The position numbers and the translations under genes are program-made. Below are positions 1 to 64,000 of a stretch of 64,000 nt of DNA, piece after piece. The notes beneath the pieces are model-generated. The model was not told the DNA's origin and ran no database searches. It saw only the letters and a program-made list of their open reading frames with translations. The number at the start of each line of letters is the position of its first letter. Position 1 is the stretch's first letter. Source of the stretch: Bacilli bacterium (GTDB lineage: Bacteria > Bacillota_I > Bacilli_A > RF39 > UBA660); assembly GCA_017936845.1 (NCBI GenBank), contig JAGBES010000001.1, positions 11,026 to 75,025 on the forward strand, given 5' to 3'.

Positions 1-2
1 AG

Positions 3-1592
3 GCAATTGGATTTATAAGTGGAAGTGGTAAAGAATATAATAATAATAATGAATTAAAACAGTATCCTAAATTTAGTGATTTAGTTGAAATAAGTCTAGT
101 TTATAATAATGCTAGTTGTTATAGTAATGGTAAAATAATAGGTGGTAATATAACTGATAGAGCTTTACTTAAATTTGTTAATTCATATAATAAGAATGTT
201 GAAGTTATAAAAAAAATACCATTTAATAGTAAAGATAAATATTCACTCGCAACCATTTCTTATAATGGAAAGAAACATTTAATTAAAGGTGCCCCAGAAG
301 TAATAATTAAAAATTGTAGGAGTTATTATGATGAATTTGGTTATAAAAGAGCTTTTAATAAAGAATTATTTGAACAAAAAATAGAAAAATATACTAAAGC
401 AGGTATTAGAGTTATAGCTCTTGCTATAAATGATAATTATGATTTAAATGATACTTTTAAAAATTTGACACTTGTAGGTGTTATGTTAATTAAAGATGAT
501 GTAAGAAGTGAAGCAATAGAAGGAATTAAATTGGTAAAAAGTGCACATATTCAAACAGTTATGATTACTGGTGATAATAAAGAAACAGCAGTTGGAATAG
601 CTAAAGAAGTTGGATTAATTGAAAATTCAAATGATGTTGTTTTAACAAGTAGTGAACTAAAATTAAAATCAGATGACGAGTTAAAAAATATCCTTCCAAA
701 TTTAAGGGTAGTAGCTCGTGCTTTACCAAGTGATAAAAGTAGACTTGTTAAGATAAGTCAAGAATTAAATCTTGTTGTAGGTATGACAGGAGATGGTGTA
801 AATGATGCTCCTGCTTTAAAAAAAGCTGATGTTGGATTTGCAATGGGTAGTGGGACTGAAGTTGCTAAAGAAGCAAGTGATATTGTTATTTTAGATGATA
901 ATTTTATGTCTATTTCTAAAGCTATATTATTTGGTAGAACTATATTTAAAAGTATTAGAAAATTTATAATACTTCAATTAACTATTAATTTATGTGCTCT
1001 TAGTTTATCTTTTGTAGGGCCTTTTATAGGAATTAATACACCAATCACAGTTATTCAAATGTTGTGGATAAACATGGTTATGGATACATTAGCAGGTCTA
1101 GCTTTTGCTTTTGAGCCTCCTTTACTAGAATATATGAATGAATATCCTAAAAAAAAGAATGAATCAATAATTAACAAATATATGATGAATGAAATATTAG
1201 TAACAGGTTTATATTCATCTATTTTATGTATTTTATTTTTAAAATTACCTTTTATAAGAGATATATATGATTATAGTGAAAGTGATAAATATTTACTTAC
1301 AGCTTTTTTTGGATTGTTTATATTTATAGATATATTTAATTGTTTTAATGCAAGAACACATCGAATAAATATTTTGGCTAATATTCTGAAAAATAAAGTA
1401 TTTATTTTTATAATTATTTTTATAACTATAGTTCAATTATGTATGATTTATTATGGTGATAATATATTTAGAACTACTGATTTAAATTTTGTTGAGTTAC
1501 AAGTTATGATTTTATTTTCATTTACAGTAATTCCTATTGATTGGTTAAGAAAATTATATTTAAAAAAACGAGGAATATTAGATGGAGTTTAA
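3..1592 (+). CDS. P-type cation-transporting ATPase, PMCA/SERCA-like Ca2+ pump (C-terminal ~530 aa; 5' end outside window)
   Basis: Frame 3 is open from the window edge to the stop at 1590-1592, so the track Met at 465 is internal. It carries P-type signatures MITGDN, PSDK and the hinge GDGVNDAPALKKADVGFAMG, followed by several C-terminal TM helices. Confidence 0.9.
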   Translation, partial: AIGFISGSGKEYNNNNELKQYPKFSDLVEISLVYNNASCYSNGKIIGGNITDRALLKFVNSYNKNVEVIKKIPFNSKDKYSLATISYNGKKHLIKGAPEVIIKNCRSYYDEFGYKRAFNKELFEQKIEKYTKAGIRVIALAINDNYDLNDTFKNLTLVGVMLIKDDVRSEAIEGIKLVKSAHIQTVMITGDNKETAVGIAKEVGLIENSNDVVLTSSELKLKSDDELKNILPNLRVVARALPSDKSRLVKISQELNLVVGMTGDGVNDAPALKKADVGFAMGSGTEVAKEASDIVILDDNFMSISKAILFGRTIFKSIRKFIILQLTINLCALSLSFVGPFIGINTPITVIQMLWINMVMDTLAGLAFAFEPPLLEYMNEYPKKKNESIINKYMMNEILVTGLYSSILCILFLKLPFIRDIYDYSESDKYLLTAFFGLFIFIDIFNCFNARTHRINILANILKNKVFIFIIIFITIVQLCMIYYGDNIFRTTDLNFVELQVMILFSFTVIPIDWLRKLYLKKRGILDGV

Positions 1593-1654
1593 TTAATTGT
1601 CGGTAAAATGTTGATTTTTTAATTAATTTATAATATAATTTTTTTGGTGATAAC

Positions 1655-2203
1655 ATGATAATTAGACATAAGGATTTAGTAAATAAGGGATATAGTGCAT
1701 ATCAAATAAAAAAGATGGTAAATGATAAAAAACTATTTTTTGTAAAGAAGGGTGTATATTCAACCGATGATAATGTAAATTATTTTGAAGTTATTTCCAA
1801 AAAACATCCTAATGCTATTTTCACTCTTGAGACAGCATGTTATATTTATAAATTAAAAAAGGATTTACCAGAATTTTATTATGTCGCTACAAAGCAAAAA
1901 GATCGTAAAATGAAAGAAGAATATATAAAGCAAATTTTTATGACAGATAATTTATATGAAGTTGGTATAAACAATATGACTTATATGAATGTTAATATAA
2001 GGTCATATGATCTTGAAAGATTATTAATTGAAATAGTTAGAAATAAAACAAATATTGATAATGATTCATATAGGGAGATTGTTAGTAATTATAGTAAAAT
2101 TTCTAAATTGTTAAACAAAAGAAAATTAGAAAATTATCTTTGTTATTTTAAAAATCCTAAAATAGTGGAGAGAATTAATAGAGAAGTATTTAATGTAGAA
2201 TAA
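1655..2203 (+). CDS. AbiEi-like protein (type IV toxin-antitoxin antitoxin / transcriptional regulator family)
   Basis: 182 aa. The pattern KKGVYS..., HPNAIFTLETACYIYKL, IRSYDLERLLIEIVRN matches my recollection of the AbiEi family. No AbiEii-type nucleotidyltransferase follows. Confidence 0.6.
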   Translation: MIIRHKDLVNKGYSAYQIKKMVNDKKLFFVKKGVYSTDDNVNYFEVISKKHPNAIFTLETACYIYKLKKDLPEFYYVATKQKDRKMKEEYIKQIFMTDNLYEVGINNMTYMNVNIRSYDLERLLIEIVRNKTNIDNDSYREIVSNYSKISKLLNKRKLENYLCYFKNPKIVERINREVFNVE

Positions 2204-2322
2204 ATTTTAAAACACAATAATTTCTATTGTGTTTTTCTTGTATAAAATGGTAAAATATGGTATTATTATATTGGTTAACTTAAAGCAAATAGGTAGTACA
2301 TTTGGAGGAGTGTATATAATTT

Positions 2323-3042
2323 ATGATTAAATTTGTGATATATGATGATGAAGAAATATTTAGAAGTAAAACCAAATCTGTTATTGAAAAAACTATGTCA
2401 AAATTTAAAATGGAATATTGTATAGAAGAGTTTAGTAAGTATAATTCTAGAATGCAGAAAACCATTGATGATGAATGTTCTAAAATTTATATTATGGATA
2501 TAGAAATACCTAATGGTTTATCTGGAATCGATGTTGCTAAAAAAATTAGAATTAATGATTGGAATAGTATAATTATTCTTGTAACTTCACATATGGAGAT
2601 GGGTTATGAAGCATTAAAAGCACAAATTATGTTGTTAGACTTTATATCTAAATATAATGATTGTTCACCAAATTTAGAAAGTACAATTAAAAAGGCTATT
2701 TCTAAAATAGATAACAAAAAAATTCTTATTTTTGAAACAAATAATATGACATATAAAGTTCACACAGATGATATTGTTTATATAGTAAAAGATAGTATTG
2801 ATAGAAAATGTATTATTAAAACAGAATATAATGAAGTATGTATAAGTGAAACAATTGGAAATATTTTAGATATGCTTGATAGAAGATTTTTCTTAAGTCA
2901 TAGAAGTTGTATTATAAATACAGAAAAAATTGATAGAATTGATTGGAAGAAAAACATAATATATTTTAAAAACAGTGATAAGACAGATTATTTATCTAGA
3001 AATAAGAGAAAAGAGTTGAAAGAGTATGTTAGAAGTTGTTAG
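2323..3042 (+). CDS. LytTR-family response regulator (AgrA-like)
   Basis: N-terminal receiver domain (IYIMDIEIPNGLSGIDVAKKIR) and C-terminal LytTR DNA-binding domain (FFLSHRSCIINTEKI). It overlaps the downstream kinase gene by 17 nt. Confidence 0.9.
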   Translation: MIKFVIYDDEEIFRSKTKSVIEKTMSKFKMEYCIEEFSKYNSRMQKTIDDECSKIYIMDIEIPNGLSGIDVAKKIRINDWNSIIILVTSHMEMGYEALKAQIMLLDFISKYNDCSPNLESTIKKAISKIDNKKILIFETNNMTYKVHTDDIVYIVKDSIDRKCIIKTEYNEVCISETIGNILDMLDRRFFLSHRSCIINTEKIDRIDWKKNIIYFKNSDKTDYLSRNKRKELKEYVRSC

Positions 3043-4339
3043 TAGCTTAATTATTTCTTTAATAACTCATATATTAGACTGTTATGTTTTTTCAAAATTA
3101 ATAAAAGAAAAATTTAAATTAAATTTCAAAAATTGGATAATTATAATATTGTTTTCAATAATAGATTGTATTGTAGGTGTAAGTTATGATAACACAATAA
3201 AGCTAATTACTACAAATTTAATAACATTTATTATTTTTAAATATGTATATAATAAGTCAATATCTAAAACCTTAATAGGTACGTTATTTACATATATTGG
3301 TTATATAGTAGCTGAATTATTATTTGGATTAGTTTTTATGCAAATTTTCAAAATGGATTCAGAATTTATTTTTTCCAACTACTTTGGAAAATTTATTTCA
3401 AATTTTATAATATTTAGCATCTATATTTCTTTTACTTACAATAAATATGTAATAAATATTGTTTCTAAAATTATTGATTGGTATGATGAAAATAAAGTTA
3501 TAAATATAATTTTTACTACTATAATAGCTATTTTATTGTGTTATATATTTATTTTTCAAATATCTTATAACAAGGTGACTGGATTAAATGAATTATTGAT
3601 TTCTTTAATTATTTTAGTTGGAACTATTATTTTTATATTTGGATATTTTAAAGAAAAATCTGATAATAATAGATTAAATATTGAATATGATAATTTGCTC
3701 GAATATTCTAAAACATATGAAGATGAGGTGGTTTCAAAAGGTAAACAACAACATGAATATAGGAATCAACTGATTGTATTAGATGATATGATTCCTAAAA
3801 CTAATAAAAAAGCTAAGGAATATATAAGAAAAATAATTAACAGTACAGAAAAAGAATTAGATAAAGGATGGCTTGTTAAATTAAGAGGTATTCCAACAGG
3901 TGGTATAAAGGGATTAATTCATTTTAAAATAAAGAAAATGATTGATAATGGTATTGATGTATATGTTGATGTTGATAAAAATTTAGCTAAAAAGAAAAAA
4001 TGGATATATGATAATAATGTTTTAGAAGATATAAGTAAAATTATAGGTGTATATTTAGATAACGCTATAGAAGCGTCTATGAAGACAAAAGATAAACAAA
4101 TTATAATTGAATTCACTGGATATGAGAATATAATTGTATTTAAACTTTCCAATACATACGAAGGATTAATCGATTTTCAACATATGGATAATGAAAGATT
4201 TTCTACTAAAGGAAAAGGTAGAGGTTATGGATTACCTTTAGTTAAAGATATAATAAACAAAAATAATTTCTTATCACAAAAAAGAGAAATAGATGGTAAA
4301 TTTTTTGTTCAAAATTTATATATAAAAATAAAAAAATAG
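3026..4339 (+). CDS. AgrC-like (HPK10) membrane sensor histidine kinase
   Basis: About 200 aa of N-terminal TM helices are followed by a kinase core: QQHEYRNQL H-box region, N-box LDNAIEAS, G-box KGKGRGYGLPLV. It is coupled to the LytTR regulator. Confidence 0.88.
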   Translation: MLEVVSSLIISLITHILDCYVFSKLIKEKFKLNFKNWIIIILFSIIDCIVGVSYDNTIKLITTNLITFIIFKYVYNKSISKTLIGTLFTYIGYIVAELLFGLVFMQIFKMDSEFIFSNYFGKFISNFIIFSIYISFTYNKYVINIVSKIIDWYDENKVINIIFTTIIAILLCYIFIFQISYNKVTGLNELLISLIILVGTIIFIFGYFKEKSDNNRLNIEYDNLLEYSKTYEDEVVSKGKQQHEYRNQLIVLDDMIPKTNKKAKEYIRKIINSTEKELDKGWLVKLRGIPTGGIKGLIHFKIKKMIDNGIDVYVDVDKNLAKKKKWIYDNNVLEDISKIIGVYLDNAIEASMKTKDKQIIIEFTGYENIIVFKLSNTYEGLIDFQHMDNERFSTKGKGRGYGLPLVKDIINKNNFLSQKREIDGKFFVQNLYIKIKK

Positions 4340-4360
4340 AATTTATTGTTTTAAATTCTA
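4338..4360. terminator. Bidirectional intrinsic terminator between the convergent kinase gene and agrD
   Basis: Hairpin AGAATTTA-ttgtt-TAAATTCT is flanked by an A-run upstream and a T-run downstream, so it reads as stem plus U-tract on both strands. Confidence 0.6.
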
Positions 4361-4371
4361 TTTTTTTATTT

Positions 4372-4494
4372 TTATCTTTCTATTATACTTTTTGGCATTT
4401 CTGGTTCATCGATTATAACTCTCCAACAATAATTACTTGAAGTGTTTAAACTTCCAATGGCTTTAAATATTTTTGAAAATAAATTTCTAAACAT
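4372..4494 (-). CDS. agrD: AgrD autoinducing-peptide precursor (40 aa, not in ORF track)
   Basis: My hand translation of the minus strand gives MFRNLFSKIFKAIGSLNTSSNYCWRVIIDEPEMPKSIIER. It has a strong RBS (AAAGGAGGT, 7 nt before the ATG) and lies immediately downstream of agrB. It has an amphipathic N-terminus, a single Cys and the conserved AgrD C-terminal acidic motif DEPEMPKSI (compare S. aureus DEVEVPKEL). Confidence 0.85.
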   Translation of the reverse strand: MFRNLFSKIFKAIGSLNTSSNYCWRVIIDEPEMPKSIIER

Positions 4495-4537
4495 ACTTTT
4501 ACCTCCTTTAAATTCTTTATAATTAAACTGGGCCCGT

Positions 4538-5146
4538 TTAATTCATATTTAAAATATATTCTTTATAATTATCATAGCTTAGATGAAATATTTTATAGGT
4601 TAAAGGAAGAATTAATAATACTTCTATCCATATAGCAAAGATAATTATATTTGAAATTAATTGATCTTTTATTATTAAAGATAAAAATGCAAGTAGGACA
4701 CAACTGATAGTTGTAATAAATTTATATTTATCTCTCCTTGATTTTTTTATAATTGGAGCTTTTTTTGTATCAGCAGGTGCATATTTATAAATTAATAAAA
4801 TTCCAAATATTCCTAGTATGATTTTTATATTAAAAGGAATTATTATAGTTTTACAAATTAATGGAACTCCAATGAATATAAGTGATGAAGATATTAAACA
4901 TATCCAACTTTTAGTAGCATGTAATCCATGTCCAGGTTCTCTTAATATATTAAAAAATATTAATAATATTATCATTTCTTTAAATACATTAAGAATAATT
5001 GACATTGGTATTATAAATAACATTTTTGAAATTGTTAGATAAAATCCTTCTAAACTATATCTATATTCATCAAGTTTGATATCATCTGTCTCAGGATATT
5101 TTTCTTTTATTAAACTAAGAGTATAATTTAAAAACTTTTTTTTCAT
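4538..5146 (-). CDS. agrB: AgrB accessory gene regulator B (AgrD-processing membrane endopeptidase)
   Basis: Polytopic membrane protein of ~200 aa with AgrB-like motifs (REPGHGLHA; KYAPADTKKAPI). The ATG at 5146 has the RBS GGTGGTGA upstream, so the track start at 5158 is less likely. It is followed by agrD. Confidence 0.88.
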   Translation of the reverse strand: MKKKFLNYTLSLIKEKYPETDDIKLDEYRYSLEGFYLTISKMLFIIPMSIILNVFKEMIILLIFFNILREPGHGLHATKSWICLISSSLIFIGVPLICKTIIIPFNIKIILGIFGILLIYKYAPADTKKAPIIKKSRRDKYKFITTISCVLLAFLSLIIKDQLISNIIIFAIWIEVLLILPLTYKIFHLSYDNYKEYILNMN

Positions 5147-5461
5147 AAATATCACCACCCACTACGATTATAATTTTAGCAAATATTAGGTAAAAGACAA
5201 TATCAATAACAATTTTTGTTATTATTTGGGTGTTAATTGTCGATTAAAATAAAAATATACAATTAAGATATTAAAATTAACATTTCGTGCAATTTATATT
5301 GAACTGTTAAATTTAATTTGGTACTATGTTCGTGTTCCTTAAAAATACAAGAGAGCGAAAAAATCGAATTTTGTCGATTTTTTGGGATTTGTTTTTCTTG
5401 AATTTATGACATGATAGGGGGTATATTTGTATTGGAGTTAGATAGAAGGGAGATTTATATT

Positions 5462-5674
5462 ATGAGAGGTAAAGTTAAATGGTTTAACAATGAAAAGGGA
5501 TATGGTTTTATTGAATATAATAATCATGAAGATATCTTTGTTCATTACTCATCAATTTTAACTGAAGGTTATAAAACTTTAGTTGAAGGTCAATATGTTG
5601 ATTTTGAACTTGTAAAAACTGATAAAGGATTACAAGCAAAAAATGTTATTGAAGTGAAAACTGCTCTTGTGTAG
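5462..5674 (+). CDS. cspA: Cold-shock protein CspA family
   Basis: MRGKVKWFNNEKGYGFI ... DIFVHYS carries the RNP1/RNP2 motifs. It is 70 aa from the internal Met at 5462, with RBS AAGGGAG upstream. Confidence 0.93.
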   Translation: MRGKVKWFNNEKGYGFIEYNNHEDIFVHYSSILTEGYKTLVEGQYVDFELVKTDKGLQAKNVIEVKTALV

Positions 5675-5736
5675 TAGTTTTTTTGTTTCTTTTTAATTTG
5701 AAATATGTTATAATCTATTAAAGAGAGGATGATGGT

Positions 5737-6267
5737 ATGAAATATAATATTCGTGGAAGTAAAATGGAAGTTACTAATTCAATAAAGAAATATATTGAAG
5801 AAAAAATTGGAAAATTGAATAAGTATTTTGAAAATCCTGATGAAATAACAGCTAGTGTTTTAATTAAAGAAAGTGGAATAAATGATAAAGTTGAAGTTAC
5901 AATACCTATTAAGAATGCTATATTAAGAGCAGAAATGTCTAATAAAGATTTATATTCGGCTATTGATTTAGTTGTTGAAAAACTAGAAAGACAAATAAGA
6001 AAGAACAAGACAAGAATGCATAAAATACAAAAGGATTCTGTTATAGATGCTTTTATAGATTTTGATATAACAGAAGAAGAAGAAAAAGAGAATTGCATTG
6101 TTAAAAGAAAAACTATAGAAATGAAACCAATGAATGAAGAAGAAGCTATTCTTCAAATGAATTTATTAGGTCATGATTTCTTTATATTTAAAAATTCTGA
6201 TACTGAAGAATTATCTGTTGTATATAGAAGAAAAGATGATCAATATGGGATTATTGATGTAAAATAG
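5737..6267 (+). CDS. hpf: Ribosome hibernation promoting factor, long form
   Basis: 176 aa. The N-terminal sigma54-modulation/RaiA domain (MKYNIRGSKMEVTNSIKKYIEEKIGKL) and the C-terminal dimerisation domain (PMNEEEAILQMNLLGHDFFIFKN) are typical of Firmicute long HPF. Confidence 0.92.
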   Translation: MKYNIRGSKMEVTNSIKKYIEEKIGKLNKYFENPDEITASVLIKESGINDKVEVTIPIKNAILRAEMSNKDLYSAIDLVVEKLERQIRKNKTRMHKIQKDSVIDAFIDFDITEEEEKENCIVKRKTIEMKPMNEEEAILQMNLLGHDFFIFKNSDTEELSVVYRRKDDQYGIIDVK

Positions 6268-6288
6268 GCACTTTTAGTGCTTTTTTTA
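6268..6288 (+). terminator. Intrinsic terminator after hpf
   Basis: GCACT-ttt-AGTGC hairpin followed by a T7 run. Confidence 0.65.
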
Positions 6289-6338
6289 TTTTTTTTGAAT
6301 AAAATAAAACAAAAAAGCAAAAAAAGTTTAAAAATTTA

Positions 6339-6367
6339 TTGCATTATTGAAAAAAAAATGTTATACT
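6339..6367 (+). promoter_or_regulatory. Sigma-A type promoter for the tRNA pair
   Basis: TTGCAT, 17 nt, TATACT, ending about 20 nt upstream of the tRNA-Arg 5' end. Confidence 0.55.
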
Positions 6368-6387
6368 TTTGGAGTCAGATGGAAGCC

Positions 6388-6464
6388 GCGCTCGTAGCTC
6401 AGCTGGATAGAGTGTTTGGCTACGAACCAAAAGGTCAGGGGTTCGAATCCCTTCGAGCGCACCA
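6388..6464 (+). tRNA. tRNA-Arg (anticodon ACG), CCA encoded
   Basis: Hand-folded cloverleaf: acceptor GCGCTCG/CGAGCGC, D arm GCTC..GAGT, anticodon stem TTTGG/CCAAA with loop CTACGAA, T arm AGGGG-TTCGAAT-CCCTT, discriminator A plus CCA. Confidence 0.93.
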
Positions 6465-6469
6465 GATTT

Positions 6470-6546
6470 CGGGAAATGGCTCAACTTGGTAGAGCACTTG
6501 GTTTGGGACCAAGGGGTTGCAGGTTCAAATCCTGTTTTCCCGACCA
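6470..6546 (+). tRNA. tRNA-Pro (anticodon UGG), CCA encoded
   Basis: Acceptor CGGGAAA/TTTCCCG, D arm GCTC..GAGC, anticodon stem CTTGG/CCAAG with loop TTTGGGA, T arm GCAGG-TTCAAAT-CCTGT, then A plus CCA. Confidence 0.93.
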
Positions 6547-6556
6547 TTTAGATTTT

Positions 6557-6583
6557 AACACTTATTATTGAGTGTTTTTTTTT
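6557..6583 (+). terminator. Intrinsic terminator after the tRNA pair
   Basis: AACACT-tattattg-AGTGTT hairpin followed by a T9 run. Confidence 0.65.
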
Positions 6584-6691
6584 ATACTGAAAGCAACCCC
6601 TTGTGCCCAAACTTGTATAAGGATAAAATTATATAAAAAATTCTCGAAGGGAAAGAAAAAAGGCCTTTTGGTCCTATAATGAAAATCTATA

Positions 6692-7435
6692 TTATATTTT
6701 TATTTTCTCATATAAAGATATTAAATTTTCCTCTTTTATATCAAAACCAGTTCCATGATCATAAGTTTTACCTATTTTTTTACCTTTTTTATAAATACTT
6801 ATTTTAAAAGTAATTCTAATTTTTCCTTGTTCAATTAGTTTTATAAATTCTTCAAAACTTTTTAATTTATAAAAGTTTATTTTTGTATATTTAAAATATA
6901 CTTCATTTTTTGTATATTTTTTTATTGCTTTTATGTATGCTAAATATTTTAGTTTTCTGTATAATTTTTCTTTTAAAATATCAAAATCCCAATATACATT
7001 GTTTTCAATTAAATTATTCTTTAAATCATATATATATAGATAAATTTTTTTATCTTTTCTGTTGACGACTAATTGAAATTTAAAATTATTACCAATAATA
7101 GTTTTGTTATTGCAAAATACTGAATTATTTAATACTTTATATTTTGGTATATTACTATCTGGATAACCATAAGTATCTTTTAATCTTTCTGTTTCCATAT
7201 AATGTAGTCCTTCAGGTTTACAATTAAATAAAGTGGTATAAATATTCTTTTTACTCAATTTTGTCTTTATTTCTATTCCATTATAGTCTGGTATTTCGAA
7301 ACTATTTTCTTCATTACCTAATAGAGTTTCGAATGTCCTTCCAATGCTACTATTTCCATTTATAGTACTTTTAATCCAACATAATTTTTTTATTTCTTCA
7401 AATTTTTCTTTTAATTCTATAATGTTTTTATACAT
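6692..7435 (-). CDS. MvaI/BcnI-family (MutH/Sau3AI-like fold) restriction endonuclease-like protein, no adjacent methyltransferase
   Basis: SSIGRTFETLLGNEENSFEIPDYNGIEIKTK aligns with the remembered BcnI region GQILERQFGVQENNITLGDLGEFELKG (D..E-x-K catalytic core). The C-terminal YDHGTGFDIKEENLISLY resembles BcnI PHDRGPHLRIPISKLDKLY. Confidence 0.6.
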   Translation of the reverse strand: MYKNIIELKEKFEEIKKLCWIKSTINGNSSIGRTFETLLGNEENSFEIPDYNGIEIKTKLSKKNIYTTLFNCKPEGLHYMETERLKDTYGYPDSNIPKYKVLNNSVFCNNKTIIGNNFKFQLVVNRKDKKIYLYIYDLKNNLIENNVYWDFDILKEKLYRKLKYLAYIKAIKKYTKNEVYFKYTKINFYKLKSFEEFIKLIEQGKIRITFKISIYKKGKKIGKTYDHGTGFDIKEENLISLYEKIKI

Positions 7436-7539
7436 GTTATTCCTCCTTAAAAATATGTTACTTTATTTGTTAATCATAACCCTTTTAATTGACATAAAAT
7501 ATTATATGTGTTAAATTTATTAAGAAAGGAGATTAGTAT

Positions 7540-7977
7540 ATGAAAAAAAGTTTATTTTTAATAGTTTCAGTTGTTATGATAGGTTTATTAACAGGTTGCC
7601 AAAAAGAAAAAGTTTTAGAGTGTGATATGAAACAAGAACAAAATGGAATGGAAATGAAACAAAATTTAAAAGCAACTTTTAAAGGAAATGAAGTAAAAGA
7701 TATTACTATAAAAATGGATGTTATATTAGAAGAAAAATATAAATCATATGCCGATATGTTTGTAAGTAGTATTGATTCACAATTTGATAAATATAAAGAT
7801 AAAAAAGGTATAACTTATAAAACTGAAAAAAATGATGATGGTGTTGTAGTTACTTTTTATGCAGATTTAGATAAAATGGATAAAGATACTAAAGAAGAAC
7901 TAGATATGGTTGATACAACAGGATCATACGAAAAAACAAAAGAAGATCTTGAAAAAGATGGATATACATGTAAATAA
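7540..7977 (+). CDS. Small lipoprotein (possibly DUF1307/YehR-like)
   Basis: Signal peptide with lipobox LLTG|C. 145 aa, charged and Lys/Asp-rich mature part. The family call is tentative. Confidence 0.5.
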   Translation: MKKSLFLIVSVVMIGLLTGCQKEKVLECDMKQEQNGMEMKQNLKATFKGNEVKDITIKMDVILEEKYKSYADMFVSSIDSQFDKYKDKKGITYKTEKNDDGVVVTFYADLDKMDKDTKEELDMVDTTGSYEKTKEDLEKDGYTCK

Positions 7978-8049
7978 CATTTGAATTTTCAAATGTTTTT
8001 TCTTGCTTTTTATATATTAAAAATATATAATTAATATGCGAGGTGAACT

Positions 8050-8775
8050 ATGGAAAGATTACAAAAAGTTATAGCTAACAGTGGTTATACATCAAGAAGA
8101 AAAGCTGAAGAATTAATATCAAAAGGATTAGTTAAAGTAAATGGGGAAATAATTTATGAGCTAGGAATTAAAGTCTCACCTAATGATATGATAGAAATAG
8201 ATGGATATATATTAAAAAATGAAAATAAAGTTTATTATTTATTAAATAAACCAAGAGGAATAATTACTTCAACATCAGATGATAAAGGTAGAAAAACAGT
8301 AGTAGATTTAATAAATACAAATGTAAGGATATATCCAGTAGGAAGACTTGATTACGATACCACAGGAGCTTTATTACTTACAAATGATGGTGAATTAGCC
8401 AATTTAATAATGCATCCAAAATCACAAATAGATAAAGTATATGTTGCTAAAATAAAAGGATTAATCGGTAAAAATCAAATATTAAAATTACAAAATGGTG
8501 TATTAGTGGATGGTATTAAAACAAATAAAGCAAAGGCAAGAATTTTAAATTATGATAAGAAGTCTGATACATCAATAGTTGAACTTACTATTCATGAAGG
8601 AAGAAATCATCAAGTAAAAAAAATGTTTAATGCTATAGGATATGATGTGTTAAAACTAAAGAGAGAAAGAATTGCATTTTTAGATGTAAAAAATATGAAA
8701 TCGGGAGATTATAGATTATTAAATCCAAAAGAAGTGAAAAAATTATATAATGAAACAAAAAATAAAACGTGTTAG
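8050..8775 (+). CDS. rluB: Pseudouridine synthase, RsuA/RluB family
   Basis: N-terminal S4 domain (RRKAEELISKGLVKVNG) and catalytic motif VGRLDYDTTGALLLTNDGELAN. Confidence 0.88.
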   Translation: MERLQKVIANSGYTSRRKAEELISKGLVKVNGEIIYELGIKVSPNDMIEIDGYILKNENKVYYLLNKPRGIITSTSDDKGRKTVVDLINTNVRIYPVGRLDYDTTGALLLTNDGELANLIMHPKSQIDKVYVAKIKGLIGKNQILKLQNGVLVDGIKTNKAKARILNYDKKSDTSIVELTIHEGRNHQVKKMFNAIGYDVLKLKRERIAFLDVKNMKSGDYRLLNPKEVKKLYNETKNKTC

Positions 8776-8782
8776 ACACGTT

Positions 8783-9001
8783 TTATTTTTCTTCTTTTTC
8801 TATGAAAATTGCACTTGTAGGACATCCTTCTAATGCATCTATAACATCATTTTTTAGTTCTTCTTCCATTTTATTAATTGTATTTGTTTCTTCATTTGCT
8901 TCAGCAAATCCATCGTCATTAAAAGAGAAAACTTCACTTGCTATTGCAGTACATGCTCCACAACCAATGCATTTATCTTGATCAACTTTTATTTTTTCCA
9001 T
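8783..9001 (-). CDS. Small ferredoxin
   Basis: 72 aa with the CIGCGAC...EGCP cluster-binding pattern. Confidence 0.85.
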   Translation of the reverse strand: MEKIKVDQDKCIGCGACTAIASEVFSFNDDGFAEANEETNTINKMEEELKNDVIDALEGCPTSAIFIEKEEK

Positions 9002-9101
9002 ATTATTCCTCCTAATATAATTATAAAAAAAATAAAATATAAATGCAAGTAAAGGTTTAAAAAAATCATAAAATATGATATTATTATTTATAGGTGATAG
9101 T

Positions 9102-9908
9102 ATGGTAAGCAGAATGGAAAAATATTATAAAAATAATAGCGATGTAAAACAACGAAGTCAAAAAAATAAAGATTTATATCATAGTATATATGATTATGGT
9201 GAATATTCTAATATTGAAGGTATTGCTACCATAGATAAAAATAACGAAGTTGATATCACTAAAGTAAAAAATACAATTAAGAACCGTGAAAATTATAAAA
9301 GAGAAAAAAAATATAGACAAATAACAAAAACTGAAAATGATTATGAGGAATTAACTGTTAGTCCTGATTTTATTTCAAAAGAACAAAAAAGTTATGATAT
9401 AAGAGATGTACTAAATAAAGCCAGAGATAAAAAAAATATAGATAATTCATATAGAAGTTTAGATAATACAAGTTATAATATTTTAAAAAAATTAGAGTTA
9501 GAGGATAATCAAAAAAATAATACTAAAGATTTTGATGATGATGAATTAAAAGAATTAATAAATACTATAACTAGTACAAGTATGTTAAATCAAATGGATG
9601 ATAATGAGTTAGGATTAAATATGTTAAATTTAGATTCTACAAAATCAATTGTAGGAGAAGATAATTCTGTAAAGAAATTATTAGAACAAGCAAGAAAATA
9701 TGAAGAAAAAAAATCAGCAACCATACCAGAAATAGATAATTCATTTTATACTTCAAGTCTTAATTTTTCAAAGGATGATTTTGAGGAAGCTAATAATATT
9801 GTAACTAAAAAGAAGTCAAAAAAAATCCTATTAAAAATTTTATTTTTTATAGGATTACTTATAGTAACGGGATTAATTATATTTAGTGTTTATTACCTAA
9901 TTAAATAA
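9102..9908 (+). CDS. Hypothetical low-complexity protein with C-terminal membrane anchor
   Basis: Lys/Asn/Asp-rich sequence ending in a single TM helix (ILLKILFFIGLLIVTGLIIFSVYYLI). The start at ATG 9102 follows GGTGA. No family recognised. Confidence 0.45.
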   Translation: MVSRMEKYYKNNSDVKQRSQKNKDLYHSIYDYGEYSNIEGIATIDKNNEVDITKVKNTIKNRENYKREKKYRQITKTENDYEELTVSPDFISKEQKSYDIRDVLNKARDKKNIDNSYRSLDNTSYNILKKLELEDNQKNNTKDFDDDELKELINTITSTSMLNQMDDNELGLNMLNLDSTKSIVGEDNSVKKLLEQARKYEEKKSATIPEIDNSFYTSSLNFSKDDFEEANNIVTKKKSKKILLKILFFIGLLIVTGLIIFSVYYLIK

Positions 9909-11003
9909 TTAGGTATTTTTTTTGCATCTAGTTCTTATAAATACAATTAGTGGTAAGATAAATAGCATAATTAACATAATATATGGAAATTTATATAGTA
10001 AAAAACTATCTCCAGTCGTATTATTTTTAAATATATAATTACTTGATATAAAACATATTATAATAATTAAAATAGAAATAAATAAATTATCATATTTAAA
10101 TTTTGTTATGTGTTTAAATGAATATTTTATAAAATTAAAACATATTGATATCATCATGAATAAATCAAATATCCATTGAGTTGCTAAAATACTTTCAAAT
10201 CTTTGGAAAAATCCTGTAGTTGCTATTCTTCTTAAAAGAACAAAATCAGGAAATTCATATATTGTAGCTAAATCTATTCCAAATACAGATATAACATAAA
10301 ATATAACTATAAATTTTCCTATATTTGTAAACAAATAGAAAAATATAATAGTTTTATTTAGTTTTTCATTATTATTTATATCAGCTTTAGGTATAAAAAG
10401 TAATATATATAAAGGAAGAATAGAATAGGCTACATGTGCTAAACCACTAAGTAATGGATTTTTTATGCCATTTTCTAAAAATGGTAATAGGTTGGTAATC
10501 TTAGAATTACCAATTAGTCCAAATGTACAAATTAGAAATATTATTATTGATATATAAAATAATATGTTAGATGTTCTAGTTAAAACATTTAAACTTTTTG
10601 TACATGTATATATAAAACATATGCCAAATATAATTGCAACATATAGGGTTGATGTTCTATATAAATATTGCGATCCAATAAAATTTAACAAATTCCAAAA
10701 AACAACACTTACTAAAAAAATAATTGTAAAACATATTATAATATTCATAATTTTACCTAATTTTTTTCCAAATAAATAATCAATTTTTTCAAATATATTT
10801 AATTCTGGTTTATAATTTAGTAATTTTAAAAATATATAAAGAGGAATAAATCCAATAATCATACCGATAAGTGGGGACAAATATCCATCAACACCACCTA
10901 TATGTATATAAGAATCCATAGATATTCCTAGAGACATAGACCTTATTAAAAAATATATTAATATTCCATATTCAAAACATGTAATTTTATTAACTTTATT
11001 CAT
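9909..11003 (-). CDS. Spore germination protein, GerAB/GerKB permease family
   Basis: 364 aa with about 10 TM helices. It is the last gene of a gerA-type tricistron and overlaps the gerXC stop. Confidence 0.8.
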   Translation of the reverse strand: MNKVNKITCFEYGILIYFLIRSMSLGISMDSYIHIGGVDGYLSPLIGMIIGFIPLYIFLKLLNYKPELNIFEKIDYLFGKKLGKIMNIIICFTIIFLVSVVFWNLLNFIGSQYLYRTSTLYVAIIFGICFIYTCTKSLNVLTRTSNILFYISIIIFLICTFGLIGNSKITNLLPFLENGIKNPLLSGLAHVAYSILPLYILLFIPKADINNNEKLNKTIIFFYLFTNIGKFIVIFYVISVFGIDLATIYEFPDFVLLRRIATTGFFQRFESILATQWIFDLFMMISICFNFIKYSFKHITKFKYDNLFISILIIIICFISSNYIFKNNTTGDSFLLYKFPYIMLIMLFILPLIVFIRTRCKKNT

Positions 11004-12177
11004 TATTTTCAGCCGCCTTTAATGATTGTTTTATTGATCCTTTTGTTCTAACATTAACATCTACATTTATTTTTATTTTTAGTGTACTAAATTTTTCATT
11101 CCAATCATCTATACTTTTAAAGTATTTAGGATTTTTTTTATATACTAAATTTCCAAATCCGAACACATCAGTTTTGTATTTTTGTGCTACATCAATTCCT
11201 TTGTTAATTAATTTCTTTACTTTTTTTTCAGTTTTCTTTTCTATTTCTTCAATGTTTTTTTCATCATATAAATTTATATCACAAGTAATTCCTTGTATAG
11301 CTCCTTCTGCTTTTACACTAAGATTAATTGTAGGTTCATCATCTATAAATTCAACTTTGCTTTTTGTTTTTAAATTAGAAAGCGCAGTTATAATATATCC
11401 ATCTTCACAATCATTTTCGATTATCATTTCTGAAGTGTTACCTGTTGCTATATTAATTCCTCTACTTTCATCATCTGTTGTATAGCTAACAAATTTTGAG
11501 TCTTTAAAAAGTGCTAGTCCTTTTAGCCCAACAAAAGCTTTTAATTCAGTTGATTCTAGTGATTTACTGGAACTTCCTTTTTTTTCACTACCATATATTT
11601 TTATAGTAGGTAAATATGGTTCAATTCCTTTTTTTAAATAATTTTCCATGAATCTACTATATGTCATATCATCAGATATCGAACTTGTGTTATTAGCATT
11701 TTCTATATTTAATTTTATATTTTGTGAAGGAAAAGATTCAAGAGGAGAAATTATTTTTAAAACATCACTTGCTTTTTCTTCTTCTCTTGTCATTATAAGA
11801 TAAGCTCTTTTTGTAGTTTCTGGACTTCTAAATAAATAATCACTTACATTATCAAGTCCTTTTTTTGCTACTTCTTCAGATACTATAACAACAGCTAGAT
11901 GTCCTAAATATATTTGTTTTGGAATTCGATTATCTATTTTTTTTAAGGCCATGGATATATTTTTACCTGTTCCATCATAAACGATTGTTCCAGCATCTCC
12001 TTCTTTAGCACTTTCTTCTGCTTTTTTAGAATTAGAAATTAAAACACTAACCTCGTATTCATCATCTTTCATATCAACCGCTATTCCTGTTACAATAGCA
12101 ATATTATTTAATTCTTTATAATCTGTACATCCACAAAATATGAATATAATAGGAATAATTAATAAAAACTTTTTCAT
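10996..12177 (-). CDS. Spore germination lipoprotein, Ger(x)C family
   Basis: Lipobox IFIFCG|C. Its length of ~390 aa and its position between the A and B subunits fit the family. Confidence 0.8.
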   Translation of the reverse strand: MKKFLLIIPIIFIFCGCTDYKELNNIAIVTGIAVDMKDDEYEVSVLISNSKKAEESAKEGDAGTIVYDGTGKNISMALKKIDNRIPKQIYLGHLAVVIVSEEVAKKGLDNVSDYLFRSPETTKRAYLIMTREEEKASDVLKIISPLESFPSQNIKLNIENANNTSSISDDMTYSRFMENYLKKGIEPYLPTIKIYGSEKKGSSSKSLESTELKAFVGLKGLALFKDSKFVSYTTDDESRGINIATGNTSEMIIENDCEDGYIITALSNLKTKSKVEFIDDEPTINLSVKAEGAIQGITCDINLYDEKNIEEIEKKTEKKVKKLINKGIDVAQKYKTDVFGFGNLVYKKNPKYFKSIDDWNEKFSTLKIKINVDVNVRTKGSIKQSLKAAENNE

Positions 12178-13637
12178 TTATATTCCTCCATTCTTGTTTC
12201 ATTTTTTGTTAAGTAAGGAGCCCTATTTTTTTGTTTTGATCTTGAAATTCTTATAAAACTATCTTTAAGTATCTTTGGATATAATGGACTAGTTGGTACT
12301 GTATATGGAATATTAAGATATTCCATACTACATATTTTAACTATAAAGATTAAGAAAGCTATTGTAAGTCCAATAAATCCAAGCAACATTGAAAAGATTA
12401 TGAATATAAACCTCCACCATCTGATACCATTTATAAAATCAACATCGGTATATAAAAGACCAGATATTGATGTAAATGCTACTACAATGATGATTATTGG
12501 TGATACTATTCCTGCACTAACAGCTGCTTCTCCAAGAATTAATGCTCCAACTATACTTATAGATGCTCCTGTTGTATTTGGCATTCTTGTATCGGCTTCT
12601 CTTAGTATTTCAAAAATAGTAATCATTAATATTAATTCTAAAGCTGTAGGAAATGGAACACCTGATTTTTGGATTGAAAGGGATATTAAAAGTTCATTTG
12701 GGATAACTTCTTGATTCCAGGTTGTAACAGCTATATAAAAACCTGGTGTTATTATAGTAAGAATAAAACTTAAAAATCTTAGCATTCTAGTTAAACTGAT
12801 ATTAATTGGTTTTTGATAATAATCTTCAGCTGTATGTAAAAAATCTATTAATAATCCTGGTAGTATTAGTGCATATGGGCTATTTTCAACTAATATTATA
12901 ATTTTTCCTTCTAATAAAGATCCACATACTAAATCTGGTCTTTCTGTGCTTATCATTTGAGGAAAAGAACTTTTAGATTTTGAAGTTAGAAATTCTCTTA
13001 TATATCCACTATCTAAAATGCCATCGATATTAATTTTTTTTAATCTATTTTCTAATATTTCTACATTTTCATGATTAGCTATATCATTAATATATCCTAT
13101 TGTTACTTTAGTTTTAGTTCTTTTTCCTATTTTTAAATCTTTAAACCATAAATTTTCATCTTTTATTCTTTTTCTAATTAATCCTAAATTTGTTTCATGA
13201 TTTTCTGTAAAACTATCTTTTGGACCTCTTATTATTGATTCACTTGATGATTCTGTTACTCCTCTATCAAGTGATGCTTTAGCTTCTACAGTTATTACCT
13301 CATTAAAGCCATCTACAAATATACAAGTAAATCCTGATGATAATTTATATAGTAGTTCATCATAATCTTTAACTATAGATAAGTTACTATTATATATTGT
13401 GTTTTCTAAACTTTTAAATAAATCAGTAAAAATATTTATACTATTTTCTTTTATAAGATTACTTATACTATGCATTAAAAAATTACTTATTTTATCATCA
13501 CTACTTACACTTTGTAAGAACATATAAGCAATTTTTTTTCTTTTGATATTTATATTTCTTGTTACTAAGTCATCGCTATTACCATAGCTTTGTTTTATAT
13601 TTTCTATATTTTTTTTAAGATTTTTACTTATTTCCAT
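12174..13637 (-). CDS. Spore germination protein, GerA/GerKA family
   Basis: Soluble N-terminal domain plus a C-terminal multi-TM region typical of GerAA. RBS GAGGG precedes the ATG at 13637, so the track start at 13667 is less likely. Confidence 0.85.
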   Translation of the reverse strand: MEISKNLKKNIENIKQSYGNSDDLVTRNINIKRKKIAYMFLQSVSSDDKISNFLMHSISNLIKENSINIFTDLFKSLENTIYNSNLSIVKDYDELLYKLSSGFTCIFVDGFNEVITVEAKASLDRGVTESSSESIIRGPKDSFTENHETNLGLIRKRIKDENLWFKDLKIGKRTKTKVTIGYINDIANHENVEILENRLKKINIDGILDSGYIREFLTSKSKSSFPQMISTERPDLVCGSLLEGKIIILVENSPYALILPGLLIDFLHTAEDYYQKPINISLTRMLRFLSFILTIITPGFYIAVTTWNQEVIPNELLISLSIQKSGVPFPTALELILMITIFEILREADTRMPNTTGASISIVGALILGEAAVSAGIVSPIIIIVVAFTSISGLLYTDVDFINGIRWWRFIFIIFSMLLGFIGLTIAFLIFIVKICSMEYLNIPYTVPTSPLYPKILKDSFIRISRSKQKNRAPYLTKNETRMEEYK

Positions 13638-13950
13638 AATTATCCCTCGCACTTTTAGTATTTCCAAAATATGAAAATATATGACATTAACTTATTTTTC
13701 TTTTTTTTATATTGTATAAAGAACAAATGTTTGGTATAATTAAGTTGCAATAATTGCAGTAGGATATAGAGTAAATTTTAAAAAATACATATAAGACTTA
13801 CTGATTGGAAAATTTATCCAATATGATACAATTAGTAAAAGAAAGTAGATGGACTATTTTTAATAAAAGATTAAAAACTTATGAAGTGGATAGTAGAAAT
13901 TTTAGTTATGATTATATTATAATAATATCAATGAAAGGTGGCAAACACAT

Positions 13951-14937
13951 ATGACAAAGAATAATATAGTAATTTATACATCAAAAGATGGAATAGTTAA
14001 AGTTGATACTACAATAGTTAATGATACTATTTGGATGAGTCAGCAAGAACTTGCTAAGTTATTTAATACAACAAAAAATAATATTTCATTACATATGAAA
14101 AATATTTTTGAAAGTGGAGAATTAGAAGAAAGTTCAGTTGTTAAGAAATTCTTAACAACTGCTTGTGATGGTAAAAATTATAATGTTACACATTATAATT
14201 TGGATGCTATAATTGCTGTAGGGTATAGAATTAATTCAAAAAGTGCCACTGAATTTAGAATATGGGCAACAAAAGTTTTAAAAGAATATATGATTAAAGG
14301 CTTTTCTTTAAATGATGAACTTTTAAAGAATAATGGAGAAAGTCCTTATTTTGAAGAATTACTCGCAAGAATTAGAGAAATACGAAGTAGTGAAAAAGTA
14401 TTTTGGCGAAAGGTGTTAGATATTTATGCAACTGCGATTGATTATGACCCAAAAAGTGAAATATCAATTAATTTTTTCAAGACTGTGCAAAATAAAATGC
14501 ACTTTGCTACACATGGAAACACTGCTGCAGAAGTTATTTTTAATAGAGTAGATGCTAATAAGAATAATGTTGGTCTTACAAATTTTAAAGGAGATATACC
14601 GACAAGAGAAGAAACTGAAATTGCAAAAAATTATTTAACAGAAGAAGAATTAAATATTTTAAATCGTATGGTATCTGCTTATTTAGATATTGCTGAAATT
14701 AATGCATTAGATCATCATGTTATGACAATGCAAGATTGGGTTTTTGAGCTAGATTCATTTTTGAAAATGACTAGAAAAAATATTTTAACAAATGCTGGCT
14801 CTATTTCACATGAAGAGGCTTTAAAGAAAGCACATGACGAATATGATAAATATATGCAAAATCATTTAACTCAAGCAGAAAAAGATTATTTAGAAATTAT
14901 GAATGTTGAGCTTAAAGAATTAGATAAAAGTAATTAA
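13951..14937 (+). CDS. RhuM-family virulence-associated protein
   Basis: N-terminal IVIYTSKDGIVKVDTTIVNDTIWMSQQELAKLF and YNLDAIIAVGYRINSKSATEFRIWATKVLKEY are hallmark RhuM-family segments as I remember them. Confidence 0.75.
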   Translation: MTKNNIVIYTSKDGIVKVDTTIVNDTIWMSQQELAKLFNTTKNNISLHMKNIFESGELEESSVVKKFLTTACDGKNYNVTHYNLDAIIAVGYRINSKSATEFRIWATKVLKEYMIKGFSLNDELLKNNGESPYFEELLARIREIRSSEKVFWRKVLDIYATAIDYDPKSEISINFFKTVQNKMHFATHGNTAAEVIFNRVDANKNNVGLTNFKGDIPTREETEIAKNYLTEEELNILNRMVSAYLDIAEINALDHHVMTMQDWVFELDSFLKMTRKNILTNAGSISHEEALKKAHDEYDKYMQNHLTQAEKDYLEIMNVELKELDKSN

Positions 14938-14971
14938 TGATTTGGAATAATCTGTTAGAAAAATAGTACTG

Positions 14972-15136
14972 ATGGTAAAATAATTAAACATGATATAGAT
15001 ATTGCGAGAAATTATTTAAATTATAATGAATTTAAATAATTTAATAATCTTATTTTTAGATTATGCAGAAAATATGGTTGAAGAAAATTAATATGAAAAA
15101 ATTAGAGTAAAACAAGATAAGGAATATATAAAATAA
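14972..15136 (+). pseudogene. Degenerate remnant of a second RhuM-like gene
   Basis: Fragments in shifting frames echo the C-terminal half of the intact copy: DGKIIKHDIDIARNYLNYNEFK*, LDYAENMVEEN*, YEKIRVKQDKEYIK*. Compare EIAKNYLTEEELNILNRMVSAYLDIAE in the intact copy. The remnant is interrupted by stops and frameshifts. Confidence 0.5.
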
Positions 15137-15163
15137 TAAGAATAAATTTTGAGGAGATATAAC

Positions 15164-15996
15164 ATGATTTATTTAAAAAATTTTAAATTATTAAGTGATA
15201 ATGCAGAATATGAAATGATAATACATAAAATGAATATTTATAATAATTTATATCCTTTAAAAATTTTTCCTAATAAAGAATTTCAAAGTATAGAGTTTGA
15301 GCCTATTACTATTTTTTATGGAGGCAATGGGTCTGGTAAAACAACTCTTTTAAATATTATTAGTGATTCTATTAATGCTTCTAAAAGAAATGTTGATAAA
15401 AAAAGTAATTTATTTAGCGAATATGTTAATAATTGCAGTTATAGTTTAATAAATCAATATGAATGTAAAAATAAAAAATATATATCTAGTGATGATGTAT
15501 TTGATTATTTATTAGATATTAGAGCAATTAATTCAAATGTTAATAGAAGAAAAGAAGAATTAATTAATGAATATTATAAATATAAAGATATGACAACTAA
15601 AACATACAATTCATGTTTAGAACATTATGAAGCTTTAAAAAGTAAAGTTGATTCAAATGAAATGACTATATCTAAGTATGTTAGAACTAGATTAAAAAAT
15701 AACAATATAATACAAGAGTCTAATGGAGAAACAGCATTAGATTTTTGGCAAAATGAAATTGCAGATAATGCTATATATCTTATTGATGAGCCAGAAAACA
15801 GTTTATCAGCTGAAAATCAAATTAAATTAAAAACTTTTATTGAGGAGTCTTCTAGATTTTATAATTGCCAATTCATAATGCTAAAATATATGATCTTGAT
15901 ACTATTCCAGTTAAAACAAAAAAATGGACAGAACTTGAAAATGTGAAAGTGTATAATCAATTTTTTAAAGAACACAGAGATGAATTTATTGATTAA
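15164..15996 (+). pseudogene. AAA/ABC-like ATPase gene disrupted by an internal out-of-frame deletion
   Basis: Walker A GGNGSGKTT and Walker B/D-loop YLIDEPENSLS are intact. After ...RFYNCQFI the frame runs into junk (MLKYMILILF...). The +2 frame continues with a conserved-looking C-terminus, NAKIYDLDTIPVKTKKWTELENVKVYNQFFKEHRDEFID*, ending at 15996. The expected H-loop segment (STHSPF-like) is missing. Confidence 0.65.
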
Positions 15997-16081
15997 GTTA
16001 AAATTTTATTTGAATTAAATTAGATATAAAAACAGATTTAAATTGATCTGTTTTTTTGATATAATGTTTTTGGTGAATACT

Positions 16082-17302
16082 ATGATTGTAAAAGTTTTAA
16101 AAATGGATCATCAAGGAAGAGGGATTGCTAAAGTAAATGATAAGGCAGTTTTTATTTATAATGCACTTCCAGATGAAGTTGTTGATATTAGAGTAATTAA
16201 GGAAAATAAAAAAATTATGGAAGCTGTTGTTTTAAAATATATTGAAACATCTAAAAAAAGAATTAATCCAATTTGTCCATATTACTTGGAATGTGGTGGC
16301 TGTGATTTAATGCATATTAATTATAATGATGAGTTAGAATATAAAGAAAATAAGATTAGACAAATCATAGAAAAATTTACTACTTTACCTTTACAAGCAA
16401 TTAAACCAATTGTAGGTAATGATAATAAAAATTATAGAAATAAAGCAACATTTCATGTAGATGGCAAAATTGGATACTATTCTAAAAAAAGCTTTAAAAT
16501 AGTTGATATAGATAACTGTTTTATAGCATCTAAAGAAATAAATGATATTTTAAAAAATTTAAAAAAAATAAATTTAAATAATATTTATGAAATTGTTATT
16601 AGAACTTCTAAATATTTAAAAGATAAAATGATTATTTTAAAATTTAATAATTATATAAATGAAGAAGAAATAATAAGTAAATTAAAAAATATAGTAGACT
16701 CTATTATTATTTACCAAAATAAAGAATATAAAACTATATATGGTAAAGGTTTTATAAATGATAAAATAGGTGACTATATATTTAAGATATCACCAGATTC
16801 ATTTTTTCAAGTTAATACTAGTCAAGCTAAAGTTTTATATGATAAGGTTTTAGAGTATTTAAATCCTACTATAAATGATAAAGTTTTAGATTTATATTGT
16901 GGTACAGGGACTATTGGTATTTATGTTAGTAAATATGTTAAAAGTGTTAAAGGAATTGAAATAAATAAATATGCAGTAATAGATGCGAATTATAATAAAA
17001 AAATTAATAATGTAGATAATATTTCTTTTGAATGCTTAGATGCATCTAAAGTAGATAAAATTAAAGATAAATTTGATAGTGTTATAGTAGATCCTCCTAG
17101 AAGTGGACTTGATAAAAAAACAATAAATTATTTAATAAATTTAAAGGTTGAAAAAATAGTTTATGTATCATGTGATCCTGTTACTTTAGCACGTGATTTA
17201 GAAATATTAAAAGATTATTATGATATAAAAGAAATAACACCAGTTGATATGTTTAGTAATACGTATCACGTGGAGTGTGTGTGCGTTCTAAAACTTAAAT
17301 AA
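16082..17302 (+). CDS. rlmD: 23S rRNA (uracil-5-)-methyltransferase RlmD/RumA
   Basis: TRAM domain, Cys cluster CPYYLECGGCDLMH, SAM motif DLYCGTGTIG, and the C-terminal VYVSCDP catalytic region. Confidence 0.9.
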   Translation: MIVKVLKMDHQGRGIAKVNDKAVFIYNALPDEVVDIRVIKENKKIMEAVVLKYIETSKKRINPICPYYLECGGCDLMHINYNDELEYKENKIRQIIEKFTTLPLQAIKPIVGNDNKNYRNKATFHVDGKIGYYSKKSFKIVDIDNCFIASKEINDILKNLKKINLNNIYEIVIRTSKYLKDKMIILKFNNYINEEEIISKLKNIVDSIIIYQNKEYKTIYGKGFINDKIGDYIFKISPDSFFQVNTSQAKVLYDKVLEYLNPTINDKVLDLYCGTGTIGIYVSKYVKSVKGIEINKYAVIDANYNKKINNVDNISFECLDASKVDKIKDKFDSVIVDPPRSGLDKKTINYLINLKVEKIVYVSCDPVTLARDLEILKDYYDIKEITPVDMFSNTYHVECVCVLKLK

Positions 17303-17454
17303 AACTTTATATTTAGTCGAAAATCAACTGTTCAGTACCTATCAAAAATATAGAAAAAATTTAAAGAGGTTGTTTGAGGATAATATGTTTCCTCATACCA
17401 TATTAGGTGGTATGGATTGTATAATTGAATTTTGTAGTGGATGAGTAGATTATA

Positions 17455-18300
17455 ATGATAGATAGAGATATAATAGATGAAGCCTTAAATTTTTATAATA
17501 TAGATTTACAATATAGGGATAAATGTTATAATTGTGCGGAAGAAATAAATAAAAAAGGAAAATTAAGTTTATCATTTTCAAATCTATATAAGAAATTATA
17601 TATTGAAGAATATACAAAAATAAAAGATTTATGGCAATACAAGGATATTGATGAATTGTTTGGTGATAATGTCAATCCTTTTATAACTAATATAATGGTT
17701 CTATTAGGCTATAATTATCATAGAGAAAATATGCAACAATATAATTTTGACGCTACTCAAATTAATATTCATAAAAAAAGAGTTAAGGAATGTTTTGAAA
17801 GTGACTTAAAAATAAGAAGAAGAGATGGAATTAGGGTATCACAAATGTTATGGGCTATATATTTTATTAGAACAAGAATCGTTGAAATAGGTAGTCTACA
17901 GTTTGAGTATTATTCTAATTCAATAGTAAAAATTCATATTCCTAAAAATACCAATTTAAATATTTTTAGTGTTAAAGAATCGATTAAGAAAGCAACAATT
18001 AAAATGAAAAAAAATTATTCAATTAAGGATTTCAAGTATATATGTAATTCATGGTTACTAAGCAAACAAATATATGAAATTATAGATGAAAATTCTAATA
18101 TTTCAAAATTTCATGATTTGTTCGATGTGACTGAAGGGGAAGAATGTATTAATAATATATTAAACTTTGTATATGGAATAGATAAGTGCGAAGATTATTC
18201 TTTATTACCTACAAATACTACATTGCAAAGTAGAATTAAAATAGAATTATTAAATGGTAAAATTTTTTATTTAGGGTTAGGTGTATTAAAATATAAATGA
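17455..18300 (+). CDS. Hypothetical protein (possibly GNAT-like C-terminal domain 'acyltransferase' family)
   Basis: 281 aa and soluble. The segment IVEIGSLQFEY resembles the iGrLQFE pattern I associate with that family. This is weak. Confidence 0.35.
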   Translation: MIDRDIIDEALNFYNIDLQYRDKCYNCAEEINKKGKLSLSFSNLYKKLYIEEYTKIKDLWQYKDIDELFGDNVNPFITNIMVLLGYNYHRENMQQYNFDATQINIHKKRVKECFESDLKIRRRDGIRVSQMLWAIYFIRTRIVEIGSLQFEYYSNSIVKIHIPKNTNLNIFSVKESIKKATIKMKKNYSIKDFKYICNSWLLSKQIYEIIDENSNISKFHDLFDVTEGEECINNILNFVYGIDKCEDYSLLPTNTTLQSRIKIELLNGKIFYLGLGVLKYK

Positions 18301-18950
18301 TATATTCATAATAATCATTGTAAATATTTGATGTGTTTATTATGTAGTAGTCAGTTATACCCAAACATATAATTCTAAACTATTTATAATATATATTCAA
18401 TACACATTGAATGTGTCTCAATACTGTATTGTAAAAATGACTATTAAAATATGGTTAAATTTGATAAAATATGAAATAAATTACAAAAAGATGTAATAAG
18501 AAATATGTTAAAGTAGTAAACCTATTACAATGTATAAAGATCATTAAATATGGTCTTTTTTATGAAAAAACAAGAAAAATATAATATGAATAATAATTAA
18601 AAGTATTTAAACTTAGAATTTTTATACATTTAATCAATGATATATTATCTTTAAAAGCATTATAATTAATAGAAATAATTAAAGCCAGAAACAAAAAAAT
18701 ATATTTAGGTATAATTACCTGTCTTTATGCATCCTTCTTAAAAAATAATAACAGATAGTAAAATTAATATATTTATGAACTAAATATGGAAAATATAACC
18801 AATATAATATTAATAAATATATAGACAAATATAATAATATAAATTAAAACAATATTTTTTAATTTCATCAAGTTATAAAAAAATATATTTACATAGTTCA
18901 ATTTATTTGCTATTATTATGTATAAGAATAGAAATGATGGAGGCTTTTTG

Positions 18951-19397
18951 ATGAAAATAAAAATTGTTAATAATTTATTATATATATTTATTGGTGTTAT
19001 TATGACTTTAGGAATTACTGTGTTGGCTGTTAATTATAATGCTAGCGATATGATATATAAGGATTCTACAGTAGAAAAAGCATTAAATGAATTATACAAT
19101 AATAATGATAAATGTATTTCTTCTACAATATTTCATGAAGCAAATAGTCAAATTAATATTCCAATTGGATTTACGCCAAGTAATTTTATTATATCATATA
19201 ATAATAGTCAAGGTTATGTATATTTTATATATAATAAAAATGTATCAGATGTTATATATTCATTTTCGAAAAGTGCAAAAACAGTAGCTAACTCTAATTC
19301 AAATTTTAGTATTTCTAATTCAATTGTTTCTAATTATGCAAGCAGTTATATGACATATAAAGAAGAATATGAAATTCATTATACTGCATGTAAATAA
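18951..19397 (+). CDS. Hypothetical N-terminally membrane-anchored protein
   Basis: RBS GGAGG lies 7 nt before the ATG at 18951. It has one N-terminal TM helix (LLYIFIGVIMTLGITVLAV) and a Ser/Asn-rich ectodomain. Confidence 0.4.
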   Translation: MKIKIVNNLLYIFIGVIMTLGITVLAVNYNASDMIYKDSTVEKALNELYNNNDKCISSTIFHEANSQINIPIGFTPSNFIISYNNSQGYVYFIYNKNVSDVIYSFSKSAKTVANSNSNFSISNSIVSNYASSYMTYKEEYEIHYTACK

Positions 19398-19561
19398 GAA
19401 AAAGAACCCTTATATAAAGTAAGGGTTTATTAATAATCTTTAAGAATTATATATAATCAGAAATCAAAGAATGTCGAAACTATTTATGTATTGAAAAGAA
19501 ACTAATATTATTTTTTATGAAGATGAAAATGTTAAGATATAATAAATAAGGAGTATAAGGT

Positions 19562-20200
19562 ATGAAAGAGATGTATAAAAAATATGTAAATGAAGATCAT
19601 TCATTTGATAAGGCAACAATGATAGGAATAATTTGTTTAATAATAGTAATATCAGGAATATTTGGCTTTATATATGAATTTATTTTTTACTACTTTAATG
19701 GTGGTATGGAAAAATTTTATTGGCGAGGTGGCAATTTTTTACCATGGATAAATATATATGCTATAGGTTCTTTCTTTATTTATTTTTTGACTTATAAATA
19801 TAGAAAAAAACCATTAAAAGTATTTATAATTAGCCTTTTTATTTGTGGAATTTTAGAATACATTTCTGGACTTGGAATGTATATTATAGGAGATGGATTT
19901 AGATGTTGGGACTATAATTCAGAAATACTTAATTTTGGTAATATTAATGGATTTATATGTTTGAGAAGTGTATTGTTTTTTGGATTATCAAGTTTATTAC
20001 TTATATATTTAATAGTACCTTTTTGTTTTTATTTAGCAAAAAAAGTAAATAAAAGATTATTTTTGATTATAAGTATTTCATTATGTACTATAATTTTAGT
20101 AGATGAAATTTACAATTTATTAATTGCAAGAATATTTGATTTACCAAGAGCTTCGTTTATATATAAAAAATTAGGGTTTAATTATGTTAAGTTTAAATAA
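19562..20200 (+). CDS. Polytopic membrane protein (CmpB-like 'putative ABC-transporter type IV' family?)
   Basis: 212 aa with 5-6 TM helices and an RCWDYN motif. The family assignment is from memory only. Confidence 0.4.
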   Translation: MKEMYKKYVNEDHSFDKATMIGIICLIIVISGIFGFIYEFIFYYFNGGMEKFYWRGGNFLPWINIYAIGSFFIYFLTYKYRKKPLKVFIISLFICGILEYISGLGMYIIGDGFRCWDYNSEILNFGNINGFICLRSVLFFGLSSLLLIYLIVPFCFYLAKKVNKRLFLIISISLCTIILVDEIYNLLIARIFDLPRASFIYKKLGFNYVKFK

Positions 20201-20273
20201 ATATATCATAATAAAAACTAAATTTTATTGTTTTTTTTAAATTATTAGTGTATACTTTTTTTGGAGGGATAGG

Positions 20274-20831
20274 ATGAAAAAGAAAGGTGTATTAGTATTT
20301 GTTAGTATTTTATTTCTTTGTTTAACAGGATGTGGAAAATCAAATAGTAATGAAAATAATGTTTTAAAAGAAGAAAAGAAAATAAATGGAAATTGTAGTG
20401 CTATTCAATGTATTGAAAAACTAGATACAAAAAGTACTGTAGAAGAAATTAATAAGATAATTGGATTCGATGGTGTTTTAACAGATGAAAAATATAATAA
20501 ATATACTTGGGAAATATCAGATACCGATGAAATAACAGCAACTTATTACTCAAGTAATAAAGCTAATATAGTTGCAAAATATGATAAAGATACATTAAAA
20601 AATAGTAAGGTTGATTTTTCAAAATATGAAGAAATAAAAAAAGCTTTACAAGATGGTGAAAAAATTTCTTATAATGAATTTAAAGAAAAAGTTGGTGGAA
20701 TTGATGGAACTTTAGTAGAAATTAGTTCTATAAGCAAAAAATATACTTGGGTTAATAAAGATGGTGGATATCTTACAGCAACATTTTCTACTTCAAGCGA
20801 TAAATGTACATTTATAATAGGAAGGTTTTAA
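20274..20831 (+). CDS. Lipoprotein, unknown function
   Basis: Lipobox LCLTG|C. The internal repeat KYTWE...ATY / KYTWVNKDGGYLTATF suggests a two-repeat fold. Confidence 0.55.
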   Translation: MKKKGVLVFVSILFLCLTGCGKSNSNENNVLKEEKKINGNCSAIQCIEKLDTKSTVEEINKIIGFDGVLTDEKYNKYTWEISDTDEITATYYSSNKANIVAKYDKDTLKNSKVDFSKYEEIKKALQDGEKISYNEFKEKVGGIDGTLVEISSISKKYTWVNKDGGYLTATFSTSSDKCTFIIGRF

Positions 20832-20919
20832 ATAATAAAAACCTTTTTTATTTTTATAAAAATAACTTTTATTTTTTTTCTTTTTGAGTTATACTATATA
20901 TAAAATAGGAGGGGATATT

Positions 20920-22494
20920 GTGATACTTAGAAAACCTTATAAGTTTCTTATTAAAAATTTTAGACTAATTCATATTTTATTAGCAATTGCAAGCATATAT
21001 TTACTTATAAAGACAAATTCAATATTAAGTTTTTTTAATGGGTATTTAAAAGCGTCTGAAACTATTATTGCTAGTGGGACTAGCCTAGAATATTTTAACA
21101 ATTTTATGAATTTATTAATTGTTTTAATATTACTAGGAAATATCTTAATATTAGTTATAATGAAAATGAAAGATAAACCTATAGTTTTTTACATTATTAA
21201 TATAGTAGCTTATATAATAGTTGGTTTTATATATTCGTATGATAGTTCTGTTATACAGAATTTAGAGATAAGTGCGGTTGATATAAGAACAATCAAGTTA
21301 GCTAGTGATTTTACACTTCTATGTTTTATGGGTCAAACCTTAAGTACTATAATATTAATAATTAGGGGAATAGGTTTTGATATTAAAAAATTTGATTTTA
21401 GTGAAGATTTAAAGTTAGATATAACCGAAAAGGATAATGAAGAATTTGAATTTGACTTAAATATAGATAAAAATAAATTTAGAAGAAATATAAAAAAAAC
21501 AGTTAGAAATATAAAATATGTTTATCATGAAAATAAATTTTTAGCTAATATATTTTTTATAGTATTATTAGTAATAATAGGTATAGTTATATTTTTAAAT
21601 AAGGAAGTTTATAATAAAATTTATAATAAAGGGGATATTTTAAAAACAATACAATATACTTATAAATTAGAAGATAGTTATCTTGTGAAGGAAAATTATA
21701 GAGGAATTGATATAACAAATAATTATTTGGTAGTTGCAAAATTAAGTATTAAAAGTAATATAAGTAGTGATATTCAATTTGCTACATCACGTTTACAACT
21801 ACATATTGGTAAAACCGTCTATAATCCTATAACAAACTATAAAAAAGATTTAATTGATTTAGGACAAAATTATATAAATGAATATTTAGATAATAATTAC
21901 AGTGAATATATTTTTGTGTTTGAGATACCTAAATCATATGCTAATAAAAAAATGTATTTAAAGTATAGTGATGTCAATGATAAAAAATATACTTTAAGGT
22001 TAAAGAATAAAAAATTTGAAGATCAAATTGAAATTGAAAGTAAATTAAATGATTATATTAAATTAAATGATCAACTATATAAAAATATTAAATTTAAAAT
22101 TTCTAATTATGAATTAGATAATAAAATAAAAGCAACTTATAATTTTTGTGAAACAAAAGATAAATGCTATGAATCTTATGAATACATTTATCCTACATTA
22201 ACGGATAATTATAATAAAGTAATATTAAAAATAGAATCAGATATTGATTTTAATGACCAAAAAATAAAAAATTTCGATAATATAGCTGATTTCATTGAAA
22301 CATATGGTACTATAAATTATGTTGTAAATAATCAAAAGAAAGAAATGAATACAACAATTAAAGAAGTCAAACCAATTAAAAGTAATCAAAAAGGTGTTTA
22401 CTATTTTGAAGTTTATAGTGATATAAAAAATGCTACACAAATATCATTAGTACTAAATATCAGAAATACAAAATATAAATATGTTTTAAAATAA
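20920..22494 (+). CDS. Membrane protein with multi-TM N-terminus and large extracytoplasmic C-terminal domain (first gene of the island?)
   Basis: GTG start at 20920 sits 6 nt after AGGAGGGG. About 4 N-terminal TM helices, a charged loop and one further TM are followed by a ~290-aa beta-rich domain. No family recognised. Confidence 0.5.
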   Translation: MILRKPYKFLIKNFRLIHILLAIASIYLLIKTNSILSFFNGYLKASETIIASGTSLEYFNNFMNLLIVLILLGNILILVIMKMKDKPIVFYIINIVAYIIVGFIYSYDSSVIQNLEISAVDIRTIKLASDFTLLCFMGQTLSTIILIIRGIGFDIKKFDFSEDLKLDITEKDNEEFEFDLNIDKNKFRRNIKKTVRNIKYVYHENKFLANIFFIVLLVIIGIVIFLNKEVYNKIYNKGDILKTIQYTYKLEDSYLVKENYRGIDITNNYLVVAKLSIKSNISSDIQFATSRLQLHIGKTVYNPITNYKKDLIDLGQNYINEYLDNNYSEYIFVFEIPKSYANKKMYLKYSDVNDKKYTLRLKNKKFEDQIEIESKLNDYIKLNDQLYKNIKFKISNYELDNKIKATYNFCETKDKCYESYEYIYPTLTDNYNKVILKIESDIDFNDQKIKNFDNIADFIETYGTINYVVNNQKKEMNTTIKEVKPIKSNQKGVYYFEVYSDIKNATQISLVLNIRNTKYKYVLK

Positions 22495-22599
22495 GTACTT
22501 ATGAGCTTATTTTTTTTATAAAAAAAGAAAAAAATGTTTTATTTGAATAAATATTGTGTTATAATGATACATGAGAATAAGAAGACTAGGAGTGATATA

Positions 22600-23241
22600 T
22601 TGAAAAAAAAATTAAGTTTTTCTATTACGTTATTCTTAATGGTCTTTTTACCATATAAGGTAAATGCTTTATGTAGTGATTCAGAAATTATAAGATTACA
22701 AAATATAGCAAAAAATATTAATTATAGTTATGAATATAACGAAACAAAAGAAAAGTTTTCTATAACTTTTACAAATTTAAATGACGAAATAATCATAAGA
22801 AGTTCTACCACAGGTAGAAGTTATAATGGTATAAAAGAAATAAAAATAAATGATTTTATATCAGGAAATTATAAATTTAATATATATTCAAAAGATAATA
22901 AATGTACAAAAGATATATTATCAACCAAGTATATTGAATTACCATATTATAATGTTTTTTATAATTCTGAGTTATGTGATGGAATAAATAATTATTCATA
23001 TTGTCAAAAATGGCAAAAAAACAGTGTTAGTTATGATGTGTGGTATTCTAAAGTTACAAAATATAGAAATAGTATAAAAGAAGTAAAAAAAGAAGAAATA
23101 GATAATTCTGGATTATTTGATAAAATAGGTAATATAATAATGAAATTTTATGTAAATTATTATTATATAATTTTGCCTTTAATTATAATAATATTATGTT
23201 CTATTATATATGTTAAAAATAAAAAAGAAGAACTTGTATAA
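22600..23241 (+). CDS. Exported Cys-containing protein with C-terminal TM anchor
   Basis: The likely TTG start at 22600 follows AGGAGTG (the alternative is ATG at 22567). Signal peptide KKKLSFSITLFLMVFLPYKVNA|L, several Cys (LCSDSE, NKCTKD, ELCDGINNYSYCQKW), and a C-terminal TM YYYIILPLIIIILCSIIYV. Confidence 0.5.
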   Translation: MKKKLSFSITLFLMVFLPYKVNALCSDSEIIRLQNIAKNINYSYEYNETKEKFSITFTNLNDEIIIRSSTTGRSYNGIKEIKINDFISGNYKFNIYSKDNKCTKDILSTKYIELPYYNVFYNSELCDGINNYSYCQKWQKNSVSYDVWYSKVTKYRNSIKEVKKEEIDNSGLFDKIGNIIMKFYVNYYYIILPLIIIILCSIIYVKNKKEELV

Positions 23242-23251
23242 GGAGGTAAAT

Positions 23252-26077
23252 ATGAAAAAAAGAATAAATTCTTTAATGATTCTAAGCTTTATTGGAATCT
23301 TTGGATTTTTTGCTTTTTCTAATAGTGTAAAGGCACAACTTTATAATGGTCAAGGTGGAGAAGCTTTGTCTAAGGGTTCTGGATATGCAAGTTGTGGGAG
23401 TACTATTAACTGTCTTTATAATAATAAAGATATTTTACTATTTAAAATATCTTTATGGTATGTTGATAATGGCAGTTTTTCACAAGGAGAAGGATGGAGA
23501 GATTTCTACTATACTAACGAAAAAGGTCATAATTATTTAAATAATCTTTATAGTAATGTTTATTATTTTTCAGAACTTGATAATTGTAAGGCTGGTGATT
23601 ATCAGTGTGCTAGTAATAAGATAAGAGCTTATTATGGTGAAACTGGAGATACAATTGAGGTTACCGATGGAGCCAAAAAAGATATTAACTGGATGGTAAA
23701 TTCATCAAAATCTCAAGATACGAGTGATTTTTATAAAGACATATTAACTAAGGAAAGTGAACTTGCGAGTTCTACTAGTGCAGCTACTAAAGGTTATAGA
23801 ATTTATATAGAACCAGCATTCAATGTAAAAAATGTTAAATTTTCTTCAAATGATACAGCAAGTTTAGCTGGTATTCTTACTGTTAAAGAACTTGCAAAAA
23901 CTTATAATGGAACTTCCTGTAAAGGTGCTCCTAATATAACATCAGGATGCAGTAGTCCACTTTTAGGAAATAAATCTTTAGCTCAAGTATTAAATATTCA
24001 ATTTACTGATACAGGAATATCTAGTCCTAAAGCATGTACATCTATTACACAAGATGAATTGAAAGATTCAAAAAATGGATGCGGGTATAATATTGTTGAT
24101 ATTAGTAATTATGTTACCGGTCCACCATGCTATTCATCAAGTGTTGAAACAACACAAAGTTTAGCTTGTATTAATACAGATCAAAATAATATAGGTAAAT
24201 ATACAGAAAAATATGAAGAAAAATCATGTGATAATGCAACGGAAGAAGAACAAACAAATACAGAATATGGAAAGTTGATTGCAACTGATTCAAATTCTTG
24301 TAAAATTTACTGTATAGAATCAGCAATTGCAAGTTTTCCAGGAAATATTTCTAGAGCTGTTGCTTTAGATAGAATTCCAAATAAAGGTACATATTTTGCT
24401 TGGCCAACAAGATTAAATGATCCTAATGGACGCTACAGTATGAAAATAACAAATAAATTAACTTGTACGGTAGTAAGAGAAAATGATAATTGTAATACAG
24501 AAACACTTATAAATTCAGCTAGTTCAGTTGCAGCTTCAGCTCAAGCAGGAGCTAAATTAACTGCCGGGACAAATAAAAAATTAGATGAATCACTAGTTGT
24601 TGATTTTGAAAGAAAAACTAGTAAAACTGATGTTGGTGATTTTGATGGTAAAGTTGGTAAAAACAAAGTAGTTTTTACTAAGGAAACTTATTTTAAAATA
24701 AGAAGTAATGCTAATAGATACTTTAATAAAAATACCAATGCTGTTACAGATTCTGGTTCTGTATCAAGTATAATAGTTGATAGAGGTGAAGGAGTTGTTT
24801 CGCTAAGTTTAAATGATTCAACTAAGCAAAAATATAATTTGACATTGAGCGACATTAAAATTGGTGTAAATAATAAATTTGGAAGTAAAATATCAGATTA
24901 TACATGTAATTATAGAATAGCTGATTCATCATGCGTATGTCCTGAGGGAACATTAAGAGCTGGAGATTCATTATATGATAAGTTAACTGAGGGAAAAACA
25001 TGCGTAGAATTACAGAGAACAGAATGCAATTTATGTAAATGTCCACCAGATTCAGCTAAAGCTTATGAAGATTATGTGTTAGGTGAAGGATTGGATAGCA
25101 AGGCTTGTAAAGCAAAACAAGAAGAAAAATGTTATAATTATTGTGGTGAAGATAATCCAACTTTCAAAACATGTACTGATGAATATATAGAAAAGGGATA
25201 TACTGAAAAACAAGCCAAAAAAATCTGTGAAGTAGAAGCTTGTCCTAGATACTTCTGTACAGATAGTACAGGAAAAAGCCATGTTGAAGATTTTGAACAA
25301 TGTATGTCATTAGGAAATTCATATAAATCTTGTTATATTCTATATTGCTCTGATGATATATGTATTGATGATATTTGTACAGTATGTACTGAAGATTGTA
25401 AGTGGAAATTACAAAGTTCTAATGTAACTAATACAACAAAAATATCATATGTAAAAACATGTTCAGATGGAGGTATTTGCGATAAAATTGAGTTATCTTG
25501 TCCTGGTGGCGAAACAAATATGAATAATCCATTACCATGTGTTCAATCGCAACTTGGAGTAAGTAATATAACTGAAGCGTTAAATAATGGAACAATAAAT
25601 GCAGGAGACGTTGATAGAGCATTTAATGCTTGTAAAGAAACAGTATGTCCAGGATCTAATCAAAAAATAATATATAGAGTAATAGATTTAAATAATCCAT
25701 TTCCAGGAAAATCTAATAAAGGATTAGTTAGTGGATTTAGTAATGGTGGAAGAGGAAGAAAACCAGGAAGTAATTGGGATTCTGAAGAAATAGTAAAAAA
25801 CAAGATATTAAATGCTAGAGAAGCAAAAGGATATGAATTATATAATAAAGAACCACTTTATGTTATAACATTAACACCAAGTGACATAAAAAATATTAGA
25901 AAATATAATAAAAATAATAAGTATTCAAATTTTGATATGAATTGTACAAATGAAAGCAAAACAAGTAAATGTATAAGTAATTATATACATAAAACATATA
26001 GTAAAATTTTAACAGGTGGAAAGTGTAACAATATTTCAAATGAACAAGAATTTGATAGTTGTTATAATGGAAAATAG
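23252..26077 (+). CDS. Large secreted Cys-rich protein (candidate adhesin / pilus-associated)
   Basis: RBS AAGGAGG precedes the ATG at 23252. Sec signal MKKRINSLMILSFIGIFGFFAFSNSVKA|Q. 941 aa, with no LPXTG and no C-terminal TM. By my count the stretch encoded by ~24900-25655 holds 27 Cys. Confidence 0.6.
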   Translation: MKKRINSLMILSFIGIFGFFAFSNSVKAQLYNGQGGEALSKGSGYASCGSTINCLYNNKDILLFKISLWYVDNGSFSQGEGWRDFYYTNEKGHNYLNNLYSNVYYFSELDNCKAGDYQCASNKIRAYYGETGDTIEVTDGAKKDINWMVNSSKSQDTSDFYKDILTKESELASSTSAATKGYRIYIEPAFNVKNVKFSSNDTASLAGILTVKELAKTYNGTSCKGAPNITSGCSSPLLGNKSLAQVLNIQFTDTGISSPKACTSITQDELKDSKNGCGYNIVDISNYVTGPPCYSSSVETTQSLACINTDQNNIGKYTEKYEEKSCDNATEEEQTNTEYGKLIATDSNSCKIYCIESAIASFPGNISRAVALDRIPNKGTYFAWPTRLNDPNGRYSMKITNKLTCTVVRENDNCNTETLINSASSVAASAQAGAKLTAGTNKKLDESLVVDFERKTSKTDVGDFDGKVGKNKVVFTKETYFKIRSNANRYFNKNTNAVTDSGSVSSIIVDRGEGVVSLSLNDSTKQKYNLTLSDIKIGVNNKFGSKISDYTCNYRIADSSCVCPEGTLRAGDSLYDKLTEGKTCVELQRTECNLCKCPPDSAKAYEDYVLGEGLDSKACKAKQEEKCYNYCGEDNPTFKTCTDEYIEKGYTEKQAKKICEVEACPRYFCTDSTGKSHVEDFEQCMSLGNSYKSCYILYCSDDICIDDICTVCTEDCKWKLQSSNVTNTTKISYVKTCSDGGICDKIELSCPGGETNMNNPLPCVQSQLGVSNITEALNNGTINAGDVDRAFNACKETVCPGSNQKIIYRVIDLNNPFPGKSNKGLVSGFSNGGRGRKPGSNWDSEEIVKNKILNAREAKGYELYNKEPLYVITLTPSDIKNIRKYNKNNKYSNFDMNCTNESKTSKCISNYIHKTYSKILTGGKCNNISNEQEFDSCYNGK

Positions 26078-26088
26078 GAGGTATATAA

Positions 26089-26490
26089 ATGAAAGAATCG
26101 TTTTGGGGAGCTTTGATTATAAGTTTTGGCGTTATTTCGATAATGTTTATATACTTTTTTCAAAATGTTACAAATACAGATCAACAAAATTATAATTTAC
26201 TTAGAGAAACAACAGAAGCAGCAATGTACGATGCAATAGATTATAACGAATATATAACAAATGGAAATGTAAAAATAAATGCAGAGAAATTTGTAGAAAA
26301 TTTTACAAGAAGATTTGCCGAAAATGCTAGTCTTTCAAATACTTATGTTATTGAAATATATGACATAAGTGAATATCCACCAAAAGTTAGTTTATTAGTA
26401 AAATCTACTAAAGATACTAACTTAGCAGGTGAAGTAGTTAATTTTGATGTAACAAACAAGATTGATGCAATATTAGAAACACCATATTAG
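26089..26490 (+). CDS. Pseudopilin-like protein (TadE/TadF-like minor pilin candidate)
   Basis: N-terminus MKESFWG|ALIISFGVISIMFIYFF is a short charged leader ending in Gly followed by a hydrophobic helix. 133 aa, directly upstream of the cpaB-like gene. Confidence 0.45.
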   Translation: MKESFWGALIISFGVISIMFIYFFQNVTNTDQQNYNLLRETTEAAMYDAIDYNEYITNGNVKINAEKFVENFTRRFAENASLSNTYVIEIYDISEYPPKVSLLVKSTKDTNLAGEVVNFDVTNKIDAILETPY

Positions 26491-26557
26491 TTCTAAATTT
26501 TGAATTTCAAAATTAGATATATATACGAGATTAAAAGAGTAGGAGAGGAAGAAAAAT

Positions 26558-27388
26558 ATGAATAATTTTATGATTTCGTTAAAAAAGTTCTTTAAAAATA
26601 AGAACACAGTTACTATTATAGGAGTAATATTGATTATACTAATTCTAGTTTTTGGTTATAGATACCAAATAAAGAAAAAAGTAAATCCAGTTACTGGTAT
26701 TCCAGTAGCAGCACAAACAATACAACCAAGAACAAAAATAACAGAAGATATGATTACATATATAGATGTAGCACCAGTAGTGCTTCAAAAAGGAGAAGTA
26801 ATTACAAATAAAGCAGCAGTAGTAGGAAAATATAGTAATTACAATACAGTTATTCCAAAAGGAAGTATGTTTTATAATGATACAGTTATAAATGAATCGG
26901 AATTACCAGATTCAGCATTTGTAAATGTAGAAGAGGGACAAGTTCCATATAATTTCCCAGTTACAATTGATAGTACATATGGAAATTCGATTTTCCCAGG
27001 TAATTATATTGATATATATATGAAAGCTGAGAGAAAAGATGGAAAATTAATGGTAGGAAAATTGCTTGAAAATGTAAAAGTTTTAGCAGTTAAAGATTCA
27101 GCAGGAAGACATGTTTTTGAAAATTCTGAAGAATCTAGAACTCCAGCTTACTTAATATTTGGAGTAGAACCAGAAATAAATATTTTACTTAGAAAAGCAA
27201 GCTACATGAATAATTATTCAGTAGAATTATTTCCAGTTCCACATGGAGCAACTGTAAAAGAAGAAGGAACAACAACAGTTACTTCACAAACATTAAAAGA
27301 TTTTATAAATGCAAATACAGTAGCTAATGATGAAATTGAAGATAAAAAAACAACAACTGATACTACAAATACAACAAAACAAGGATAA
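26558..27388 (+). CDS. cpaB: CpaB/RcpC-like Flp pilus assembly protein
   Basis: N-terminal TM is followed by SAF-like and beta-clip segments: VPVAAQTIQPRTKITEDMI, VVGKYSNYNTVIPKGSMF, FPGNYIDIYM, LLENVKVLAVKD, ILLRKASYM. This follows the CpaB pattern (V.VA...I..G..I, vGr....i..G, pGd.VDV, v.VLAv). Confidence 0.7.
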   Translation: MNNFMISLKKFFKNKNTVTIIGVILIILILVFGYRYQIKKKVNPVTGIPVAAQTIQPRTKITEDMITYIDVAPVVLQKGEVITNKAAVVGKYSNYNTVIPKGSMFYNDTVINESELPDSAFVNVEEGQVPYNFPVTIDSTYGNSIFPGNYIDIYMKAERKDGKLMVGKLLENVKVLAVKDSAGRHVFENSEESRTPAYLIFGVEPEINILLRKASYMNNYSVELFPVPHGATVKEEGTTTVTSQTLKDFINANTVANDEIEDKKTTTDTTNTTKQG

Positions 27389-27393
27389 GATAA

Positions 27394-28674
27394 ATGAATG
27401 ATTCAATGTTTTCCCAAATTGATTTTGGACCATTAGATGATTATTTAAAAAATGATGATATTACTGATATTTCATATAGTAATAACGGTCAAGTTTGGGT
27501 AAAAACCTTATCAAAAGGTATATATAGAGTTGATAATGAAGCTGTAAACAATGCATTTATGGAGAAGTTAGCATTTCAATGTGCTAATGTTATGGGTAAA
27601 ACATTTAATATGGCGCATCCATTTCTAGATGCAGAGGGAGCAGAGTTACGTCTTAATTTTGTTCATGAATCTATAGCTAGAAATGGTATAGCTGTGTTAA
27701 TTCGTAAAACACCAGCAAAGATTAGATTAGAAAAAGATAAATTGCTAAAGGAAGATTACCTTTCTTTGGATATACACGATTTTCTAATTTATTGTGTTCA
27801 GGGGCATTGTAATATAATTGTATGTGGAGAAACAGGTTCGGGTAAAACTGAGTTTGTAAAATACTTGGCAGCACATACAAAAGAAGATGAAAAATTAATT
27901 ACAATTGAAGATACTTTGGAATTACATTTAGACCGTATATTTCCTCATCGTGATATAGTTGCGATGAAAACAAATAATATAGCATCTTATTCTGATGTTT
28001 TAGTAACATGTATGAGACAAAACCCTAAATGGATATTACTTTCCGAAGTTCGTAGTGCAGAAGCAGTGTTAGCAGTAAGAAACTCTATTTCATCTGGACA
28101 TTATATCTTGTCAACAATACATGCTGATAAAGCTTCAAGTATTCCTAATCGTATGTATAGTTTACTTGAAACAAATCAGGATATAGATCAATTTTTGAAA
28201 TCAATTTATAGATATATCCAATTAGGAGTATATATAAGAGGATATCAAGATAAAAATACAAAACAATTTCACCGTGAAATTGCAGAAGTAACTGAATTTT
28301 ATGTTACAGAGGATAATAAAGCAGAGTATAATACAATTTATAAGAAAACAACAACAGGAAAAGTTGTAAGAAAAAGTCCATCTAAATATTTGATAGATTA
28401 TTTAGATGCTCAAGGTGTAATTTTACCAAAAGATATAATAAAAGAAGGAGAAACAATTGATCCTTTAATGAGTCAAAATAGTTCACAAATAAATCAAAAA
28501 AACCAATTAAATCAATCATTAAATAATCAAAATTATCAGACCCAAAATAAACAAAATATTCAAATGAATAATATTTATCAAAATAAACAAGGAATTAATT
28601 ATAGTCAACAAGTTTATAGACAAGTACCAAATGGTACAACAAATACTTTAAATCAAGACTTAAATAAAGCATAA
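27394..28674 (+). CDS. tadA: CpaF/TadA-type secretion ATPase (VirB11/GspE superfamily) with Q/N-rich C-terminal tail
   Basis: Walker A CGETGSGKTE, Asp box ITIEDTLEL, Walker B ILLSEVRSAEA, His box STIHA. The last ~70 aa are Gln/Asn-rich low complexity. Confidence 0.85.
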   Translation: MNDSMFSQIDFGPLDDYLKNDDITDISYSNNGQVWVKTLSKGIYRVDNEAVNNAFMEKLAFQCANVMGKTFNMAHPFLDAEGAELRLNFVHESIARNGIAVLIRKTPAKIRLEKDKLLKEDYLSLDIHDFLIYCVQGHCNIIVCGETGSGKTEFVKYLAAHTKEDEKLITIEDTLELHLDRIFPHRDIVAMKTNNIASYSDVLVTCMRQNPKWILLSEVRSAEAVLAVRNSISSGHYILSTIHADKASSIPNRMYSLLETNQDIDQFLKSIYRYIQLGVYIRGYQDKNTKQFHREIAEVTEFYVTEDNKAEYNTIYKKTTTGKVVRKSPSKYLIDYLDAQGVILPKDIIKEGETIDPLMSQNSSQINQKNQLNQSLNNQNYQTQNKQNIQMNNIYQNKQGINYSQQVYRQVPNGTTNTLNQDLNKA

Positions 28675-28685
28675 GGAGGTAACGA

Positions 28686-29591
28686 ATGGAATATATAATA
28701 TTTTTACTAATTGCATTTATTGCAATATTTGTAATAGCATATAGAAATAGTAGTGGAGAAACAGTATATAAATATATATCGGTTAATGCTGGAAATATCT
28801 ATAATAGATATGCTCCTTATTCTTATAAAGAAGTAAAGAAAAAAGTAAAAGAATTAGGTCAAGATTTTACTACAAAACAATATATTATTCAAATATCTGT
28901 TTTTGCTACAGCAGCAGCAATTATTACATATCTATATTTCTATAGTATAATTGTTTCTATAATATATGCTTTGATAGCAGTATCAATAATTCCATATTTA
29001 AAATATTTGAGATGCAAAAGAATATATAGTGAATTTATTTTTGAACAAATTCAAGTATATACTACAAATGTTATAATGGAATTTGCTACTACTCAATCGT
29101 TTGTAAAAGCCCTAGAGGGTGTATATGAATCTGGTGTACTTGAAGATCCAGTAAGAAGTGATGTAAAATTAATGATAGATTTAGCCTATGATAATGGTAC
29201 AATTGATGAATCAATAAAGTATTTTAACGATAAATATGATTTCTATATTGTAAAAAATACTCATCAATTATTCTTACAAATAACAAATGAAGGTTCAAAA
29301 AACTCAAGTGATGCTTTAGAAAATATGAGTCAAGATATAGATATGCTTGTTGAAGCTGTATATCGTGATAGAATAGATAGGGCTTCGTTTCATAAAAAAT
29401 TTATTAGATTTGGTATAATTTTATATTTAATGGTAATGTTGGTTCAATTTTTACTAGGGACTATAAGTTATATTGAACTTTTAAATAGCAATATAGCAGT
29501 AAAATTATTGTTACATTTGATAATTATAATAAATAGTTATTTCTTACTTAATGGTGAAAAATTTTATAATGAGAATGTGGGGGCTGAATAA
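28686..29591 (+). CDS. tadB: TadB-like pilus platform protein (single T2SSF/GspF-like domain)
   Basis: The topology fits TadB: an N-terminal TM, two central TMs, a helical cytoplasmic domain of ~110 aa, then C-terminal TMs. It lies directly after the ATPase. Confidence 0.6.
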   Translation: MEYIIFLLIAFIAIFVIAYRNSSGETVYKYISVNAGNIYNRYAPYSYKEVKKKVKELGQDFTTKQYIIQISVFATAAAIITYLYFYSIIVSIIYALIAVSIIPYLKYLRCKRIYSEFIFEQIQVYTTNVIMEFATTQSFVKALEGVYESGVLEDPVRSDVKLMIDLAYDNGTIDESIKYFNDKYDFYIVKNTHQLFLQITNEGSKNSSDALENMSQDIDMLVEAVYRDRIDRASFHKKFIRFGIILYLMVMLVQFLLGTISYIELLNSNIAVKLLLHLIIIINSYFLLNGEKFYNENVGAE

Positions 29592-30385
29592 TGGAACTTG
29601 TATTAATAGTTATAATAATATTATTTATATTAATTTATACAAAAAGGGTTGACTCAAAAAAATTCTTTTATGATGTTGAACCATATTTTAAAATGTTAAT
29701 GGAAGATGATTATGAATTTTTACTAAAGGTTAGATATGGTAAAGAAGAACAAATAGATGTTGCTAAACTATTTAACATAAGGCTTAGAAATGCTGCAATA
29801 ATATTTGTTTTAGTAATTGCTTTCTTCTTATTTACATCAAATTTCTCATTTATAAATGTATTAGTAGCATTTATATTAGCTGTTGTAATGTTTAAATTCC
29901 CATATTTAAAATTACAAAGTTACTATAAAGCTAATTTATCCAAGATAAATCAAATGTTACCATATTATTTAAAAAGTTTGGAAATTTTAATCCAACATTA
30001 TACAGTTCCAGTAGCACTTGCTAAATCTGTAGATTCATCACCAGATATATTTAAACCAGGATTAAAGAAACTAATATCAAGGATTGAAGAAGGAGATTCA
30101 AGTATAGATCCATATATGGATTTTGCTAAAGAATATCCTGTTAGAGATTCAATGCGAATGATGAGACTTTTATATCGTTTAAGTTTAGGTGCACAAGAAA
30201 ACAAACAAGAACAATTGGTAATGTTTTCAAAAAATGTATCAGTATTACAAAATAAAATGCGTGAAGAAAAATATAAAGAACGTTTAGAAAAAATGGAACA
30301 AAAAACAATGATGATGTTATTTACAACAGGTGGAGGAATCTTAGTACTTTTAATGTTTGCAATGATGAACATGATGAGCGTATAG
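29591..30385 (+). CDS. tadC: TadC-like pilus platform protein (T2SSF/GspF-like domain)
   Basis: LPYYLKSLEILIQHYTVPVALAKSV...LKKLISRIEEGDSSIDPYMDFAKEYP...MRMMRLLYRL follows the T2SSF pattern (lP..l..l...l.aG.s...Al ... l..G.s...al..fa). A C-terminal TM is present. ATGA overlap with the upstream gene. Confidence 0.7.
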   Translation: MELVLIVIIILFILIYTKRVDSKKFFYDVEPYFKMLMEDDYEFLLKVRYGKEEQIDVAKLFNIRLRNAAIIFVLVIAFFLFTSNFSFINVLVAFILAVVMFKFPYLKLQSYYKANLSKINQMLPYYLKSLEILIQHYTVPVALAKSVDSSPDIFKPGLKKLISRIEEGDSSIDPYMDFAKEYPVRDSMRMMRLLYRLSLGAQENKQEQLVMFSKNVSVLQNKMREEKYKERLEKMEQKTMMMLFTTGGGILVLLMFAMMNMMSV

Positions 30386-30408
30386 TGTAAAATCCTTTAC
30401 AATAAGTG

Positions 30409-30437
30409 TTGATAAAATAATAAATTTGATATATAAT
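30409..30437 (+). promoter_or_regulatory. Sigma-A type promoter in front of the pilin gene
   Basis: TTGATA, 17 nt, TATAAT, about 40 nt upstream of the strong RBS AAGGGTGGTGA and the ATG at 30476. Confidence 0.6.
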
Positions 30438-30475
30438 AAAAATGTATAGTAATATAAAATAAGGGTGGTGATAAA

Positions 30476-30709
30476 ATGAAAGAAGCAGCAGGAGAAGCAA
30501 ATATGACAGTAATAACAATAGTTTTAATAGCAGTAGTATTAGCTGCAGGAACTTTAATAGTAAATAATATGATGAAATCAACTAAAAAAAGTTCATGTTG
30601 TACATCAAATGGTGGTGTATGGAGAGGTGGAACATGCTACGCAACTTGTTCATCAGAAACAGGAACGTCAGGTTGCTCAGGTAGTGTTTCAACTACATGT
30701 ACAGAATAA
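30476..30709 (+). CDS. Flp-like major pilin candidate with Cys-rich C-terminal tail
   Basis: 77 aa: MKEAAG|EANMTVITIVLIAVVLAAGTLIV, then SSCCTSNGGVWRGGTCYATCSSETGTSGCSGSVSTTCTE (6 Cys). It has its own promoter and a strong RBS. Its position after tadC and before the TadE-like genes mirrors flp in Tad loci. Confidence 0.6.
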   Translation: MKEAAGEANMTVITIVLIAVVLAAGTLIVNNMMKSTKKSSCCTSNGGVWRGGTCYATCSSETGTSGCSGSVSTTCTE

Positions 30710-30730
30710 TTTAAGTTAAGAGGTGTACTA

Positions 30731-31147
30731 ATGAAGCAAGGAATAGGATTTTCTGTAACAATTAATATAATGGCTATATTTATAGTGGTTACTTTTGCTT
30801 TTTTAGTAACCTCTTTAAATTATTATAAAGCATATAAAATTAATAATGCTATTTCAGATAGTATTGAAAAATATGAGGGTTATAATGAATTAGCTATTAA
30901 AGAAATTGATTCAAAACTATCAAGTCTTGGATATATAGATAATAAAGCAGGATGTAATAATAATAATTTATCATTCAATGATTCTACTTATAAAAATAGC
31001 TATTGTATTTATGAAGAAACAACAAAAAATAATAAATTCAAATATAAAGTTGTAACTTATATAAATTTTAATATACCAATTGTTAATAAAGTTATAAATC
31101 TTCCTGTAAAAACAACTACGGAATCAATATATTATTTTAGTGAATAG
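30731..31147 (+). CDS. TadE-like minor pilin / pseudopilin
   Basis: MKQGIG|FSVTINIMAIFIVVTFAFLV class-III-like signal. 138 aa. Paralogous to the next gene (shared SL.YYKAYKI/SLSYSKSYRI and YKYKVVTYINFNIPI/YKYYKVITFMKFEFPI). Confidence 0.6.
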   Translation: MKQGIGFSVTINIMAIFIVVTFAFLVTSLNYYKAYKINNAISDSIEKYEGYNELAIKEIDSKLSSLGYIDNKAGCNNNNLSFNDSTYKNSYCIYEETTKNNKFKYKVVTYINFNIPIVNKVINLPVKTTTESIYYFSE

Positions 31148-31159
31148 GAGTGATGTTTA

Positions 31160-31594
31160 ATGAGAGAAGCTACAGGTAATGCACTTTTAGTAGGTATGGT
31201 GACTTCTATGATAGCTGTAATAATGATATTTTTCGTAGGTTCTTTAAGTTATTCTAAATCTTATAGAATAAAAAATTATATTATTAATAGTATAGAAGAA
31301 AAGGGAGAATGGAATGATAGTATGTCTAATGAAATAGACGATTATTTAAAAAATGTTGGATATAATGTCAGAAAAGGTGAAAATAAGTGTCCTGATGTTA
31401 AATCTAACACAAATAATTGTTTATTACTTACTACTAGTAATTCTGGTTATGATTATTGTGTATATGGATGTAATGATGGTTCTTATAAATATTATAAAGT
31501 TATAACTTTTATGAAATTTGAATTTCCTATAATAAGTGAAACACTTAAATTTAAGGTACAAGGAGAAACAAAATCTTTTAATGAATTTAATTAG
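31160..31594 (+). CDS. TadE-like minor pilin / pseudopilin
   Basis: MREATG|NALLVGMVTSMIAVIMIFFVG class-III-like signal. 144 aa. Paralog of 30731..31147. Confidence 0.6.
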   Translation: MREATGNALLVGMVTSMIAVIMIFFVGSLSYSKSYRIKNYIINSIEEKGEWNDSMSNEIDDYLKNVGYNVRKGENKCPDVKSNTNNCLLLTTSNSGYDYCVYGCNDGSYKYYKVITFMKFEFPIISETLKFKVQGETKSFNEFN

Positions 31595-31611
31595 AATAAT
31601 GGGGTGATAGT

Positions 31612-32598
31612 GTGAATGTAATTGTTTCAAATAAAAAGCAACAAATGTTACAAAATTTGAATATTGAAATAATAAAAGAATTAAATGGAGAATTTGAAGT
31701 TGATGATTTAATTAATAATTTTAAAAATTTTTTCTTTCAAAGAATGATATTAGATATAACAGCTTTAAAAAATTATAAAGATATAAAAACTATTCAAAAA
31801 TTATCAGTATCGTTAGATATGAATAAAGTTATATTAGTTCTAGATGAAAATTCAAACACTGTATCACCTGAATACATGTCTCAATTAATTTCATTAGGAA
31901 TATATAATTTTACTACTAATTTAGATGGCATAATTTATCTTTGTAATAGTCCAAATTCATATAGAGATGTGGCACATCTTCATATGATAGATATACCTAT
32001 TGTTAATAATCAACCTGTAGAAACTAAAACAAATACAGTTTATGTAGATAGATATGTTGAAGTTGAACCAACTATTAAAAGTTGTAGAATAATTGGAATA
32101 AAAAATGTAACGAAACAATCAGGTTCAACTACTTTTACATATATGATGAAAAAAATGCTTTCAAAAGCATATTCTGTTGTAGCTATCGAAGTTGAAAAAT
32201 CAGATTTTAGATTTTTTAATGATCATGATCTTGTTTCATCAACAAATAGTAACATAGGTAATATTGTAAATAAAAATAAAGATAAAGATGTTATTTTAAT
32301 CGATGTTAATAATAGTGAAAATGCTATTGGATTATGTGATGATGTAATATATTTATTAGAACCTTCAATGGTAAAATTAAATAGATTAATGATAGTTAAT
32401 CCTAAAATATTAGCGGAAATAAAAGATGAAAAAGTTATTTTAAATCAAAGCCTTTTAACTGAAAAAGATGTAAATGATTTTGAAAATGAATCGAGATTAA
32501 AAATCTTTTATAATATGCCACCACTAGATGAAAGAAAAGAAAATATAGAAGAATTAAGTCAATTTTTAAATAAATTGGGTTTTACAAAGTTAAATTAA
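31612..32598 (+). CDS. tadZ: TadZ/CpaE-like protein (pseudo-receiver domain + degenerate ParA/MinD ATPase)
   Basis: The N-terminal ~110 aa have a receiver-like alternating pattern. The C-terminal half has IIGIKNVTKQSGSTTFTYMMKKML (a degenerate deviant Walker A) and DVILIDVNNS (Walker B-like), the architecture described for TadZ. Confidence 0.55.
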   Translation: MNVIVSNKKQQMLQNLNIEIIKELNGEFEVDDLINNFKNFFFQRMILDITALKNYKDIKTIQKLSVSLDMNKVILVLDENSNTVSPEYMSQLISLGIYNFTTNLDGIIYLCNSPNSYRDVAHLHMIDIPIVNNQPVETKTNTVYVDRYVEVEPTIKSCRIIGIKNVTKQSGSTTFTYMMKKMLSKAYSVVAIEVEKSDFRFFNDHDLVSSTNSNIGNIVNKNKDKDVILIDVNNSENAIGLCDDVIYLLEPSMVKLNRLMIVNPKILAEIKDEKVILNQSLLTEKDVNDFENESRLKIFYNMPPLDERKENIEELSQFLNKLGFTKLN

Positions 32599-32609
32599 TG
32601 TCAACAATA

Positions 32610-32638
32610 TTGACAAAATATTAAAAATAAAGTATTAT
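32610..32638 (+). promoter_or_regulatory. Sigma-A type promoter of the T4SS module, overlapped by an inverted repeat
   Basis: TTGACA, 17 nt, TATTAT. The -35 hexamer is the right arm of the perfect inverted repeat TGTCAA-caata-TTGACA (32599-32615), a possible operator. Confidence 0.55.
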
Positions 32639-32685
32639 TAGATTGTTAGATGAGTTCATCTATTAATCTTAGAGGAGGGTTAAAT

Positions 32686-33027
32686 ATGTTTTTATTAGAA
32701 TGTGGAATATCTATAGATCCTATTGTTCCTGGTATTACTAGTACAATTGTAACTGTAATCAAATGGGCAATTCCAATAATTTTAATTATTTTAGGTCTTT
32801 TAGATATGGCTAAAGCAGTAATAGCAAATGAAGAAAAAGAGATGAAGGAAGCACAAAAAATGCTAATTAAAAGAATTATTTATGCTGTAGTAGCATTCTT
32901 AGTTGTAGCTTTAGTTCAAGCTGTGTTTGGATTATTAGCAAAAGCAGATACAAATGGTCAAAATGCTTCTAATGCAACTCAATGTATAAATTGCTTTATT
33001 AACAATAAGGATTGTGCAAGTCAATAA
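32686..33027 (+). CDS. VirB2/TrbC-like small two-TM 'pilin-like' conjugal transfer protein
   Basis: RBS GAGGAGGG precedes the ATG at 32686. It has two TM helices separated by the charged loop ANEEKEMKEAQKMLIKR, and a C-terminal tail with 3 Cys. It has its own promoter and terminator. Confidence 0.6.
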   Translation: MFLLECGISIDPIVPGITSTIVTVIKWAIPIILIILGLLDMAKAVIANEEKEMKEAQKMLIKRIIYAVVAFLVVALVQAVFGLLAKADTNGQNASNATQCINCFINNKDCASQ

Positions 33028-33036
33028 AATTTATTA

Positions 33037-33071
33037 AACAATAGAAATAATCTTTTCTATTGTTTTTTTTT
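33037..33071 (+). terminator. Intrinsic terminator / attenuator after the small VirB2-like gene
   Basis: AAACAATAGAAA-taatct-TTTCTATTGTTT hairpin followed by a T-run. Confidence 0.65.
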
Positions 33072-33116
33072 ATGTTATAATGTATATGTGTAAAAATATA
33101 TTTTTTGAGGTGCAAA

Positions 33117-34271
33117 ATGAAAAAAAAGTTAATATATATGTTAATATTATTTATAAGTTTATTTGTTTTTAATAACATAGAAGCAGTAAAAGCAGTTAAT
33201 GAAAATGATATAGCAGAAAAAACTACTCAGAATAATGGGATAACTTGCTCATATTATTTTTCTGATGATAGTTTGAGAGGATATAGTAATAGTTTTTATG
33301 TTAATTGTTATTTTTATAAATCAAATTTAAGTTATAGTAAATACTGTTTTTATAATGGTAATAAAATAAGTTTGGAAAATTGGGGAAGTATAAAAGGTAC
33401 AGATTTCAAGTTAAATAATTATATTAAAAGTCAAAATATTTGTCCTAAATATGCAATTTCAAATTATAAAAAGATTATTTTGGCTGATAGTGAAACAACA
33501 AAAAGTAATATAATAGAAAATAATGAAAATTATCAAAAGTTTAATCACACTGGAACTATATCAACAACATCAAAAACAGAAGAAGAAAAAAAAATGTGTT
33601 ATGAAGATTTAAATACAAATGTTTCTAATATTGAAAATATTATAAATAAATATGATTTTGAAACATGTAGTAAAAATAGTAATGGTGTTACTAATTTGAC
33701 ATCTTGTGAAAGTCAATTAGGATCATTGAAAACTTTTATTGATGGTTTTAATAAAAAATATGACGAATATTCGAAAATTAATTGTATTGATATTAATTCT
33801 CAAAATATTAAGCAATTAAAGACTAGTGTTGATTCTGCACAGAAATTTTATGATACTAAAAACACTGAATTGTTAGCTAAAAAGTGTGAAGAAAATCATA
33901 GTCTTGGTGTAAAATGTACAGATGAACAAGAGGAAGCATTAGTTGAAGTAACAAGAAAATATAATAGCGGATGCAACATTTTTGGTAATGAAGGTAGTAA
34001 AACTAGAAAATATATAAAATGGGCAATTAATATAATAAGATATGCAATCCCATTAATAATTGTAATATTTGGAATAACAGATTATTTAGGAGCATTATTT
34101 TCAGGAGAAGAGAAAAATATGAAAGAAGCTCAAAGAAGAGTGATTATGAGAGTAGTAATAGGTATAATAGCACTTTTACTTCCTGCATTAATTAAATTAT
34201 TAGTAAATATTTCTGGTTTAATATTTAACACAGGAATTGATAGTGGAGATATTTTTTGTGATTTTATATAG
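33117..34271 (+). CDS. Cys-rich ectodomain fused to a VirB2-like two-TM hairpin
   Basis: Signal peptide MKKKLIYMLILFISLFVFNNIEAVKA. A ~300-aa Cys-rich extracellular part is followed by a C-terminal hairpin, IRYAIPLIIVIFGITDYLGALFSGEEKNMKEAQRRVIMRVVIGIIALLLPALI. This hairpin is paralogous to 32686..33027 (IPIILIILGLLDMAKAVIANEEKEMKEAQKMLIKRIIYAVVAFLV). Confidence 0.6.
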   Translation: MKKKLIYMLILFISLFVFNNIEAVKAVNENDIAEKTTQNNGITCSYYFSDDSLRGYSNSFYVNCYFYKSNLSYSKYCFYNGNKISLENWGSIKGTDFKLNNYIKSQNICPKYAISNYKKIILADSETTKSNIIENNENYQKFNHTGTISTTSKTEEEKKMCYEDLNTNVSNIENIINKYDFETCSKNSNGVTNLTSCESQLGSLKTFIDGFNKKYDEYSKINCIDINSQNIKQLKTSVDSAQKFYDTKNTELLAKKCEENHSLGVKCTDEQEEALVEVTRKYNSGCNIFGNEGSKTRKYIKWAINIIRYAIPLIIVIFGITDYLGALFSGEEKNMKEAQRRVIMRVVIGIIALLLPALIKLLVNISGLIFNTGIDSGDIFCDFI

Positions 34272-34288
34272 AATAAAGGAGGTAAAAT

Positions 34289-36538
34289 ATGGTTCAGATT
34301 AGAGGCTTTTTTGCATCAATTGATAACTTTATTTATAGTTTTATTTCTATAGTATTTAATGTTATTGAATATTTGGCGCAAATTGATTTGTTTAGCAATG
34401 AAACTATAAATGGATTCACAACAAGAATATATACTATTTTAGGTATATTTATGTTATTTAAAGTTAGTTTTTCGTTTATAAGTTATTTGGTAGATCCTGA
34501 TAAATTTATGGATAAGAAAACTGGTTTTTCTAAAATGATTGTAAATATTATAGTAGTTTTTATATTATTAATTAGTGTTCCATGGGTATTTTCAACATTA
34601 AAAGGAGTTCAAAATGCTATTTTAGAAGATGAAATCATATCTAATTTTATACTGGGCGAAGATATGACTTCTATTTCATCTGAAAATGGAACAAGAAAAT
34701 ATGCTTTCAAATACGATCAAGCTTGTGATTCATATTCATATGCTAAAACTTCTGGTGATTATTTTGCAATAGCGCTACTTAGACCTTTTTATCAGTATTC
34801 TGATAGATATTTATCTAATTCTGGTGATGATAGTATTGCTGATACCACTGAAGATGCATTAAGAAAAAACGGTGTTTTATGTGCTAAAATTGATAATCAT
34901 GAATATTTAACTCCAAATGATATGTTAAATTATAAAGTTTTTTTAGCCACAAAAAATATGAGTGCAGAGGGTGCTTATATATTTGATGTGGCAGTAGATG
35001 CGATAGATACGACTGGTGTTGTAACAGCATTATCATTAAATTTTCAAGTAAGATATATGTTTTTTATTTCAACTATTGTAGGAATACTTGTTTTAGGATT
35101 ATTAATATCATTTGGTCTTGATATAGCAGTTAGATCCATAAAAATGAGTGTTTTACAAATATTGGCACCTATTCCAATTATATCTTATGTTGATCCTGAT
35201 AGTTCAAAGCATAAAATGTTTACTAACTGGTTAAAAGAAATTGGTAAAACTTGGGTTTCATTATTTATAAGACTTGGGACATTATATTTAATAATTTATA
35301 TATTAGAGATACTTGAAGTATCAAATATTTATAAAAATATTCCTGGGAAATTGTGGGTGTGGATAACATTATTTTATTTAATAGGAGCATTAATATTTGC
35401 TAAAAAGTTACCTTCATGGATTGAGTCTATGATAGGAATTAAATTTGATGGAGGATTTACATTAAACCCACTAAAGAAAATAAAAAATGAAGCACTAGGC
35501 GGAAAACAGGTTGCTAATGCTACAATGGGAGCTATAGGGGCAGGAGTTGGTCTTGCTGGATCGGTAGCAGCTCATAGCTTAGCTTATAATGCTAATAGAA
35601 AAAAGCTGAATACTGAAACTTCAAAATTAAATGATATAAGAAATAATAGAATACAGGGTATTCAAAATTATAGAAATATAAAAGCAGCAAGAAGAGAATC
35701 AATTGGAAAAGAAATGAATTCATTAGCGGGAAGAATTGAAGCATTAGATGCTTCTGGACGCGGGGATACAGCTTTAGCAGCATCATTAAGACATCAATAT
35801 AATGAAAAAGCCTCTCAGTTTCATAATATTAATAATGATGAAGAAGTAGCAACAGCAAGAAGAGCAGCTTTATCAAATGCTAAAGTTGAAAGAGAAAAAT
35901 ATGCTGAACAACAAGCAAAGGTTGATGAAATTGCTAAAAAACCAATGATGAAAAATCCTATTGGTAGTGCAGCAGGAGAAATAGCTAGAGGATTTGTTGG
36001 TGGAGCAAAACATGCTTATCAAGCTGATACTTTAAATGTTGGAAAAATAGTAAATGCTGGATTAAAAGGAACAGATGATGCTGCAAGAAAACGTAATTAT
36101 CGTGAGGATTTCTCTATAAAAGATGAATTCTATGACAGAAAGACTTCATTTGCAAGAATTAAAAATGAGTCTGGAACTTCAAGCGAAATAGATAAAGAAA
36201 TCAAGAAACTTAGAAGTGAAATGACTAGAGAAATGAATACTTTAAATCAACTTAATAATACGATTGCAAACTTATCAAACAGTGTATCAAGTGGTAAACA
36301 AGCAGAAGCAATTAGAATTACTTCAAGTAATAAAGATGATTTTGTTAGTAAATATAATTCATATGATGACTACAGAGCGAAAAACTCTAGTACTTCATTA
36401 GATAAGGATGACTTCGATAAATTGTATGAAGCTATGTCAGCTTGGGTTAGAATTCAAAAATCTATTGATGATCACGAAAAGAACATTAAGAAATACGAAA
36501 AAATGCAAGAGGCACAAAATAAAAGAGGAAAAGAATAA
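34289..36538 (+). CDS. VirB6/TrbL-like polytopic T4SS channel protein with long coiled-coil cytoplasmic tail
   Basis: 749 aa. The N-terminal ~430 aa hold at least 6 TM helices. The C-terminal ~300 aa are Ala/Lys/Glu-rich and helical. Its position between the VirB2-like and VirB3/VirB4 genes fits. Confidence 0.6.
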   Translation: MVQIRGFFASIDNFIYSFISIVFNVIEYLAQIDLFSNETINGFTTRIYTILGIFMLFKVSFSFISYLVDPDKFMDKKTGFSKMIVNIIVVFILLISVPWVFSTLKGVQNAILEDEIISNFILGEDMTSISSENGTRKYAFKYDQACDSYSYAKTSGDYFAIALLRPFYQYSDRYLSNSGDDSIADTTEDALRKNGVLCAKIDNHEYLTPNDMLNYKVFLATKNMSAEGAYIFDVAVDAIDTTGVVTALSLNFQVRYMFFISTIVGILVLGLLISFGLDIAVRSIKMSVLQILAPIPIISYVDPDSSKHKMFTNWLKEIGKTWVSLFIRLGTLYLIIYILEILEVSNIYKNIPGKLWVWITLFYLIGALIFAKKLPSWIESMIGIKFDGGFTLNPLKKIKNEALGGKQVANATMGAIGAGVGLAGSVAAHSLAYNANRKKLNTETSKLNDIRNNRIQGIQNYRNIKAARRESIGKEMNSLAGRIEALDASGRGDTALAASLRHQYNEKASQFHNINNDEEVATARRAALSNAKVEREKYAEQQAKVDEIAKKPMMKNPIGSAAGEIARGFVGGAKHAYQADTLNVGKIVNAGLKGTDDAARKRNYREDFSIKDEFYDRKTSFARIKNESGTSSEIDKEIKKLRSEMTREMNTLNQLNNTIANLSNSVSSGKQAEAIRITSSNKDDFVSKYNSYDDYRAKNSSTSLDKDDFDKLYEAMSAWVRIQKSIDDHEKNIKKYEKMQEAQNKRGKE

Positions 36539-36551
36539 GGGGATGGAATAA

Positions 36552-36875
36552 ATGAATAATGGTAGATTTTTAATACCAGCAAATTCTAAAAAATCATTGT
36601 TGATTTTTGGGATATTTAATAAATTTGATGCAATATTATTTGGAACAGGTATTGGTATAACGTTAATATTAATGATGATATTACCTATAGCAGATATAGT
36701 ATGGGCAATAGTTGCTATTGCCCCTGTTGTAATAACAGGATTTCTTGTTTTCCCTGTTCCAAATTATCATAATGTTATGACAGTTTTAATAGAAACTTGG
36801 CAATTTTTTACATCAAGGCAAAGATTCATTTGGAAAGGTTGGTGTTTTACTAGTGAAAAAGACGATAAAGAGTAA
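36552..36875 (+). CDS. VirB3/PrgI-like small membrane protein
   Basis: 107 aa. N-terminal MNNGRFLIPANSKKSLLIFGI... is followed by two TM helices. It lies immediately upstream of, and overlaps, the VirB4 N-terminal ORF. Confidence 0.6.
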   Translation: MNNGRFLIPANSKKSLLIFGIFNKFDAILFGTGIGITLILMMILPIADIVWAIVAIAPVVITGFLVFPVPNYHNVMTVLIETWQFFTSRQRFIWKGWCFTSEKDDKE

Positions 36876-37398
36876 ATATACAAATGATTTTGTACCAATA
36901 AAAAGTATAACTAATGGAATGGTTATCCTAGATAATAATAAAAAATTAACAGGAATAAAAATAATGCCTAGAAACATTTTTATTCTAGATCAAGGAACAC
37001 AAAATGCTATCATAGATAATCTAAAGAATGCTTATAATATGATAGATTATGAGTTTTGGATTATAGCAGCAGATAGACCTGTTGATATAAATTTATTTTT
37101 ATCACAACTTCAATTATTATTTAATTCAACACAAGATCAAATAAAAAGAAAAATGATTATGGAAGATATAAATAAAGCAAATTTATTTATGAATAATAAT
37201 ATTGTAGATACTGAATATTTCTTGTTATTTGTTGAAAAAGATACTGATAAGATAAATAAAAGAATAAGACAACTTATAAATGGTTTTGCTAATGCAGGTT
37301 TAACTTCACATCAAGTAACTAATGATGATTTAAGAATTATACTAGATAATTTCTTAAATGGTGGACAAACTACTACATTTGGGACGGTGATTGGATAA
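36853..37398 (+). CDS. VirB4-family ATPase, N-terminal domain encoded as a separate ORF
   Basis: FVPIKSITNGMVILDNNKKLTGIKIMPRNIFILDQGTQNAIIDNLKNAYNMIDYEFWII corresponds to the N-terminal region of single-chain Gram-positive VirB4s (as I recall Tn916 Orf16: IPYKEMFKDGICRV...TIQFEDINYQLA...IFEEWCNFLNYF). It ends in TAATG overlapping the next start. Confidence 0.6.
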   Translation: MKKTIKSKYTNDFVPIKSITNGMVILDNNKKLTGIKIMPRNIFILDQGTQNAIIDNLKNAYNMIDYEFWIIAADRPVDINLFLSQLQLLFNSTQDQIKRKMIMEDINKANLFMNNNIVDTEYFLLFVEKDTDKINKRIRQLINGFANAGLTSHQVTNDDLRIILDNFLNGGQTTTFGTVIG

Positions 37399-39179
37399 TG
37401 GATATAAAAGCGCAAATAGCTCCTAAAGGACTAGAATTTAAACCAAATCATTTTATAATAAGTGATAAATATGCTACTATTTTAACAGTTATATCTTATC
37501 CTAAAATAATTTCACCAGGGTACTTATCATCGCTTACAAGTATGTCTGGAATAAAAGTTGTTATAAAACACATTCCAGTACCATTTAGTATGATAAGTAA
37601 AATGTTAAATAAAGAAATATATGCTTTAAAACAAAGATATCAAGAAGAAAATGATAGAACTATTCAAGAAAGAATTAGACAGGATTATGAATCATTAGAA
37701 GTATTTATATCACAACTTGCAGCTAATCAATCAAAAATATTTGATTTTCAAATGCATATTATGATAACTGCTGATAGTGAAGATGAATTAAATAATAAAA
37801 AAATACAAGTAAGAAGTTATCTAGAAGCAATGGAAATGCGTGCATTTCCACTTAGATTTGAACAAGAAAAAGTATTAAAATCAATTTTACCTATATTTGA
37901 TAAACAAGATATAGAAGATAGAATAGGAACGCCAATTCCAGCTCCTACAATAGCAGCTATGTATCCTTTTATTTTTGATAGTATAAAAGATCCTGGATTA
38001 TCAGCATTATTAGGTGTAGATTTTTCAGGTGGAGTTATTCTATTTAATCAATTCCTATATCAAATAAAAAAAGAACACAATAGAAATAATGCTAATTTAA
38101 TTATTTTAGGTACAAGTGGTAGTGGAAAAAGTACTGCAGCTAAGTTGTTGATTAGAACTCATATAAGGAACAATTGTCAAGTTGTTATAATCGATCCAGA
38201 AGGTGAATTTGAACCAATGGCTAGAAGATATAAGGGCGATTTCATTGACTTAGGTAAAGGTGGAGAATATGGTATGATAAATCCACTTGAAGTAATAATA
38301 GATGCTGATGAAGATGAAATACAAGGTGGACTTGGATATACAGTTTTAACAAGAACATTACAAAGTATAAAAGCATTTATGAAGTACTATGATCCTAATA
38401 TAGAAGAAGATGTTCTTAATATGTTTAGTGAAATAGTTCAAGAAACATATAGAAGATTTGGAATGAATTTTGATACAGATTTTTCAAAATTTGGACCTGA
38501 AGATTATCCTACATTTAAAGATGTTTATGCTACTATAAAGGGTAGACTTGCATCAATGGTAGAAAAAACACATGAAAAAGATGTTATGGAAAGACTTGAA
38601 CTTAAAGTAAGACCAATAGTTAAAGAACTTAAGTACTACTTTGATGGGCATACGACAATAAGACCACAAAGTACATTTATAGTATTTAATATAAGAGAAC
38701 TTATGAATGCTGATACTAATATAAAGAATGCGTTGTTCTTTAATATATTAAAATATGCATGGGGATTAACTCTTGATAAAAGAGTAAATACAATATTAAG
38801 TGTTGATGAAGCACATGTGTTATTATCAGGAAATAATACTTTAGGTGCTGATTTCTTAGCTCAAATTCAAAGACGTGCTAGAAAATACAATACAGGTACA
38901 ATTATAATAACTCAACAACCAAGTGATTTTAGTGACCCAGGTGTTATAACACAAGGAAAAGCAATATTTGACAATGCTTCTTATTACTTAGTTATGGGTC
39001 TTAAAAAACAAGCTGTTGAAGATTTATCTAAATTAATAGATTTAAATGATAATGAAAAAGAAAATATTAAAAGATACAATCAAGGTGATGCATTATTCAT
39101 TTGTGGTAGTAGAAGAATGCAAATTAATATAATTGCTACTGAACAAGAACTAGATTCGTTTAGTGGTGGAGGATTTTAA
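37398..39179 (+). CDS. virB4: VirB4-family T4SS ATPase, middle and C-terminal ATPase domains
   Basis: Walker A LGTSGSGKST and Walker B ILSVDEAHVLL. The N-terminal IAPKGLEFKPNHFIISDKYATILTVISYP matches the VirB4 pattern d.iaP.s..f......g.y.r.l.v..yP. Confidence 0.88.
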   Translation: MDIKAQIAPKGLEFKPNHFIISDKYATILTVISYPKIISPGYLSSLTSMSGIKVVIKHIPVPFSMISKMLNKEIYALKQRYQEENDRTIQERIRQDYESLEVFISQLAANQSKIFDFQMHIMITADSEDELNNKKIQVRSYLEAMEMRAFPLRFEQEKVLKSILPIFDKQDIEDRIGTPIPAPTIAAMYPFIFDSIKDPGLSALLGVDFSGGVILFNQFLYQIKKEHNRNNANLIILGTSGSGKSTAAKLLIRTHIRNNCQVVIIDPEGEFEPMARRYKGDFIDLGKGGEYGMINPLEVIIDADEDEIQGGLGYTVLTRTLQSIKAFMKYYDPNIEEDVLNMFSEIVQETYRRFGMNFDTDFSKFGPEDYPTFKDVYATIKGRLASMVEKTHEKDVMERLELKVRPIVKELKYYFDGHTTIRPQSTFIVFNIRELMNADTNIKNALFFNILKYAWGLTLDKRVNTILSVDEAHVLLSGNNTLGADFLAQIQRRARKYNTGTIIITQQPSDFSDPGVITQGKAIFDNASYYLVMGLKKQAVEDLSKLIDLNDNEKENIKRYNQGDALFICGSRRMQINIIATEQELDSFSGGGF

Positions 39180-39200
39180 TAAAAGTTTGGCGGTGATTGC

Positions 39201-41177
39201 ATGAATGATGAAGAATTAGAAGAAATAGAAGAAGTAGAAGATGATTCATTAAACGATAGTTTTGAAAGAGGATATAATACTTCAAGTAATACAGTTGATA
39301 AAGCTATAAATTATTATAATGAATATAAGAATAATCAAAAAGCACAAGAAGCTAATTTAAATCATGATATGCAAGATACTGTCAATAATAATTTAAATCA
39401 AAATATTTCTACAAATAACTTAAATCAAGTAAAAAATTTAAATAATAATCAAAACACATCTAATAATGCTAATGATTTAGTAATGAAAGATAGAATAAAT
39501 TCATTAAAAAATGGTGGAAATGAAGCTACAAAAGAGGCAATTAATAAAGGTGTAAGTAATGCTAGTTCAAATGCTGGGTTACAAGCTCAAATTGCTTCAT
39601 CTGCTAAAAATATATCTGATGATATGAGACAACCTACAGTTGATAAAGAAGGTAACGAATTAGATGGTATAGATGCAGCTAAACAAAAGGGGTTAGATTT
39701 TTCAAAATCAGTTGGTAGAGAAGCAGGTAACATAGCAGGTGAAGTTGTTTCAGACTATTTTACTGCTGCAAGTGGTGGTTTATCTCAAGTATTCAAACCT
39801 GTAGTTAAAGCAGTAGCAGCTAAAACTAGTGAAATAGCAACAGCGCATGCAACTAAACAACTTTATGCAATAATTGGTATTATTTTCGGAATAATCATTT
39901 TGCTTATCTTATCTGTTTTATTTCTTTCTTTTTTTGCAAGTGAAAATTTAGGTGGTGGAGGTTCAGAAAGTGTTAGTTATGTTGCAGGATATGAAAAATG
40001 TTCTTCAATTACTGTTTCAGGATTAGGGACTTATTCACTTGAAGATTATGTTGCAGGTGTTGTTGAACATGAAGCATATAAAGATGGTGGTATTGAAGCA
40101 TTAAAAGCTCAAGCAGTAGCAGCTAGAACTTATGCTATAAATTCTACAAAAAATTGTACAACTTCAATTGGAAATTCACAGGCATCCCAAACTTTTTCAG
40201 CAAATCCATCTGAAATATCAAAGCAAGCAGCAAATGAAACAGCTGGTCAAGTATTAACATATGATGAAAAAGTTTTTTCAACTATGTATGATTCTTTTTG
40301 TTATAATGATAAGGATTGTCCGGATGCTGTAAAAAATGATGATGGAACATATTCTGTTACATATAAGAAACTTCCAAATAAAGAGACACATACAATTACT
40401 TTGAGTGACACAAAACAATATTCTAGAATTGTTGAAGGTGGTGGTCATGCATCAGGTATGAGCCAACTTGTATCTTATCAAATGGCTGCTTCAGGTAAAA
40501 AGTATGATGAAATTTTGAAATTCTTTTATTCAAGTAATGTTAAAATATCAAGTATTGTTAGAAAAAGTTCGCCAGGAACATTGGGAAAATTTAATGGAAG
40601 CTTTAATATAAGAACTTCTAAACCTTTATGGCTTAATTCACCTGAAAATAATTATTATAATCAAACAATAAATGGAAGTAACTGGTTTCAATGTGTTTGG
40701 TATGCTAAAGCAAGAGCATATGAAATTTTAACTACAATGACAAAAGCTAATGAAACAAGAAGACAAACTGCAATAGAAGCTTTATTAAATGCTCATGGTC
40801 ATGGATCACATTGGTATAATAATGCTCAAAATGATGGAAGTTTGTCTATATTTTCGTCAAGTGATGACTATACAAAACCTAGACCGGGAGCAATGGTTTC
40901 ATGGAAATGGAATTCATCAGGATGCATAAGTTATTATGGTCATAATTGTAGTAATGATAGTGAAAACTATGGTCATGTAGCAATCGTAGAGTCTGTAGAT
41001 GAGACAAAAAAAACTGTTGTTATATCAGATGGTTGGTATAGATGTGCTTCTTGGAATAATTATGACTGTTTTGGGTTTAGATCGAAAGAATACACTTATG
41101 ATTATATCAATAAATTTGGTGGTAATTATATATTTTTAGGATATGTTTATTTGACAGATTATGTTGGAGGATCTTAA
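39201..41177 (+). CDS. Membrane-anchored cell-wall hydrolase: SpoIID/LytB-like domain + CHAP domain (VirB1 functional analogue)
   Basis: Acidic and Asn-rich N-terminus, one TM (LYAIIGIIFGIIILLILSVLFLSFF), a SpoIID-like segment (YVAGVVEHEAY...EALKAQAVAARTYA) and a C-terminal CHAP pattern (WFQCVWYAKARAYE ... GHVAIVESV). Confidence 0.75.
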   Translation: MNDEELEEIEEVEDDSLNDSFERGYNTSSNTVDKAINYYNEYKNNQKAQEANLNHDMQDTVNNNLNQNISTNNLNQVKNLNNNQNTSNNANDLVMKDRINSLKNGGNEATKEAINKGVSNASSNAGLQAQIASSAKNISDDMRQPTVDKEGNELDGIDAAKQKGLDFSKSVGREAGNIAGEVVSDYFTAASGGLSQVFKPVVKAVAAKTSEIATAHATKQLYAIIGIIFGIIILLILSVLFLSFFASENLGGGGSESVSYVAGYEKCSSITVSGLGTYSLEDYVAGVVEHEAYKDGGIEALKAQAVAARTYAINSTKNCTTSIGNSQASQTFSANPSEISKQAANETAGQVLTYDEKVFSTMYDSFCYNDKDCPDAVKNDDGTYSVTYKKLPNKETHTITLSDTKQYSRIVEGGGHASGMSQLVSYQMAASGKKYDEILKFFYSSNVKISSIVRKSSPGTLGKFNGSFNIRTSKPLWLNSPENNYYNQTINGSNWFQCVWYAKARAYEILTTMTKANETRRQTAIEALLNAHGHGSHWYNNAQNDGSLSIFSSSDDYTKPRPGAMVSWKWNSSGCISYYGHNCSNDSENYGHVAIVESVDETKKTVVISDGWYRCASWNNYDCFGFRSKEYTYDYINKFGGNYIFLGYVYLTDYVGGS

Positions 41178-41179
41178 TT

Positions 41180-41869
41180 ATGAAGAAAAAATTAATATTA
41201 CTTATGTTTGGTATATTTATTTTTACTGGGTGCACAGTTAATTATAATTTAAAAATATCTGATAATGTTATTAATGAAAAAATAAGTATACAAGAATTAT
41301 CAGAAAAAATAGATACTTCTACAGCTGATAGAAATTTAAATAATACTTATTCACAATATAATAATAAAGGAGTAAAGAAATATAATACTTCTAAAGTAAT
41401 AAATGGTAATAAAACTGAATATAATTTAAATCAAACTTATTATTTAGATAGTGTCAGTTACATAAGAGCTTTTGATGAATGTTTTGATGCATATAATATT
41501 GTTTATGTAGATGATACTAGAAGTGAATATTTATTACAAACAAGTAAAGGATTTAAATGTATGACATATGAATATAATACAATAGATTCATATGTTGTAA
41601 ATATTGAAATAGATAAAAAAGTAATTAGTCATAATGCAGATTCAGTAAAAGGAAATGTTTATACTTGGAATATAAATAAAAATAATGCTGCTGATAAAAT
41701 AATAAGTATCCAATTTAAAAATGACCTTCTTGATTTAAAATCAGAAAAAGAAGAGAAAAAAGATTTCAATTATATGATAATATTTATAATTTTTGGTTTG
41801 ATAACACTAGTTTTAATAATAATTTTAGGACTAATAAAATCAATATCAAATAAGAATAATAAAATTTAA
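41180..41869 (+). CDS. Lipoprotein with additional C-terminal TM anchor (T4SS accessory; VirB8/TcpC-position candidate)
   Basis: Lipobox FIFTG|C and C-terminal TM MIIFIIFGLITLVLIIILGLI. It is translationally coupled to the hydrolase gene. Function is inferred only from position. Confidence 0.4.
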   Translation: MKKKLILLMFGIFIFTGCTVNYNLKISDNVINEKISIQELSEKIDTSTADRNLNNTYSQYNNKGVKKYNTSKVINGNKTEYNLNQTYYLDSVSYIRAFDECFDAYNIVYVDDTRSEYLLQTSKGFKCMTYEYNTIDSYVVNIEIDKKVISHNADSVKGNVYTWNINKNNAADKIISIQFKNDLLDLKSEKEEKKDFNYMIIFIIFGLITLVLIIILGLIKSISNKNNKI

Positions 41870-42020
41870 AGATTGTTGAAAAATAATTTTTTTATAAGTT
41901 AAAAATTGACATCTATTATAATTTTTAATTGTATTAATTATATAAATAATATACAATGATAATATATATATTTAAAAAATAAAATTGATGTTTAATATTT
42001 ATAGATAGGAGATTGTTATA

Positions 42021-42413
42021 ATGCAAAGAGAAGAAATACTACACAATGAAGATAATGAAAAAATGATGTATAAATTTAAAAATAAAGAATGTTATATGCA
42101 ACAACATGGTCCATTTTTATTTTTAAATGATGTTTCTAATGAATATTCAAATTCATGTGAATCTAGAAAATTTTATAGATGTGCATGTTTAAAATGTGGA
42201 AGAATAGGTACTTTTCAGATGAACGTAAGGGATAGAAGAAAAACCATATATACAAATAAGACCATAGGTTTAGAAATACTACAAGATTATTATGATTTAA
42301 GAAATGAATTATTAGAACTAATAAATAATAATTCACTAAAAACAGAAATTAAAATACAAGAAATTAATGAAAGATATAAAGTAGAAAAAGAATTAAAAAA
42401 AATAAAAAGATAA
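42021..42413 (+). CDS. Hypothetical small protein with CxxC motif
   Basis: 130 aa, soluble, with CACLKCG and a basic C-terminal coiled coil. No family recognised. Confidence 0.35.
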   Translation: MQREEILHNEDNEKMMYKFKNKECYMQQHGPFLFLNDVSNEYSNSCESRKFYRCACLKCGRIGTFQMNVRDRRKTIYTNKTIGLEILQDYYDLRNELLELINNNSLKTEIKIQEINERYKVEKELKKIKR

Positions 42414-42458
42414 ATTTGTATTAAAATTACAAAAACAACTTATTTTAAAGTTGTTTTT

Positions 42459-43811
42459 CTATTTTGATATAAAAATTCCTTTATAATACTTCCAAGCTAA
42501 TACTTTAAATACTAATTTATCAATAGTATCCTCACTTAATTCATTATCTTTAATAGCATTTTTAATTTCATTAAAACTTTCTTCATAATTGATTGTTATA
42601 ATTAAATTATTTCCAGCTAATAATGCTTTTAAATTTTTATTATCAATATTATTTAGGGCGTTCATATCTAAATCATCTGTTATAATAACACCTGTAAAAT
42701 TTAAATCATCTCTAAGAATATTGTGGGTATTAATAGATAATGATGACGGATTAGAATTATCTATAGAAGTTATTATATTATGGCTAACTAAAATAGCTTC
42801 AGCACCTGCATCTATTCCGACTTTAAAAGGAGGAATATCTATAGATAAAATATCATCATAGGATTTAGATGAAGTAGAACTTCCTGCATGAGTATCACTA
42901 TTACCACCATAACCAGGAAAATGTTTTAAAGTGTATGATACATTTGTTCCTTTACTAGCTTCTATTACTATTTTAGCATATTCTTTTACTTTAGAAGTAT
43001 CTTGTTTCAATGTTCTTTCGTAGATATAATCACTGGAATTAGTTGAAACATCAACTACAGGAGCTAAATTAACATTAAGACCTAATGAATATAATATTTC
43101 ACTTTTATATTTTGTGTCTTCTTTAATTTTTTCAAATCCACCATTATTATATAGTTCACTAGAAGATTTGAAAGGTTCATTTACTAATTTGGGATTACTA
43201 CTAACTCTAATAACTTTACCACCTTCTTCATCAACTGCAGTAAGTAAAGGTATACTAGAATTATTTTGTAATTTATCTATCATAGTTATAACTTCATTTT
43301 TAGTTTTATTTTTAAAATCTTTTTCATAAAAAACAAATCCACTAAATTTATATTTTTTTAAATCTTCTATTTGATTACTTGATGGATATCTTACTAACAA
43401 TAATTGGCCAATTTTTTCATCTAATGATAATTCTTTAAGTTTATTATAAGCCATAACATAATAATCACTAAAAATACCATTATCTAAGTAACTATTAGGT
43501 ATACCATTATTAGATATTGTTTCTTTTGTTTTTTCATAATTAATTACTTTACAATGTTGTTCATGGTTTTCTTTATCAATAACACCAGAATATTTAATAA
43601 TTATTTTATCACCTATATCAATATCATGTTCTTTTAAATTGAAAGTATAAATAATATCATTATCATCTTGAACAGTTATACTATCATTTTTAATACTTAA
43701 TACTTTACCAGTTAAACTATTTGTATCTTTTTTTTCTTTTAAATTAATGCTTAAAGTAATAGTAGTTAGTAAAATAAAAATAAAAGTTATAAATAAAAAT
43801 TTCTTTTTCAT
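42459..43811 (-). CDS. Exported glycoside hydrolase family 3 (NagZ-like beta-N-acetylhexosaminidase)
   Basis: N-terminal signal/anchor, a small beta-domain, then a GH3 N-terminal domain with LKHFPGYGGNSDTHAG (KHFPGHG..D.H motif) and VITDDLDM. Confidence 0.8.
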   Translation of the reverse strand: MKKKFLFITFIFILLTTITLSINLKEKKDTNSLTGKVLSIKNDSITVQDDNDIIYTFNLKEHDIDIGDKIIIKYSGVIDKENHEQHCKVINYEKTKETISNNGIPNSYLDNGIFSDYYVMAYNKLKELSLDEKIGQLLLVRYPSSNQIEDLKKYKFSGFVFYEKDFKNKTKNEVITMIDKLQNNSSIPLLTAVDEEGGKVIRVSSNPKLVNEPFKSSSELYNNGGFEKIKEDTKYKSEILYSLGLNVNLAPVVDVSTNSSDYIYERTLKQDTSKVKEYAKIVIEASKGTNVSYTLKHFPGYGGNSDTHAGSSTSSKSYDDILSIDIPPFKVGIDAGAEAILVSHNIITSIDNSNPSSLSINTHNILRDDLNFTGVIITDDLDMNALNNIDNKNLKALLAGNNLIITINYEESFNEIKNAIKDNELSEDTIDKLVFKVLAWKYYKGIFISK

Positions 43812-43994
43812 AATTTCACCTATTTAATAATATTAAAACTATTTAAAAATATGATATTACTTATATTTAAATATAAGTAATATTTTTATTATAATCAAAT
43901 ATTTTCTAAATATATATTTTAATTTAAAAATAATGTTTATTTAATAAAATTTATGATATAATAATTTTAGTTTATTTCTATGGAGGTTATATTT

Positions 43995-46187
43995 ATGAAA
44001 TTAAAATTTAGAGCAGAACCTAAAGATATATTGATTTTTGTAATCTTTTTAATTTTTTGCTTTTATATCGTATCTATTGGAGTATTAAATATAATGTCAA
44101 TATTAGAAGATGGTACTCTTCATGGTTTAAATCCATTTCCAATATTTACTTCTGATAGTTTTATACTAGCAATGATTATTTTTATAGCAATTTTAATATT
44201 TGCTTTTTCTAGTGTTTCATCATACTTTTTTGAAAGAGAAAAAGGTGTTGGAATAGCTGTAGGTAAAAAAGATGAAAAAGGTTATTCACGTTGGTGTAAA
44301 GATAAAGAAATGAGAAAAGCAAGTGATATTGTCGTTATAAAACCAACTGACGATAATATTCCAAAAGGTGGTATTCCAATTTATAATGATGGGAAAGAAG
44401 TTTGGATTGATACTGGTGGATATCATAATATGATAATAGGATCTACTGGTAGTGGTAAATCTGCTGGTATTGCTTTTCCATATATATATTCTATGGCAAA
44501 AGCTGGAGAATCAATGATTATTACAGATCCAAAAGGTGAACTTTTTAAAGGAACTGCTAAAGAACTTGAAAAAAGAGGATATAATATAATAATATTAAAC
44601 TTTCGTGAACCTGAGAAAGGTAATTGTTGGAATCCTTTTTCTATACCTTATAAACTTTATCAACAAGGAAATACAGATAAGGCTATAGAATTACTTGAAG
44701 ATTTAGCTAAAAATATTTTATATGATGAAAATAATAAAGGGCAAGATCCATTCTGGGAAAATACATCTGCAGATTATTTTGCTGGACTTGCATTTGCCCT
44801 ATTTCAAGATGCTAAAGAAGATGAAGTCAATATAAATAGTATTAATTATATGGCAACAGTAGGTGAAAATAAAATTGGTGGAACTACATACATAAAAGAA
44901 TATTTTAGCAATAAACCTACAACTTCTACAGAAAGCATAAAAGTTAACGCTACAATTACAGCTCCAAATGAAACAAAAGGAAGTATTTTATCAGTATTTA
45001 ATCAAAAAATACAATTATTTTCTTCTCGTGAATCTTTATCTGAAATGTTATCACATAGTGACTTTGATATGGAAGATATTGGTAGAAAAAAAACTGCTGT
45101 ATTTATAGTAATACAAGATGAAAAGAAAACATATCACTCACTTGTTACAATTTTCCTAAAACAATGTTATGAAACATTAGTTAGAGTTGCACAAGAAAAT
45201 CCAGGCGGTAAATTAAAATATAGAACTAATTTCTTACTAGATGAGTTTGCAAACATGCCACCTTTAAGTGATGTAGATGCTATGGTATCCGCAGCACGTT
45301 CAAGAAATATAAAACTGTCATTTATTATTCAAAACTTTTCACAATTAAATGATGTTTATGGAAAAGAAAAAGCAGAAACAATTAGAGGTAACTGTGGGAA
45401 TACAATTTATTTATTAAGTACAGAGCTTGCTGCTTTAGAAGAAATAAGTAAAATGTGTGGAGAAGTTAAATCTAAAAAAGATGATAAAACAGATTCTAGA
45501 CCACTAGTTACAGTAACAGATCTTCAAAATTTAAAAGAAGAAGAAGGATTGATTCTAAGATCAAGAATGCGTCCATTTAAAACCAAATTTAAATACCATT
45601 TTAAAATTAATTGGGGGATGACACAAGAAGAAAAAGAATATCCTGTAAGAGAAAAACAACAAGTAAAAATCTTTGATTTAAAATCTTTTGTAGAAGAACA
45701 AAGAGAAAAGAAAATAAATGAAATGTTAAATGGAAATTCATCAGAATTAAAAATGCCAACCCAAATGCCAGGAGGGTTTCCTCCACCAGGTTTATTTGGT
45801 ATGAAAGAAAAATCAAACAATAGTGGTGGATTTAATGTAGATGACTTAGTAAAAAGAATAGACGCTAAAATAGCTGAACTAGAAGAAGAAGAAAGAAAAG
45901 AAAAAGAAGAACAAGAAAAGAAAAATTCTAAAAAATCAACTGTAGAAAAAATAGAAGAAAAACCTAAAAAAGATAATAATAAAGTTGAAAATTCTGAAAA
46001 AGAGATTGAACATCCAATTGAAATAAGTAATAAAAAAGAACCAATAAAAGAAGAAATATTTAATGATGAAATAGTTGAAGATGAAATTATATCAGATGAT
46101 TTTATTGATACAAAAATAACTTATGATGAAGATGAAATTACTGATGATCAATTCTTTGATGATTTCTTTAGTGATGATGAAGAATAA
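43995..46187 (+). CDS. virD4: VirD4/TraG-family type IV coupling protein with acidic C-terminal tail
   Basis: Two N-terminal TM helices, Walker A IGSTGSGKSAG, ITDPKGE, Walker B FLLDEFANMPPL. The C-terminal ~150 aa are Glu/Lys/Asp-rich. RBS GGAGG precedes the ATG at 43995. Confidence 0.88.
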   Translation: MKLKFRAEPKDILIFVIFLIFCFYIVSIGVLNIMSILEDGTLHGLNPFPIFTSDSFILAMIIFIAILIFAFSSVSSYFFEREKGVGIAVGKKDEKGYSRWCKDKEMRKASDIVVIKPTDDNIPKGGIPIYNDGKEVWIDTGGYHNMIIGSTGSGKSAGIAFPYIYSMAKAGESMIITDPKGELFKGTAKELEKRGYNIIILNFREPEKGNCWNPFSIPYKLYQQGNTDKAIELLEDLAKNILYDENNKGQDPFWENTSADYFAGLAFALFQDAKEDEVNINSINYMATVGENKIGGTTYIKEYFSNKPTTSTESIKVNATITAPNETKGSILSVFNQKIQLFSSRESLSEMLSHSDFDMEDIGRKKTAVFIVIQDEKKTYHSLVTIFLKQCYETLVRVAQENPGGKLKYRTNFLLDEFANMPPLSDVDAMVSAARSRNIKLSFIIQNFSQLNDVYGKEKAETIRGNCGNTIYLLSTELAALEEISKMCGEVKSKKDDKTDSRPLVTVTDLQNLKEEEGLILRSRMRPFKTKFKYHFKINWGMTQEEKEYPVREKQQVKIFDLKSFVEEQREKKINEMLNGNSSELKMPTQMPGGFPPPGLFGMKEKSNNSGGFNVDDLVKRIDAKIAELEEEERKEKEEQEKKNSKKSTVEKIEEKPKKDNNKVENSEKEIEHPIEISNKKEPIKEEIFNDEIVEDEIISDDFIDTKITYDEDEITDDQFFDDFFSDDEE

Positions 46188-46211
46188 ACTTAGGAAAATC
46201 CTAAGTTTTTA
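46187..46211 (+). terminator. Intrinsic terminator after virD4
   Basis: AACTTAGG-aaaat-CCTAAGTT hairpin followed by a T-run. Confidence 0.7.
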
Positions 46212-46258
46212 AATTATAATTTGTTTAAAACAAAAAAAACTATTCATAATATAAATAG

Positions 46259-46522
46259 TTATAGATAATTTTGATATTTATTTTTATAAAAATCAAATAA
46301 ATCTTTTATTTGATTATAAGAAGTAGGGTTTATCCTGCTTTTTAAATCATTAAATATTGAATCACTATCTCCATAGAGTAAAGTTTTATATTCATTTTTA
46401 ATATAATAATAAATAATATCAATTTCTTTATCATTAAGTATAACATTTTCGTTTTTAGCAATGTTTTTAATATCATCTTTAGAAAGTGAATTAATATTTT
46501 TTTCAATAAACTTTAAAATCAT
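46259..46522 (-). CDS. Small hypothetical helical protein
   Basis: 87 aa from the ATG at 46522 (RBS GAGGTG). No family recognised with confidence. Confidence 0.4.
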   Translation of the reverse strand: MILKFIEKNINSLSKDDIKNIAKNENVILNDKEIDIIYYYIKNEYKTLLYGDSDSIFNDLKSRINPTSYNQIKDLFDFYKNKYQNYL

Positions 46523-46604
46523 AAGACACCTCATAATAATATATGAAAAAGTCTTAGAATAATAACTATGTATTTTAAATAAAATTAATTATAGAGGTGA
46601 TAAA

Positions 46605-47204
46605 ATGTATATAAAAGAAGATTTAAAATATTTTTCATTAGAACCAGAAATAAGTGATAAGACACTAACTATACATTATAATAATCATTATTTAAATTAT
46701 TTAAAAAAACTAAATAGTTTATTAAAAGAATATGATGTTAAATATACAAAAGAAGAATTATTTAAACATATAGATGAATTTAATATAAAAGATAGAGATA
46801 AAATATTATTTAATTTAGGTGGTGTAGTAAACCATGAATTATATTTTAATAGTATTAGTAATTTAAAAAATAATAAACCGATAAAAAGTATAGAAATAGC
46901 TATAAATAAAGATTATGGAAATTATAATAACTTTAAAAAGGAATTTAAAGATAAAGCATTAGAACTTACAGGATCAGGATACACATTTTTAGTAATAAAT
47001 AAAGAGGGAAATCTACAAATAGTAAACATGAGTAATCAAGAAAGTCCATATCTATATGGAATGATACCAATACTAACACTTGATTTATGGGAACATTCAT
47101 ATTATTTAGACTATCAAAATAATAAAGAAAAATATATTGATGCTTTTTTTAAAATAATTGATTTTGATAAAATAAATACAACATATGAAAAAAATAAAAT
47201 ATAA
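46605..47204 (+). CDS. sodA: Fe/Mn superoxide dismutase
   Basis: HYNNHYLNYLKKLN, VNHELYF and the C-terminal LDLWEHSYYLDYQN metal-ligand motifs. Confidence 0.92.
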   Translation: MYIKEDLKYFSLEPEISDKTLTIHYNNHYLNYLKKLNSLLKEYDVKYTKEELFKHIDEFNIKDRDKILFNLGGVVNHELYFNSISNLKNNKPIKSIEIAINKDYGNYNNFKKEFKDKALELTGSGYTFLVINKEGNLQIVNMSNQESPYLYGMIPILTLDLWEHSYYLDYQNNKEKYIDAFFKIIDFDKINTTYEKNKI

Positions 47205-49233
47205 TTATTATAAAAAATATAAAGATATTAAAGAAATAATAGAAAAAAGATACAATATATTAATAATAATAATAATGATAGTAATAATGGTATTGTTTAT
47301 TAAATTGTTTTCAGTACAGGTGATAAAAAGAGAATACTATAATCAAAAATTAAAAGAGTTAACAGATAATAAAATAGAAGGAACAACAGCACCTAGAGGA
47401 AGAATATATGATCGAAATCATAAATTAATAGTTGATAATAAGCCTAAGAAAATAATATATTATGAAAAAAAAGGATTAACAATAAAACAAGAAATAGAAC
47501 TAGCATATCAATTAGCTAATTATTTAGAAATAAATGTTTTAGGAAATGATAATATATATAAAACTTTTTGGATAAAAAAATATCCAAATAAAGCAAATGA
47601 AAAAATAACTAAACAAGAATATGAATTATTAGAAATGAGAAAAATAACAAATAACGATATCTTAAAATATAAAATGGATAGAATAACAGAAGAAGAACTA
47701 AATAAATTTAATGATTTGGATAAAGAAGCAGCATATATATATTATTTAATGAATAAAGGATATAAAAAAGATGAAAAAATAATAAAAGAAGAAGATGTAT
47801 CAGATGAAGAATATGCATTGATAGCATCTAATTTAAATAAACTAAAAGGAGTTAATATTAGACTCGATTGGGATAGAATATATCTTTATCAAAATACTTT
47901 TAAGTCAATTCTTGGAACAGTCTCAGAAAATGTTCCACTAGATTTAGAAGATTATTATTTAGAAAAAGGATATAACTTAGATGATAGAGTAGGAACTAGC
48001 TATTTAGAATATCAATATGATGATTATTTAAAAGGTGAAAAAAATATATATGAAATAAATGAAAATAATGATAAAGTATTAAAAAAAGAGGGAAAAAGAG
48101 GAAATGATATTGTATTAACAATAGATATAGAATTACAAAAAGATATAGAAGAAATATTAGAAGAAGAATTAATAAAAACTAAGAAAGAAAAAAATACAGA
48201 ATATTATAATAGATCATTTGTTATTATAACAAATCCTAAAACAGGAGAGATTCTAGCAATGGCAGGTAAACAAATAATTGAAAATGAAAAAAGTTATAAA
48301 ATATATGATTATACTCCAGGAGTTGCAACATCTCCATTAACAGTAGGATCAGTTGTAAAAGGAGCATCACACATAGTAGGATATAATAATAAAGCATTAA
48401 AAATAGGTGAAATTAGAAGTGACAATTGTGTTAAATTAGCTGGAACTCCTCTAAAATGTTCATGGAGACCACTTGGTGTATTAAATGATATAACTGCTTT
48501 AAAAAAATCTTCAAATACATATCAATATTATACAGCGATGAAAGTAGCTAATACAAAATATGTTTATAATGGAAGTATGAGTCCAAATAAAGAAGCTTTT
48601 GATAAATATAGAAAAACATTTAATGAATTTGGATTAGGAACTAAAACAGGGATTGATTTACCAGTAGAAAGCACTGGAAATATAGGAAAAAGTTATGTAG
48701 GTGGTTTATTATTAGATTTTTCAATAGGACAATATGATACATATACACCACTTCAATTAGCACAGTATATAGGTACAATAGCTAATAATGGTTCTAGAAT
48801 GCAACTACATTTACTAGATAGTGTTTATTCATCAAAAAATAACGAGAAAATATATAGCTACAAAGCAAAAGAACTAAATAAAGTAAGTACAGAAGAAAAA
48901 TACTTAAATAGAGTAAAAGAAGGATTTAAAGAAGTAATGAAATATGGAGGAACAGGATCAGGATATATAGATTTAAAATACAAACCGGCTGGAAAAACAG
49001 GTACAAGTCAAAGTTTTATAGATACTAATTCAGATGGAAAAATAGACAAAGAAACAGTAAGTGCTACTTTTGTAGGGTATGCTCCTTATGATGATCCTGA
49101 AGTAACATTTACAGTAGCTTCTCCTGATATATATAATTATGATAATTATAGTAATTATCAAACTAATGTAAATAGAAGAATAGTATCAAGAGTAAGCAAA
49201 CTTTATTTTGAAAAATATTATAAAACTAATTAA
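47185..49233 (+). CDS. Class B penicillin-binding protein (PBP2/MrdA- or SpoVD-like transpeptidase)
   Basis: N-terminal TM, dimerisation domain (APRGRIYDRN) and transpeptidase motifs SVVK (SxxK), SSN (SxN) and KTGT. Confidence 0.9.
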   Translation: MKKIKYNYYKKYKDIKEIIEKRYNILIIIIMIVIMVLFIKLFSVQVIKREYYNQKLKELTDNKIEGTTAPRGRIYDRNHKLIVDNKPKKIIYYEKKGLTIKQEIELAYQLANYLEINVLGNDNIYKTFWIKKYPNKANEKITKQEYELLEMRKITNNDILKYKMDRITEEELNKFNDLDKEAAYIYYLMNKGYKKDEKIIKEEDVSDEEYALIASNLNKLKGVNIRLDWDRIYLYQNTFKSILGTVSENVPLDLEDYYLEKGYNLDDRVGTSYLEYQYDDYLKGEKNIYEINENNDKVLKKEGKRGNDIVLTIDIELQKDIEEILEEELIKTKKEKNTEYYNRSFVIITNPKTGEILAMAGKQIIENEKSYKIYDYTPGVATSPLTVGSVVKGASHIVGYNNKALKIGEIRSDNCVKLAGTPLKCSWRPLGVLNDITALKKSSNTYQYYTAMKVANTKYVYNGSMSPNKEAFDKYRKTFNEFGLGTKTGIDLPVESTGNIGKSYVGGLLLDFSIGQYDTYTPLQLAQYIGTIANNGSRMQLHLLDSVYSSKNNEKIYSYKAKELNKVSTEEKYLNRVKEGFKEVMKYGGTGSGYIDLKYKPAGKTGTSQSFIDTNSDGKIDKETVSATFVGYAPYDDPEVTFTVASPDIYNYDNYSNYQTNVNRRIVSRVSKLYFEKYYKTN

Positions 49234-49300
49234 AAAGTGTTTTATTTTAACAAAAAACATGTTATAATAATGATAACGTGCTCAAAAAGGAGGAAGATTT

Positions 49301-49468
49301 ATGGCTAAAAAAGGTGAAAACAGAGAACTTGTAACATTAAAATGTACTGTTTGTAATGAAAAAAATTATCGTACACCAAAAAATAAAAAAAATACAACAG
49401 AGCGTTTAGAATTAAATAAATATTGTCCAAAATGTAAAAAACATACTGCACATAAGGAAGAAAAATAA
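49301..49468 (+). CDS. rpmG: 50S ribosomal protein L33 (not in ORF track)
   Basis: My hand translation gives [55 protein letters not shown], with a Cys4 zinc ribbon. RBS AAAGGAGGA precedes it and a terminator hairpin follows at ~49473-49497. Confidence 0.93.
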
Positions 49469-49513
49469 AACTAAATAAGGTTAAACCTTATTTTTTGATA
49501 AGAGGAGAGTATT

Positions 49514-50071
49514 ATGATAAATGTAAATGATATTAAAAATGGAATGACACTTATGATAGAGGGAAACATCTATCAAGTAATTGAATTCTTACATGTAAAA
49601 CCTGGAAAAGGTTCAGCTTTCATGAAAACTAAATTAAAAAATATGAGAACTGGTGGAATTGTTGAAAGAACATTTAATACCAATGTTAAGTTTGAAAAAG
49701 CTAATATTACAAGATCGAATGTACAATATTTATATAATACAGGAGATACATACTATTTCATGAATATGGAAACATATGAACAATTAGAATTATCTGCTGA
49801 TCAAATTGGAGACGATAAATATTATTTAATAGAAAATGGAACAGTAGATTTAGTACAATATGAAGGAGAATTATTAGGATTAGTTCTTCCAGATAAAATA
49901 GAATTTACTGTAACAGAAACAGAACCTGCTGTAAAAGGAAATACTACAAATAATGCATTAAAAGATGCTTATGTAGAAACAGGTTTACTTGTAAAAGTAC
50001 CTTTGTTTATAGAACAAGGTGAAAAAATATTAGTAACAACAGCTGATGGAAAATATTCATCGCGTGCATAA
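49514..50071 (+). CDS. efp: Elongation factor P
   Basis: 185 aa with VKPGKGSAF (modified-Lys loop). The sequence is typical EF-P throughout. A terminator hairpin ATGACTT-gctat-AAGTCAT plus T-run follows at 50072-50098. Confidence 0.95.
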   Translation: MINVNDIKNGMTLMIEGNIYQVIEFLHVKPGKGSAFMKTKLKNMRTGGIVERTFNTNVKFEKANITRSNVQYLYNTGDTYYFMNMETYEQLELSADQIGDDKYYLIENGTVDLVQYEGELLGLVLPDKIEFTVTETEPAVKGNTTNNALKDAYVETGLLVKVPLFIEQGEKILVTTADGKYSSRA

Positions 50072-50412
50072 ATGACTTGCTATAAGTCATTTTTTATGTT
50101 ATTATGTATATAGGTGAAAGAATCTTCATAAAATAAAAAAGTAACACTTAATATTGCATTGTTGAGTGTAGCCATAAATGCTTATGGTCCACCTAAATCA
50201 AAGCTGAGTTAGGTGGATTTCTTTTATATTAAAACTATAAGTAGCAATAATATTAAAAGCAAGATAGTGATTACTTAAGAAAAGATTAAAATATCTTTCT
50301 TGTTCATATTATAGCCTTCCTTCAATTTGAAGTTTGGCTCCACCCAACTATTAAATGTTCCAAACTAATTATGCTAACAAATATTCTTTATATAATAGAA
50401 AAGGAGTAATAT

Positions 50413-51150
50413 ATGAAAAAAACAGCTTTAATAACAGGAGCAAGTTCAGAAGTAGGTAGTTCTATATCAAAAATATTAGCTTCCAATAATATAAATATAA
50501 TAATTCATTATAATACTAATTATGAAAGTGCATCTAAATTAGAAAAAGAAATAAAAGAAAAATATAATATAGAAACGTTACTTATAAAAGCAGATTTAAC
50601 TAAAGAAGAAGAAATAGATAAGTTATTAGAAGAATCTATAAAAAAATTTAAAAAGATAGATATATTAATAAATAATGCAGCTTTAGATAAACCATGTTTA
50701 TTTAGTGAGAAAACAAGTGATAATTTTAAAGAAATATTAGATGTAAATTTAATAGCGCCATTTTTAATTAGTAAAAAAATAGGACAATTAATGGTAGAAA
50801 ATAAATATGGCAAAATAATTAATATAGCTTCTACTAATGGCATAGATACATATTATCCAATGTGTTTAGATTATGATGCATCAAAAGCAGCTTTAATTTC
50901 TTTAACACATAATCTAGCTTTAGAATTTAAACCATATGTTAATGTAAATGCTATTGCTCCTGGTTCTCTTAAAACAGAAAAAGATATGAAAGATTTAGAT
51001 AGTGATTATATAAGAAGTGAAGAAGAAAAAATATTTAAAGAAAGATTTGGTAGAGTTGAAGAAATAGCTTATTTAGTAGAGTTTTTAATAAGTGAAAAAG
51101 CAGACTATATAAATAATCAAGTTATTAGAATAGATGGTGGGATGTACTAA
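50413..51150 (+). CDS. Short-chain dehydrogenase/reductase (FabG-like)
   Basis: TGASSEVG (TGxxxGxG), NNAA, and catalytic YDASKAAL (YxxxK). Confidence 0.85.
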   Translation: MKKTALITGASSEVGSSISKILASNNINIIIHYNTNYESASKLEKEIKEKYNIETLLIKADLTKEEEIDKLLEESIKKFKKIDILINNAALDKPCLFSEKTSDNFKEILDVNLIAPFLISKKIGQLMVENKYGKIINIASTNGIDTYYPMCLDYDASKAALISLTHNLALEFKPYVNVNAIAPGSLKTEKDMKDLDSDYIRSEEEKIFKERFGRVEEIAYLVEFLISEKADYINNQVIRIDGGMY

Positions 51151-52352
51151 TGATAGAACAAGCAGAAAAAAAAATAGAAAAACAATTAAAAAAGATAGAT
51201 AAAATATGTGAAGTGAATAGCTTAAAAGTACTAAATGCTTTTCATAAAAATGAAATATCAGAAATTCATTTTAATTCAACTACAGGTTATGGTTATAATG
51301 ATATTGGGAGAGAAGCAATAGAAAATGTATTCAAAGATATATTTAAAGCAGAAAAAGCATTAGTTAGAAATCAATTAATATCAGGTTCACATGCTTTATG
51401 TGTTACATTATTTGCTTTACTTAGGCCAAATGATTTGTTACTTAGTATAACTGGAAAACCATATGACACTTTAGATGAAGTAATAGGTATTAAGGAAAAT
51501 AAAAGTTCTTTAAAATCATATGGAATAAAATATGATCAAATAGATCTTATAAATAATGAATTTGATAAAGATAAAATATTAAAATATTTAAAAAATAATA
51601 AAGTAAAAGTAATAGAAATTCAAAGATCAAGAGGTTATTCAACTAGAAAAAGCATAACAATAGAAAAATTAGAAGAAATAATAAAAGAAATAAGAAGAGT
51701 AGATAAAGAAGTAATAATAATGGTTGATAATTGTTATTGTGAATTTGTAAGTGATAGAGAACCTATAGAGGTTGGAGCTGATATTGTAGTAGGATCACTA
51801 ATAAAAAATTTAGGTGGAGGAATTGCTCCTAATGGTGCTTATATTGTAGGAAGAAAAGATTTAGTTGAGCTTGCTGGAGAAAGACTTACACTTCCAGGAG
51901 AAGGAATGGAAGTTGGACCAACATTAGGAATAAATAAAAGTTTTTTACAAGGAATATATATGGCACCTAGTGTTGTAAAAAATAGCTTAAAAACTGCTAT
52001 CTTAGCAAGTCAAGTATTGTTAGATTTAGGATATGATGTCGATCCAAAACCAAATGATGTAAGAGCAGATATTGTACAAATGATAACATTTAATGATAAA
52101 GAAAAATTAATTAAATTTGTACAAGGAATACAAAAAGGTTCTGCTATTGATTCAAATGTACTTCCAGTACCAGATGATATGCCAGGATATGATGATCAAA
52201 TAATAATGGCATCAGGTTCATTTACGCAAGGATCTTCGATAGAATTTTCTTGTGATGGACCACTTAGAGATCCTTATATAGCTTATTTACAAGGAAGTAT
52301 GACTTATGAATATGGAAAAATAGGAATAGGAATTGCTATAGAAAATTTATAA
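51150..52352 (+). CDS. PLP-dependent methionine gamma-lyase-family protein (YnbB / 'aluminium resistance' family)
   Basis: N-terminal LKVLNAFHKNEISEIHFNSTTGYGYNDIGREAIE and GSLIKNLGGG (PLP-Lys region) match my recollection of this family. Confidence 0.75.
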   Translation: MIEQAEKKIEKQLKKIDKICEVNSLKVLNAFHKNEISEIHFNSTTGYGYNDIGREAIENVFKDIFKAEKALVRNQLISGSHALCVTLFALLRPNDLLLSITGKPYDTLDEVIGIKENKSSLKSYGIKYDQIDLINNEFDKDKILKYLKNNKVKVIEIQRSRGYSTRKSITIEKLEEIIKEIRRVDKEVIIMVDNCYCEFVSDREPIEVGADIVVGSLIKNLGGGIAPNGAYIVGRKDLVELAGERLTLPGEGMEVGPTLGINKSFLQGIYMAPSVVKNSLKTAILASQVLLDLGYDVDPKPNDVRADIVQMITFNDKEKLIKFVQGIQKGSAIDSNVLPVPDDMPGYDDQIIMASGSFTQGSSIEFSCDGPLRDPYIAYLQGSMTYEYGKIGIGIAIENL

Positions 52353-52375
52353 TACTATTGATAAGGAGAATTTAA

Positions 52376-53752
52376 ATGATAAAAAGTAATTTTTCATATA
52401 ATAAAATTAAAATTAATAACAATAAAAGTGATAGAACTGATTTAAAAAAAATTATGAATAAACAAGATATAAATCAAACATCGACATTAAATAAAAACAA
52501 TATTACTGAAACAGTAAATTTAGAAGATTTATATGAAGATGCTACAAGATTTACTAATAATGTTTTCTCAAAAATTAAGACAAATGTAGAATTAAATAAT
52601 CATGGAATATTAAATCATAAAACTATAAAAAGTATTAATGATTCAAAAAATAAATTAGTATCAGATCAATATCATATTAGTGATGATATTTATGATTGTG
52701 ATTCTACAACATTAGATGATATATATAATAATATAGTTAAAATATCTAATGTAAAAAAAATTACATCGACATTTAATGATAAAGTTAATATATTTAATAA
52801 TACCAAAACAACTTTAAATTATGATGGTACAGAACTAAATTATAGTAAAAGGGAAAAAAATGATAATGTAATTAATTATTATGCTGAAAATGGTAATTTA
52901 ATAAAACAAGTATATTTAGATAGTAATTCAGTAACTTTTTACAATGTGAAAAATGAAGGAAATACTGGAATAGATTCTGTAAATATTGATTCAGATGGTA
53001 ATATAGTGTATATTAATTCAAATTTTAATTCTAAATATTATAAATTAAATGATGGTTCTTATGCTTATTTTAGAGATAATGATGGTAATAATAAAACAAA
53101 TAGTAATTATTGTACAGTATATCATTCTGATGGAACAGAAGAAACATATAATGGTAATGGTCAATTAACTGAAAGAGTCGTTAAAGATTCTGATTCTCGA
53201 ATTTATTATAATAGGAAAGAAGATGGATCTATAATTGAAATTAGCAATAATAACTATACTTTAAGAAAATATGATTCAAGTGGTAATATTGTATATCAAA
53301 AAAATGAAGATGGTAGTGCAACTTTATATGATGATAATGGTAATGTTGTAGGAACAGAGTATATTGGTAGCACACCTTGGTCTAAATATGATAATCCAAA
53401 TACGATAATTACTGCAACTGATTCTGAAATACAGGTTTATGATCCAGATACAAGAATTTTAACTGTATTAGATTATCAAAAAAATTTAAAATCGCAATAT
53501 ATAGAAGATGGAGAGATTAATATTAGTTATGGAGTAGATGGAATGGTTTCAAATGCATCTGCCAATTGCATTTTAGAAAACGGATCATTTACTGGAAGAA
53601 CTGAATATAATTCAGATGGAACATATATAACATATGATAACAATAATAATGCTAGAATTATAACAGCTTTAAATGGTAGTGTGACTTTTTATGATGAAAA
53701 TAATAATCCTATAATGACAGTAAATAAAAATGGTGAAGTAAAAAAATATTGA
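52376..53752 (+). CDS. Asn-rich YD-repeat-like protein without signal peptide (candidate T7SS-associated cargo)
   Basis: Repeated Y-D/N-x-x-G-N-(I/V/L) beta-hairpin-like units: YAENGNLIKQVY, DSDGNIVYIN, YNGNGQLTERV, YDSSGNIVYQKNEDGSATLYDDNGNVVG, FYDENNNPIMTVNKNGEV. There is no TM and no Sec signal. It lies directly upstream of the T7SS genes. Confidence 0.45.
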   Translation: MIKSNFSYNKIKINNNKSDRTDLKKIMNKQDINQTSTLNKNNITETVNLEDLYEDATRFTNNVFSKIKTNVELNNHGILNHKTIKSINDSKNKLVSDQYHISDDIYDCDSTTLDDIYNNIVKISNVKKITSTFNDKVNIFNNTKTTLNYDGTELNYSKREKNDNVINYYAENGNLIKQVYLDSNSVTFYNVKNEGNTGIDSVNIDSDGNIVYINSNFNSKYYKLNDGSYAYFRDNDGNNKTNSNYCTVYHSDGTEETYNGNGQLTERVVKDSDSRIYYNRKEDGSIIEISNNNYTLRKYDSSGNIVYQKNEDGSATLYDDNGNVVGTEYIGSTPWSKYDNPNTIITATDSEIQVYDPDTRILTVLDYQKNLKSQYIEDGEINISYGVDGMVSNASANCILENGSFTGRTEYNSDGTYITYDNNNNARIITALNGSVTFYDENNNPIMTVNKNGEVKKY

Positions 53753-53801
53753 AAATTAAAAATTTTGATATAATAATATTGAATGATATGGAGGTTAAGT
53801 T

Positions 53802-54086
53802 ATGAATTAAGAAAAATATTTACCTATTGGTACAGTAGTAATGTTAAAAAATGCTGAAAAAAGAATTATGATAACAGGATTTTTATGTGTGGAAAAAAAT
53901 AATAGTGAAAAAATATATGATTATACAGGGTGCTTATATCCAGAAGGTTATATAAGTGCTGATAAATCATTGTTGTTTAATCATGACCAAATAGATAAGA
54001 TTTATCATTTAGGTTTAAAAGATATAGAAGAAGAAAAATTTAAACAAAAATTAAATGAAATAGAAAAGAATGTAAAATCTAATTAA
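53802..54086 (+). pseudogene. DUF4176-family gene with in-frame stop at codon 3
   Basis: RBS GGAGG lies 7 nt before ATG 53802, then ATG AAT TAA GAA AAA TAT TTA CCT ATT GGT ACA GTA GTA. This reads MN*EKYLPIGTVV..., against MKYEKYLPIGTVV in the intact paralog at 60056. The rest (to 54086) is highly similar to that paralog. Confidence 0.7.
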
Positions 54087-54326
54087 GTTAATTAAAAATA
54101 AAAACACCAAATTTTTGTCAAAATATTTTTTTAATAATTTATATTGTAAAATTAAATAATAATAGATTTGTTATTAAGGTTATCTAGATATTTTATTCAT
54201 AAAATTTTCTTGGATGAATTCATGAATAAGATATAAAAAAATTATTATTATTTTACATTAAAGTATCAAAAACAATTGATACTTTTTTTAAAAATATTAT
54301 AATTATATATGATATAGGAGGTTATT

Positions 54327-54746
54327 ATGAGTAATGTAGAAAAAATAAAGATGAATATAAATATTAGCGATAGCATAAAAAAATATAGTACAAATAATAA
54401 TTCTTCTAATAGAAATGTGTTAAAAATAAATGAAATAAAACAAGAAATAGATAATTTAGAAATTGAAGAATGTAATTTAAATAAAAACGTTCAATATTTT
54501 TATTTAAATACTGGGGCTGTAAGTTCTAATGTAATATCTTCATTAACAGGTTCAAATGTATTAGAAATAAATGCAGAAGAATGGTTTCAAAATGATTTAA
54601 AACCTAAAATATTAAATATAGTGAAAAATTATGGTCAAATGGAAGTTTTGATTAAAAGAAAATCTAGAATGATAGTGGTTGATCCACCTGGAATAACATA
54701 TATAAATGGAGTCCCAAAAAAAAGTATAACAGTTTTATTAGTTTAG
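54327..54746 (+). CDS. Hypothetical protein
   Basis: 139 aa with RBS AGGAGG. No TM and no recognised motif. Confidence 0.4.
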   Translation: MSNVEKIKMNINISDSIKKYSTNNNSSNRNVLKINEIKQEIDNLEIEECNLNKNVQYFYLNTGAVSSNVISSLTGSNVLEINAEEWFQNDLKPKILNIVKNYGQMEVLIKRKSRMIVVDPPGITYINGVPKKSITVLLV

Positions 54747-54756
54747 GAGGTTTAAT

Positions 54757-55144
54757 ATGAATAATTTTATTAATAATGATGAAAGATTTATAGCAAATAA
54801 TAATGAGTATAGGGTTACTTCAAGTGATGGCTCTGACATTCAAGGAGCTATAAAAGAAAGAAAAGAATATTCAAATACTAAAGCATTAGAAAAATATATG
54901 CCAATAGGAAGTGTAGTAAGAATAAAAGGCTTAGGAAAGTTTCTAATGATAGTTGGATTTAATTATAACAATAATAATAATCAAAAATATGATTATATTG
55001 CCTGTGAATATCCATATGGAATATGGATACTATAATTTTAATCATGAAGATATTCAAAAAATTTATTTCGTTGGATATGTAAATTTATTGGAAAAAGAGT
55101 TTAAAGAAGATATGGATAATAATAAATTAAAAACAGAAAAATAA
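54757..55144 (+). pseudogene. DUF4176-family gene with N-terminal extension, interrupted by a frameshift
   Basis: Frame A reads ...KYMPIGSVVRIKGLGKFLMIVGF...KYDYIACEYPYGIWIL* (stop at 55035). Frame B continues YYNFNHEDIQKIYFVGYVNLLEKEF...* (to 55144). Together they parallel the intact paralog (YLPIGTVV...YDYTGCLYPEGY...FDHNQIDKIYYLGL). I count 16 nt between the GGA of PYG and the TTT of FNH, which is not a multiple of 3. Confidence 0.65.
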
Positions 55145-55246
55145 TAAATTTTATTTTTTTGTTTTTTTATATACTAAACTTAAAAAAGTTCATTTACATA
55201 TCAAAATACAAATGATATAATTATATAAGAATAATAGGGTGATTTT

Positions 55247-58200
55247 ATGTTAATAACATTGTATTTGTATGATAAAATATTAAAATTTAATTTACCAACT
55301 GATATATCAGGTAGTTTTTCATTCGATGAAGAAAATGAAGAAAACAAATTAATTAATATAGAGGCAAGAAATGATGGATGGTATTTATATCGAACTTCAG
55401 AAGTAAATATTTTAAATAATGGAATGATGGTAGAATCTATAATACTTGAACCTAATAAATTTTATTTTTTAGAAAGAGAAAATAGAAAATACTTACTATA
55501 TACAAGTGAAATTCCAAATGAAAATGTTTTACGATATACATATGATAAAGAATTTAATTTGTCGATAGGAAATATATCAGGTACAAATATAAATTATAAA
55601 ACAAATTTAGTTAATAATTTTTTAATAAATATATCTAAAAATCAACAAATTATATTAAATAATAAATCAAGTGTTCCTTTATACTTAAATGGTTTACTTA
55701 TAAACAATAATCAAGCAAATATTAAAATGGGTGATGAATTAGAATTTTATGGAATAAAAATTGTATTTTTAATTAATATGATAATTTTTATTGGAAATGT
55801 AAAATTACTTGATATAGATGCTGAAAGTGCTAAAATAAGACATTATTTAGTTCCAGAACAAAAAGAGCAAGTAGATGAAAAAATAAAAGATAGAGAATTA
55901 TATAGTGATAATGACTATTTTACAAAATCACCAAGATTAAGAAGATTAATAGAAAAGAAGGAAATAGAATTTAGCACTCCTCCTAAAAAGGGTGATAGTC
56001 AAGAATTACCACTCATTTTATCAATTGGTCCAATGCTTACAATGGGAATGATGTCATTTGTGACATTAGCAAATTTGATAATCCAAATAACTTCAAAACA
56101 AACAACTTTTTTTAAATCTTGGCCACAGCTGGTTACAAGTATTGTTATGTTAACTTCAATGCTTTTATGGCCATTAATAACGAAAAAATATAATAAAAAA
56201 ATGAAAGAAAAAGCACGAAAAGAAATAGTAGAAAAATATACAAAATATTTAGAAAATAAAGAAAAAGAAATAAGTGAAGAAGCTAAAATACAAGCAGTTA
56301 TTTTAAAAGAAAACTTAATAACAGTTAATGATTGTCTAAATGTAATGAAAAGAAAATCAATGAACTTTTGGGATAAAAGAATAGATCAAAATGATTTCTT
56401 AGTAGCAAGACTAGGGATTGGTAATGCACCATTAGAAGTAGAAATAAAATATCCAAAAGAGGGATTTACTATAGAGGAAGATGAATTAAAAAATAAAGCA
56501 GATAAGCTTGTAGAAAAATATAAATATATAGAAGGTGTCCCAATAGGTTATTCTTTTTATGATAATATGCTTACAGCTATAATGGGAAATAAAGAATTAA
56601 TAACTAATTTTTTAAATAATATAATTTTACAATTAATTACTTTTTATAGCTATGAAGATTTAAAAATAGTTATGTTCACGAATAATAAAAGAGAAAATGA
56701 TTGGGAATATCTAAAATATTTAAATCATTGTTTTACAAATGAAAGGGATTTTAGATTTTTCTCTACAAATAATGAAAGTGCCAAAAAAATATCAGATTAT
56801 TTGGAATATGAATTAACTAATCGTATTAATTTGAAACAGAAAATAAATAAACCTCATTATCTCATAATAGCTGATAGTTATGAAACAATAAAAAGACTTA
56901 ATTTCTTTAAAATAATGACTGAAGAAGATGAAAATTATGGATTTTCATTAATAGTACTAGAAAATCAATTAAGCAAATTACCAAGTAAATGTAATAACTT
57001 TATATCAATTGATAATAATCAATCTGTAATATTAAAAAATTCATATGAAAAGCAAGAAAAAATATTATTTAGACATGAAATATATCCTAATATAGATATG
57101 ATTAGTATTTCAAAATATTTATCAAATATACCAATTGAATTTGAAGAAGGAATGAAATCATTACCAAATTCTATAACTTTTTTAGAAATGGAAAAGGTTG
57201 GTAAAGTAGAACAGTTAAATATTTTAAATAGGTGGAATACAAATAACTCAACAGAGAGTTTAAGAGCTGAAATAGGTGTGGATGAACAAGGAGATTTAAT
57301 GTATTTAGATCTTCATGAAAAGTATCATGGACCACATGGCTTAATAGCAGGTATGACAGGTAGTGGTAAGTCAGAATTTATTATAACTTATATATTATCG
57401 ATGTCAATTAATTATAGTCCAGATGATGTTTCTTTTATTCTAATAGATTATAAAGGTGGAGGTTTAGCATTCGCATTTGAAAATAAAGCAACTGGGGCAA
57501 TATTGCCACATTTAGCAGGAACGATAACAAATCTAGATAAAGCTGAAATGAATAGAACTTTAGTAAGTATTGACAGTGAAATAAAAAGAAGACAGAAAAT
57601 ATTTAATGAAGCAAGGGATTTATTAGGCGAAAGTACAATTGATATATATAAATATCAAAGATTCTTTAAAGAAGGAAAACTAAAAGAACCTGTACCACAT
57701 TTATTTATAATATGTGATGAGTTTGCAGAATTAAAAAGTCAGCAACCAGAATTTATGGATAATTTAATTAGTGTAGCAAGAATTGGAAGAAGTTTAGGAG
57801 TACATTTAATACTAGCAACTCAAAAACCGAGTGGAGTTGTAAATGATCAAATTTGGTCAAATACAAAATTTAGAGTATGTTTAAAAGTTCAAGATGAATC
57901 AGATAGTAAAGAAATGTTAAAAAGACCAGAAGCAGCTGGTATTAAACAAACTGGTAGATTTTATTTACAAGTGGGTTATAATGAATATTTTGCTTTAGGT
58001 CAATCTGCATGGTGTGGTGCTAAATATTATCCATCTGATAAAATTGTAAAACAAGTTGATAAAAGTATTAATTTCATAAATGATTGTGGTCAATATATAA
58101 AAAGTATTCAAGCTTCAAATAATATAAAAATACAAGCGCAAGGTGAACAATTGGCTGCTATTATGAATTCTATAATTGATGTTTCAAATCAGGTAGGTAA

Positions 58201-59794
58201 AAAATCTAGAAAGTTGTGGTTAGACAATATTGAACCTGTAATAACTATAGATGCATTAGAAAAAAAATATAATTATCAAAGAAAAAATGACACAGTTGAA
58301 GTTATTTTAGGAGAATTTGATGCTCCTGAAAATCAAATGCAGGATTTAGTAAAATATAATTACTTAAAAGATGGAAATACTATTATCTATGGAAATGATG
58401 GTAGTGAAAATGAAATGATGTTAAATACAATTATTTATTCTACAGTAAAAAATTATACATCTAATTATATTAATTATTATATAATTGATTATGGTTCAGA
58501 ATCATTAAGAAAATATACTAAATTACCTCATGTTGGAGGCGTTGTATTTGCTGGAGAAGATGAGGAATATAATAATTTAATGAAACTTATAAAAGAAGAA
58601 ATAAAAACACGAAAGAAGCTATTTTCAAATTATGGTGGAGAATATATAAATTATATAAAAAATTCAGGTAACTATTTACCAATAAAAGTTGTAATTATAA
58701 ATAATTATGATTCTGTATATGAATCAAATCAAACTATATATGAAGAATTACCTGAAATGATAAGAGATTCTGAAAGATTTGGGTTTGTATTTATAATTAC
58801 AGGATCAGCAGTTAATTCAGTACATAATAAAATTGTTACAGCTTGTAATAATTTCTACGCTTTTAAAGTGAAAGATATAGCTGATTATAATTCTATTTTT
58901 GGAATTAGGGTTAAAGATGGACCAATTGATAATTTTGGTAGAGGGTTATTAAAAACTGATAGTGTTCATTCTTTCCAAACAGCATCTATAATAAATGACA
59001 AAGAAAAACAAAATGAATATTTACAACAATTTATTGAACAACAAAAACAATATAATAATATAAAAGCAGAAATGATACCAGTATTACCAGAATATGTTAG
59101 ATATGATAATATTAAAAATTATATAAAAACAATTACAAGTATTCCAATTGGTATAAGTAAAACAGAATTAGAAATTGTTAATTTTGAATTAAGTAACAAT
59201 ATAGGAAATATAATATCGTCGAATAGAATTCAAAATACTGAAAAGTTTTGCATGAGTTTAATTTCTATATTAATGCTATTTAAAAATTCAAATTTAATCA
59301 TAATAGATTCAAATAATAGTCTTGCAAAATATAGTCAAAAACTAAATAACTATTATAATAGTAATTTAGATGAATTAATTGATAATATGATAAATAAAAT
59401 AAGAAAATTGATAGAAGAAAAAAGTAATCAATCAGGTATAATATTTATTTATAATATGAGCAAATTTATAAAAAAAGTAAATGACAATACAAAAATTAAT
59501 GAATTATTTAATTTGGTAAAAGAATATGAAAAAATGACTGTTATAGTAGCTGATGGTGCAAATCAATTAAAAAATTTTGCTTATGAAACTTGGTTTACAA
59601 GTGTCTTTAATACAGCAGATGGTATTTGGATAGGAAAAGGAATATCAAATCAAAGTTTATTTAGACTTACAAATGTAACTAAAGATATGACTTTAGATTG
59701 CAAAAATGATATGGGATATGTTTTATTTGATGGTCAAGGAGAACTTTGTAGATTAATAGATTTTATTAGTGTAGAAGGTGAAGAAAATGGATAG
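55247..59794 (+). CDS. essC: T7SSb ATPase EssC (FtsK/SpoIIIE family, tandem N-terminal FHA domains)
   Basis: 1515 aa. N-terminal FHA-like repeats, two TM helices (LILSIGPMLTMGMMSFVTLANLII; LVTSIVMLTSMLLWPLI), first ATPase domain GMTGSGKSEF / IICDEFAEL, and two further degenerate P-loop domains. Confidence 0.92.
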   Translation: MLITLYLYDKILKFNLPTDISGSFSFDEENEENKLINIEARNDGWYLYRTSEVNILNNGMMVESIILEPNKFYFLERENRKYLLYTSEIPNENVLRYTYDKEFNLSIGNISGTNINYKTNLVNNFLINISKNQQIILNNKSSVPLYLNGLLINNNQANIKMGDELEFYGIKIVFLINMIIFIGNVKLLDIDAESAKIRHYLVPEQKEQVDEKIKDRELYSDNDYFTKSPRLRRLIEKKEIEFSTPPKKGDSQELPLILSIGPMLTMGMMSFVTLANLIIQITSKQTTFFKSWPQLVTSIVMLTSMLLWPLITKKYNKKMKEKARKEIVEKYTKYLENKEKEISEEAKIQAVILKENLITVNDCLNVMKRKSMNFWDKRIDQNDFLVARLGIGNAPLEVEIKYPKEGFTIEEDELKNKADKLVEKYKYIEGVPIGYSFYDNMLTAIMGNKELITNFLNNIILQLITFYSYEDLKIVMFTNNKRENDWEYLKYLNHCFTNERDFRFFSTNNESAKKISDYLEYELTNRINLKQKINKPHYLIIADSYETIKRLNFFKIMTEEDENYGFSLIVLENQLSKLPSKCNNFISIDNNQSVILKNSYEKQEKILFRHEIYPNIDMISISKYLSNIPIEFEEGMKSLPNSITFLEMEKVGKVEQLNILNRWNTNNSTESLRAEIGVDEQGDLMYLDLHEKYHGPHGLIAGMTGSGKSEFIITYILSMSINYSPDDVSFILIDYKGGGLAFAFENKATGAILPHLAGTITNLDKAEMNRTLVSIDSEIKRRQKIFNEARDLLGESTIDIYKYQRFFKEGKLKEPVPHLFIICDEFAELKSQQPEFMDNLISVARIGRSLGVHLILATQKPSGVVNDQIWSNTKFRVCLKVQDESDSKEMLKRPEAAGIKQTGRFYLQVGYNEYFALGQSAWCGAKYYPSDKIVKQVDKSINFINDCGQYIKSIQASNNIKIQAQGEQLAAIMNSIIDVSNQVGKKSRKLWLDNIEPVITIDALEKKYNYQRKNDTVEVILGEFDAPENQMQDLVKYNYLKDGNTIIYGNDGSENEMMLNTIIYSTVKNYTSNYINYYIIDYGSESLRKYTKLPHVGGVVFAGEDEEYNNLMKLIKEEIKTRKKLFSNYGGEYINYIKNSGNYLPIKVVIINNYDSVYESNQTIYEELPEMIRDSERFGFVFIITGSAVNSVHNKIVTACNNFYAFKVKDIADYNSIFGIRVKDGPIDNFGRGLLKTDSVHSFQTASIINDKEKQNEYLQQFIEQQKQYNNIKAEMIPVLPEYVRYDNIKNYIKTITSIPIGISKTELEIVNFELSNNIGNIISSNRIQNTEKFCMSLISILMLFKNSNLIIIDSNNSLAKYSQKLNNYYNSNLDELIDNMINKIRKLIEEKSNQSGIIFIYNMSKFIKKVNDNTKINELFNLVKEYEKMTVIVADGANQLKNFAYETWFTSVFNTADGIWIGKGISNQSLFRLTNVTKDMTLDCKNDMGYVLFDGQGELCRLIDFISVEGEENG

Positions 59795-60047
59795 TAAAGT
59801 ATTAATAAAATTAATTGTTTATGAAATGAATTCTTCATTTGATGTTTTTATTCCTGTTAATGAGTATATATGGAAGATAAAAAAATTATTAGTAAAATCA
59901 ATAGGTGACCTAAATAATATAAGAATTGATATAAATAAAGAATGCATATTACTAAATAAAGATAATAATAAAATATATTCCAATAATGATATTGTTATAG
60001 ATACAGATATTAGAAATGGTACTGAAATTGTATTAATGTTTAGGTAG
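59787..60047 (+). CDS. esaB: EsaB/YukD-like ubiquitin-fold T7SS protein
   Basis: 86 aa. The pattern FDVFIPVNEYIWKIKKLL...ILLNKDNNKIYSNNDIVIDTDIRNGTEIVLM fits the YukD family. The ATG overlaps the essC stop (ATGGATAG). Confidence 0.75.
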   Translation: MDSKVLIKLIVYEMNSSFDVFIPVNEYIWKIKKLLVKSIGDLNNIRIDINKECILLNKDNNKIYSNNDIVIDTDIRNGTEIVLMFR

Positions 60048-60055
60048 GTGATAAA

Positions 60056-60334
60056 ATGAAATATGAAAAATATTTACCAATAGGTACAGTTGTTTTACTT
60101 AAAGGTGGAACTAAAAGAGTTATGATAACAGGATTTTGTGTTATGAGTTCCCAAAATAATAAAATATATGATTATACAGGATGTTTATATCCCGAAGGAT
60201 ATGTAAGCCAAAATAATGTTATGCTGTTTGATCATAATCAAATTGATAAAATATATTATCTTGGTTTATCTGATAATGAAGAAAAAATGTTTAAGCAAAA
60301 ATTAAATGAAGTAATAAATGAAAGTGTAAAGTAG
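60056..60334 (+). CDS. DUF4176-family protein (intact paralog)
   Basis: MKYEKYLPIGTVVLLKGGTKRVMITGF...YDYTGCLYPEGY...FDHNQIDKIYYLGL matches my recollection of the DUF4176 pattern that recurs in Firmicute T7SS loci. Confidence 0.7.
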   Translation: MKYEKYLPIGTVVLLKGGTKRVMITGFCVMSSQNNKIYDYTGCLYPEGYVSQNNVMLFDHNQIDKIYYLGLSDNEEKMFKQKLNEVINESVK

Positions 60335-60415
60335 TTAAAAGATGTTTGACATAAACATCTTTTATATTGTATAATTTTATTAGATAGTAAGACTATCATA
60401 GGGAGGGTGAAAAAT

Positions 60416-61060
60416 ATGGCAATGACAGGATTTAATCCAGAAGCTGCTAGAATGTCAATTAATGGTATTATTAATAGTTACAAAGAATTGAGAGTTGCAA
60501 TGTGTAATGATATGCAAACAAAATTTGTAGGAGGTATGGCTGATAAATGGAGTTGTAATCAAGCTATTTCATTCTTTGCCGCATTTAAAGAAGCAGATAA
60601 TAGCTTATTAACTTCAATTAATACAATATTTGAAAGTGTTGTAAATTCAATGAATAGTGCTGCTCAACGTTGGGCTGCAAACACTAATTCGTCATGGACA
60701 AATGTTGCATTTTCATTAGAAACATCAACAATTTCAGTTGATTCAATTGTTGAAAATATTGGTGGTATAAGAGGTATTGATATTGAAAATACACCAGCAG
60801 TAGTATCAACTTTAGATGTTGTACAATCAAGTGCTAATCAAGCTTTACAAAACGCTATAAGAGCTGTTGAAAATTGTGGGTTTTTAGATGCTTCATCAAA
60901 TCAACAAGCAAATTTAACAGCATCATTAAATACAATTTCTTCAAATATTAATAGAGCTGTTGAACAATTTAAAGCAGATGTATCTAAAGCTATTAATGAA
61001 ACAATTTCGGCTTATGGTGATACTAAAGGTGCTATAGCAAACGCATTTTCTGCACAATAA
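60416..61060 (+). CDS. WXG100-like (ESAT-6/EsxA-like) helical hairpin with ~115-aa C-terminal extension; putative T7SS substrate
   Basis: RBS GGGAGGG precedes the ATG at 60416. MAMTGFNPEAARMSINGI...MADKWSCNQAISFFAAFKEA aligns with the EsxA pattern MAMIKMSPEEIRAKS...AANWEGQAFSRFEEQF. Trp is at position 45 and W-S-C replaces W-x-G. Confidence 0.55.
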   Translation: MAMTGFNPEAARMSINGIINSYKELRVAMCNDMQTKFVGGMADKWSCNQAISFFAAFKEADNSLLTSINTIFESVVNSMNSAAQRWAANTNSSWTNVAFSLETSTISVDSIVENIGGIRGIDIENTPAVVSTLDVVQSSANQALQNAIRAVENCGFLDASSNQQANLTASLNTISSNINRAVEQFKADVSKAINETISAYGDTKGAIANAFSAQ

Positions 61061-61117
61061 TTTAGAAAATTAGTTTTTCTAAATATATGTATATTAGTTT
61101 ATAGTATACATATATTT
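61061..61117 (+). terminator. Two consecutive hairpins after the WXG-like gene
   Basis: TTTAGAAAA-ttagt-TTTTCTAAA is followed by the perfect 13-bp inverted repeat AAATATATGTATA-(11 nt)-TATACATATATTT. Confidence 0.45.
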
Positions 61118-61133
61118 GGAAAAAAGGTGGACT

Positions 61134-61688
61134 ATGAAAATAAATGTTCAAAATTTAAAAAATGATTTATTAAAGTTAAATAAATTAATTGAGGATTATG
61201 AGAATAATTATTTAAATATATATAAAGAAATGTCACAAATTTCTTTTTTTTGGAATGATGCAATTTCTAAAAAATTCTTCAAAGAATTAGAATTAGAAAA
61301 AATAAAAATAATGGATAATATTAATGAAATAAAAGAATTAAAAAGTATTTACTTTTTAATTGTTGAAAAATATGAAAAATTAGGAAATAATATAAAAGTA
61401 AATTTAAAAAATAAAGATAGTGTTTTAAGTTTAATAAATAGGTATTATAATAAAGTAAACGAAATATTTCAATATTATTCAAATTTAAATCTATATAATA
61501 TTGATTATAAAATACAAAATAGTATATATAATGAAAAACTAAAAGTAAAGGAAATATTAAAAAACATAGAACATATAAAAGATGAATTTAAAGATAAAAT
61601 GAATACAATAGAACAAATAGAAATTAGTATAAAAAATAAAATTAATTCTATAAATATAAGTTATTTTAAAGAAATAGAGGTTTTATAA
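61134..61688 (+). CDS. Coiled-coil protein with WXG-like turn (W-N-D at residue 40); T7SS-associated candidate
   Basis: MKINVQNLKNDLLKLNKLIEDYENNYLNIYKEMSQISFFWNDAISKKFF has a helix of ~40 aa, then Trp-x-x-A-x-S-x-x-F as in WXG100/LXG N-termini. The rest is Lys/Asn/Glu coiled coil. Confidence 0.4.
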   Translation: MKINVQNLKNDLLKLNKLIEDYENNYLNIYKEMSQISFFWNDAISKKFFKELELEKIKIMDNINEIKELKSIYFLIVEKYEKLGNNIKVNLKNKDSVLSLINRYYNKVNEIFQYYSNLNLYNIDYKIQNSIYNEKLKVKEILKNIEHIKDEFKDKMNTIEQIEISIKNKINSINISYFKEIEVL

Positions 61689-61689
61689 T

Positions 61690-61986
61690 ATGAATTATGG
61701 AATAGATGAAGTTCAATTAAATAATAATTTAGAAAAAATAAAATTTTATAAAAGAGAAGAAATACAGAATTTTCTAGAAATAGATGATTTGTTATTAAAT
61801 ATAAATAATAATTATAAAACAGATAATATTAATAGATTAAGTGAATTAGAATTAGAAATTTCAAATAAATTAAAAAAAATAATTAATTCTCATGATATAG
61901 AAATAATGCTTATTCATAAAAGAATAGAAGATTATATGAAAACAGCTAAAGAAGTAGCAAATATTTTATCAAATAGTGGTGATTAA
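61690..61986 (+). CDS. Small helical protein (T7SS accessory/chaperone candidate)
   Basis: 98 aa, predicted all-helical, tightly packed after the previous gene (2-nt gap). No family recognised. Confidence 0.35.
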   Translation: MNYGIDEVQLNNNLEKIKFYKREEIQNFLEIDDLLLNINNNYKTDNINRLSELELEISNKLKKIINSHDIEIMLIHKRIEDYMKTAKEVANILSNSGD

Positions 61987-61987
61987 A

Positions 61988-62221
61988 ATGAATGAAAAAA
62001 GTATATATATAAAATTAAAAAATGATTTATATTTTATAAGAAAAAAAATAAATGATCTAGATGATATTCATGATGAATTATTATCAACTATGAAAGAAGT
62101 ATTATTAATTGATAATAATGTTATATGTAATGAAGAAATTTATAATAATAAAAAAAATATAAAATTTATAAATAACGATATAGTTAATTATGTTATACCA
62201 TTTATAAATAATAAAATTTAA
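61988..62221 (+). CDS. Small helical protein (T7SS accessory candidate)
   Basis: 77 aa from the ATG at 61988 (RBS GGTGA). Last gene before the infC promoter. Confidence 0.35.
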   Translation: MNEKSIYIKLKNDLYFIRKKINDLDDIHDELLSTMKEVLLIDNNVICNEEIYNNKKNIKFINNDIVNYVIPFINNKI

Positions 62222-62238
62222 AAAAGTAATAAAATTTA

Positions 62239-62267
62239 TTGACAAACATATATTTAATATGTATAAT
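62239..62267 (+). promoter_or_regulatory. Sigma-A promoter of the infC-rpmI-rplT operon
   Basis: TTGACA, 17 nt, TATAAT (consensus). Confidence 0.75.
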
Positions 62268-62274
62268 GGAAAAG

Positions 62275-62396
62275 AAAACGAAAAAAGGAAAGTGATGTAT
62301 CCACATCCACCCGATTACTTTAAGTTTTGGGTATAAAGCCATTAATAAAATATTAATATGCTTTTTAAGTGGATACATTGTGTATTCACTTTTTTA
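62275..62396 (+). promoter_or_regulatory. Putative L20-responsive ribosomal-protein leader with intrinsic terminator (attenuator)
   Basis: A ~120-nt leader lies between the consensus promoter and infC. It ends in the hairpin AGTGGATACA-ttg-TGTATTCACT (62368-62390) plus a T-run directly abutting the infC RBS. Firmicute infC operons are known to be controlled by an L20 leader acting through transcription attenuation. Confidence 0.5.
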
Positions 62397-62410
62397 TGGA
62401 GGTGTCAGGT

Positions 62411-62941
62411 ATCGCAAGTAAAGATAAAGAATTGTATATTAATGAACAAATTCGTGCTAGAGAAGTAATGGTTATTGGACCACATGGAGAACAGTTAGGT
62501 GTAAAACCTATAAAAGATGCTCTTACATTAGCAAATTATGCTGGATTTGATTTAGTATTAATTAGTCCTAATGCTAATCCACAAGTTTGTAAAATAATGG
62601 ATTATAATAAATATAAATATGAATCTAAAAAAAGACAAAAAGAAAATATAAAAAAACAAAGAGAGTCAAATTTAGATATAAAAGAGTATAGATTATCTGT
62701 TACAATTGATAAGCATGATTTTGATACAAGAGTACGCAATTCATCTAAATATTTAGAAAAAGGTCATAAAATAAAGGTTTCTATTCGTTTTAAAGGTAGA
62801 GAATTGGCTCATCCAGAATTAGGTAAAGAAGTACTTTTAAGATTCGCTAAAGAAGTAGAAGATATTGCTATAATGGATGGTCAACCTAAATTAGAAGGTA
62901 AATTTATGACAATGATGCTAATACCAAATAAGGAAAAATAG
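62411..62941 (+). CDS. infC: Translation initiation factor IF-3, probable non-AUG (AUC) start
   Basis: IASKDKELYINEQIRAREVMVIGPHGEQLG... is typical IF-3. GGAGG at 62397-62401 is spaced for the ATC at 62411. The in-frame ATG at 62396 has no SD and abuts the terminator T-run. Atypical infC start codons are a known autoregulatory feature. Confidence 0.85.
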   Translation: MASKDKELYINEQIRAREVMVIGPHGEQLGVKPIKDALTLANYAGFDLVLISPNANPQVCKIMDYNKYKYESKKRQKENIKKQRESNLDIKEYRLSVTIDKHDFDTRVRNSSKYLEKGHKIKVSIRFKGRELAHPELGKEVLLRFAKEVEDIAIMDGQPKLEGKFMTMMLIPNKEK

Positions 62942-62951
62942 GAGGAATAAT

Positions 62952-63137
62952 ATGCCAAAATTAAAAACACATAAAGGATCAGCAAAAGTTTTCAAAGCAA
63001 GAAAAAACGATTATAAAATAGGTACACCAGGTTCAAGACATAATACAGGTAAGAAAAATGCTGCATCTAATAGAAAAAGTAGATCAGGATCAGCATTAAG
63101 TAATTCAGATTATAAGAGATTAAAAAATTTAATATAG
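62952..63137 (+). CDS. rpmI: 50S ribosomal protein L35
   Basis: [15 protein letters not shown]... is a typical L35 N-terminus. 61 aa. Confidence 0.93.
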
Positions 63138-63150
63138 TAGGAGGAATAAT

Positions 63151-63705
63151 ATGACAAGAGTTAAAGGTGGAACAATTCATCGTGCAAGAAGAAAAAAAGT
63201 AATGAAGAGAGCCAAAGGTTACTTTGGAAGTAAACATAGATTATATAAAACTGCTAAAGAACAAGTAATGCATTCATTAAAATATGCTTATAGAGATAGA
63301 AGACAAAAGAAAAGAGATTTTAGAAAATTATGGATAACAAGAATTAATGCAGCTTGTAGACAAAATGATATAAGTTATTCAAAATTTATAAATGGTTTAT
63401 CAATAGCAGGTGTAACAATTAACCGTAAAATGTTATCAGAAATAGCAATAGATAATCCAAAAAGCTTTACAGATTTAGTTGAAATAGCAAAATCTGCTTT
63501 AAATGGAAATTTAAAACCAGAAGTAAAAGAAACAAAAAAAGCAACTAAAGAAACAAAAACTTCAAAAGTTGAAGAAACAAAAGCAGAAGTAAAAGAAGAT
63601 TTATCTAAAATGACAGTTGCAGAACTTCGTGAGATTGCTAAAAACAAAGGAATTAATGGAGTTTCTACAATGAAAAAAGCAGAATTATTAGAAGCATTAA
63701 AATAA
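63151..63705 (+). CDS. rplT: 50S ribosomal protein L20 with ~65-aa C-terminal extension (Lys/Glu/Thr linker + Rho_N/SAP-like helix-loop-helix)
   Basis: Residues 1-~118 are canonical L20 ([39 protein letters not shown]...). The extension is [63 protein letters not shown]. Confidence 0.9.
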
Positions 63706-63730
63706 AATACTTAAATTTAAGTATTTTTTC
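63705..63730 (+). terminator. Intrinsic terminator after rplT
   Basis: Palindromic hairpin AAATACTTAAA/TTTAAGTATTT followed by a T-run. Confidence 0.65.
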
Positions 63731-63779
63731 TTTTTTGAAAAAATATATGGTATAATATATCAACAAAAGGAATGATGTT

Positions 63780-64000
63780 ATGTTTGCTGAATTTTTGACC
63801 CAAAATGAATTCTTTGAAGAATATATAAAATTATTTGCAACTAGATTTACAATGGGAAGTTTAAAAGTAGAAGATAATATAATAGATTTAACTTCAAAAC
63901 AAAGAGCAATAGAATTATATAATAATATGAAAGCATTTACAAAATTAATAAAAGAAAATCCAAGTAAATTAACACCATATGATGTTATTGATATAGCTGA
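63780..64000 (+). CDS. Hypothetical protein, 5' part only (possibly Fic/DOC-family N-terminus); continues beyond the window
   Basis: The ATG at 63780 follows AAAAGGA and the frame is open to the window end: MFAEFLTQNEFFEEYIKLFATRFTMGSLKVEDNIIDLTSKQRAIELYNNMKAF.... The resemblance to Fic N-terminal regions (H.SN.IEGN.LT) is loose. Confidence 0.3.
   Translation, partial: MFAEFLTQNEFFEEYIKLFATRFTMGSLKVEDNIIDLTSKQRAIELYNNMKAFTKLIKENPSKLTPYDVIDIA

Follow-up and report, generated by a model that had tools for sequence, protein, structure and literature searches.

A candidate domesticated pLS20-type T4SS with a putative pilus-like module in uncultured gut Bacilli

We asked whether a cluster in which Tad-like pilus genes adjoin a Gram-positive T4SS is a mobile island with a newly added pilus or a transfer machine that has become a fixed part of the chromosome. 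Examination of the ORFs in the window (the whole 64-kb stretch of DNA that was analysed) revealed a real, co-directional cluster of ~25 kb (20884-46187), and the ORFs lie where they had been predicted, on the + strand throughout and closely packed (Table 1). In its first part, genes for a CpaB/SAF protein and a CpaF/VirB11-family ATPase are joined by genes for two T2SSF-like membrane proteins and for four products that carry a pilin-type leader; its second part encodes VirB2-, VirB6- and VirB3-like proteins, a two-gene VirB4, a wall hydrolase and VirD4. In other species the conserved block always starts with a 524-526-aa homologue of the first gene in Table 1. The product of the second gene is called as 213 aa elsewhere, and Pfam searches with the first three products gave no match. 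The insertion between the lipoprotein gene and VirD4 is outside the conserved block: it has homologues in 0 of 80 loci, and in one relative (L003) VirD4 directly follows the lipoprotein gene. The original prediction had also assigned own promoters to the 77-aa pilin-like gene and to the T4SS part; both motifs are present and rank in the top three promoter-like sites of a 14-kb stretch, but shuffled sequence contains sites of this kind at least as often overall.

Table 1. Features of the cluster and the evidence for each
Position	Strand	Feature	Evidence
20884..22494	+	536-aa polytopic membrane protein; gene 1 of conserved block	Homologue-based position
22534..23241	+	235-aa protein, hydrophobic segments N- and C-terminal	Conserved gene 2 in loci L083-L087
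23210..26077	+	~940-aa secreted Cys-rich protein	Homologues in relatives 939-1028 aa
26089..26490	+	DUF5411 protein with pilin-type leader (MKESFWG, then hydrophobic helix)	Pfam DUF5411 E 4e-50
26558..27388	+	CpaB/RcpC-like SAF-domain protein	RcpC and TIGR03177 matches
27394..28674	+	CpaF/VirB11-family secretion ATPase	Pfam T2SSE E 2e-25
28686..29591	+	TadB-like platform protein, one T2SSF-like domain	hhalign and homologue chain
29591..30385	+	TadC-like platform protein	hhalign and HMM matches
30409..30437	+	Promoter-like motif TTGATA-17-TATAAT, upstream of 77-aa pilin-like gene	11/12 consensus matches
30476..30709	+	77-aa major pilin-like protein	Conserved leader
30731..31147	+	Minor pilin-like protein 1	Leader MK(E/Q)xIG, then hydrophobic helix
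31160..31594	+	Minor pilin-like protein 2	Leader MREAxG, then hydrophobic helix
31612..32598	+	Conserved 328-aa cytoplasmic protein	Conserved in 60/61 loci
32610..32638	+	Promoter-like motif TTGACA-17-TATTAT	11/12 consensus matches
32650..33027	+	VirB2-like two-TM protein	T4SS_pilin E 8e-4, under cut-off
33105..34271	+	Cys-rich ectodomain fused to VirB2-like C-terminus	41% identity cross-match from VirB2-like query
34289..36538	+	VirB6-like polytopic protein	TrbL_4 E 4e-5, Mbov_0396 family E 1e-6, both under cut-off
36552..36875	+	VirB3-like small membrane protein, DUF5592-like	Family HMM matches
36853..37398	+	VirB4 N-terminal domain, separate gene	VirB4_plasma positions 98-276, E 3e-15
37398..39179	+	VirB4 ATPase, C-terminal part	VirB4_plasma 353.7 bits; CD1110 family 185.6 bits
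39201..41177	+	Cell-wall hydrolase, SpoIID + CHAP (VirB1 role)	Pfam E 8e-17 and E 2e-12
41180..41869	+	Lipoprotein, C-terminal TM segment	Lipobox FTGC
42021..43811		Local insertion: 130-aa ORF (+) and GH3 glycosidase (-)	GH3 E 3e-51
43980..46187	+	VirD4 coupling protein, acidic C-terminal tail	T4SS-DNA_transf E 7e-59

The T4SS assignments of the original prediction held, although the matches of the VirB2- and VirB6-like proteins are weak. Counted in the loci whose sequence extends far enough, the VirB2-like gene is present in 61/61 (with additional paralogues in relatives), the VirB6-like gene in 66/67, the VirB3-like gene in 75/75 and VirD4 in 64/64. The fused second VirB2-like copy differs between species in its N-terminal part. 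The family HMM of the VirB3-like protein matches a DUF5592 protein of Enterococcus faecium p32 (E 2e-4) and a homologue on plasmid zrk4 (E 2e-9). The two VirB4 ORFs, as had been proposed, meet in a TAATG overlap, a split that is kept in 78/78 loci and also on plasmids. Both the SpoIID + CHAP hydrolase, whose catalytic domains are exchanged in relatives, and the lipoprotein, with a homologue in 39 loci (24-37% identity), were confirmed by the matches in Table 1, and VirD4 scored 313 bits against the CD1115 family (cut-off 250).

Does the first part of the cluster constitute a complete Tad module, as had been claimed? The CpaB/RcpC-like protein was assigned correctly, with 29.7 bits against Pfam RcpC (cut-off 28.8) and E 6e-10 against TIGR03177. 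The predicted CpaF/TadA ATPase is indeed a T2SSE-type ATPase but is as near to VirB11 as to CpaF: its NCBIfam scores were 118 bits for VirB11 and 103 bits for the TadA type, both under cut-off, and its PDB scores 73.5 bits for HP0525 VirB11 and 67.7 bits for CpaF. Neither the TadB- nor the TadC-like protein had a direct match in Pfam, NCBIfam or PDB, but both connect to T2SSF in profile-profile comparisons and through a series of intermediate homologues. Against a small hhalign reference set of 6 sequences, broad alignments of the two proteins gave 95.7-97.5% and 94-96%, respectively, with bona fide TadB/TadC (controls ≤11%). The TadB-like family HMM matched over its full length a 'T2SS F family' protein of Priestia (E 2e-13), which itself matches Pfam T2SSF (E 3e-5), and the TadC-like HMM matched the gene adjoining this Priestia gene (E 4e-16) and a 266-aa p32 protein (E 6e-6). 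The two parts are fused in relatives of ~500 aa. The AlphaFold model of the TadC-like protein was poor (pLDDT 61) and Foldseek with it uninformative. Together these comparisons indirectly suggest a remote homology to T2SSF.

Family alignments identified four proteins with a conserved short pilin-type leader, one major and three minor; the DUF5411 protein is one of the four. In 58 aligned sequences the N-terminus of the 77-aa protein, MKEAAG|EANMTV(I/V)TI(V/I)LIA, is almost unvarying, and its C-terminus is variable and Cys-rich. This protein had been called Flp-like; Gly is the last residue of its leader, but the EY or Glu5 motif of Flp is missing, as is any Pfam match. The minor pilin-like proteins 1 and 2 are paralogues (31% identity), present in 59/60 loci that extend far enough. 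They had been described as TadE-like, yet no TadE match was obtained, the sole match being DUF4320 in 5/56 members of the protein 1 family, plasmid homologues among them. Similarly, the TadZ-like label of the 328-aa protein found no support: it has no match in Pfam, NCBIfam or PDB, 25 family members carry no ParA/AAA signal, hhalign against TadZ gave 3% and the AlphaFold model had a pLDDT of 31. As TadZ and TadE are unsupported and a weak test found no prepilin peptidase within the window, 'complete Tad module' was an overstatement.

We then turned to the first option of the original prediction, in which a Tad pilus is a new acquisition of a monoderm T4SS that otherwise lacks one, comparable to the add-on pili of R64 and PAPI-1. 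This idea was not upheld, since the plasmid homologues carry the module as well. The same 'Tad' and T4SS composite is found on Gram-positive conjugative plasmids (the pLS20 family, p32, Priestia and a Mycoplasmatota plasmid), and homologues of the ATPase, platform and pilin-like part comprise pLS20 genes 36-39 and genes of p32, of Bacillus velezensis and Priestia plasmids and of the Mycoplasmatota plasmid. Specifically, pLS20 gene 36 and the Priestia DUF5411 protein are homologous to our DUF5411 protein (E 3e-4 for gene 36), gene 37 to the ATPase (E 5e-48) and gene 38 to the TadB-like protein (broad HMM, E 5e-15), and the CpaB-like family HMM matched the Priestia SAF protein (E 2e-36). In the pLS20 literature gene 37 is 'VirB11' and genes 38-41 are 'unknown' (PMC8557374). 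By homology, a large Gram-positive conjugation family has the ATPase, both platform-like proteins and the small pilin-like genes as integral and ancestral components; we therefore rejected a new juxtaposition unique to this genome.

The plasmid counterparts (pLS20-like, p32, Priestia, B. velezensis, zrk4) represent the same machine with relaxases, whereas none was found near the chromosomal cluster. Domains of relaxases, integrases, DDE transposases, replication or partition proteins were not detected in any ORF at 16-47 kb, nor in the 20 largest of the other ORFs of the window, there were no direct repeats flanking the cluster, and the tRNA genes of the window lie at 6.4 kb only, so the predicted absence of mobility functions was borne out in the ORFs searched. 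Moreover, no relaxase or integrase occurs within ~10 kb of the cluster in 87 loci. DNA transfer would be compatible with the conserved VirD4 and its acidic tail and with the closest NCBIfam VirB4 model, that of mycoplasma ICEs, and a relaxase could lie elsewhere, as the source-genome search spanned 64 kb. We did not adopt the reading as a self-transmissible element, given the searches above and the lineage-wide occurrence of the cluster.

At least 291 related species of uncultured gut 'Bacilli/Tenericutes' have a matching cluster. In the best 80 of these 291 species genomes its order was conserved in 80/80, and identity of the VirB4 C-terminal part was 80-97%; the ATPase, TadB-like and TadC-like genes were found wherever the 10-kb flank extends to them. 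Metagenomes contributed >7000 protein variants, and the contigs that carry some of them reach 1.17 Mb. Divergence is graded (ATPases ~83%, surface parts 33-43%) and correlates with that of rmuC beside the cluster (rho 0.43-0.51, compared with 0.63 for a pair of T4SS genes), a test that is not independent of linkage because rmuC is linked to the cluster. In 45/80 fetched genomes rmuC follows VirD4. The genes upstream of the block vary among species, a point against the best reading given below, but the conserved order, the graded divergence and the position of rmuC led us to reject a recent island, and 'island' is the wrong word for a cluster that is lineage-wide. The second option of the original prediction, in which a T4SS that lacks mobilisation functions has been domesticated, agrees with the conserved order, the 291 matches, the co-divergence with rmuC as a chromosomal neighbour and the 87 loci, and a vertically inherited, chromosomally fixed cluster is the best reading. 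With moderate confidence, we regard it as a relative of pLS20-type mating-pair-formation machinery that kept all of the envelope machine and the coupling protein, with DNA-processing and self-mobility genes absent nearby; a domesticated pLS20-type T4SS with an integral, putative pilus-like module describes it best.

Finally, we asked what such a machine could do. Its occurrence throughout the lineage and the lack of a nearby relaxase make its co-option for another, host-beneficial cell-to-cell function probable. Chromosomal T4SSs without a relaxase have a precedent in Patescibacteria (PMC12102498, PMC12857230), to which the cluster is comparable, and by analogy it could deliver protein or chromosomal DNA to neighbouring cells. 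The ATPase and platform may build a short fibre or piston from pilins across the thick wall; the fibre would present or support an adhesin and draw a target cell into contact, the hydrolase would open the cell wall, and the channel, powered by VirB4, would then export a substrate received from VirD4 in a contact-dependent manner. Against a filament stand the absence of any fibre seen for a family member, the report that pLS20 encodes no pilus components (PMC8557374), the divergent major pilin-like protein, the prepilin peptidase result (a weak test) and the remoteness of the T2SSF link, with its small reference set, poor AlphaFold model and lack of a direct Pfam match. The adhesin is probably the ~940-aa secreted protein, as its slot, which immediately precedes DUF5411 and the ATPase, holds on plasmids the thioester adhesin Tie, a SpaA-like or an Ig-like protein.

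The cluster comprises 23 tightly packed, co-directional ORFs in a metagenome-assembled 'Bacilli bacterium' sequence with a G+C content of ~23%, and its only interruption is a 130-aa ORF together with a minus-strand GH3 gene. A domain scan of the cluster ORFs matched one of them to DUF5411 (E 4e-50) and the secretion ATPase to T2SSE (E 2e-25). The RcpC/CpaB protein scored 29.7 bits against a Pfam cut-off of 28.8 and 38.9 bits with TIGR03177, which is under the cut-off of that model. On the T4SS side, the VirB2-like protein weakly matched T4SS_pilin and the VirB6-like protein weakly matched TrbL_4 and Mbov_0396 (28 bits, cut-off 70). VirB4 is encoded by two ORFs that overlap in the sequence TAATG, and its match to the mycoplasma ICE model Mbov_0397 (353.7 bits) stayed below the equivalog cut-off of 590. 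The hydrolase downstream of VirB4 contains SpoIID and CHAP domains, and VirD4 is of the CD1115 type (NF045973, 313 bits against a cut-off of 250). Among species, the hydrolase keeps its position while its catalytic domains are exchanged (SpoIID+CHAP, SpoIID+M23+NlpC/P60 or glucosaminidase+CHAP).

Features of the window and of related loci, with coordinates on each sequence
Feature	Sequence	Position	Strand
agr-like quorum-sensing set	window	2323-5158	AgrB on -
MvaI/BcnI-family restriction endonuclease	window	6692-7435	-
GerAA, GerAB and GerAC genes	window	9909-13667	
RhuM-family protein	window	13951-14937	+
32-nt direct repeat, copy at 3' end of rlmD-like gene	window	17197-17228	
Cluster, beginning with ~525-aa membrane protein	window	20884-46187	+
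TadB-like gene	window	28686-29591	+
TadC-like gene	window	29591-30385	+
77-aa pilin-like gene	window	30476-30709	+
328-aa gene	window	31612-32598	+
Promoter-like site at module boundary	window	32610-32638	
Hydrolase gene after VirB4	window	39201-41177	+
130-aa ORF and GH3 gene	window	42021-43811	GH3 on -
32-nt direct repeat, copy inside 130-aa ORF	window	42269-42300	
~92-aa ORF	window	54757-55035	
1515-aa FtsK/SpoIIIE-domain protein	window	55247-59794	
~92-aa ORF	window	60056-60334	
rmuC after VirD4, related locus	L012	17784-18854	
Hydrolase genes of related loci	L083-L087	~19.5-20.8 kb	
Split VirB4 on pLS20-like, p32 and Mycoplasmatota plasmids	L099; L090; L100	10099-12899; 18324-21734; 14632-17764	
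VirD4 to platform-protein fusion, gut metagenome contig	L095	4738-11497	

The ATPase alone decides nothing about the nature of the first module, because it is equidistant from VirB11 and CpaF: it falls in the CpaF/VirB11/FlaI clade, no closer to CpaF than to VirB11, and in the PDB it scored 73.5 bits with VirB11 HP0525 and 67.7 bits with CpaF. It could be a true VirB11 acting on the channel, with the membrane and anchored proteins around it serving as T4SS-specific channel or scaffold parts that are only distantly T2SSF- and pilin-like, so that no filament is made. The slightly higher score against VirB11 is in favor of this reading, as is the description of pLS20 gene 37 as VirB11 in the literature (PMC8557374). 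So are two negative results: the module's proteins gave no direct T2SSF, Flp or TadE match, and a prepilin peptidase was not found in the window or in 87 related loci with a weak single-sequence phmmer search (Vibrio TadV). The TadB-like, TadC-like, pilin-like and 328-aa proteins had no direct match at all in Pfam or NCBIfam. Profile searches of the PDB, whether started from a narrow or a broad alignment, returned nothing useful, and searches for homologous proteins were filled by close relatives (at least 67% identity) and contained no distant Pfam-annotated match. An AlphaFold2 model of the TadC-like protein, built from a 30-sequence alignment, reached a pLDDT of 61 and had no significant Foldseek match; the cytoplasmic domains of OutF and TcpE appeared only at E 7-9.

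A platform-protein profile search of 1.84 billion representatives yielded 677 clusters, which include fusion proteins of ~500 aa. In these the N-terminal half is TadB-like (E ~1e-10) and the C-terminal half TadC-like (E ~1e-21), an arrangement of two domains also seen in PilC and GspF, and the N-terminal half of one fusion matches Pfam T2SSF at E 0.0015. A second link is a 'type II secretion system F family' protein from a Priestia koreensis plasmid: the TadB-like HMM matches it over its full length (E 2e-13), it scores 24.2 bits with Pfam T2SSF (E 3e-5, cut-off 25.2), and the gene next to it is matched by the TadC-like HMM (E 4e-16). We also compared broad alignments with bona fide TadB and TadC from the Tad loci of Vibrio harveyi, Chlorohelix and Microvirga. 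In hhalign these gave 95.7-97.5% for the TadB-like and 94.3-96.1% for the TadC-like protein, compared with at most 11% for the controls (five unrelated membrane families of the cluster and a reversed reference). Only broad alignments worked in this comparison, narrow within-clade alignments giving no link, and the score between the TadC-like and TadB-like broad alignments was discarded as trivial because the latter contains the fusion proteins. Finally, four proteins (the 77-aa protein, two of ~140 aa and the DUF5411 protein) share a leader of the form M(K/R)E..G followed by a hydrophobic helix; in a 58-sequence family alignment of the 77-aa protein this N-terminus is nearly invariant and the Cys-rich C-terminus variable.

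The two polytopic proteins can thus be assigned as putative T2SSF platform proteins at the level of remote homology, below the family threshold. The fusions, the Priestia protein, the profile-profile comparison and the pilin-type leaders converge on a type-IV-filament-like reading, and from these sequence relationships we conclude that the module probably represents an assembly system of the Tad/archaeal branch. A T2SSF pair, a CpaB/SAF protein and pilin-type leaders are the signature of type IV filament machines, and we know of no VirB11 ATPase that is accompanied by paired T2SSF-like proteins, CpaB/SAF and four leader-bearing proteins, as is the case here. The clean hhalign controls, an RcpC score above cut-off, the conserved leaders and the fact that NCBI itself names the Priestia homologue and that of zrk4 (a cold-seep Mycoplasmatota plasmid) 'T2SS F family' also make a filament-free T4SS distinctly unlikely.

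The module is not a complete Tad locus, as the original prediction had it. With Tad (type IVc) systems it shares the CpaB/RcpC-like protein, the T2SSE-domain ATPase of the TadA/CpaF family, two single-domain platform proteins of the T2SSF type (by remote homology), and a small major pilin gene directly behind the platform genes, followed by two paralogous minor pilin-like genes. It differs in lacking the Flp EY motif, a TadE match, a demonstrable TadZ and a prepilin peptidase in the locus, and in being embedded in a T4SS operon. Of the proposed 'Flp-like' pilin, the leader ending in Gly and the hydrophobic helix were confirmed, whereas EY, Glu5 and an Flp Pfam match were absent. The label 'TadE-like' for the minor pilins is not supported, as TadE was found in 0/56 family members and DUF4320 in 5/56. 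The 328-aa protein had been taken for a 'TadZ-like' ATPase. Its 25 family members contain no ParA, CbiA or AAA_31 match, nothing was found in the PDB, hhalign against TadZ gave 3%, and a single-sequence AlphaFold2 model (pLDDT 31) was unusable; with no detectable ParA relationship, this identity is not supported.

Can the same composite be found outside this genome? A tblastn search of 72,556 plasmids with the ATPase (E ≤1e-15) returned 709 records, among them 543 from Bacillus, 45 from Listeria and 31 from Enterococcus, and more than half of the 709 are predicted to be conjugative. On a pLS20-like plasmid of B. subtilis natto, a thioester adhesin, a small protein, the ATPase, proteins of 267 and ~245 aa and further small proteins are followed by VirD4 (CD1115), a p028-family VirB6, DUF5592, a 192-aa protein, VirB4 and a hydrolase, with a MobP2 relaxase further on. 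The layout is the same on E. faecium p32 and on a B. velezensis plasmid. The Priestia plasmid encodes DUF5411, a SAF protein, another gene product, the ATPase and T2SSF proteins, adjoined by a relaxase and VirD4, and zrk4 encodes VirB6, VirB3, VirB4N, VirB4C, a SAF protein, an AAA ATPase, CpaF and T2SSF. With the family HMMs, matches were obtained for pLS20 genes 36 (3e-4), 37 (the ATPase, 5e-48), 38 (5e-15, broad HMM), 48 (VirD4, 4e-68) and 52 (VirB4, 6e-34) and for a fragment of gene 39 (2e-5). In the literature pLS20 gene 37 is a putative VirB11, genes 38-41 are of unknown function and no pilus components are encoded (PMC8557374).

The gene string that the cluster shares with the pLS20 family (pLS20 genes 34-54 and p32-type, B. 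velezensis, B. thuringiensis and Priestia plasmids) comprises a large adhesin, a DUF5411-like protein, the CpaF/VirB11 ATPase, two polytopic proteins of ~260-300 aa, small N-terminally anchored proteins, VirB2-like, VirB6, DUF5592/VirB3, a split VirB4, a wall hydrolase and CD1115-type VirD4. The VirB4 region of pLS20 (VirB3, a ~190-aa and a ~630-aa protein) is arranged as in the window. On pLS20-like, p32 and Mycoplasmatota plasmids, too, an N-terminal protein of ~180-295 aa and an ATPase of ~600-650 aa follow the DUF5592/VirB3-like gene, so that the split is an old trait of the family and not a frameshift. However, protein identity between cluster and plasmids is only ~25-32%. The plasmids carry a MobP2/MobQ relaxase, primase/TOPRIM, SSB, partition and Rap/Phr/Rco genes, none of which is present in the window; VirD4 is encoded after the hydrolase in the cluster and before VirB6 on the plasmids; and the CpaB/SAF gene of the cluster, also present on the Priestia plasmid and zrk4, is not annotated on the pLS20-like plasmid.

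The composite of filament module and T4SS is thus not new to this genome, and the idea of a newly added Tad pilus is not upheld, since pLS20-like, p32, B. velezensis, Priestia and zrk4 plasmids carry it as well. An adhesive Tad pilus and a T4SS could also lie side by side as two independent systems. Both promoter-like motifs quoted in the original prediction are present, one of them at the module boundary, which would suit separate systems (such sites are no commoner in this AT-rich DNA than in shuffled sequence). Miller et al. 2022 described a CpaF, GspF and DUF5411 operon in Clostridia without making a link to a T4SS (PMC9523054). We consider independence highly improbable, as the modules adjoin each other in an unchanged order in ~60/61 loci that span the junction and occur jointly on unrelated plasmids of several genera, with VirD4 sometimes between or before them. 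On a gut metagenome contig (L095), VirD4, GGDEF and HD-domain genes and a T2SSE ATPase lie beside a 498-aa TadB-like/TadC-like fusion, and the MuF_C and DUF5688 genes upstream of them are suggestive of a mobile element connected with c-di-GMP.

We then compared the cluster among relatives of the host. More than 7000 VirB4 homologues were present in the protein collection, the best 120 being 84-99% identical and 593-595 aa long, and when each GTDB species was represented by a single genome, 291 genomes matched. The locus comparisons cover the best 80 of these 291 (VirB4 80-97% identical), all of them uncultured animal-gut MAGs labeled Bacilli, Tenericutes or Mollicutes, including one Candidatus Fimihabitans (Mycoplasmatota incertae sedis according to NCBI). 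By tblastn of every window protein against the loci from these genomes, the cluster was found in 80/80 species loci in an invariant order: CpaB, ATPase, TadB-like, TadC-like, pilin-like, two minor pilin-like genes and the 328-aa gene, then VirB2-like (at least one copy), VirB6, VirB3, VirB4N, VirB4C, a variable hydrolase and lipoprotein, and VirD4. Counting only loci long enough to contain the respective gene, we found the minor pilin-like genes in 59/60, the 328-aa gene in 60/61, VirB2 in 61/61, VirB6 in 66/67, VirB3 in 75/75, VirB4N in 78/78 and VirD4 in 64/64 loci. In contexts centered on TadC homologues the block always opens with the ~525-aa membrane protein while the genes upstream of it vary between species; the predicted boundaries were therefore correct.

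Downstream, rmuC directly follows VirD4 on the same strand in 45/80 loci (e.g. L012, Pfam RmuC E 2e-56), and beyond it lie genes for housekeeping membrane proteins and DUF2238, DedA/VTT or rhodanese genes. In the window and in its closest relative, L003, this neighborhood has been lost, and sodA, a PBP gene and efp take the place of rmuC. Identity differs by part, from ~83% for the ATPases and ~59% for VirD4 to 33-43% for surface parts. Pairwise identities of VirB4 and VirD4 correlate with those of rmuC (rho 0.43-0.51; VirB4 versus VirD4 themselves, 0.63). This graded divergence and the correlation with rmuC indicate a vertically inherited chromosomal locus and not a recently spreading island, and the term 'island' does not survive a lineage-wide gene order and an rmuC flank shared by 45 species.

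Genes for mobility were sought in several ways. Relaxase, integrase, transposase, replication and partition domains were absent from every ORF between 16 and 47 kb and from the 20 largest of the remaining window ORFs, whose products include an agr-like system, GerABC, RhuM, a restriction enzyme, an EssC-like ATPase and enzymes of housekeeping metabolism. Genes for an integrase, DDE transposase, relaxase, primase, SSB or partition protein were found neither within ~10 kb in the 87 loci nor among the tested ORFs of the window. Likewise, phmmer searches with three types of relaxase (MobP2, MobQ and replication-relaxation proteins) gave no match in the window or these loci, nor did phmmer with TraA, a prepilin peptidase, Flp or TadE/TadF. 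A DDE transposase of the mycoplasma ICE (CDS22) type was not found either. A search for flanking direct repeats gave AT-rich chance matches only, and no tRNA gene lies near the cluster. The predicted lack of relaxase, integrase, replication and partition genes and of flanking repeats thus holds in the tested ORFs of the window.

The cluster might still be the transfer module of an ICE that has been very successful in this lineage, with its relaxase and integrase outside the window or unrecognizable. VirD4 is conserved, the upstream neighbors vary between species, and all characterized relatives are on conjugative plasmids. Mycoplasma ICEs, from a related host lineage (Bacilli/Mycoplasmatota) and likewise without a recognizable relaxase, supply the best NCBIfam models for VirB4 (Mbov_0397) and VirB6 (Mbov_0396). 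However, the scores with these models are under the family cut-offs. To our knowledge, mycoplasma ICEs are also devoid of a CpaF or T2SSF module. An ICE is unlikely for further reasons: besides the missing mobility genes, repeats and tRNA, the downstream rmuC flank is the same in 45 species, divergence tracks this flank, near-identical copies are not shared across species, and the cluster is in 80/80 species loci where variable presence would be expected.

In the best-supported explanation, the cluster is a pLS20-type T4SS that has been domesticated, passes on vertically and includes the filament module as an integral part. It is chromosomal, lineage-wide and, in the window and the 87 loci, not linked to a relaxase, as would be expected of a domesticated T4SS. 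Domestication was one of the options of the original prediction, whose observations were largely right; with this option supported, it is the island and the newly added pilus that have to be abandoned. With 64 kb of one genome covered, the alternatives considered here are unlikely rather than refuted, and at least one strong observation speaks against each of them.

In such a domesticated machine, a pilin-based fibre or piston would cross the wall and display the large Cys-rich protein, which occupies the position where the plasmids encode the mating adhesin. The hydrolase would open the peptidoglycan, and VirD4 would pass a substrate to a channel of VirB4, VirB6, VirB3 and VirB2-like proteins. 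The universal presence of VirD4 points to export rather than uptake, and self-transfer is disfavored by the lack of any relaxase linked to the cluster. DNA uptake is a common role of type-IV-filament modules, and a machine for DNA uptake or exchange, comparable to Helicobacter ComB or archaeal Ced/Ted, with a pilus-like module for catching DNA and a T4SS channel for bringing it in, would fit a chromosomal, lineage-wide, relaxase-less cluster in a small-genome host (contigs suggest ~1.2 Mb or more) that in 45 species has the DNA-recombination gene rmuC after VirD4. We regard it as very unlikely, because the known T4SS-based uptake systems do not have VirD4 (reviewed in PMC12857230), which was present here in every locus long enough to contain it; moreover, the rmuC link may be plain synteny, and no linkage to ComEC or DprA was seen in the loci.

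The nearest functional precedent may be the chromosomal T4SS of Patescibacteria (e.g. Southlakia epibionticum), which is mostly relaxase-less, includes arrays of VirB2-like pilins and is a machine without which epibiotic growth fails (PMC12102498, PMC12857230). By description the two are alike in being monoderm, MPF-FATA-like, chromosomal and lineage-wide in uncultured bacteria, with VirB2-like paralogues and a function alongside type IV pili (PMC12102498, PMC12857230). They differ in phylum and in that the type IV pili are separate in Patescibacteria, whereas the filament module lies inside the T4SS string here; essentiality and epibiotic lifestyle were shown there, whereas our cluster is known from its genes. 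In six relatives (L013, L025, L027, L028, L040 and L041) extra VirB2-like paralogues lie a few kb past VirD4, some on the opposite strand, recalling the VirB2 pilin arrays of Patescibacteria (PMC12857230). The thin pilus of IncI1 R64 and the type IVb pilus of PAPI-1 similarly tie a type-IV-pilus-type machine to a conjugative T4SS. The R64 pilus stabilizes mating in liquid. Both systems belong to diderms, where a pil operon of its own (PilQ ATPase, PilR platform, PilS pilin, PilU peptidase) has been added to a complete, relaxase-bearing T4SS, in contrast to the monoderm host, the integral ancestral module and the missing relaxase here.

How contact is made between Gram-positive donors and recipients is an open question. 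Our comparisons suggest that a large Firmicutes conjugation family, namely the pLS20 family, enterococcal plasmids of ~53-71 kb and plasmids with related ATPases (including B. anthracis plasmids of ~95 kb and 181 kb), may carry a type-IV-filament assembly module, an idea that is testable in pLS20. In at least 291 species of uncultured gut Bacilli, a fixed copy without a relaxase would be the second lineage-wide co-opted conjugation machine after that of Patescibacteria, and might account for the way in which these gut bacteria, abundant but uncultivated and small in genome, deal with neighboring cells. We tentatively put forward a joint reading, possible though on balance doubtful: that 'pilus-less' machines of the pLS20 type build a type-IV-pilin fibre, assembled by the so-called VirB11 and the neighboring 'unknown' genes, and that an order-level gut Bacilli lineage has fixed the hybrid as a core organelle for contact-dependent interaction with other cells, be it the delivery of effectors or DNA, episymbiosis, or an exchange of chromosomal DNA across the species. 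Such a core organelle would have its counterpart in the essential T4SS of Patescibacteria. A literature search of incomplete coverage turned up no paper on this chromosomal cluster in gut Bacilli, and its novelty is unproven.

Several other features of the window were recorded. The 130-aa ORF, which has Cys motifs, and the GH3 gene lie between the lipoprotein gene and VirD4 and have no counterpart in the 80 related loci; in L003 the lipoprotein gene is directly followed by VirD4. This segment is a local insertion into the cluster. A 32-nt direct repeat (91% identity), both copies of which encode LEIL(K/Q)DYYD, may be due to chance or be a remnant of the insertion event. The restriction endonuclease and the RhuM-family protein both lie in the upstream chromosomal region. 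The agr-like set comprises a LytTR response regulator, a GHKL histidine kinase and AgrB. The presence of GerAA, GerAB and GerAC indicates a spore-former, despite the 'Tenericutes' labels on relatives. Finally, the 1515-aa protein has at least two FtsK/SpoIIIE domains and is flanked by the two ~92-aa ORFs, so that an EssC ATPase with WXG-type small proteins, and hence a type VII secretion locus, is possible ~9 kb downstream of the cluster.

Follow-up and report, generated by a model that had tools for sequence, protein, structure and literature searches.

Paralogous pilin-like hairpin proteins in a chromosomal type IV secretion locus of an uncultured gut Bacilli bacterium

A small and a large gene with a common hairpin module

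The window analyzed here is a 64,000-nucleotide stretch of DNA from an uncultured gut member of the Bacilli that has a genome of ∼1.1 Mb. Two neighboring ORFs, both found as the earlier note described them, lie in its forward strand, as do all other features given below with coordinates. The small gene (32686..33027) is free-standing and encodes a pilin-like hairpin protein of 113 aa. The large gene (33117..34271) encodes a 384-aa fused paralog composed of a signal peptide (residues 1–26), an N-domain, three long helices, and the hairpin module. Neither protein of the pair has a name in databases and we found no literature that describes these proteins in this lineage.

The true start of the small gene is the ATG at 32686, 6 nt downstream of a strong ribosome-binding site (RBS), AGAGGAGGG (32671..32679), at which GAGGAGGG is kept among close relatives. 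The protein begins MFLLEC and, on inspection of its sequence, has neither a hydrophobic signal segment nor a cleavable leader. Its N-terminal tail of ∼20 aa carries C6 and is followed by a first transmembrane helix (TM1), a charged loop, a second transmembrane helix (TM2), and a C-terminal tail with C100, C103, and C110. In the AF2 model these segments form a helical hairpin (helices 13–47 and 50–90) with a pLDDT of 77 overall and of 87–90 across the hairpin. Close homologs number 45, and homologs of the small protein are similar in length (111–121 aa).

The large gene starts at the ATG at 33117 and its product opens with a Sec-type signal peptide, MKKKLIYMLILFISLFVFNNIEAVKA. The N-domain is small, of the alpha/beta type, and has conserved C-x-Y and C-P-x-Y motifs. 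Across the exported domain (residues 27–283) there are 10 Cys, a frequency of 3.9% versus 1.2% across the ORFs of the window, in agreement with the Cys-rich ectodomain that had been proposed. The C-terminal hairpin module (33966..34268; residues 284–384) scores 57 bits against the profile of the hairpin family and is flanked by two further conserved Cys, C286 and C381. An AF2 model of the large protein (pLDDT 71.5, pTM 0.38) places the hairpin, with a charged loop as in the small protein, at residues 295–370. Pfam finds no domain in the large protein besides a weak match to PF18895 (13.9 bits; cut-off 26.6).

The two-TM hairpin that the earlier note saw in both proteins is also recovered by BLASTP. 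Residues 22–70 of the small protein pair with residues 304–352 of the large protein in a gapless alignment with 20 of 49 identities (41%), 73% positives, and a composition-corrected E value of 2e-13. Judged by this alignment, the small and large proteins are true paralogs with one common module. The connecting loop is clearly similar, but its description as near-identical was generous, as only 10 of the 17 residues of the quoted loop are identical.

Conservation of the large protein is very uneven. Compared with the related protein P0048, identical residues amount to 24 of 26 in the signal peptide, 43 of 257 in the exported domain, and 94 of 101 in the module, and the module is 81–93% identical between proteins whose exported domains share 14–17% identity. 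A hypervariable domain between conserved flanks is as expected of a contact or adhesin part, and in this respect the pattern lends weight to the suggestion of an adhesin-like ectodomain. The large protein has no likeness to VirB5/TraC in Pfam or NCBIfam, nor in Foldseek searches against the PDB at E ≤ 0.001 with the model of pTM 0.38.

We infer extracellular termini and a cytoplasmic charged loop for both proteins, given the positive-inside rule, the presence of signal peptides ahead of those exported domains that are N-terminal, and the attachment of exported domains at either end of the module. Across the family, Cys on both sides of the hairpin are 97–98% conserved, and there are further conserved residues (P, G, D, K, E, K, Q, R, F, and Q). 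The two tails are probably linked by a disulfide between the near-invariant Cys that precede TM1 and follow TM2. As for disulfide machinery, the genome encodes a lipoprotein thioredoxin (CSHC), and a thioredoxin gene adjoins the array of module genes in two related loci (L003 and L004).

Transcription signals around the small gene

A sigma-70-type promoter precedes the small gene (32610..32638; TTGACA-17-TATTAT). It matches 11 of 12 consensus positions, as the consensus-like promoter of the earlier note implied, and is the top-scoring site in the scanned region (31500–34500). By inspection, TTGACA is present at the equivalent position in 16 of 17 related loci. The −35 hexamer is also the right arm of an inverted repeat, TGTCAA-caata-TTGACA (32599..32615), which had been offered as a potential operator. 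The repeat itself exists and overlaps the −35 hexamer, but the gap between TGTCAA and TTGACA can be as short as 5 nt or as long as about 16 nt among close relatives, and more distant loci lack the left arm. Because of this variable spacing and poor conservation, we rejected an operator role. Folding weakly predicts a stem–loop in the 5′-UTR, TAGATG-agtt-CATCTA (32647..32662), near the expected transcript start and with a z-score of only −1.6. It is retained with variable loops in six close loci, and at least four more distant loci carry other small hairpins at this position.

The small gene is followed by an intrinsic terminator (33036..33071), as had been noticed, which consists of a 12-bp A+U-rich stem (33036–33065, with a 6-nt loop) and a T-run that extends to 33071. 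Its predicted fold has a free energy of −11.5 kcal/mol (centroid) and a z-score of −4.3, and none of 200 shuffled sequences folds equally well. A scan for consensus terminators left it unflagged because the stem is A+U-rich. In all 17 loci inspected, a hairpin and T-run occupy this position, with stems that differ in sequence.

Abutting the T-run is an extended −10 promoter element, TGTTATAAT (33073..33081), which would serve the large gene and the type IV secretion system (T4SS) genes downstream. This element is a feature absent from the earlier note. In relatives, a T-run with TGnTATAAT is found downstream of 35 of 128 free-standing module genes versus 9 of 613 other ORF ends. The layout in which the small gene has its own promoter and its own terminator is kept across divergent relatives, and the same is true of the whole series of promoter, terminator, and extended −10 re-start.

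A core-genome T4SS headed by a family of hairpin proteins

Downstream of the pair is an extended VirB6-like membrane protein of 749 aa (34289..36538; TrbL_4 or Mbov_0396-like), whose matches to PF19597 (23.7 bits) and NF045889 (28 bits) are both below cut-off. It is likely the assembly platform. Next are genes for a VirB3-like protein of 107 aa and for a VirB4 ATPase that is split into ORFs of 181 aa and 593 aa (together 36552..39179). NF045975, a family for VirB4 of Mycoplasma integrative and conjugative elements (ICEs), scores 55 and 353.7 bits on the two parts of VirB4, below its cut-off of 590. The genome encodes a VirD4 coupling protein, a separate Tad system, and both penicillin-binding proteins and a SpoIID+CHAP wall hydrolase, and the bacterium is cell-walled.

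Genes that flank the locus have housekeeping functions, and a scan of locus ORFs detected neither relaxase nor integrase domains; two Mob_Pre relaxase genes are located elsewhere in the genome, on other contigs. VirB4 was detected in 111 of 120 genera, with 67–86% identity, and in 112 of 121 genomes of the bacterial family, in which the split is kept. We considered whether the locus is an ICE and rejected this because of the lack of a relaxase or integrase in the scanned ORFs of the locus, its housekeeping flanks, and the near universality of VirB4. Megablast with the locus and tblastn with the small protein gave no match in a plasmid collection. The T4SS and the module occur in about 93–98% of the genomes of the bacterial family, which argues for vertical inheritance as part of the core genome rather than as a sporadic mobile element.

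Hotspots of divergence are the exported domain of the large protein and the exposed parts of the VirB6-like protein. Strains that share 95–97% identity in VirB3 and VirB4 differ sharply in both. The VirB6-like protein and its counterpart in the closest relative are only 54% identical, against 97% for VirB4, and the variable parts are an exposed loop (residues 101–250) and the C-terminal tail.

The profile of the hairpin family matches 8480 clusters at E ≤ 1e-3. Among the best 150 clusters, the module is free-standing in 64, C-terminal in 38, N-terminal in 33, and in the middle of the protein in 15, so that ∼57% of the best members are fused; the partners are Cys-rich exported domains, attached at either end. 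The module is present in 118 of 121 genomes of the bacterial family, with up to 16 copies per genome. There are only three copies in the genome studied here, and the third sits among housekeeping genes, away from any T4SS. Arrays of two to seven module genes occur in 69 of 80 related loci, usually directly upstream of genes for the VirB6-like and VirB3-like proteins and split VirB4. In loci with enough sequence to tell, 32 of 41 (78%) have VirB4 and VirB6-like genes just downstream. This gene order supports a tie between the hairpin module and the T4SS.

Curated families point in the same direction, at scores that for the pair itself are low. PF18895 (T4SS_pilin) matches the small protein over model positions 8–71 of 71 with 20.2 bits (E = 6.4e-4; cut-off 26.6). 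The best NCBIfam match, NF045849, covers model positions 9–77 of 80 with 19.5 bits (E = 5.8e-4; equivalog cut-off 40). For 29 of 54 family members PF18895 is the top family, and for 9 of 54 NF045849 is the top NCBIfam family, every match being weak; Mycoplasma ICE conjugal-transfer families are the two highest-ranked NCBIfam matches of the hairpin family. A paralog encoded in the same genome, P0200, passes the PF18895 cut-off (27.6 bits in hmmscan and 31.3 bits in the genome search), module genes of relatives reach 39 bits, also above cut-off, and all paralogs and relatives that pass match the hairpin family profile strongly. Of 14 control genomes only one has PF18895 matches, yet the family detects the hairpin module in this genome and in relatives. 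The Pfam lists that contain PF18895 also include spurious matches to 7TM receptors and MscL.

Relation to pilins and competing explanations

In Gram-positive (monoderm) T4SSs, VirB2-type pilins are described as absent and adhesins are used instead (PMC4027160), with Patescibacteria the sole recent exception (PMC4027160; PMC12857230). The statement in the earlier note that Gram-positive T4SSs carry VirB2-like proteins is therefore at odds with the published view. That cell-walled Gram-positives are generally said to lack such pilins is the reason a pilin-like pair is of interest here. The earlier note's description of the pair as VirB2-like fared better in part: among curated families, those of T4SS pilins match best, but these matches are below cut-offs and the link to TrbC/VirB2 is only indirect. 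That link runs through two other proteins of Bacilli that exceed the cut-offs of both PF18895 and PF04956 (TrbC/VirB2) on the same residues. In the search of the genome, PF04956 matched neither paralog at E ≤ 1. The hairpin family HMM gives ∼0 bits to TrbC-type and bridging reference proteins, and hhalign of the family profile against nine TrbC-type and four bridging proteins returned probabilities of 0.6% and 0.4%, a weak test given how small and heterogeneous the reference alignments are. A profile search of PDB sequences recovered no pilin, only chance matches to the TM5–loop–TM6 hairpin of rhodopsin. For both AF2 models, Foldseek gave no match at E ≤ 0.001 and ranked nonspecific TM hairpins (HtrII) or long helices highest; a two-helix hairpin is too simple a fold for this outcome to speak against a relationship.

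The pair resembles TrbC/VirB2 (PF04956) in size class, in its two hydrophobic helices with a short charged loop, and in the position of the genes at the head of VirB3, VirB4, and VirB6 genes. Unlike VirB2, TrbC, and TraA, which have a cleavable leader, the small protein has none, and the signal peptide of the large protein precedes an exported domain of ∼260 aa rather than standing directly before a mature pilin as in TrbC/VirB2. TrbC and VirB2 form a ring through head-to-tail linkage of their ends. By analogy, the conserved Cys pair could tie the ends of the hairpin in a manner comparable to this ring closure.

We suggest that the pair are paralogous pilin-like subunits of a chromosomal T4SS of the Mycoplasma-ICE or MPF-FATA kind, with the small protein as main subunit and the large protein as a minor subunit that contacts targets, and place the probability of this reading at roughly 0.55. 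The value is a compromise between the odds for its two parts: we are fairly confident that both are pilin-family proteins dedicated to the T4SS, and give somewhat less than an even chance to the pair truly polymerizing. According to the proposal, the strong promoter, strong RBS, and dedicated terminator would make the small protein the abundant main subunit. It would wait in the membrane until extracted by the VirB6-like platform and VirB4, and extracted subunits would stack into a stalk or short filament across the cell wall. The large protein would join this structure in small numbers via the common module, which would bring its strain-variable exported domain to the tip or surface, in contact with target cells. 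Transcription would re-start at the extended −10 right behind the terminator and thereby uncouple the amounts of main subunit and machinery.

The hairpin may instead serve for docking or anchoring in the membrane complex of the T4SS and not polymerize, the small protein being a stoichiometric channel component and the large protein a surface adhesin with a PrgB-type role that is held at the machine. We regard this as a minority possibility, though a distinct one. Its model for the small protein would be, by analogy, the small membrane proteins of other Gram-positive T4SSs, which are thought to be stoichiometric parts of the channel. Linkage of the module to the T4SS (32 of 41 loci) is compatible with docking, similarity to solved pilins is undetectable, and published accounts hold monoderm T4SSs to be adhesin-using and pilus-free (PMC4027160). 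The exported domains at either end of ∼57% of the best members would also be bulky for a tightly packed pilus, and co-variation with exposed VirB6-like parts fits docking equally well as assembly. Conversely, the widely conserved strong promoter, RBS, and dedicated terminator suggest that demand for the small protein is far above that for the machinery. Up to seven paralogs per locus and 16 copies per genome are more like pilin arrays than fixed channel parts, and pilin families are the best curated matches.

The joint divergence of the exported domain (14–17% identity) and the VirB6-like protein (54%; loop 101–250 and tail), with VirB3/VirB4 at 95–97%, is also what a device for self/non-self recognition or exclusion might show. 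As in the TraG/Eex exclusion pairs known from conjugative elements, the exported domain and the VirB6-like loop and tail would set partner specificity, and the small protein would be an accessory. We find this improbable. It leaves the abundant free-standing paralog and the multi-gene arrays unexplained, Pfam and NCBIfam searches found no similarity to known exclusion proteins, and pressure from phage or from host immunity, or changing targets, equally predict fast divergence at the surface. Least credible is a generic membrane anchor without a special link to T4SSs, for which PF18895 matches would be hydrophobic noise. Every direct curated match of the pair is sub-threshold, 7TM receptors and MscL turn up spuriously in the same lists, and one copy of the module is among housekeeping genes. 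But the whole genome holds only three copies and 78% of informative loci are T4SS-linked. Conservation of polar residues and of the Cys pair is strong over thousands of clusters, and PF18895, with matches in just 1 of 14 control genomes, nonetheless picks out the module here and in relatives. Together this largely disposes of the earlier note's own counter-case, a generic TM anchor found in unrelated proteins of the genome.

A pilin-like family heads a core-genome T4SS in a large family of uncultured, small-genome gut Bacilli, in multiple copies that are often fused to fast-evolving exported domains. The terminator and immediate re-start promoter offer a clean example of how subunit ratios may be set inside one gene cluster. 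If the pair does polymerize, it would show how a T4SS traverses the Gram-positive wall, the variable exported domains and VirB6 loops would be the parts that recognize targets, and contact-dependent exchange would probably be part of the lifestyle of these auxotrophic gut bacteria. More speculatively, and we consider it doubtful, a whole family of walled gut Bacilli with ∼1-Mb genomes may use a vertically inherited chromosomal T4SS, beside Tad, to assemble a disulfide-tied hairpin pilin into a true VirB2-type filament or stalk that crosses the wall. Strain-variable exported domains would be presented at its tip by paralogs that can replace one another, and the system would serve contact-dependent exchange with neighbors (DNA, proteins, or nutrients) rather than the spread of one mobile element. 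If true, such a VirB2-type filament would add a second, independent case to that of Patescibacteria and go against the rule that pilins are lacking in Gram-positive T4SSs.

The T4SS of Patescibacteria (CPR), with arrays of 2–11 VirB2-like pilins detected with PF18895/PF04956 (PMC12102498; PMC12857230), is a close parallel. These bacteria are likewise monoderm with very small genomes, have a chromosomal, lineage-conserved T4SS of the monoderm type (MPF-FATA) with no relaxase in the locus, and encode a separate type IV-filament (T4P/Tad) system. In both, divergent two-helix pilin-like genes are arranged in tandem near virB4, in arrays of 2–11 versus 2–7 here. The present case differs in that the bacterium belongs to the Bacilli and is cell-walled, and in that the copies in the window score under the PF18895 cut-off. 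Further differences are the fusion of many paralogs, the large protein among them, to large Cys-rich exported domains, the conserved Cys pair around the hairpin, the presence of VirD4, and two Mob_Pre relaxases encoded elsewhere in the genome.

Gene order is also like that of Mbov_0395, Mbov_0396, and Mbov_0397 in a Mycoplasma ICE, where a small two-TM protein is followed by a large TM VirB6-like protein and VirB4. Mbov_0395 and MMCAP2_0565 are a "pilin-like conjugal transfer protein" (NF045849), and the VirB4 parts and VirB6-like protein of the window best match Mycoplasma ICE families. Scores are nevertheless far under the equivalog cut-offs (19.5 vs. 40; 353.7 vs. 590). The locus also differs from the Mycoplasma ICE in its core-chromosomal location, split VirB4, and cell-walled host, and in the insertion of the paralog fused to an exported domain and a separate VirB3-like gene. 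The low-copy contact role proposed for the large protein is similar, by analogy only, to that of VirB5-type minor pilins or tip adhesins and to that of minor pilins in type IV pili. VirB5 carries no VirB2 module. Minor and major subunits of type IV pili have a common polymerization module, as proposed for the pair.

The gene pair and its setting

The gene pair sits between a Tad-type pilus module and T4SS genes in a 1.12-Mb draft genome (88% complete, 24% G+C), in which the window is on contig C29. On one side are genes for RcpC/CpaB, a CpaF-like ATPase, TadB/C-like, and Flp-like proteins. On the other are those for a VirB6-like TrbL_4 protein, a VirB3-like protein, a split VirB4, and a SpoIID+CHAP wall hydrolase, with a VirD4 coupling protein farther along. 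Housekeeping genes, e.g., those for superoxide dismutase, PBP2, and EF-P, border the whole Tad and T4SS block (window 22500-46200), which looks like core genome rather than an ICE. Among those ORFs of the locus that were scanned, none has a relaxase or integrase domain. The same genome does have two relaxase genes of the Mob_Pre (MOBV) type on other contigs (C31:30038-30613 and C7:61581-62027), and their products could use the T4SS of the window in trans; Rep_trans and MobA-type relaxases were looked for in addition and are absent.

Both ORFs of the pair exist as the earlier note had described them. The small gene (32686-33027; 113 aa) starts at 32686, preceded by the ribosome-binding site AGAGGAGGG, and its homologs are equal in length. 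The large protein (33117-34271; 384 aa) has the predicted signal peptide and Cys-rich exported part, with 10 Cys in ∼257 aa (3.9% vs. 1.2% for ORFs of the window). The two share a two-helix membrane hairpin, hereafter the module, in which they are 41% identical over 49 residues without gaps (BLASTP, E = 2e-13). The loop connecting the helices is indeed shared but, at 10 of 17 identical residues, falls short of the near identity that had been claimed. In the large protein, conserved C286 and C381 bracket the hairpin. AF2 models the small protein as a long helical hairpin (pLDDT 77). For the large protein, it predicts a signal peptide followed by a small alpha/beta domain and then three long helices ahead of the hairpin (pLDDT 71.5, pTM 0.38); a search with this second model found no structural neighbor. 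Neither protein carries a name in public sources.

Two adjacent proteins of the Tad module (138 and 144 aa; window 30731-31594) are paralogs, ∼31% identical according to cross-matches in relatives, and retain 54-71% identity in close loci. Immediately 5' of the small gene, a 328-aa protein (window 31612-32598) is without a Pfam match. Homologs occur in 48 of the 80 related loci, and, judging by its sequence, the protein may have a degenerate P-loop of the ParA/CpaE-like kind.

A module family dedicated to T4SSs

A profile built from 34 homologs and run against 1.84 billion representatives matched 8480 clusters at E ≤ 1e-3, of which 3670 also passed E ≤ 1e-10. In the best 150 of the 8480 clusters, the module stands alone in 64, is C-terminal to an exported domain in 38 (the layout of the large protein), is situated between a signal peptide and a C-terminal exported domain in 33, and is mid-protein in 15; the Cys content of the added domains is 4-7%. 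Attachment of exported domains at either end is consistent with both termini of the module being outside the cell. Helix 1 has P, G, and D among its conserved positions and helix 2 has R, F, and Q; the loop, rich in K/E/K/Q, is conserved as well. A Cys precedes helix 1 in 97% and another follows helix 2 in 98%. A putative disulfide would join the two external tails. The genome encodes a lipoprotein thioredoxin-like protein (contig C11; L121:1501-1914) with lipobox LTGC and active site CSHC, a candidate disulfide former for the many Cys-rich exported proteins of the locus. A related thioredoxin gene adjoins the pilin-like array in loci L003 (a distant relative) and L004.

The pair belongs to a family dedicated to T4SSs. 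Related loci, sampled from guts of humans and animals, have tandem arrays of two to seven module genes in 69 of 80 cases, and VirB4 and VirB6-like genes are present in 32 of the 41 with enough downstream sequence. Metagenome contigs repeat the order of small gene, fused gene, VirB6-like, VirB3-like, VirB4-N, and VirB4-C. In the window (36552-39179), a separate VirB3-like ORF precedes VirB4, whose two ORFs (181 and 593 aa) overlap. Of 121 genomes surveyed across the bacterial family, 112 (111 of 120 genera) have this split VirB4, mostly as a single copy, and its 593-aa form, in open frames of ∼600 aa, is kept at 67-86% identity. Because that form is conserved across the bacterial family, the split is ancestral and functional, not a sign of a pseudogene. 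The module is present in 118 of the 121 genomes at 1-16 copies per genome. With both VirB4 and the module near-universal, the distribution is that of a vertically inherited core system and not that of a sporadic ICE.

The possibility that the hairpin is a generic anchor without relation to T4SSs, as found in unrelated proteins, is largely excluded. Residue conservation in the module far exceeds the needs of a plain anchor, and the genome has only three copies, the pair and one orphan amid housekeeping genes. The orphan (P0200; 271 aa; C13:11085-11900, L120:7086-7901) has a signal peptide and the hairpin, and its C-terminal tail is rich in Cys and contains repeats, SCSERSDCKWTGS among them; its neighbors are PBP5-like, EngB/EngA GTPase, and topoisomerase genes. 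A weak match to T4SS_pilin (PF18895) in a 377-aa open frame (C30:4370-4513; 20.9 bits), missed by the family profile, could represent a module that has diverged still more, or just noise.

Two TrbL_4 (VirB6-like) genes are present in a distant relative (L003:5578-10039), with a 117-aa module gene encoding a signal peptide between them (L003:7432-7785). The second gene after its small pilin-like gene is without the module; the layout of arrays is therefore flexible.

Relation to pilins and roles of the two proteins

The top Pfam match of the small protein is PF18895, over full model length (20.2 bits, below the cut-off of 26.6), and the large protein is a weaker match (13.9 bits, likewise below). 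PF18895 is also the top family in 29 of 54 diverse module members. In NCBIfam, the top two families are small Mycoplasma ICE conjugal-transfer proteins, "Mbov_0395 pilin-like" first. The PF18895 cut-off is exceeded by P0200 and by module genes in related genomes (27.6-39 bits), all of them strong matches of the same family profile. Two other Bacilli proteins exceed the cut-offs of both PF18895 and TrbC/VirB2 (PF04956) over one and the same stretch of residues, hence the two Pfam families overlap. A chain from the pair to classical VirB2 thereby exists, if an indirect one. Every direct test failed. PF04956 did not match the pair, the profile-profile comparison with TrbC/VirB2 gave hhalign probabilities <1% with small reference alignments, and the family HMM scored ∼0 bits on TrbC-type proteins. 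A PDB sequence search returned chance rhodopsin matches and no pilin, and Foldseek only generic hairpins.

Pilin homologs were reported absent from monoderm classes (Guglielmini et al.; PMC4027160), and the pilin arrays of Patescibacteria have been described as the sole monoderm exception (PMC12102498, PMC12857230). These VirB2-like arrays, detected by the same Pfam models, are the closest published parallel (PMC12102498, PMC12857230). Our literature search found no paper describing the module family in RF39-like Bacilli.

The best fit is that the small protein is the main subunit, of a pilin family, and the large protein a minor subunit with the same module and a variable contact domain. The two would act together with a VirB6-like platform and VirB4. 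We infer the topology, the disulfide, and, above all, polymerization; the main rival is that the hairpin is a nonpolymerizing docking or anchor part of a membrane complex.

Homologs of the large protein have the signal peptide and last ∼100 residues in common, but not the exported domain. Relative to homolog P0048, identities are 24/26 in the signal peptide, 43/257 in the exported domain, and 94/101 in the module. Every large paralog has C-x-Y right after the signal peptide and C-P-x-Y ∼70-90 residues farther. Compared with the closest genome (L021), VirB4 is 97%, the VirB3-like protein 95%, and the small protein 88% identical, and the large protein is 81% identical in the hairpin versus 34% in its N-terminal part. 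The VirB6-like protein (34289-36538) is also a hotspot of divergence (54%): an exposed loop (residues 101-250) and a hydrophilic C-terminal tail (450-749) vary, and the membrane core is 70-90% identical. Variable parts possibly serve recognition or exclusion, which is compatible with other readings.

Regulatory layout

The small gene has the promoter and terminator that the earlier note had assigned to it. The promoter (TTGACA-17-TATTAT; 32610-32638) matches at 11 of 12 positions, and a TTGACA promoter is at the equivalent place in 16 of 17 loci inspected. The TGTCAA/TTGACA inverted repeat, suggested as an operator, is kept only in close relatives and its arm spacing varies from 5 to ∼16 nt, at odds with an operator bound by a dimer at fixed spacing. 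Close relatives also keep a small hairpin in the 5'-UTR, and several more distant ones have other hairpins instead, though the statistics are weak.

The terminator hairpin (33036-33065, Ts to 33071; centroid −11.5 kcal/mol, z −4.3) is followed by an extended −10 element, TGTTATAAT (33073-33081). We read the small gene as monocistronic and probably highly expressed, with the T4SS operon driven separately. In 17 of 17 loci, a hairpin and T-run 3' of the small gene are immediately followed by TGnTATAAT, with stems that differ in sequence. Across all loci, a T-run plus extended −10 is found after 35 of the 128 module genes that are free-standing, versus 9 of 613 other ORF ends.

Follow-up and report, generated by a model that had tools for sequence, protein, structure and literature searches.

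[quoted passage not shown]

In type VII secretion systems of the b type (T7SSb; Ess of S. aureus, YukE/YukD/YukC/YukB/YueB/YueC of B. subtilis) FHA domains bind EssB. Cryo-EM of the B. subtilis system revealed YukB as the central channel and YukD bound to its FHA/DUF region and D1 hairpin; YukC/EssB is essential in the studied T7SSb, and a YukB/C/D core has been reported as conserved (PMC12637312). DUF4176 proteins are a toxin-chaperone family of T7SSb (PMC12478183). T7SS without EssA, EssB and EsaA have already been published as variants c to j, each with other accessory parts and every one with at least one extra component (PMC11217815; Garrett, Higginson & Palmer 2024). An earlier note on the DNA studied here held that EssA, EssB, EsaA and EssC are all required membrane components in the studied T7SSb; as a general rule for EssA, EssB and EsaA this has to be qualified, given these variants. 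T7SSg has been called 'relatively simple' (A1, A2, B, C plus a single extra protein), whereas T7SSc, d, e and j are marked by a membrane Ser/Thr kinase (TsxD) and/or a PPM phosphatase (TsxF) alongside the ATPase (PMC11217815). The survey drew on RefSeq (PMC11217815), and therefore the MAG-only lineages described below were unsampled there.

The window, a stretch of 64,000 nucleotides, originates from an uncultured gut bacterium with a small genome of 24% G+C, assembled to 88% completeness in 34 contigs. The T7SS island (Table 1) is wholly internal to a 111-kb contig. When the sequence was compared by blastn with G005, a genome of the same genus, homology stopped at 52346 and restarted at 62216; thus the locus is exactly one inserted island, with limits matching the PLP-lyase-family gene and infC promoter between which the earlier note had placed it, and both insertion junctions are present in the assembly. 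In the congeners G005, G001 and G002 the PLP gene is directly followed by infC-rpmI-rplT, and this empty site shows that the cassette arrived as one unit; different cargo occupies the same spot in G003, G004 and G006. Presence of the island varies within the genus, the majority of congeners lack it, and those without it also lack EssC. Within its own genome the T7-related families are confined to this island. Altogether, horizontal acquisition of a self-contained cassette is the probable origin of the locus. The pilus-like genes at 26-32 kb of the window do not belong to the island.

Table 1 Features of the T7SS island (positions counted from the first nucleotide of the window)
Feature	Coordinates	Strand	Remarks
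T7SS island, entire	52347..62215	.	9.87 kb; variable spot between PLP-enzyme gene and infC promoter
Leaderless Asn-rich protein, 458 aa	52376..53752	+	weak YD/RHS- and MORN-like repeats
DUF4176 chaperone pseudogene	53802..54086	+	TAA nonsense at codon 3, MN*EKYLPIGTVV...; 81-aa remainder 76.5 bits on PF13780
Remnant of polymorphic-toxin-type effector, 139 aa	54327..54746	+	internal deletion of 806-aa protein
DUF4176 chaperone gene, frameshifted	54757..55144	+	92-aa and 63-aa pieces; both frames jointly give full domain
EssC, 1515 aa	55247..59794	+	FHA-FHA N-terminus, linker, 2 TM helices, DUF/stalk, D1-D3
YukD/EsaB-like ubiquitin-fold protein (Ubl), 89 aa, family f1	59778..60047	+	overlaps essC stop
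DUF4176 chaperone gene, intact, 92 aa	60056..60334	+	PF13780 99.4 bits
Two-hairpin WXG100-like protein, ~214-217 aa, family f2	60416..61060	+	present in 31 loci
Helical protein, 190 aa, family f3	61116..61688	+	N-terminal half WXG100-like; 28 loci
WXG100-like helical protein, 98 aa, family f6	61690..61986	+	related to f16, f13
Helical protein, ~81-82 aa, family f5	61976..62221	+	final gene of conserved module

EssC passed the T7SSb equivalog model TIGR03928 (T7_EssCb_Firm) with 974.7 bits (cut-off 778.4) and its match to the cryo-EM chain 9qks of YukB (E 5e-126) includes the D1 beta-hairpin region to which YukD binds; its identity to a canonical EssC of the same class is only 27%. The FHA fold is kept, as the N-terminal profile A3 matched both the FHA domain of Ki-67 (E 3e-6) and 5fwh, the N-domain of EssC (E 8e-4), and the pThr-binding residues are degenerate and not conserved in the sub-clade of the window. 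Two TM helices were predicted at approximately residues 246-307, preceded by a linker with the conserved motif YF.KSPR.RR, and in a TM screen of the island ORFs EssC was the sole membrane protein. These results confirm the FHA-FHA arrangement and the two TM helices recognized earlier. The earlier count of three P-loop domains held for D1, which has intact canonical Walker A/B motifs (GMTGSGKSE / DEFAEL) and is an active-looking ATPase domain, but not for D2, where the P-loop reads GNDGSENE without Lys, or for D3, which is degenerate, likewise in the canonical control. At the Walker A position of D2 a G[NT]DGxERE-type motif (G-x-D-G-x-E-R-E) is conserved in the sub-clade and is a feature of that group, not a lesion. 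The reading frame is uninterrupted over 1515 codons, and hidden inactivating lesions, which had been a worry, were not found in essC.

The f1 protein encoded next to EssC had no Pfam YukD match of its own; weak Pfam matches were obtained for members of its family, to UBL in 13/26 and to YukD in 5/26. Its AF2 model (pLDDT 92) is a beta-grasp that Foldseek matched to ubiquitin/SUMO and to the Ubl domain of EccD5 (7np7_D2, TMq 0.76). The gene adjoins essC in 59 of the 62 loci. Model, fold matches and adjacency support the previous EsaB/YukD assignment, for which the Pfam sequence match is weak.

A WXG100-like protein and three small helical proteins had also been listed, and the ORFs were found as stated. 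A Pfam WXG100 match was not found in the island, nor did an HMM built from the WXG100 proteins of relatives match anything in the own genome; only at the profile level was a relation to WXG100 seen, for the ~214-217-, 190- and 98-aa proteins. In f2, the WXG position holds an invariant Trp48, and a true W-x-G is present in distant members. The f2 profile matched ESAT-6 (E 0.02), hhalign against the WXG100 family gave 74%, and the AF2 model (pLDDT 92.7) consists of four long helices forming two hairpins. This protein is likely the core substrate or the EsxA equivalent. The f3 protein aligned by hhalign with the WXG100 family f8 (95.2% probability, E 2.4e-8), and an f3 orthologue showed a weak YwqH-like Pfam match. 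For f6, hhalign gave 97.7% with f16, 95.8% with f13 and 88% with WXG100. A profile search found no family match for f5, which occurs in 15 loci, each time downstream of f6/f16.

The module core is under purifying selection. In comparison with a 96%-identical relative, dN/dS was 0.116 for EssC, 0.13 for Ubl and 0.17 for f2, and f3 is among the four genes within the range of 0.12-0.17. With such a value for EssC, the core is no remnant. The cargo edge, on the other side, is decayed in this strain. Two of the three genes for PF13780 (DUF4176) are broken, as the earlier note had stated, one by a nonsense codon and one by a frameshift; an orthologue of the frameshifted gene in the close relative L099 is intact (131 aa, 88% identical), and L099 lacks a DUF4176 gene at the position of the intact copy. 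Residues 1-102 and 96-139 of the 139-aa ORF match the N- and C-termini of an intact 806-aa protein on the 96%-identical contig L099, and a 30%-identical relative of this protein (L053, 838 aa) carries a C-terminal ADP-ribosyltransferase domain. The 458-aa protein has no predicted TM segment, as already noticed, and produced only sub-threshold Pfam matches (MORN_2 22.9 bits, RHS_repeat 13.9 bits). Among 5.8 billion proteins it found no homologue but itself; this orphan is possibly cargo.

ORFs for EssB, EsaA and EssA had been reported as missing from the locus, and the island indeed contains no single-TM ORF on its coding strand. In the own 88%-complete assembly, YukC/EssB gave at best 11.5 bits with PF10140 and no match with TIGR03926, and EsaA-N (TIGR03929) gave nothing at E<=10; on this model the genuine EsaA of the control G026, a genome of the same class with a canonical T7SSb, scores only 57 bits. 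EssA gave only a chance-level match of 13.6 bits to PF10661, an insensitive model that in G026, too, overlooks the 138-aa protein with a single TM segment encoded in the essA position. Searches by phmmer with EsxA, EsaA, EssA, EsaB and EssB of the canonical relative found nothing in the own genome, and in the topology screen of the assembly no ORF was EssB-like or EsaA/YhgE-like. Thus, the whole-genome search recovered no canonical cluster elsewhere. Unlinked YhgE/Pip-like matches to the EsaA model (45-77 bits) occur in 8 relatives, and none in the own or the closed genome.

The same pared-down module was found when related loci were compared. The order essC–Ubl–(215 aa)–(185 aa)–(98 aa)–(82 aa) turns up in differing genomic contexts and is syntenic in ~60 loci; 65 loci entered the neighbourhood clustering. 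Within 10 kb of essC, a conserved membrane protein was not detected in ~60 loci of the 40-60%-identity clade, nor a kinase or PP2C in ~59 loci of the clade of the window. YukC did not exceed the cut-off in any of the 9 genomes of the same family that have EssC or in 44 further ones (0/53), many of which are 93-96% complete, whereas the control G026 (esxA-esaA-essA-esaB-essB-essC) scored 170.7 bits. In the closed circular 1.26-Mb chromosome OZ006994.1 (G047) the module is present and YukC and EsaA were not found. The lineage has MraY and is therefore walled, so the reduction cannot be put down to loss of the wall. In some relatives (L038-L047) the module is directly followed by genes for an amidase and for a CHAP-domain protein without a leader.

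The dedicated machine parts of the island are EssC and the YukD-like Ubl only. We consider it reasonably probable that the locus is a cassette for a reduced T7SS, in which EssC and Ubl operate without a YukC scaffold, together with helical core substrates and interchangeable toxin cargo. The membrane channel would be formed by EssC hexamers, relying on the TM helices of EssC itself and on DUF/stalk contacts, and Ubl may clamp EssC at its FHA/DUF region and D1 beta-hairpin in the manner of B. subtilis YukD. The helical proteins would be co-secreted core substrates or targeting partners, and polymorphic toxins with DUF4176 chaperones could serve as interchangeable cargo. Of the possibilities raised in the earlier note, the one of an EssC-centred apparatus reduced throughout the lineage is supported, since YukC exceeded the cut-off in none of the 53 EssC-bearing genomes. 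Counted against it are the walled lineage, which would have to move cargo across peptidoglycan without EsaA, the D2 without Lys and the partly dead cargo genes, as well as the essential YukC/EssB in studied T7SSb, the insensitive EssA profile and the weak EsaA-N model.

An ordinary split T7SSb, with essA, essB and esaA in the unassembled ~12% of a genome that is 88% complete in 34 contigs, is highly improbable: YukC is lacking even in the related genomes of 93-96% completeness, the closed chromosome with the same module has neither YukC nor EsaA, the island is a single insertion with both junctions assembled, and island-free congeners also lack EssC. Profile, phmmer and topology searches of the assembly gave no support to the earlier proposal that the parts are encoded elsewhere. 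That this copy is instead a non-functional remnant heading for loss, selfish or decaying DNA through which the strain secretes nothing, is what the cargo periphery would suggest, with 2/3 DUF4176 genes broken, an 806-aa effector shrunk to 139 aa and an orphan 458-aa protein, and also the D2 P-loop without Lys and the majority of congeners that manage without the island. This reading, too, had been offered earlier, and it applies to the periphery but not to the core: all six core genes and one DUF4176 gene are intact, the long EssC frame is unbroken despite the low G+C content, the D1 catalytic motifs are preserved, the D2 motif is conserved in the sub-clade, synteny extends over ~60 loci and the dN/dS values indicate recent purifying selection. 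Decay of the whole copy is thus clearly unlikely.

A further explanation, which we regard as rather unlikely, is that the system is functional and not minimal, with EssC and Ubl relying on unrecognised non-homologous membrane accessories (lineage core genes or small proteins) elsewhere, so that self-sufficiency of the cassette would be apparent only. The retained FHA domains of the EssB-binding type suggest that some partner persists, each published variant has an extra component (PMC11217815), and in a walled lineage one would expect a helper that spans or cuts the wall; a CHAP-domain protein and an amidase trail the module in L038-L047. Yet the cassette resides in many genomic contexts and varies within the genus, so a fixed host-encoded partner would need to be in place already in naive genomes; ORFs of EssB-like or EsaA-like topology are absent from the own genome, no conserved TM protein occurs within 10 kb in ~60 loci, and the FHA residues for pThr binding are degenerate in the sub-clade.

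In comparison with described systems, the reduced EssC-centred apparatus resembles T7SSb in its EssC (FHA with degenerate pThr residues, 2 TM helices, linker motif, active-looking D1 and D1 beta-hairpin), in the free-standing YukD-like Ubl after essC, and in its DUF4176 chaperones and its cargo of the polymorphic-toxin type; its helical proteins relate to the WXG100 superfamily at the profile level. Unlike T7SSb, the island has no EssB/YukC, EsaA/YueB or recognisable EssA/YueC, a ~215-aa two-hairpin WXG-like protein probably stands in place of the canonical 100-aa EsxA, and G-x-D-G-x-E-R-E replaces the D2 Walker A. LXG toxin/Lap pre-secretion complexes of T7SSb likewise combine a ~200-aa elongated helical protein with 2-3 small helical partner genes behind it and DUF4176 chaperones close by, and the YwqH-like match points in the same direction; however, neither a toxin domain nor a Pfam LXG match is present in the 215-aa protein, whose place is in the conserved core beside essC and not among the variable cargo.

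Among the EssC relatives retrieved, the most distant ones (33-36% identity; L080, L081 and L084, Clostridia MAGs) have membrane Ser/Thr kinases or PP2C beside essC, like T7SSc, d, e and j, and were the only matches when a kinase HMM and PP2C phmmer were run over 65 loci. In the clade of the window no kinase or PP2C is linked to the module and FHA lacks conserved residues for pThr binding; the single neighbouring kinase-PP2C gene pair of the own genome, on contig C2, is unlinked to the island. T7SSg and T7SSf lack EssA, EssB and EsaA and keep TsxA/TsxB/TsxC (PMC11217815), a pattern that the island resembles. In T7SSg, the ATPase is without FHA, the DUF5050 beta-propeller TsgL is present and Tad pilus genes are adjacent (PMC11217815), whereas the island EssC has FHA and a conserved extra protein was not found in the neighbourhoods. 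T7SSf shares the FHA-bearing ATPase and differs by an extra PPM phosphatase, a DUF6382-FHA membrane protein (TsfJ) and an AAA+ ATPase (TsfV) (PMC11217815); in and near the module there is neither a PP2C nor a second FHA protein nor an AAA+ gene. Since ~50 related genomes, one of them closed, share the pared-down layout, the island looks like an undescribed, simplest-yet variant of the T7SS family and not a broken copy, secretion itself being what we infer from the sequences.

The genes of the island, the insertion between the PLP-enzyme gene and infC in the window (G+C content 24%), are summarized in the table. EssC was the sole membrane protein of the locus, and its residues 209-986 matched the cryo-EM chain 9qks of YukB, the B. 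subtilis EssC, with an E value of 5e-126. A profile built from the first 245 EssC residues of 30 clade members matched FHA structures (Ki-67, E 3e-6) and the N-domain of Geobacillus EssC (5fwh, E 8e-4). The phosphothreonine-binding residues of FHA domains (G-R and S-x-x-H) are replaced in the window EssC by G-N and V-N-N-F; non-conserved residues at these positions have also been reported for T7SSb EssC (PMC11217815). The best-conserved N-terminal element of EssC, D-Y-F-x-K-S-P-R-x-R-R, lies directly before TM1 and aligns with the YukB 210-240 linker, which the B. subtilis structure implicates in oligomerisation (PMC12637312). Small hydrophobic ORFs of the island were discarded, since nearly all were antisense composition artefacts and the few on the coding strand lay inside annotated genes.

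Features of the island genes and their state
Feature	Position in window	Strand	Remarks
All genes of the locus	52376-62221	+	packed tightly
DUF4176 copy	53802	+	TAA at codon 3
DUF4176 copy	54757	+	frameshift
EssC	55247-59794	+	1515 aa; 974.7 bits against a cut-off of 778.4 on the T7SSb equivalog TIGR03928

Domain D1 of EssC has canonical Walker A and B motifs and an ATQKPSG segment, and the P-loop of D2 reads GNDGSENE (residues ~1049-1057 of the window EssC). When the D2 column was aligned over 67 sequences, the sub-clade with the f2-f3 module described below showed a conserved G[NT]DGxERE in place of the Walker A G-K-T, a second sub-clade kept GSGK followed by Glu, and canonical as well as kinase-type EssC kept GK[ST]. 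As the D2 motif is conserved across a sub-clade with the same downstream genes, it represents a trait of the lineage rather than a lesion. The window copy has a degenerate D3, as does the canonical T7SSb control genome. Several relatives carry two essC genes, each with its own gene for the ubiquitin-like protein (Ubl); these pairs lie at most 10 kb apart in some relatives and on separate contigs in two genomes (loci L042, L064, L073 and L076; genomes G010 and G014).

On its own, the 89-aa ORF overlapping the stop codon of essC gave no significant family match. A sequence profile of its family against the PDB returned no YukD match, and a fold search was therefore needed. The predicted beta-beta-alpha-beta-beta fold (pLDDT 92) matched ubiquitin/SUMO as well as the EccD5 ubiquitin-like domain of the ESX-5 complex (TMq 0.76). 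Genes of this Ubl family (f1) adjoin essC in 59 of 62 loci. The other genes of the locus encode small helical proteins. In the 217-aa one, the Trp at the WXG position is invariant, with a true W-x-G in distant family members, and the protein is predicted as a single chain with two long helical hairpins (pLDDT 92.7); its profile matched ESAT-6 at E 0.02 and the WXG100 family of the relatives at 74% in hhalign. A Foldseek search of the model against the PDB gave weak four-helix-bundle matches only (Dps/ferritin, E about 0.1). Its homologues include Candidatus Faecimonas (GTDB RF39, family CAG-611). The N-terminal half of the 190-aa protein and the 98-aa protein were WXG100-like as well (hhalign 95% and 88%, respectively). 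Weak WXG100-HMM matches elsewhere in the genome (contigs C2 and C17) were dismissed as coiled-coil or low-complexity proteins.

The own assembly comprises 1.12 Mb in 34 contigs and is 88% complete. Neither EssB/YukC (PF10140, TIGR03926) nor EsaA (TIGR03929) had a real match in it, phmmer searches with EsxA, EsaA, EssA, EsaB and EssB of the canonical relative returned nothing, and no ORF showed the central-TM topology of EssB or the YhgE/EsaA topology. Five ORFs with a central hydrophobic segment were inspected and rejected, as their sequences resemble alcohol dehydrogenase, a GPR-type protease, RecA, an Abi-like protein and MreB. Thus, the absence of EssB and EsaA, claimed in the earlier note for the locus, holds genome-wide by profiles, phmmer and topology in this 88%-complete assembly. 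The EssA profile PF10661 gave a chance-level match only; the same model misses the EssA of the control, and over 53 genomes this insensitive search hit TM tails of unrelated 570-610-aa frames. With HMMs of every T7-linked family, own-genome matches were confined to the island.

Among 40 relatives, EssC exceeded the cut-off in eight other genomes of the same family, representing seven other genera, and in two of seven genomes of the genus, and YukC was absent from all of these EssC-positive genomes. The control genome G026, from another family of the same class, has the canonical order esxA-esaA-essA-esaB-essB-essC, and its YukC was detected with 170.7 bits, so the YukC test is effective within this class. 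Scanning 185,579 species genomes gave 54 EssC loci (33-60% identity); gut MAGs with the labels uncultured Bacilli, Tenericutes or Mycoplasmatota account for almost all of them, and one lies on the closed circular chromosome OZ006994.1. YukC and EsaA-N were over the cut-off in none of the 44 genomes searched. Unlinked sub-threshold EsaA-N matches occurred in seven of the 44, none of them in the closed genome, and are probably YhgE/Pip-like proteins. The comparison with related genomes extends the layout of the window, EssC without YukC, to the lineage as a whole, including the closed OZ006994.1.

Clustering of 1254 ORFs from 65 loci showed that one module keeps recurring, essC – Ubl – f2 (about 215 aa) – f3 (about 185 aa) – f6/f16 (about 98 aa) – f5 (about 82 aa), with f2 in 31 and f3 in 28 loci. 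The flanks of the module differ between loci and are unrelated, and no conserved membrane protein was found near it across the 65 loci. A second sub-clade (about 40% identity) instead carries WXG100 pairs of the usual kind and larger proteins that are probably toxins; its conserved neighbours with a Pfam match are housekeeping genes (IleRS, MscS, a pilin), and two further neighbour families, f19 and f33, matched no family. Membrane Ser/Thr kinases or PP2C stood beside essC only in the three most distant loci (33-36% identity, Clostridia), which we assign to the published kinase-type variants, and in none of the remaining loci. The only Ser/Thr kinase and PP2C pair of the own genome consists of adjacent genes at C2:43992-46561, on a contig other than that of the island. 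Directly after the module, six loci encode a protein of 415-459 aa that is leaderless and ends in a CHAP domain (L038:16706-18821 on the closed OZ006994.1, L039-L041, L046 and L047), followed by an Amidase_3 protein. These could be wall-cutting helpers or cargo, and they recall the S. aureus EssH hydrolase (PMC13059805).

In the congeners G005, G001 and G002, infC-rpmI-rplT comes immediately after the PLP-enzyme gene, and homology to G005 stops at window position 52346 and restarts at 62216. The break and the empty congener site indicate that the whole T7SS complement of the own genome arrived as one 9.87-kb piece. G003, G004 and G006 have other genes at this spot, and essC of G004 is on a different contig. 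The spot (junction 52346/62216; L093-L098) is a variable cargo site in the genus: in G005 it is empty save for a 69-aa CxxC mini-ORF, and in G003 it holds two large single-TM proteins of 1197 and 990 aa. Outside the T7SS insertion, window positions 26558-46187 contain a pilus-like cluster (an ATPase, two polytopic proteins and two pilin-like genes) and then a conjugative T4SS-like block including a VirD4-like coupling protein.

The earlier note had also considered that the locus is a non-functional remnant, and this reading was upheld for the cargo slot and contradicted for the core. The metagenome contig L099 is about 96% identical over window 54.6-61.4 kb, and the NG86 dN/dS ratio against it was 0.116 for EssC (55 non-synonymous, 102 synonymous differences), 0.13 for the Ubl, and 0.17 for both f2 and part of f3. 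An apparent break of EssC in L099 proved to be a run of Ns at a scaffold gap rather than a lesion. In L099 an 806-aa protein and a 131-aa DUF4176 gene are both intact; the corresponding place in the window is occupied by a 139-aa ORF that kept both termini and lost about 660 residues, and the window counterpart of the DUF4176 gene, one of three in the island, is frameshifted. DUF4176 is a chaperone family of T7SSb toxins (PMC12478183). A relative of the 806-aa protein (L053:20964-23477, 838 aa) ends in an ADP-ribosyltransferase domain (ADPrib_exo_Tox) and precedes a DUF4176 gene, which marks the cargo modules as of polymorphic-toxin type. Judged from these sequence comparisons, the core machine is under selection whereas the cargo slot of the window strain has decayed.

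Loss of the cell wall as the reason for the absent EsaA was rejected, because MraY is present and most of RF39 is predicted to have a wall (PMC10868615). The own genome and 24 of 25 family genomes had MraY above the cut-off, and since it is missing from six other genomes of the class, the test can tell presence from absence. Two or three MraY copies are the rule in the family, and the own 1.1-Mb genome has three full-length genes over the TIGR00445 cut-off (C19:2202-3137, C23:21046-21960, C24:4936-5850); the scores on C23 and C24 are identical, and these may be one duplicated contig. Unlinked, non-homologous partner proteins of EssC may be encoded elsewhere in the genome. The boldest reading, which we put forward tentatively and with confidence somewhat short of even, is that EssC and one ubiquitin-fold protein form a complete, autonomous T7SS translocon in a walled Gram-positive lineage, without EssA/EssB/EsaA, EccB/EccD/EccE or a kinase module, and that a cassette of about 7 kb carries it from genome to genome, along with a WXG-like core substrate built as two hairpins in a single chain.

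In the B. subtilis structure the central channel is YukB, which makes lateral contacts through its DUF/stalk; YukD is bound to the FHA and DUF domains and to a D1 beta-hairpin, and YukC provides a cytoplasmic scaffold and an extracellular crown (PMC12637312). Compared with this YukB/C/D assembly, the clade retains all save YukC, the D1 hairpin region included. In the simplest model, the EssC hexamer would be stabilised by the Ubl alone, and the complex would secrete the helical WXG-like proteins, along with DUF4176-chaperoned toxins where these exist.

Models of T7SSb let the EssB/YukC scaffold hold the EssC channel together and EsaA span the wall. If the autonomous EssC-Ubl translocon is real, it would define the minimal T7SS and show the scaffold (YukC) and the wall conduit (EsaA) to be optional additions rather than requirements. 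A clade that has FHA, linker and Ubl and has lost YukC is a natural deletion experiment on what channel assembly and export need, and the six-gene cassette is small enough to be transferred to a laboratory Bacillus for reconstitution and structures. The system occurs widely among the RF39-like, small-genome Bacilli in the guts of humans, rodents, rabbits, ruminants and chickens, so these uncultured commensals probably engage in toxin-mediated competition. A 2025 cryo-EM study called the YukB/C/D core conserved across Gram-positives (PMC12637312). Garrett et al. 2024, surveying RefSeq only, described the types T7SSc to T7SSj; these do without EssA, EssB and EsaA, and each has different components instead, for example kinases, phosphatases, FHA proteins, a beta-propeller or an AAA+ ATPase (PMC11217815). 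Full-text literature searches found no paper on T7SS in RF39-like lineages and, compared by architecture, none of the types T7SSc to T7SSj matches the island; we therefore class its layout as a new variant of T7SS.
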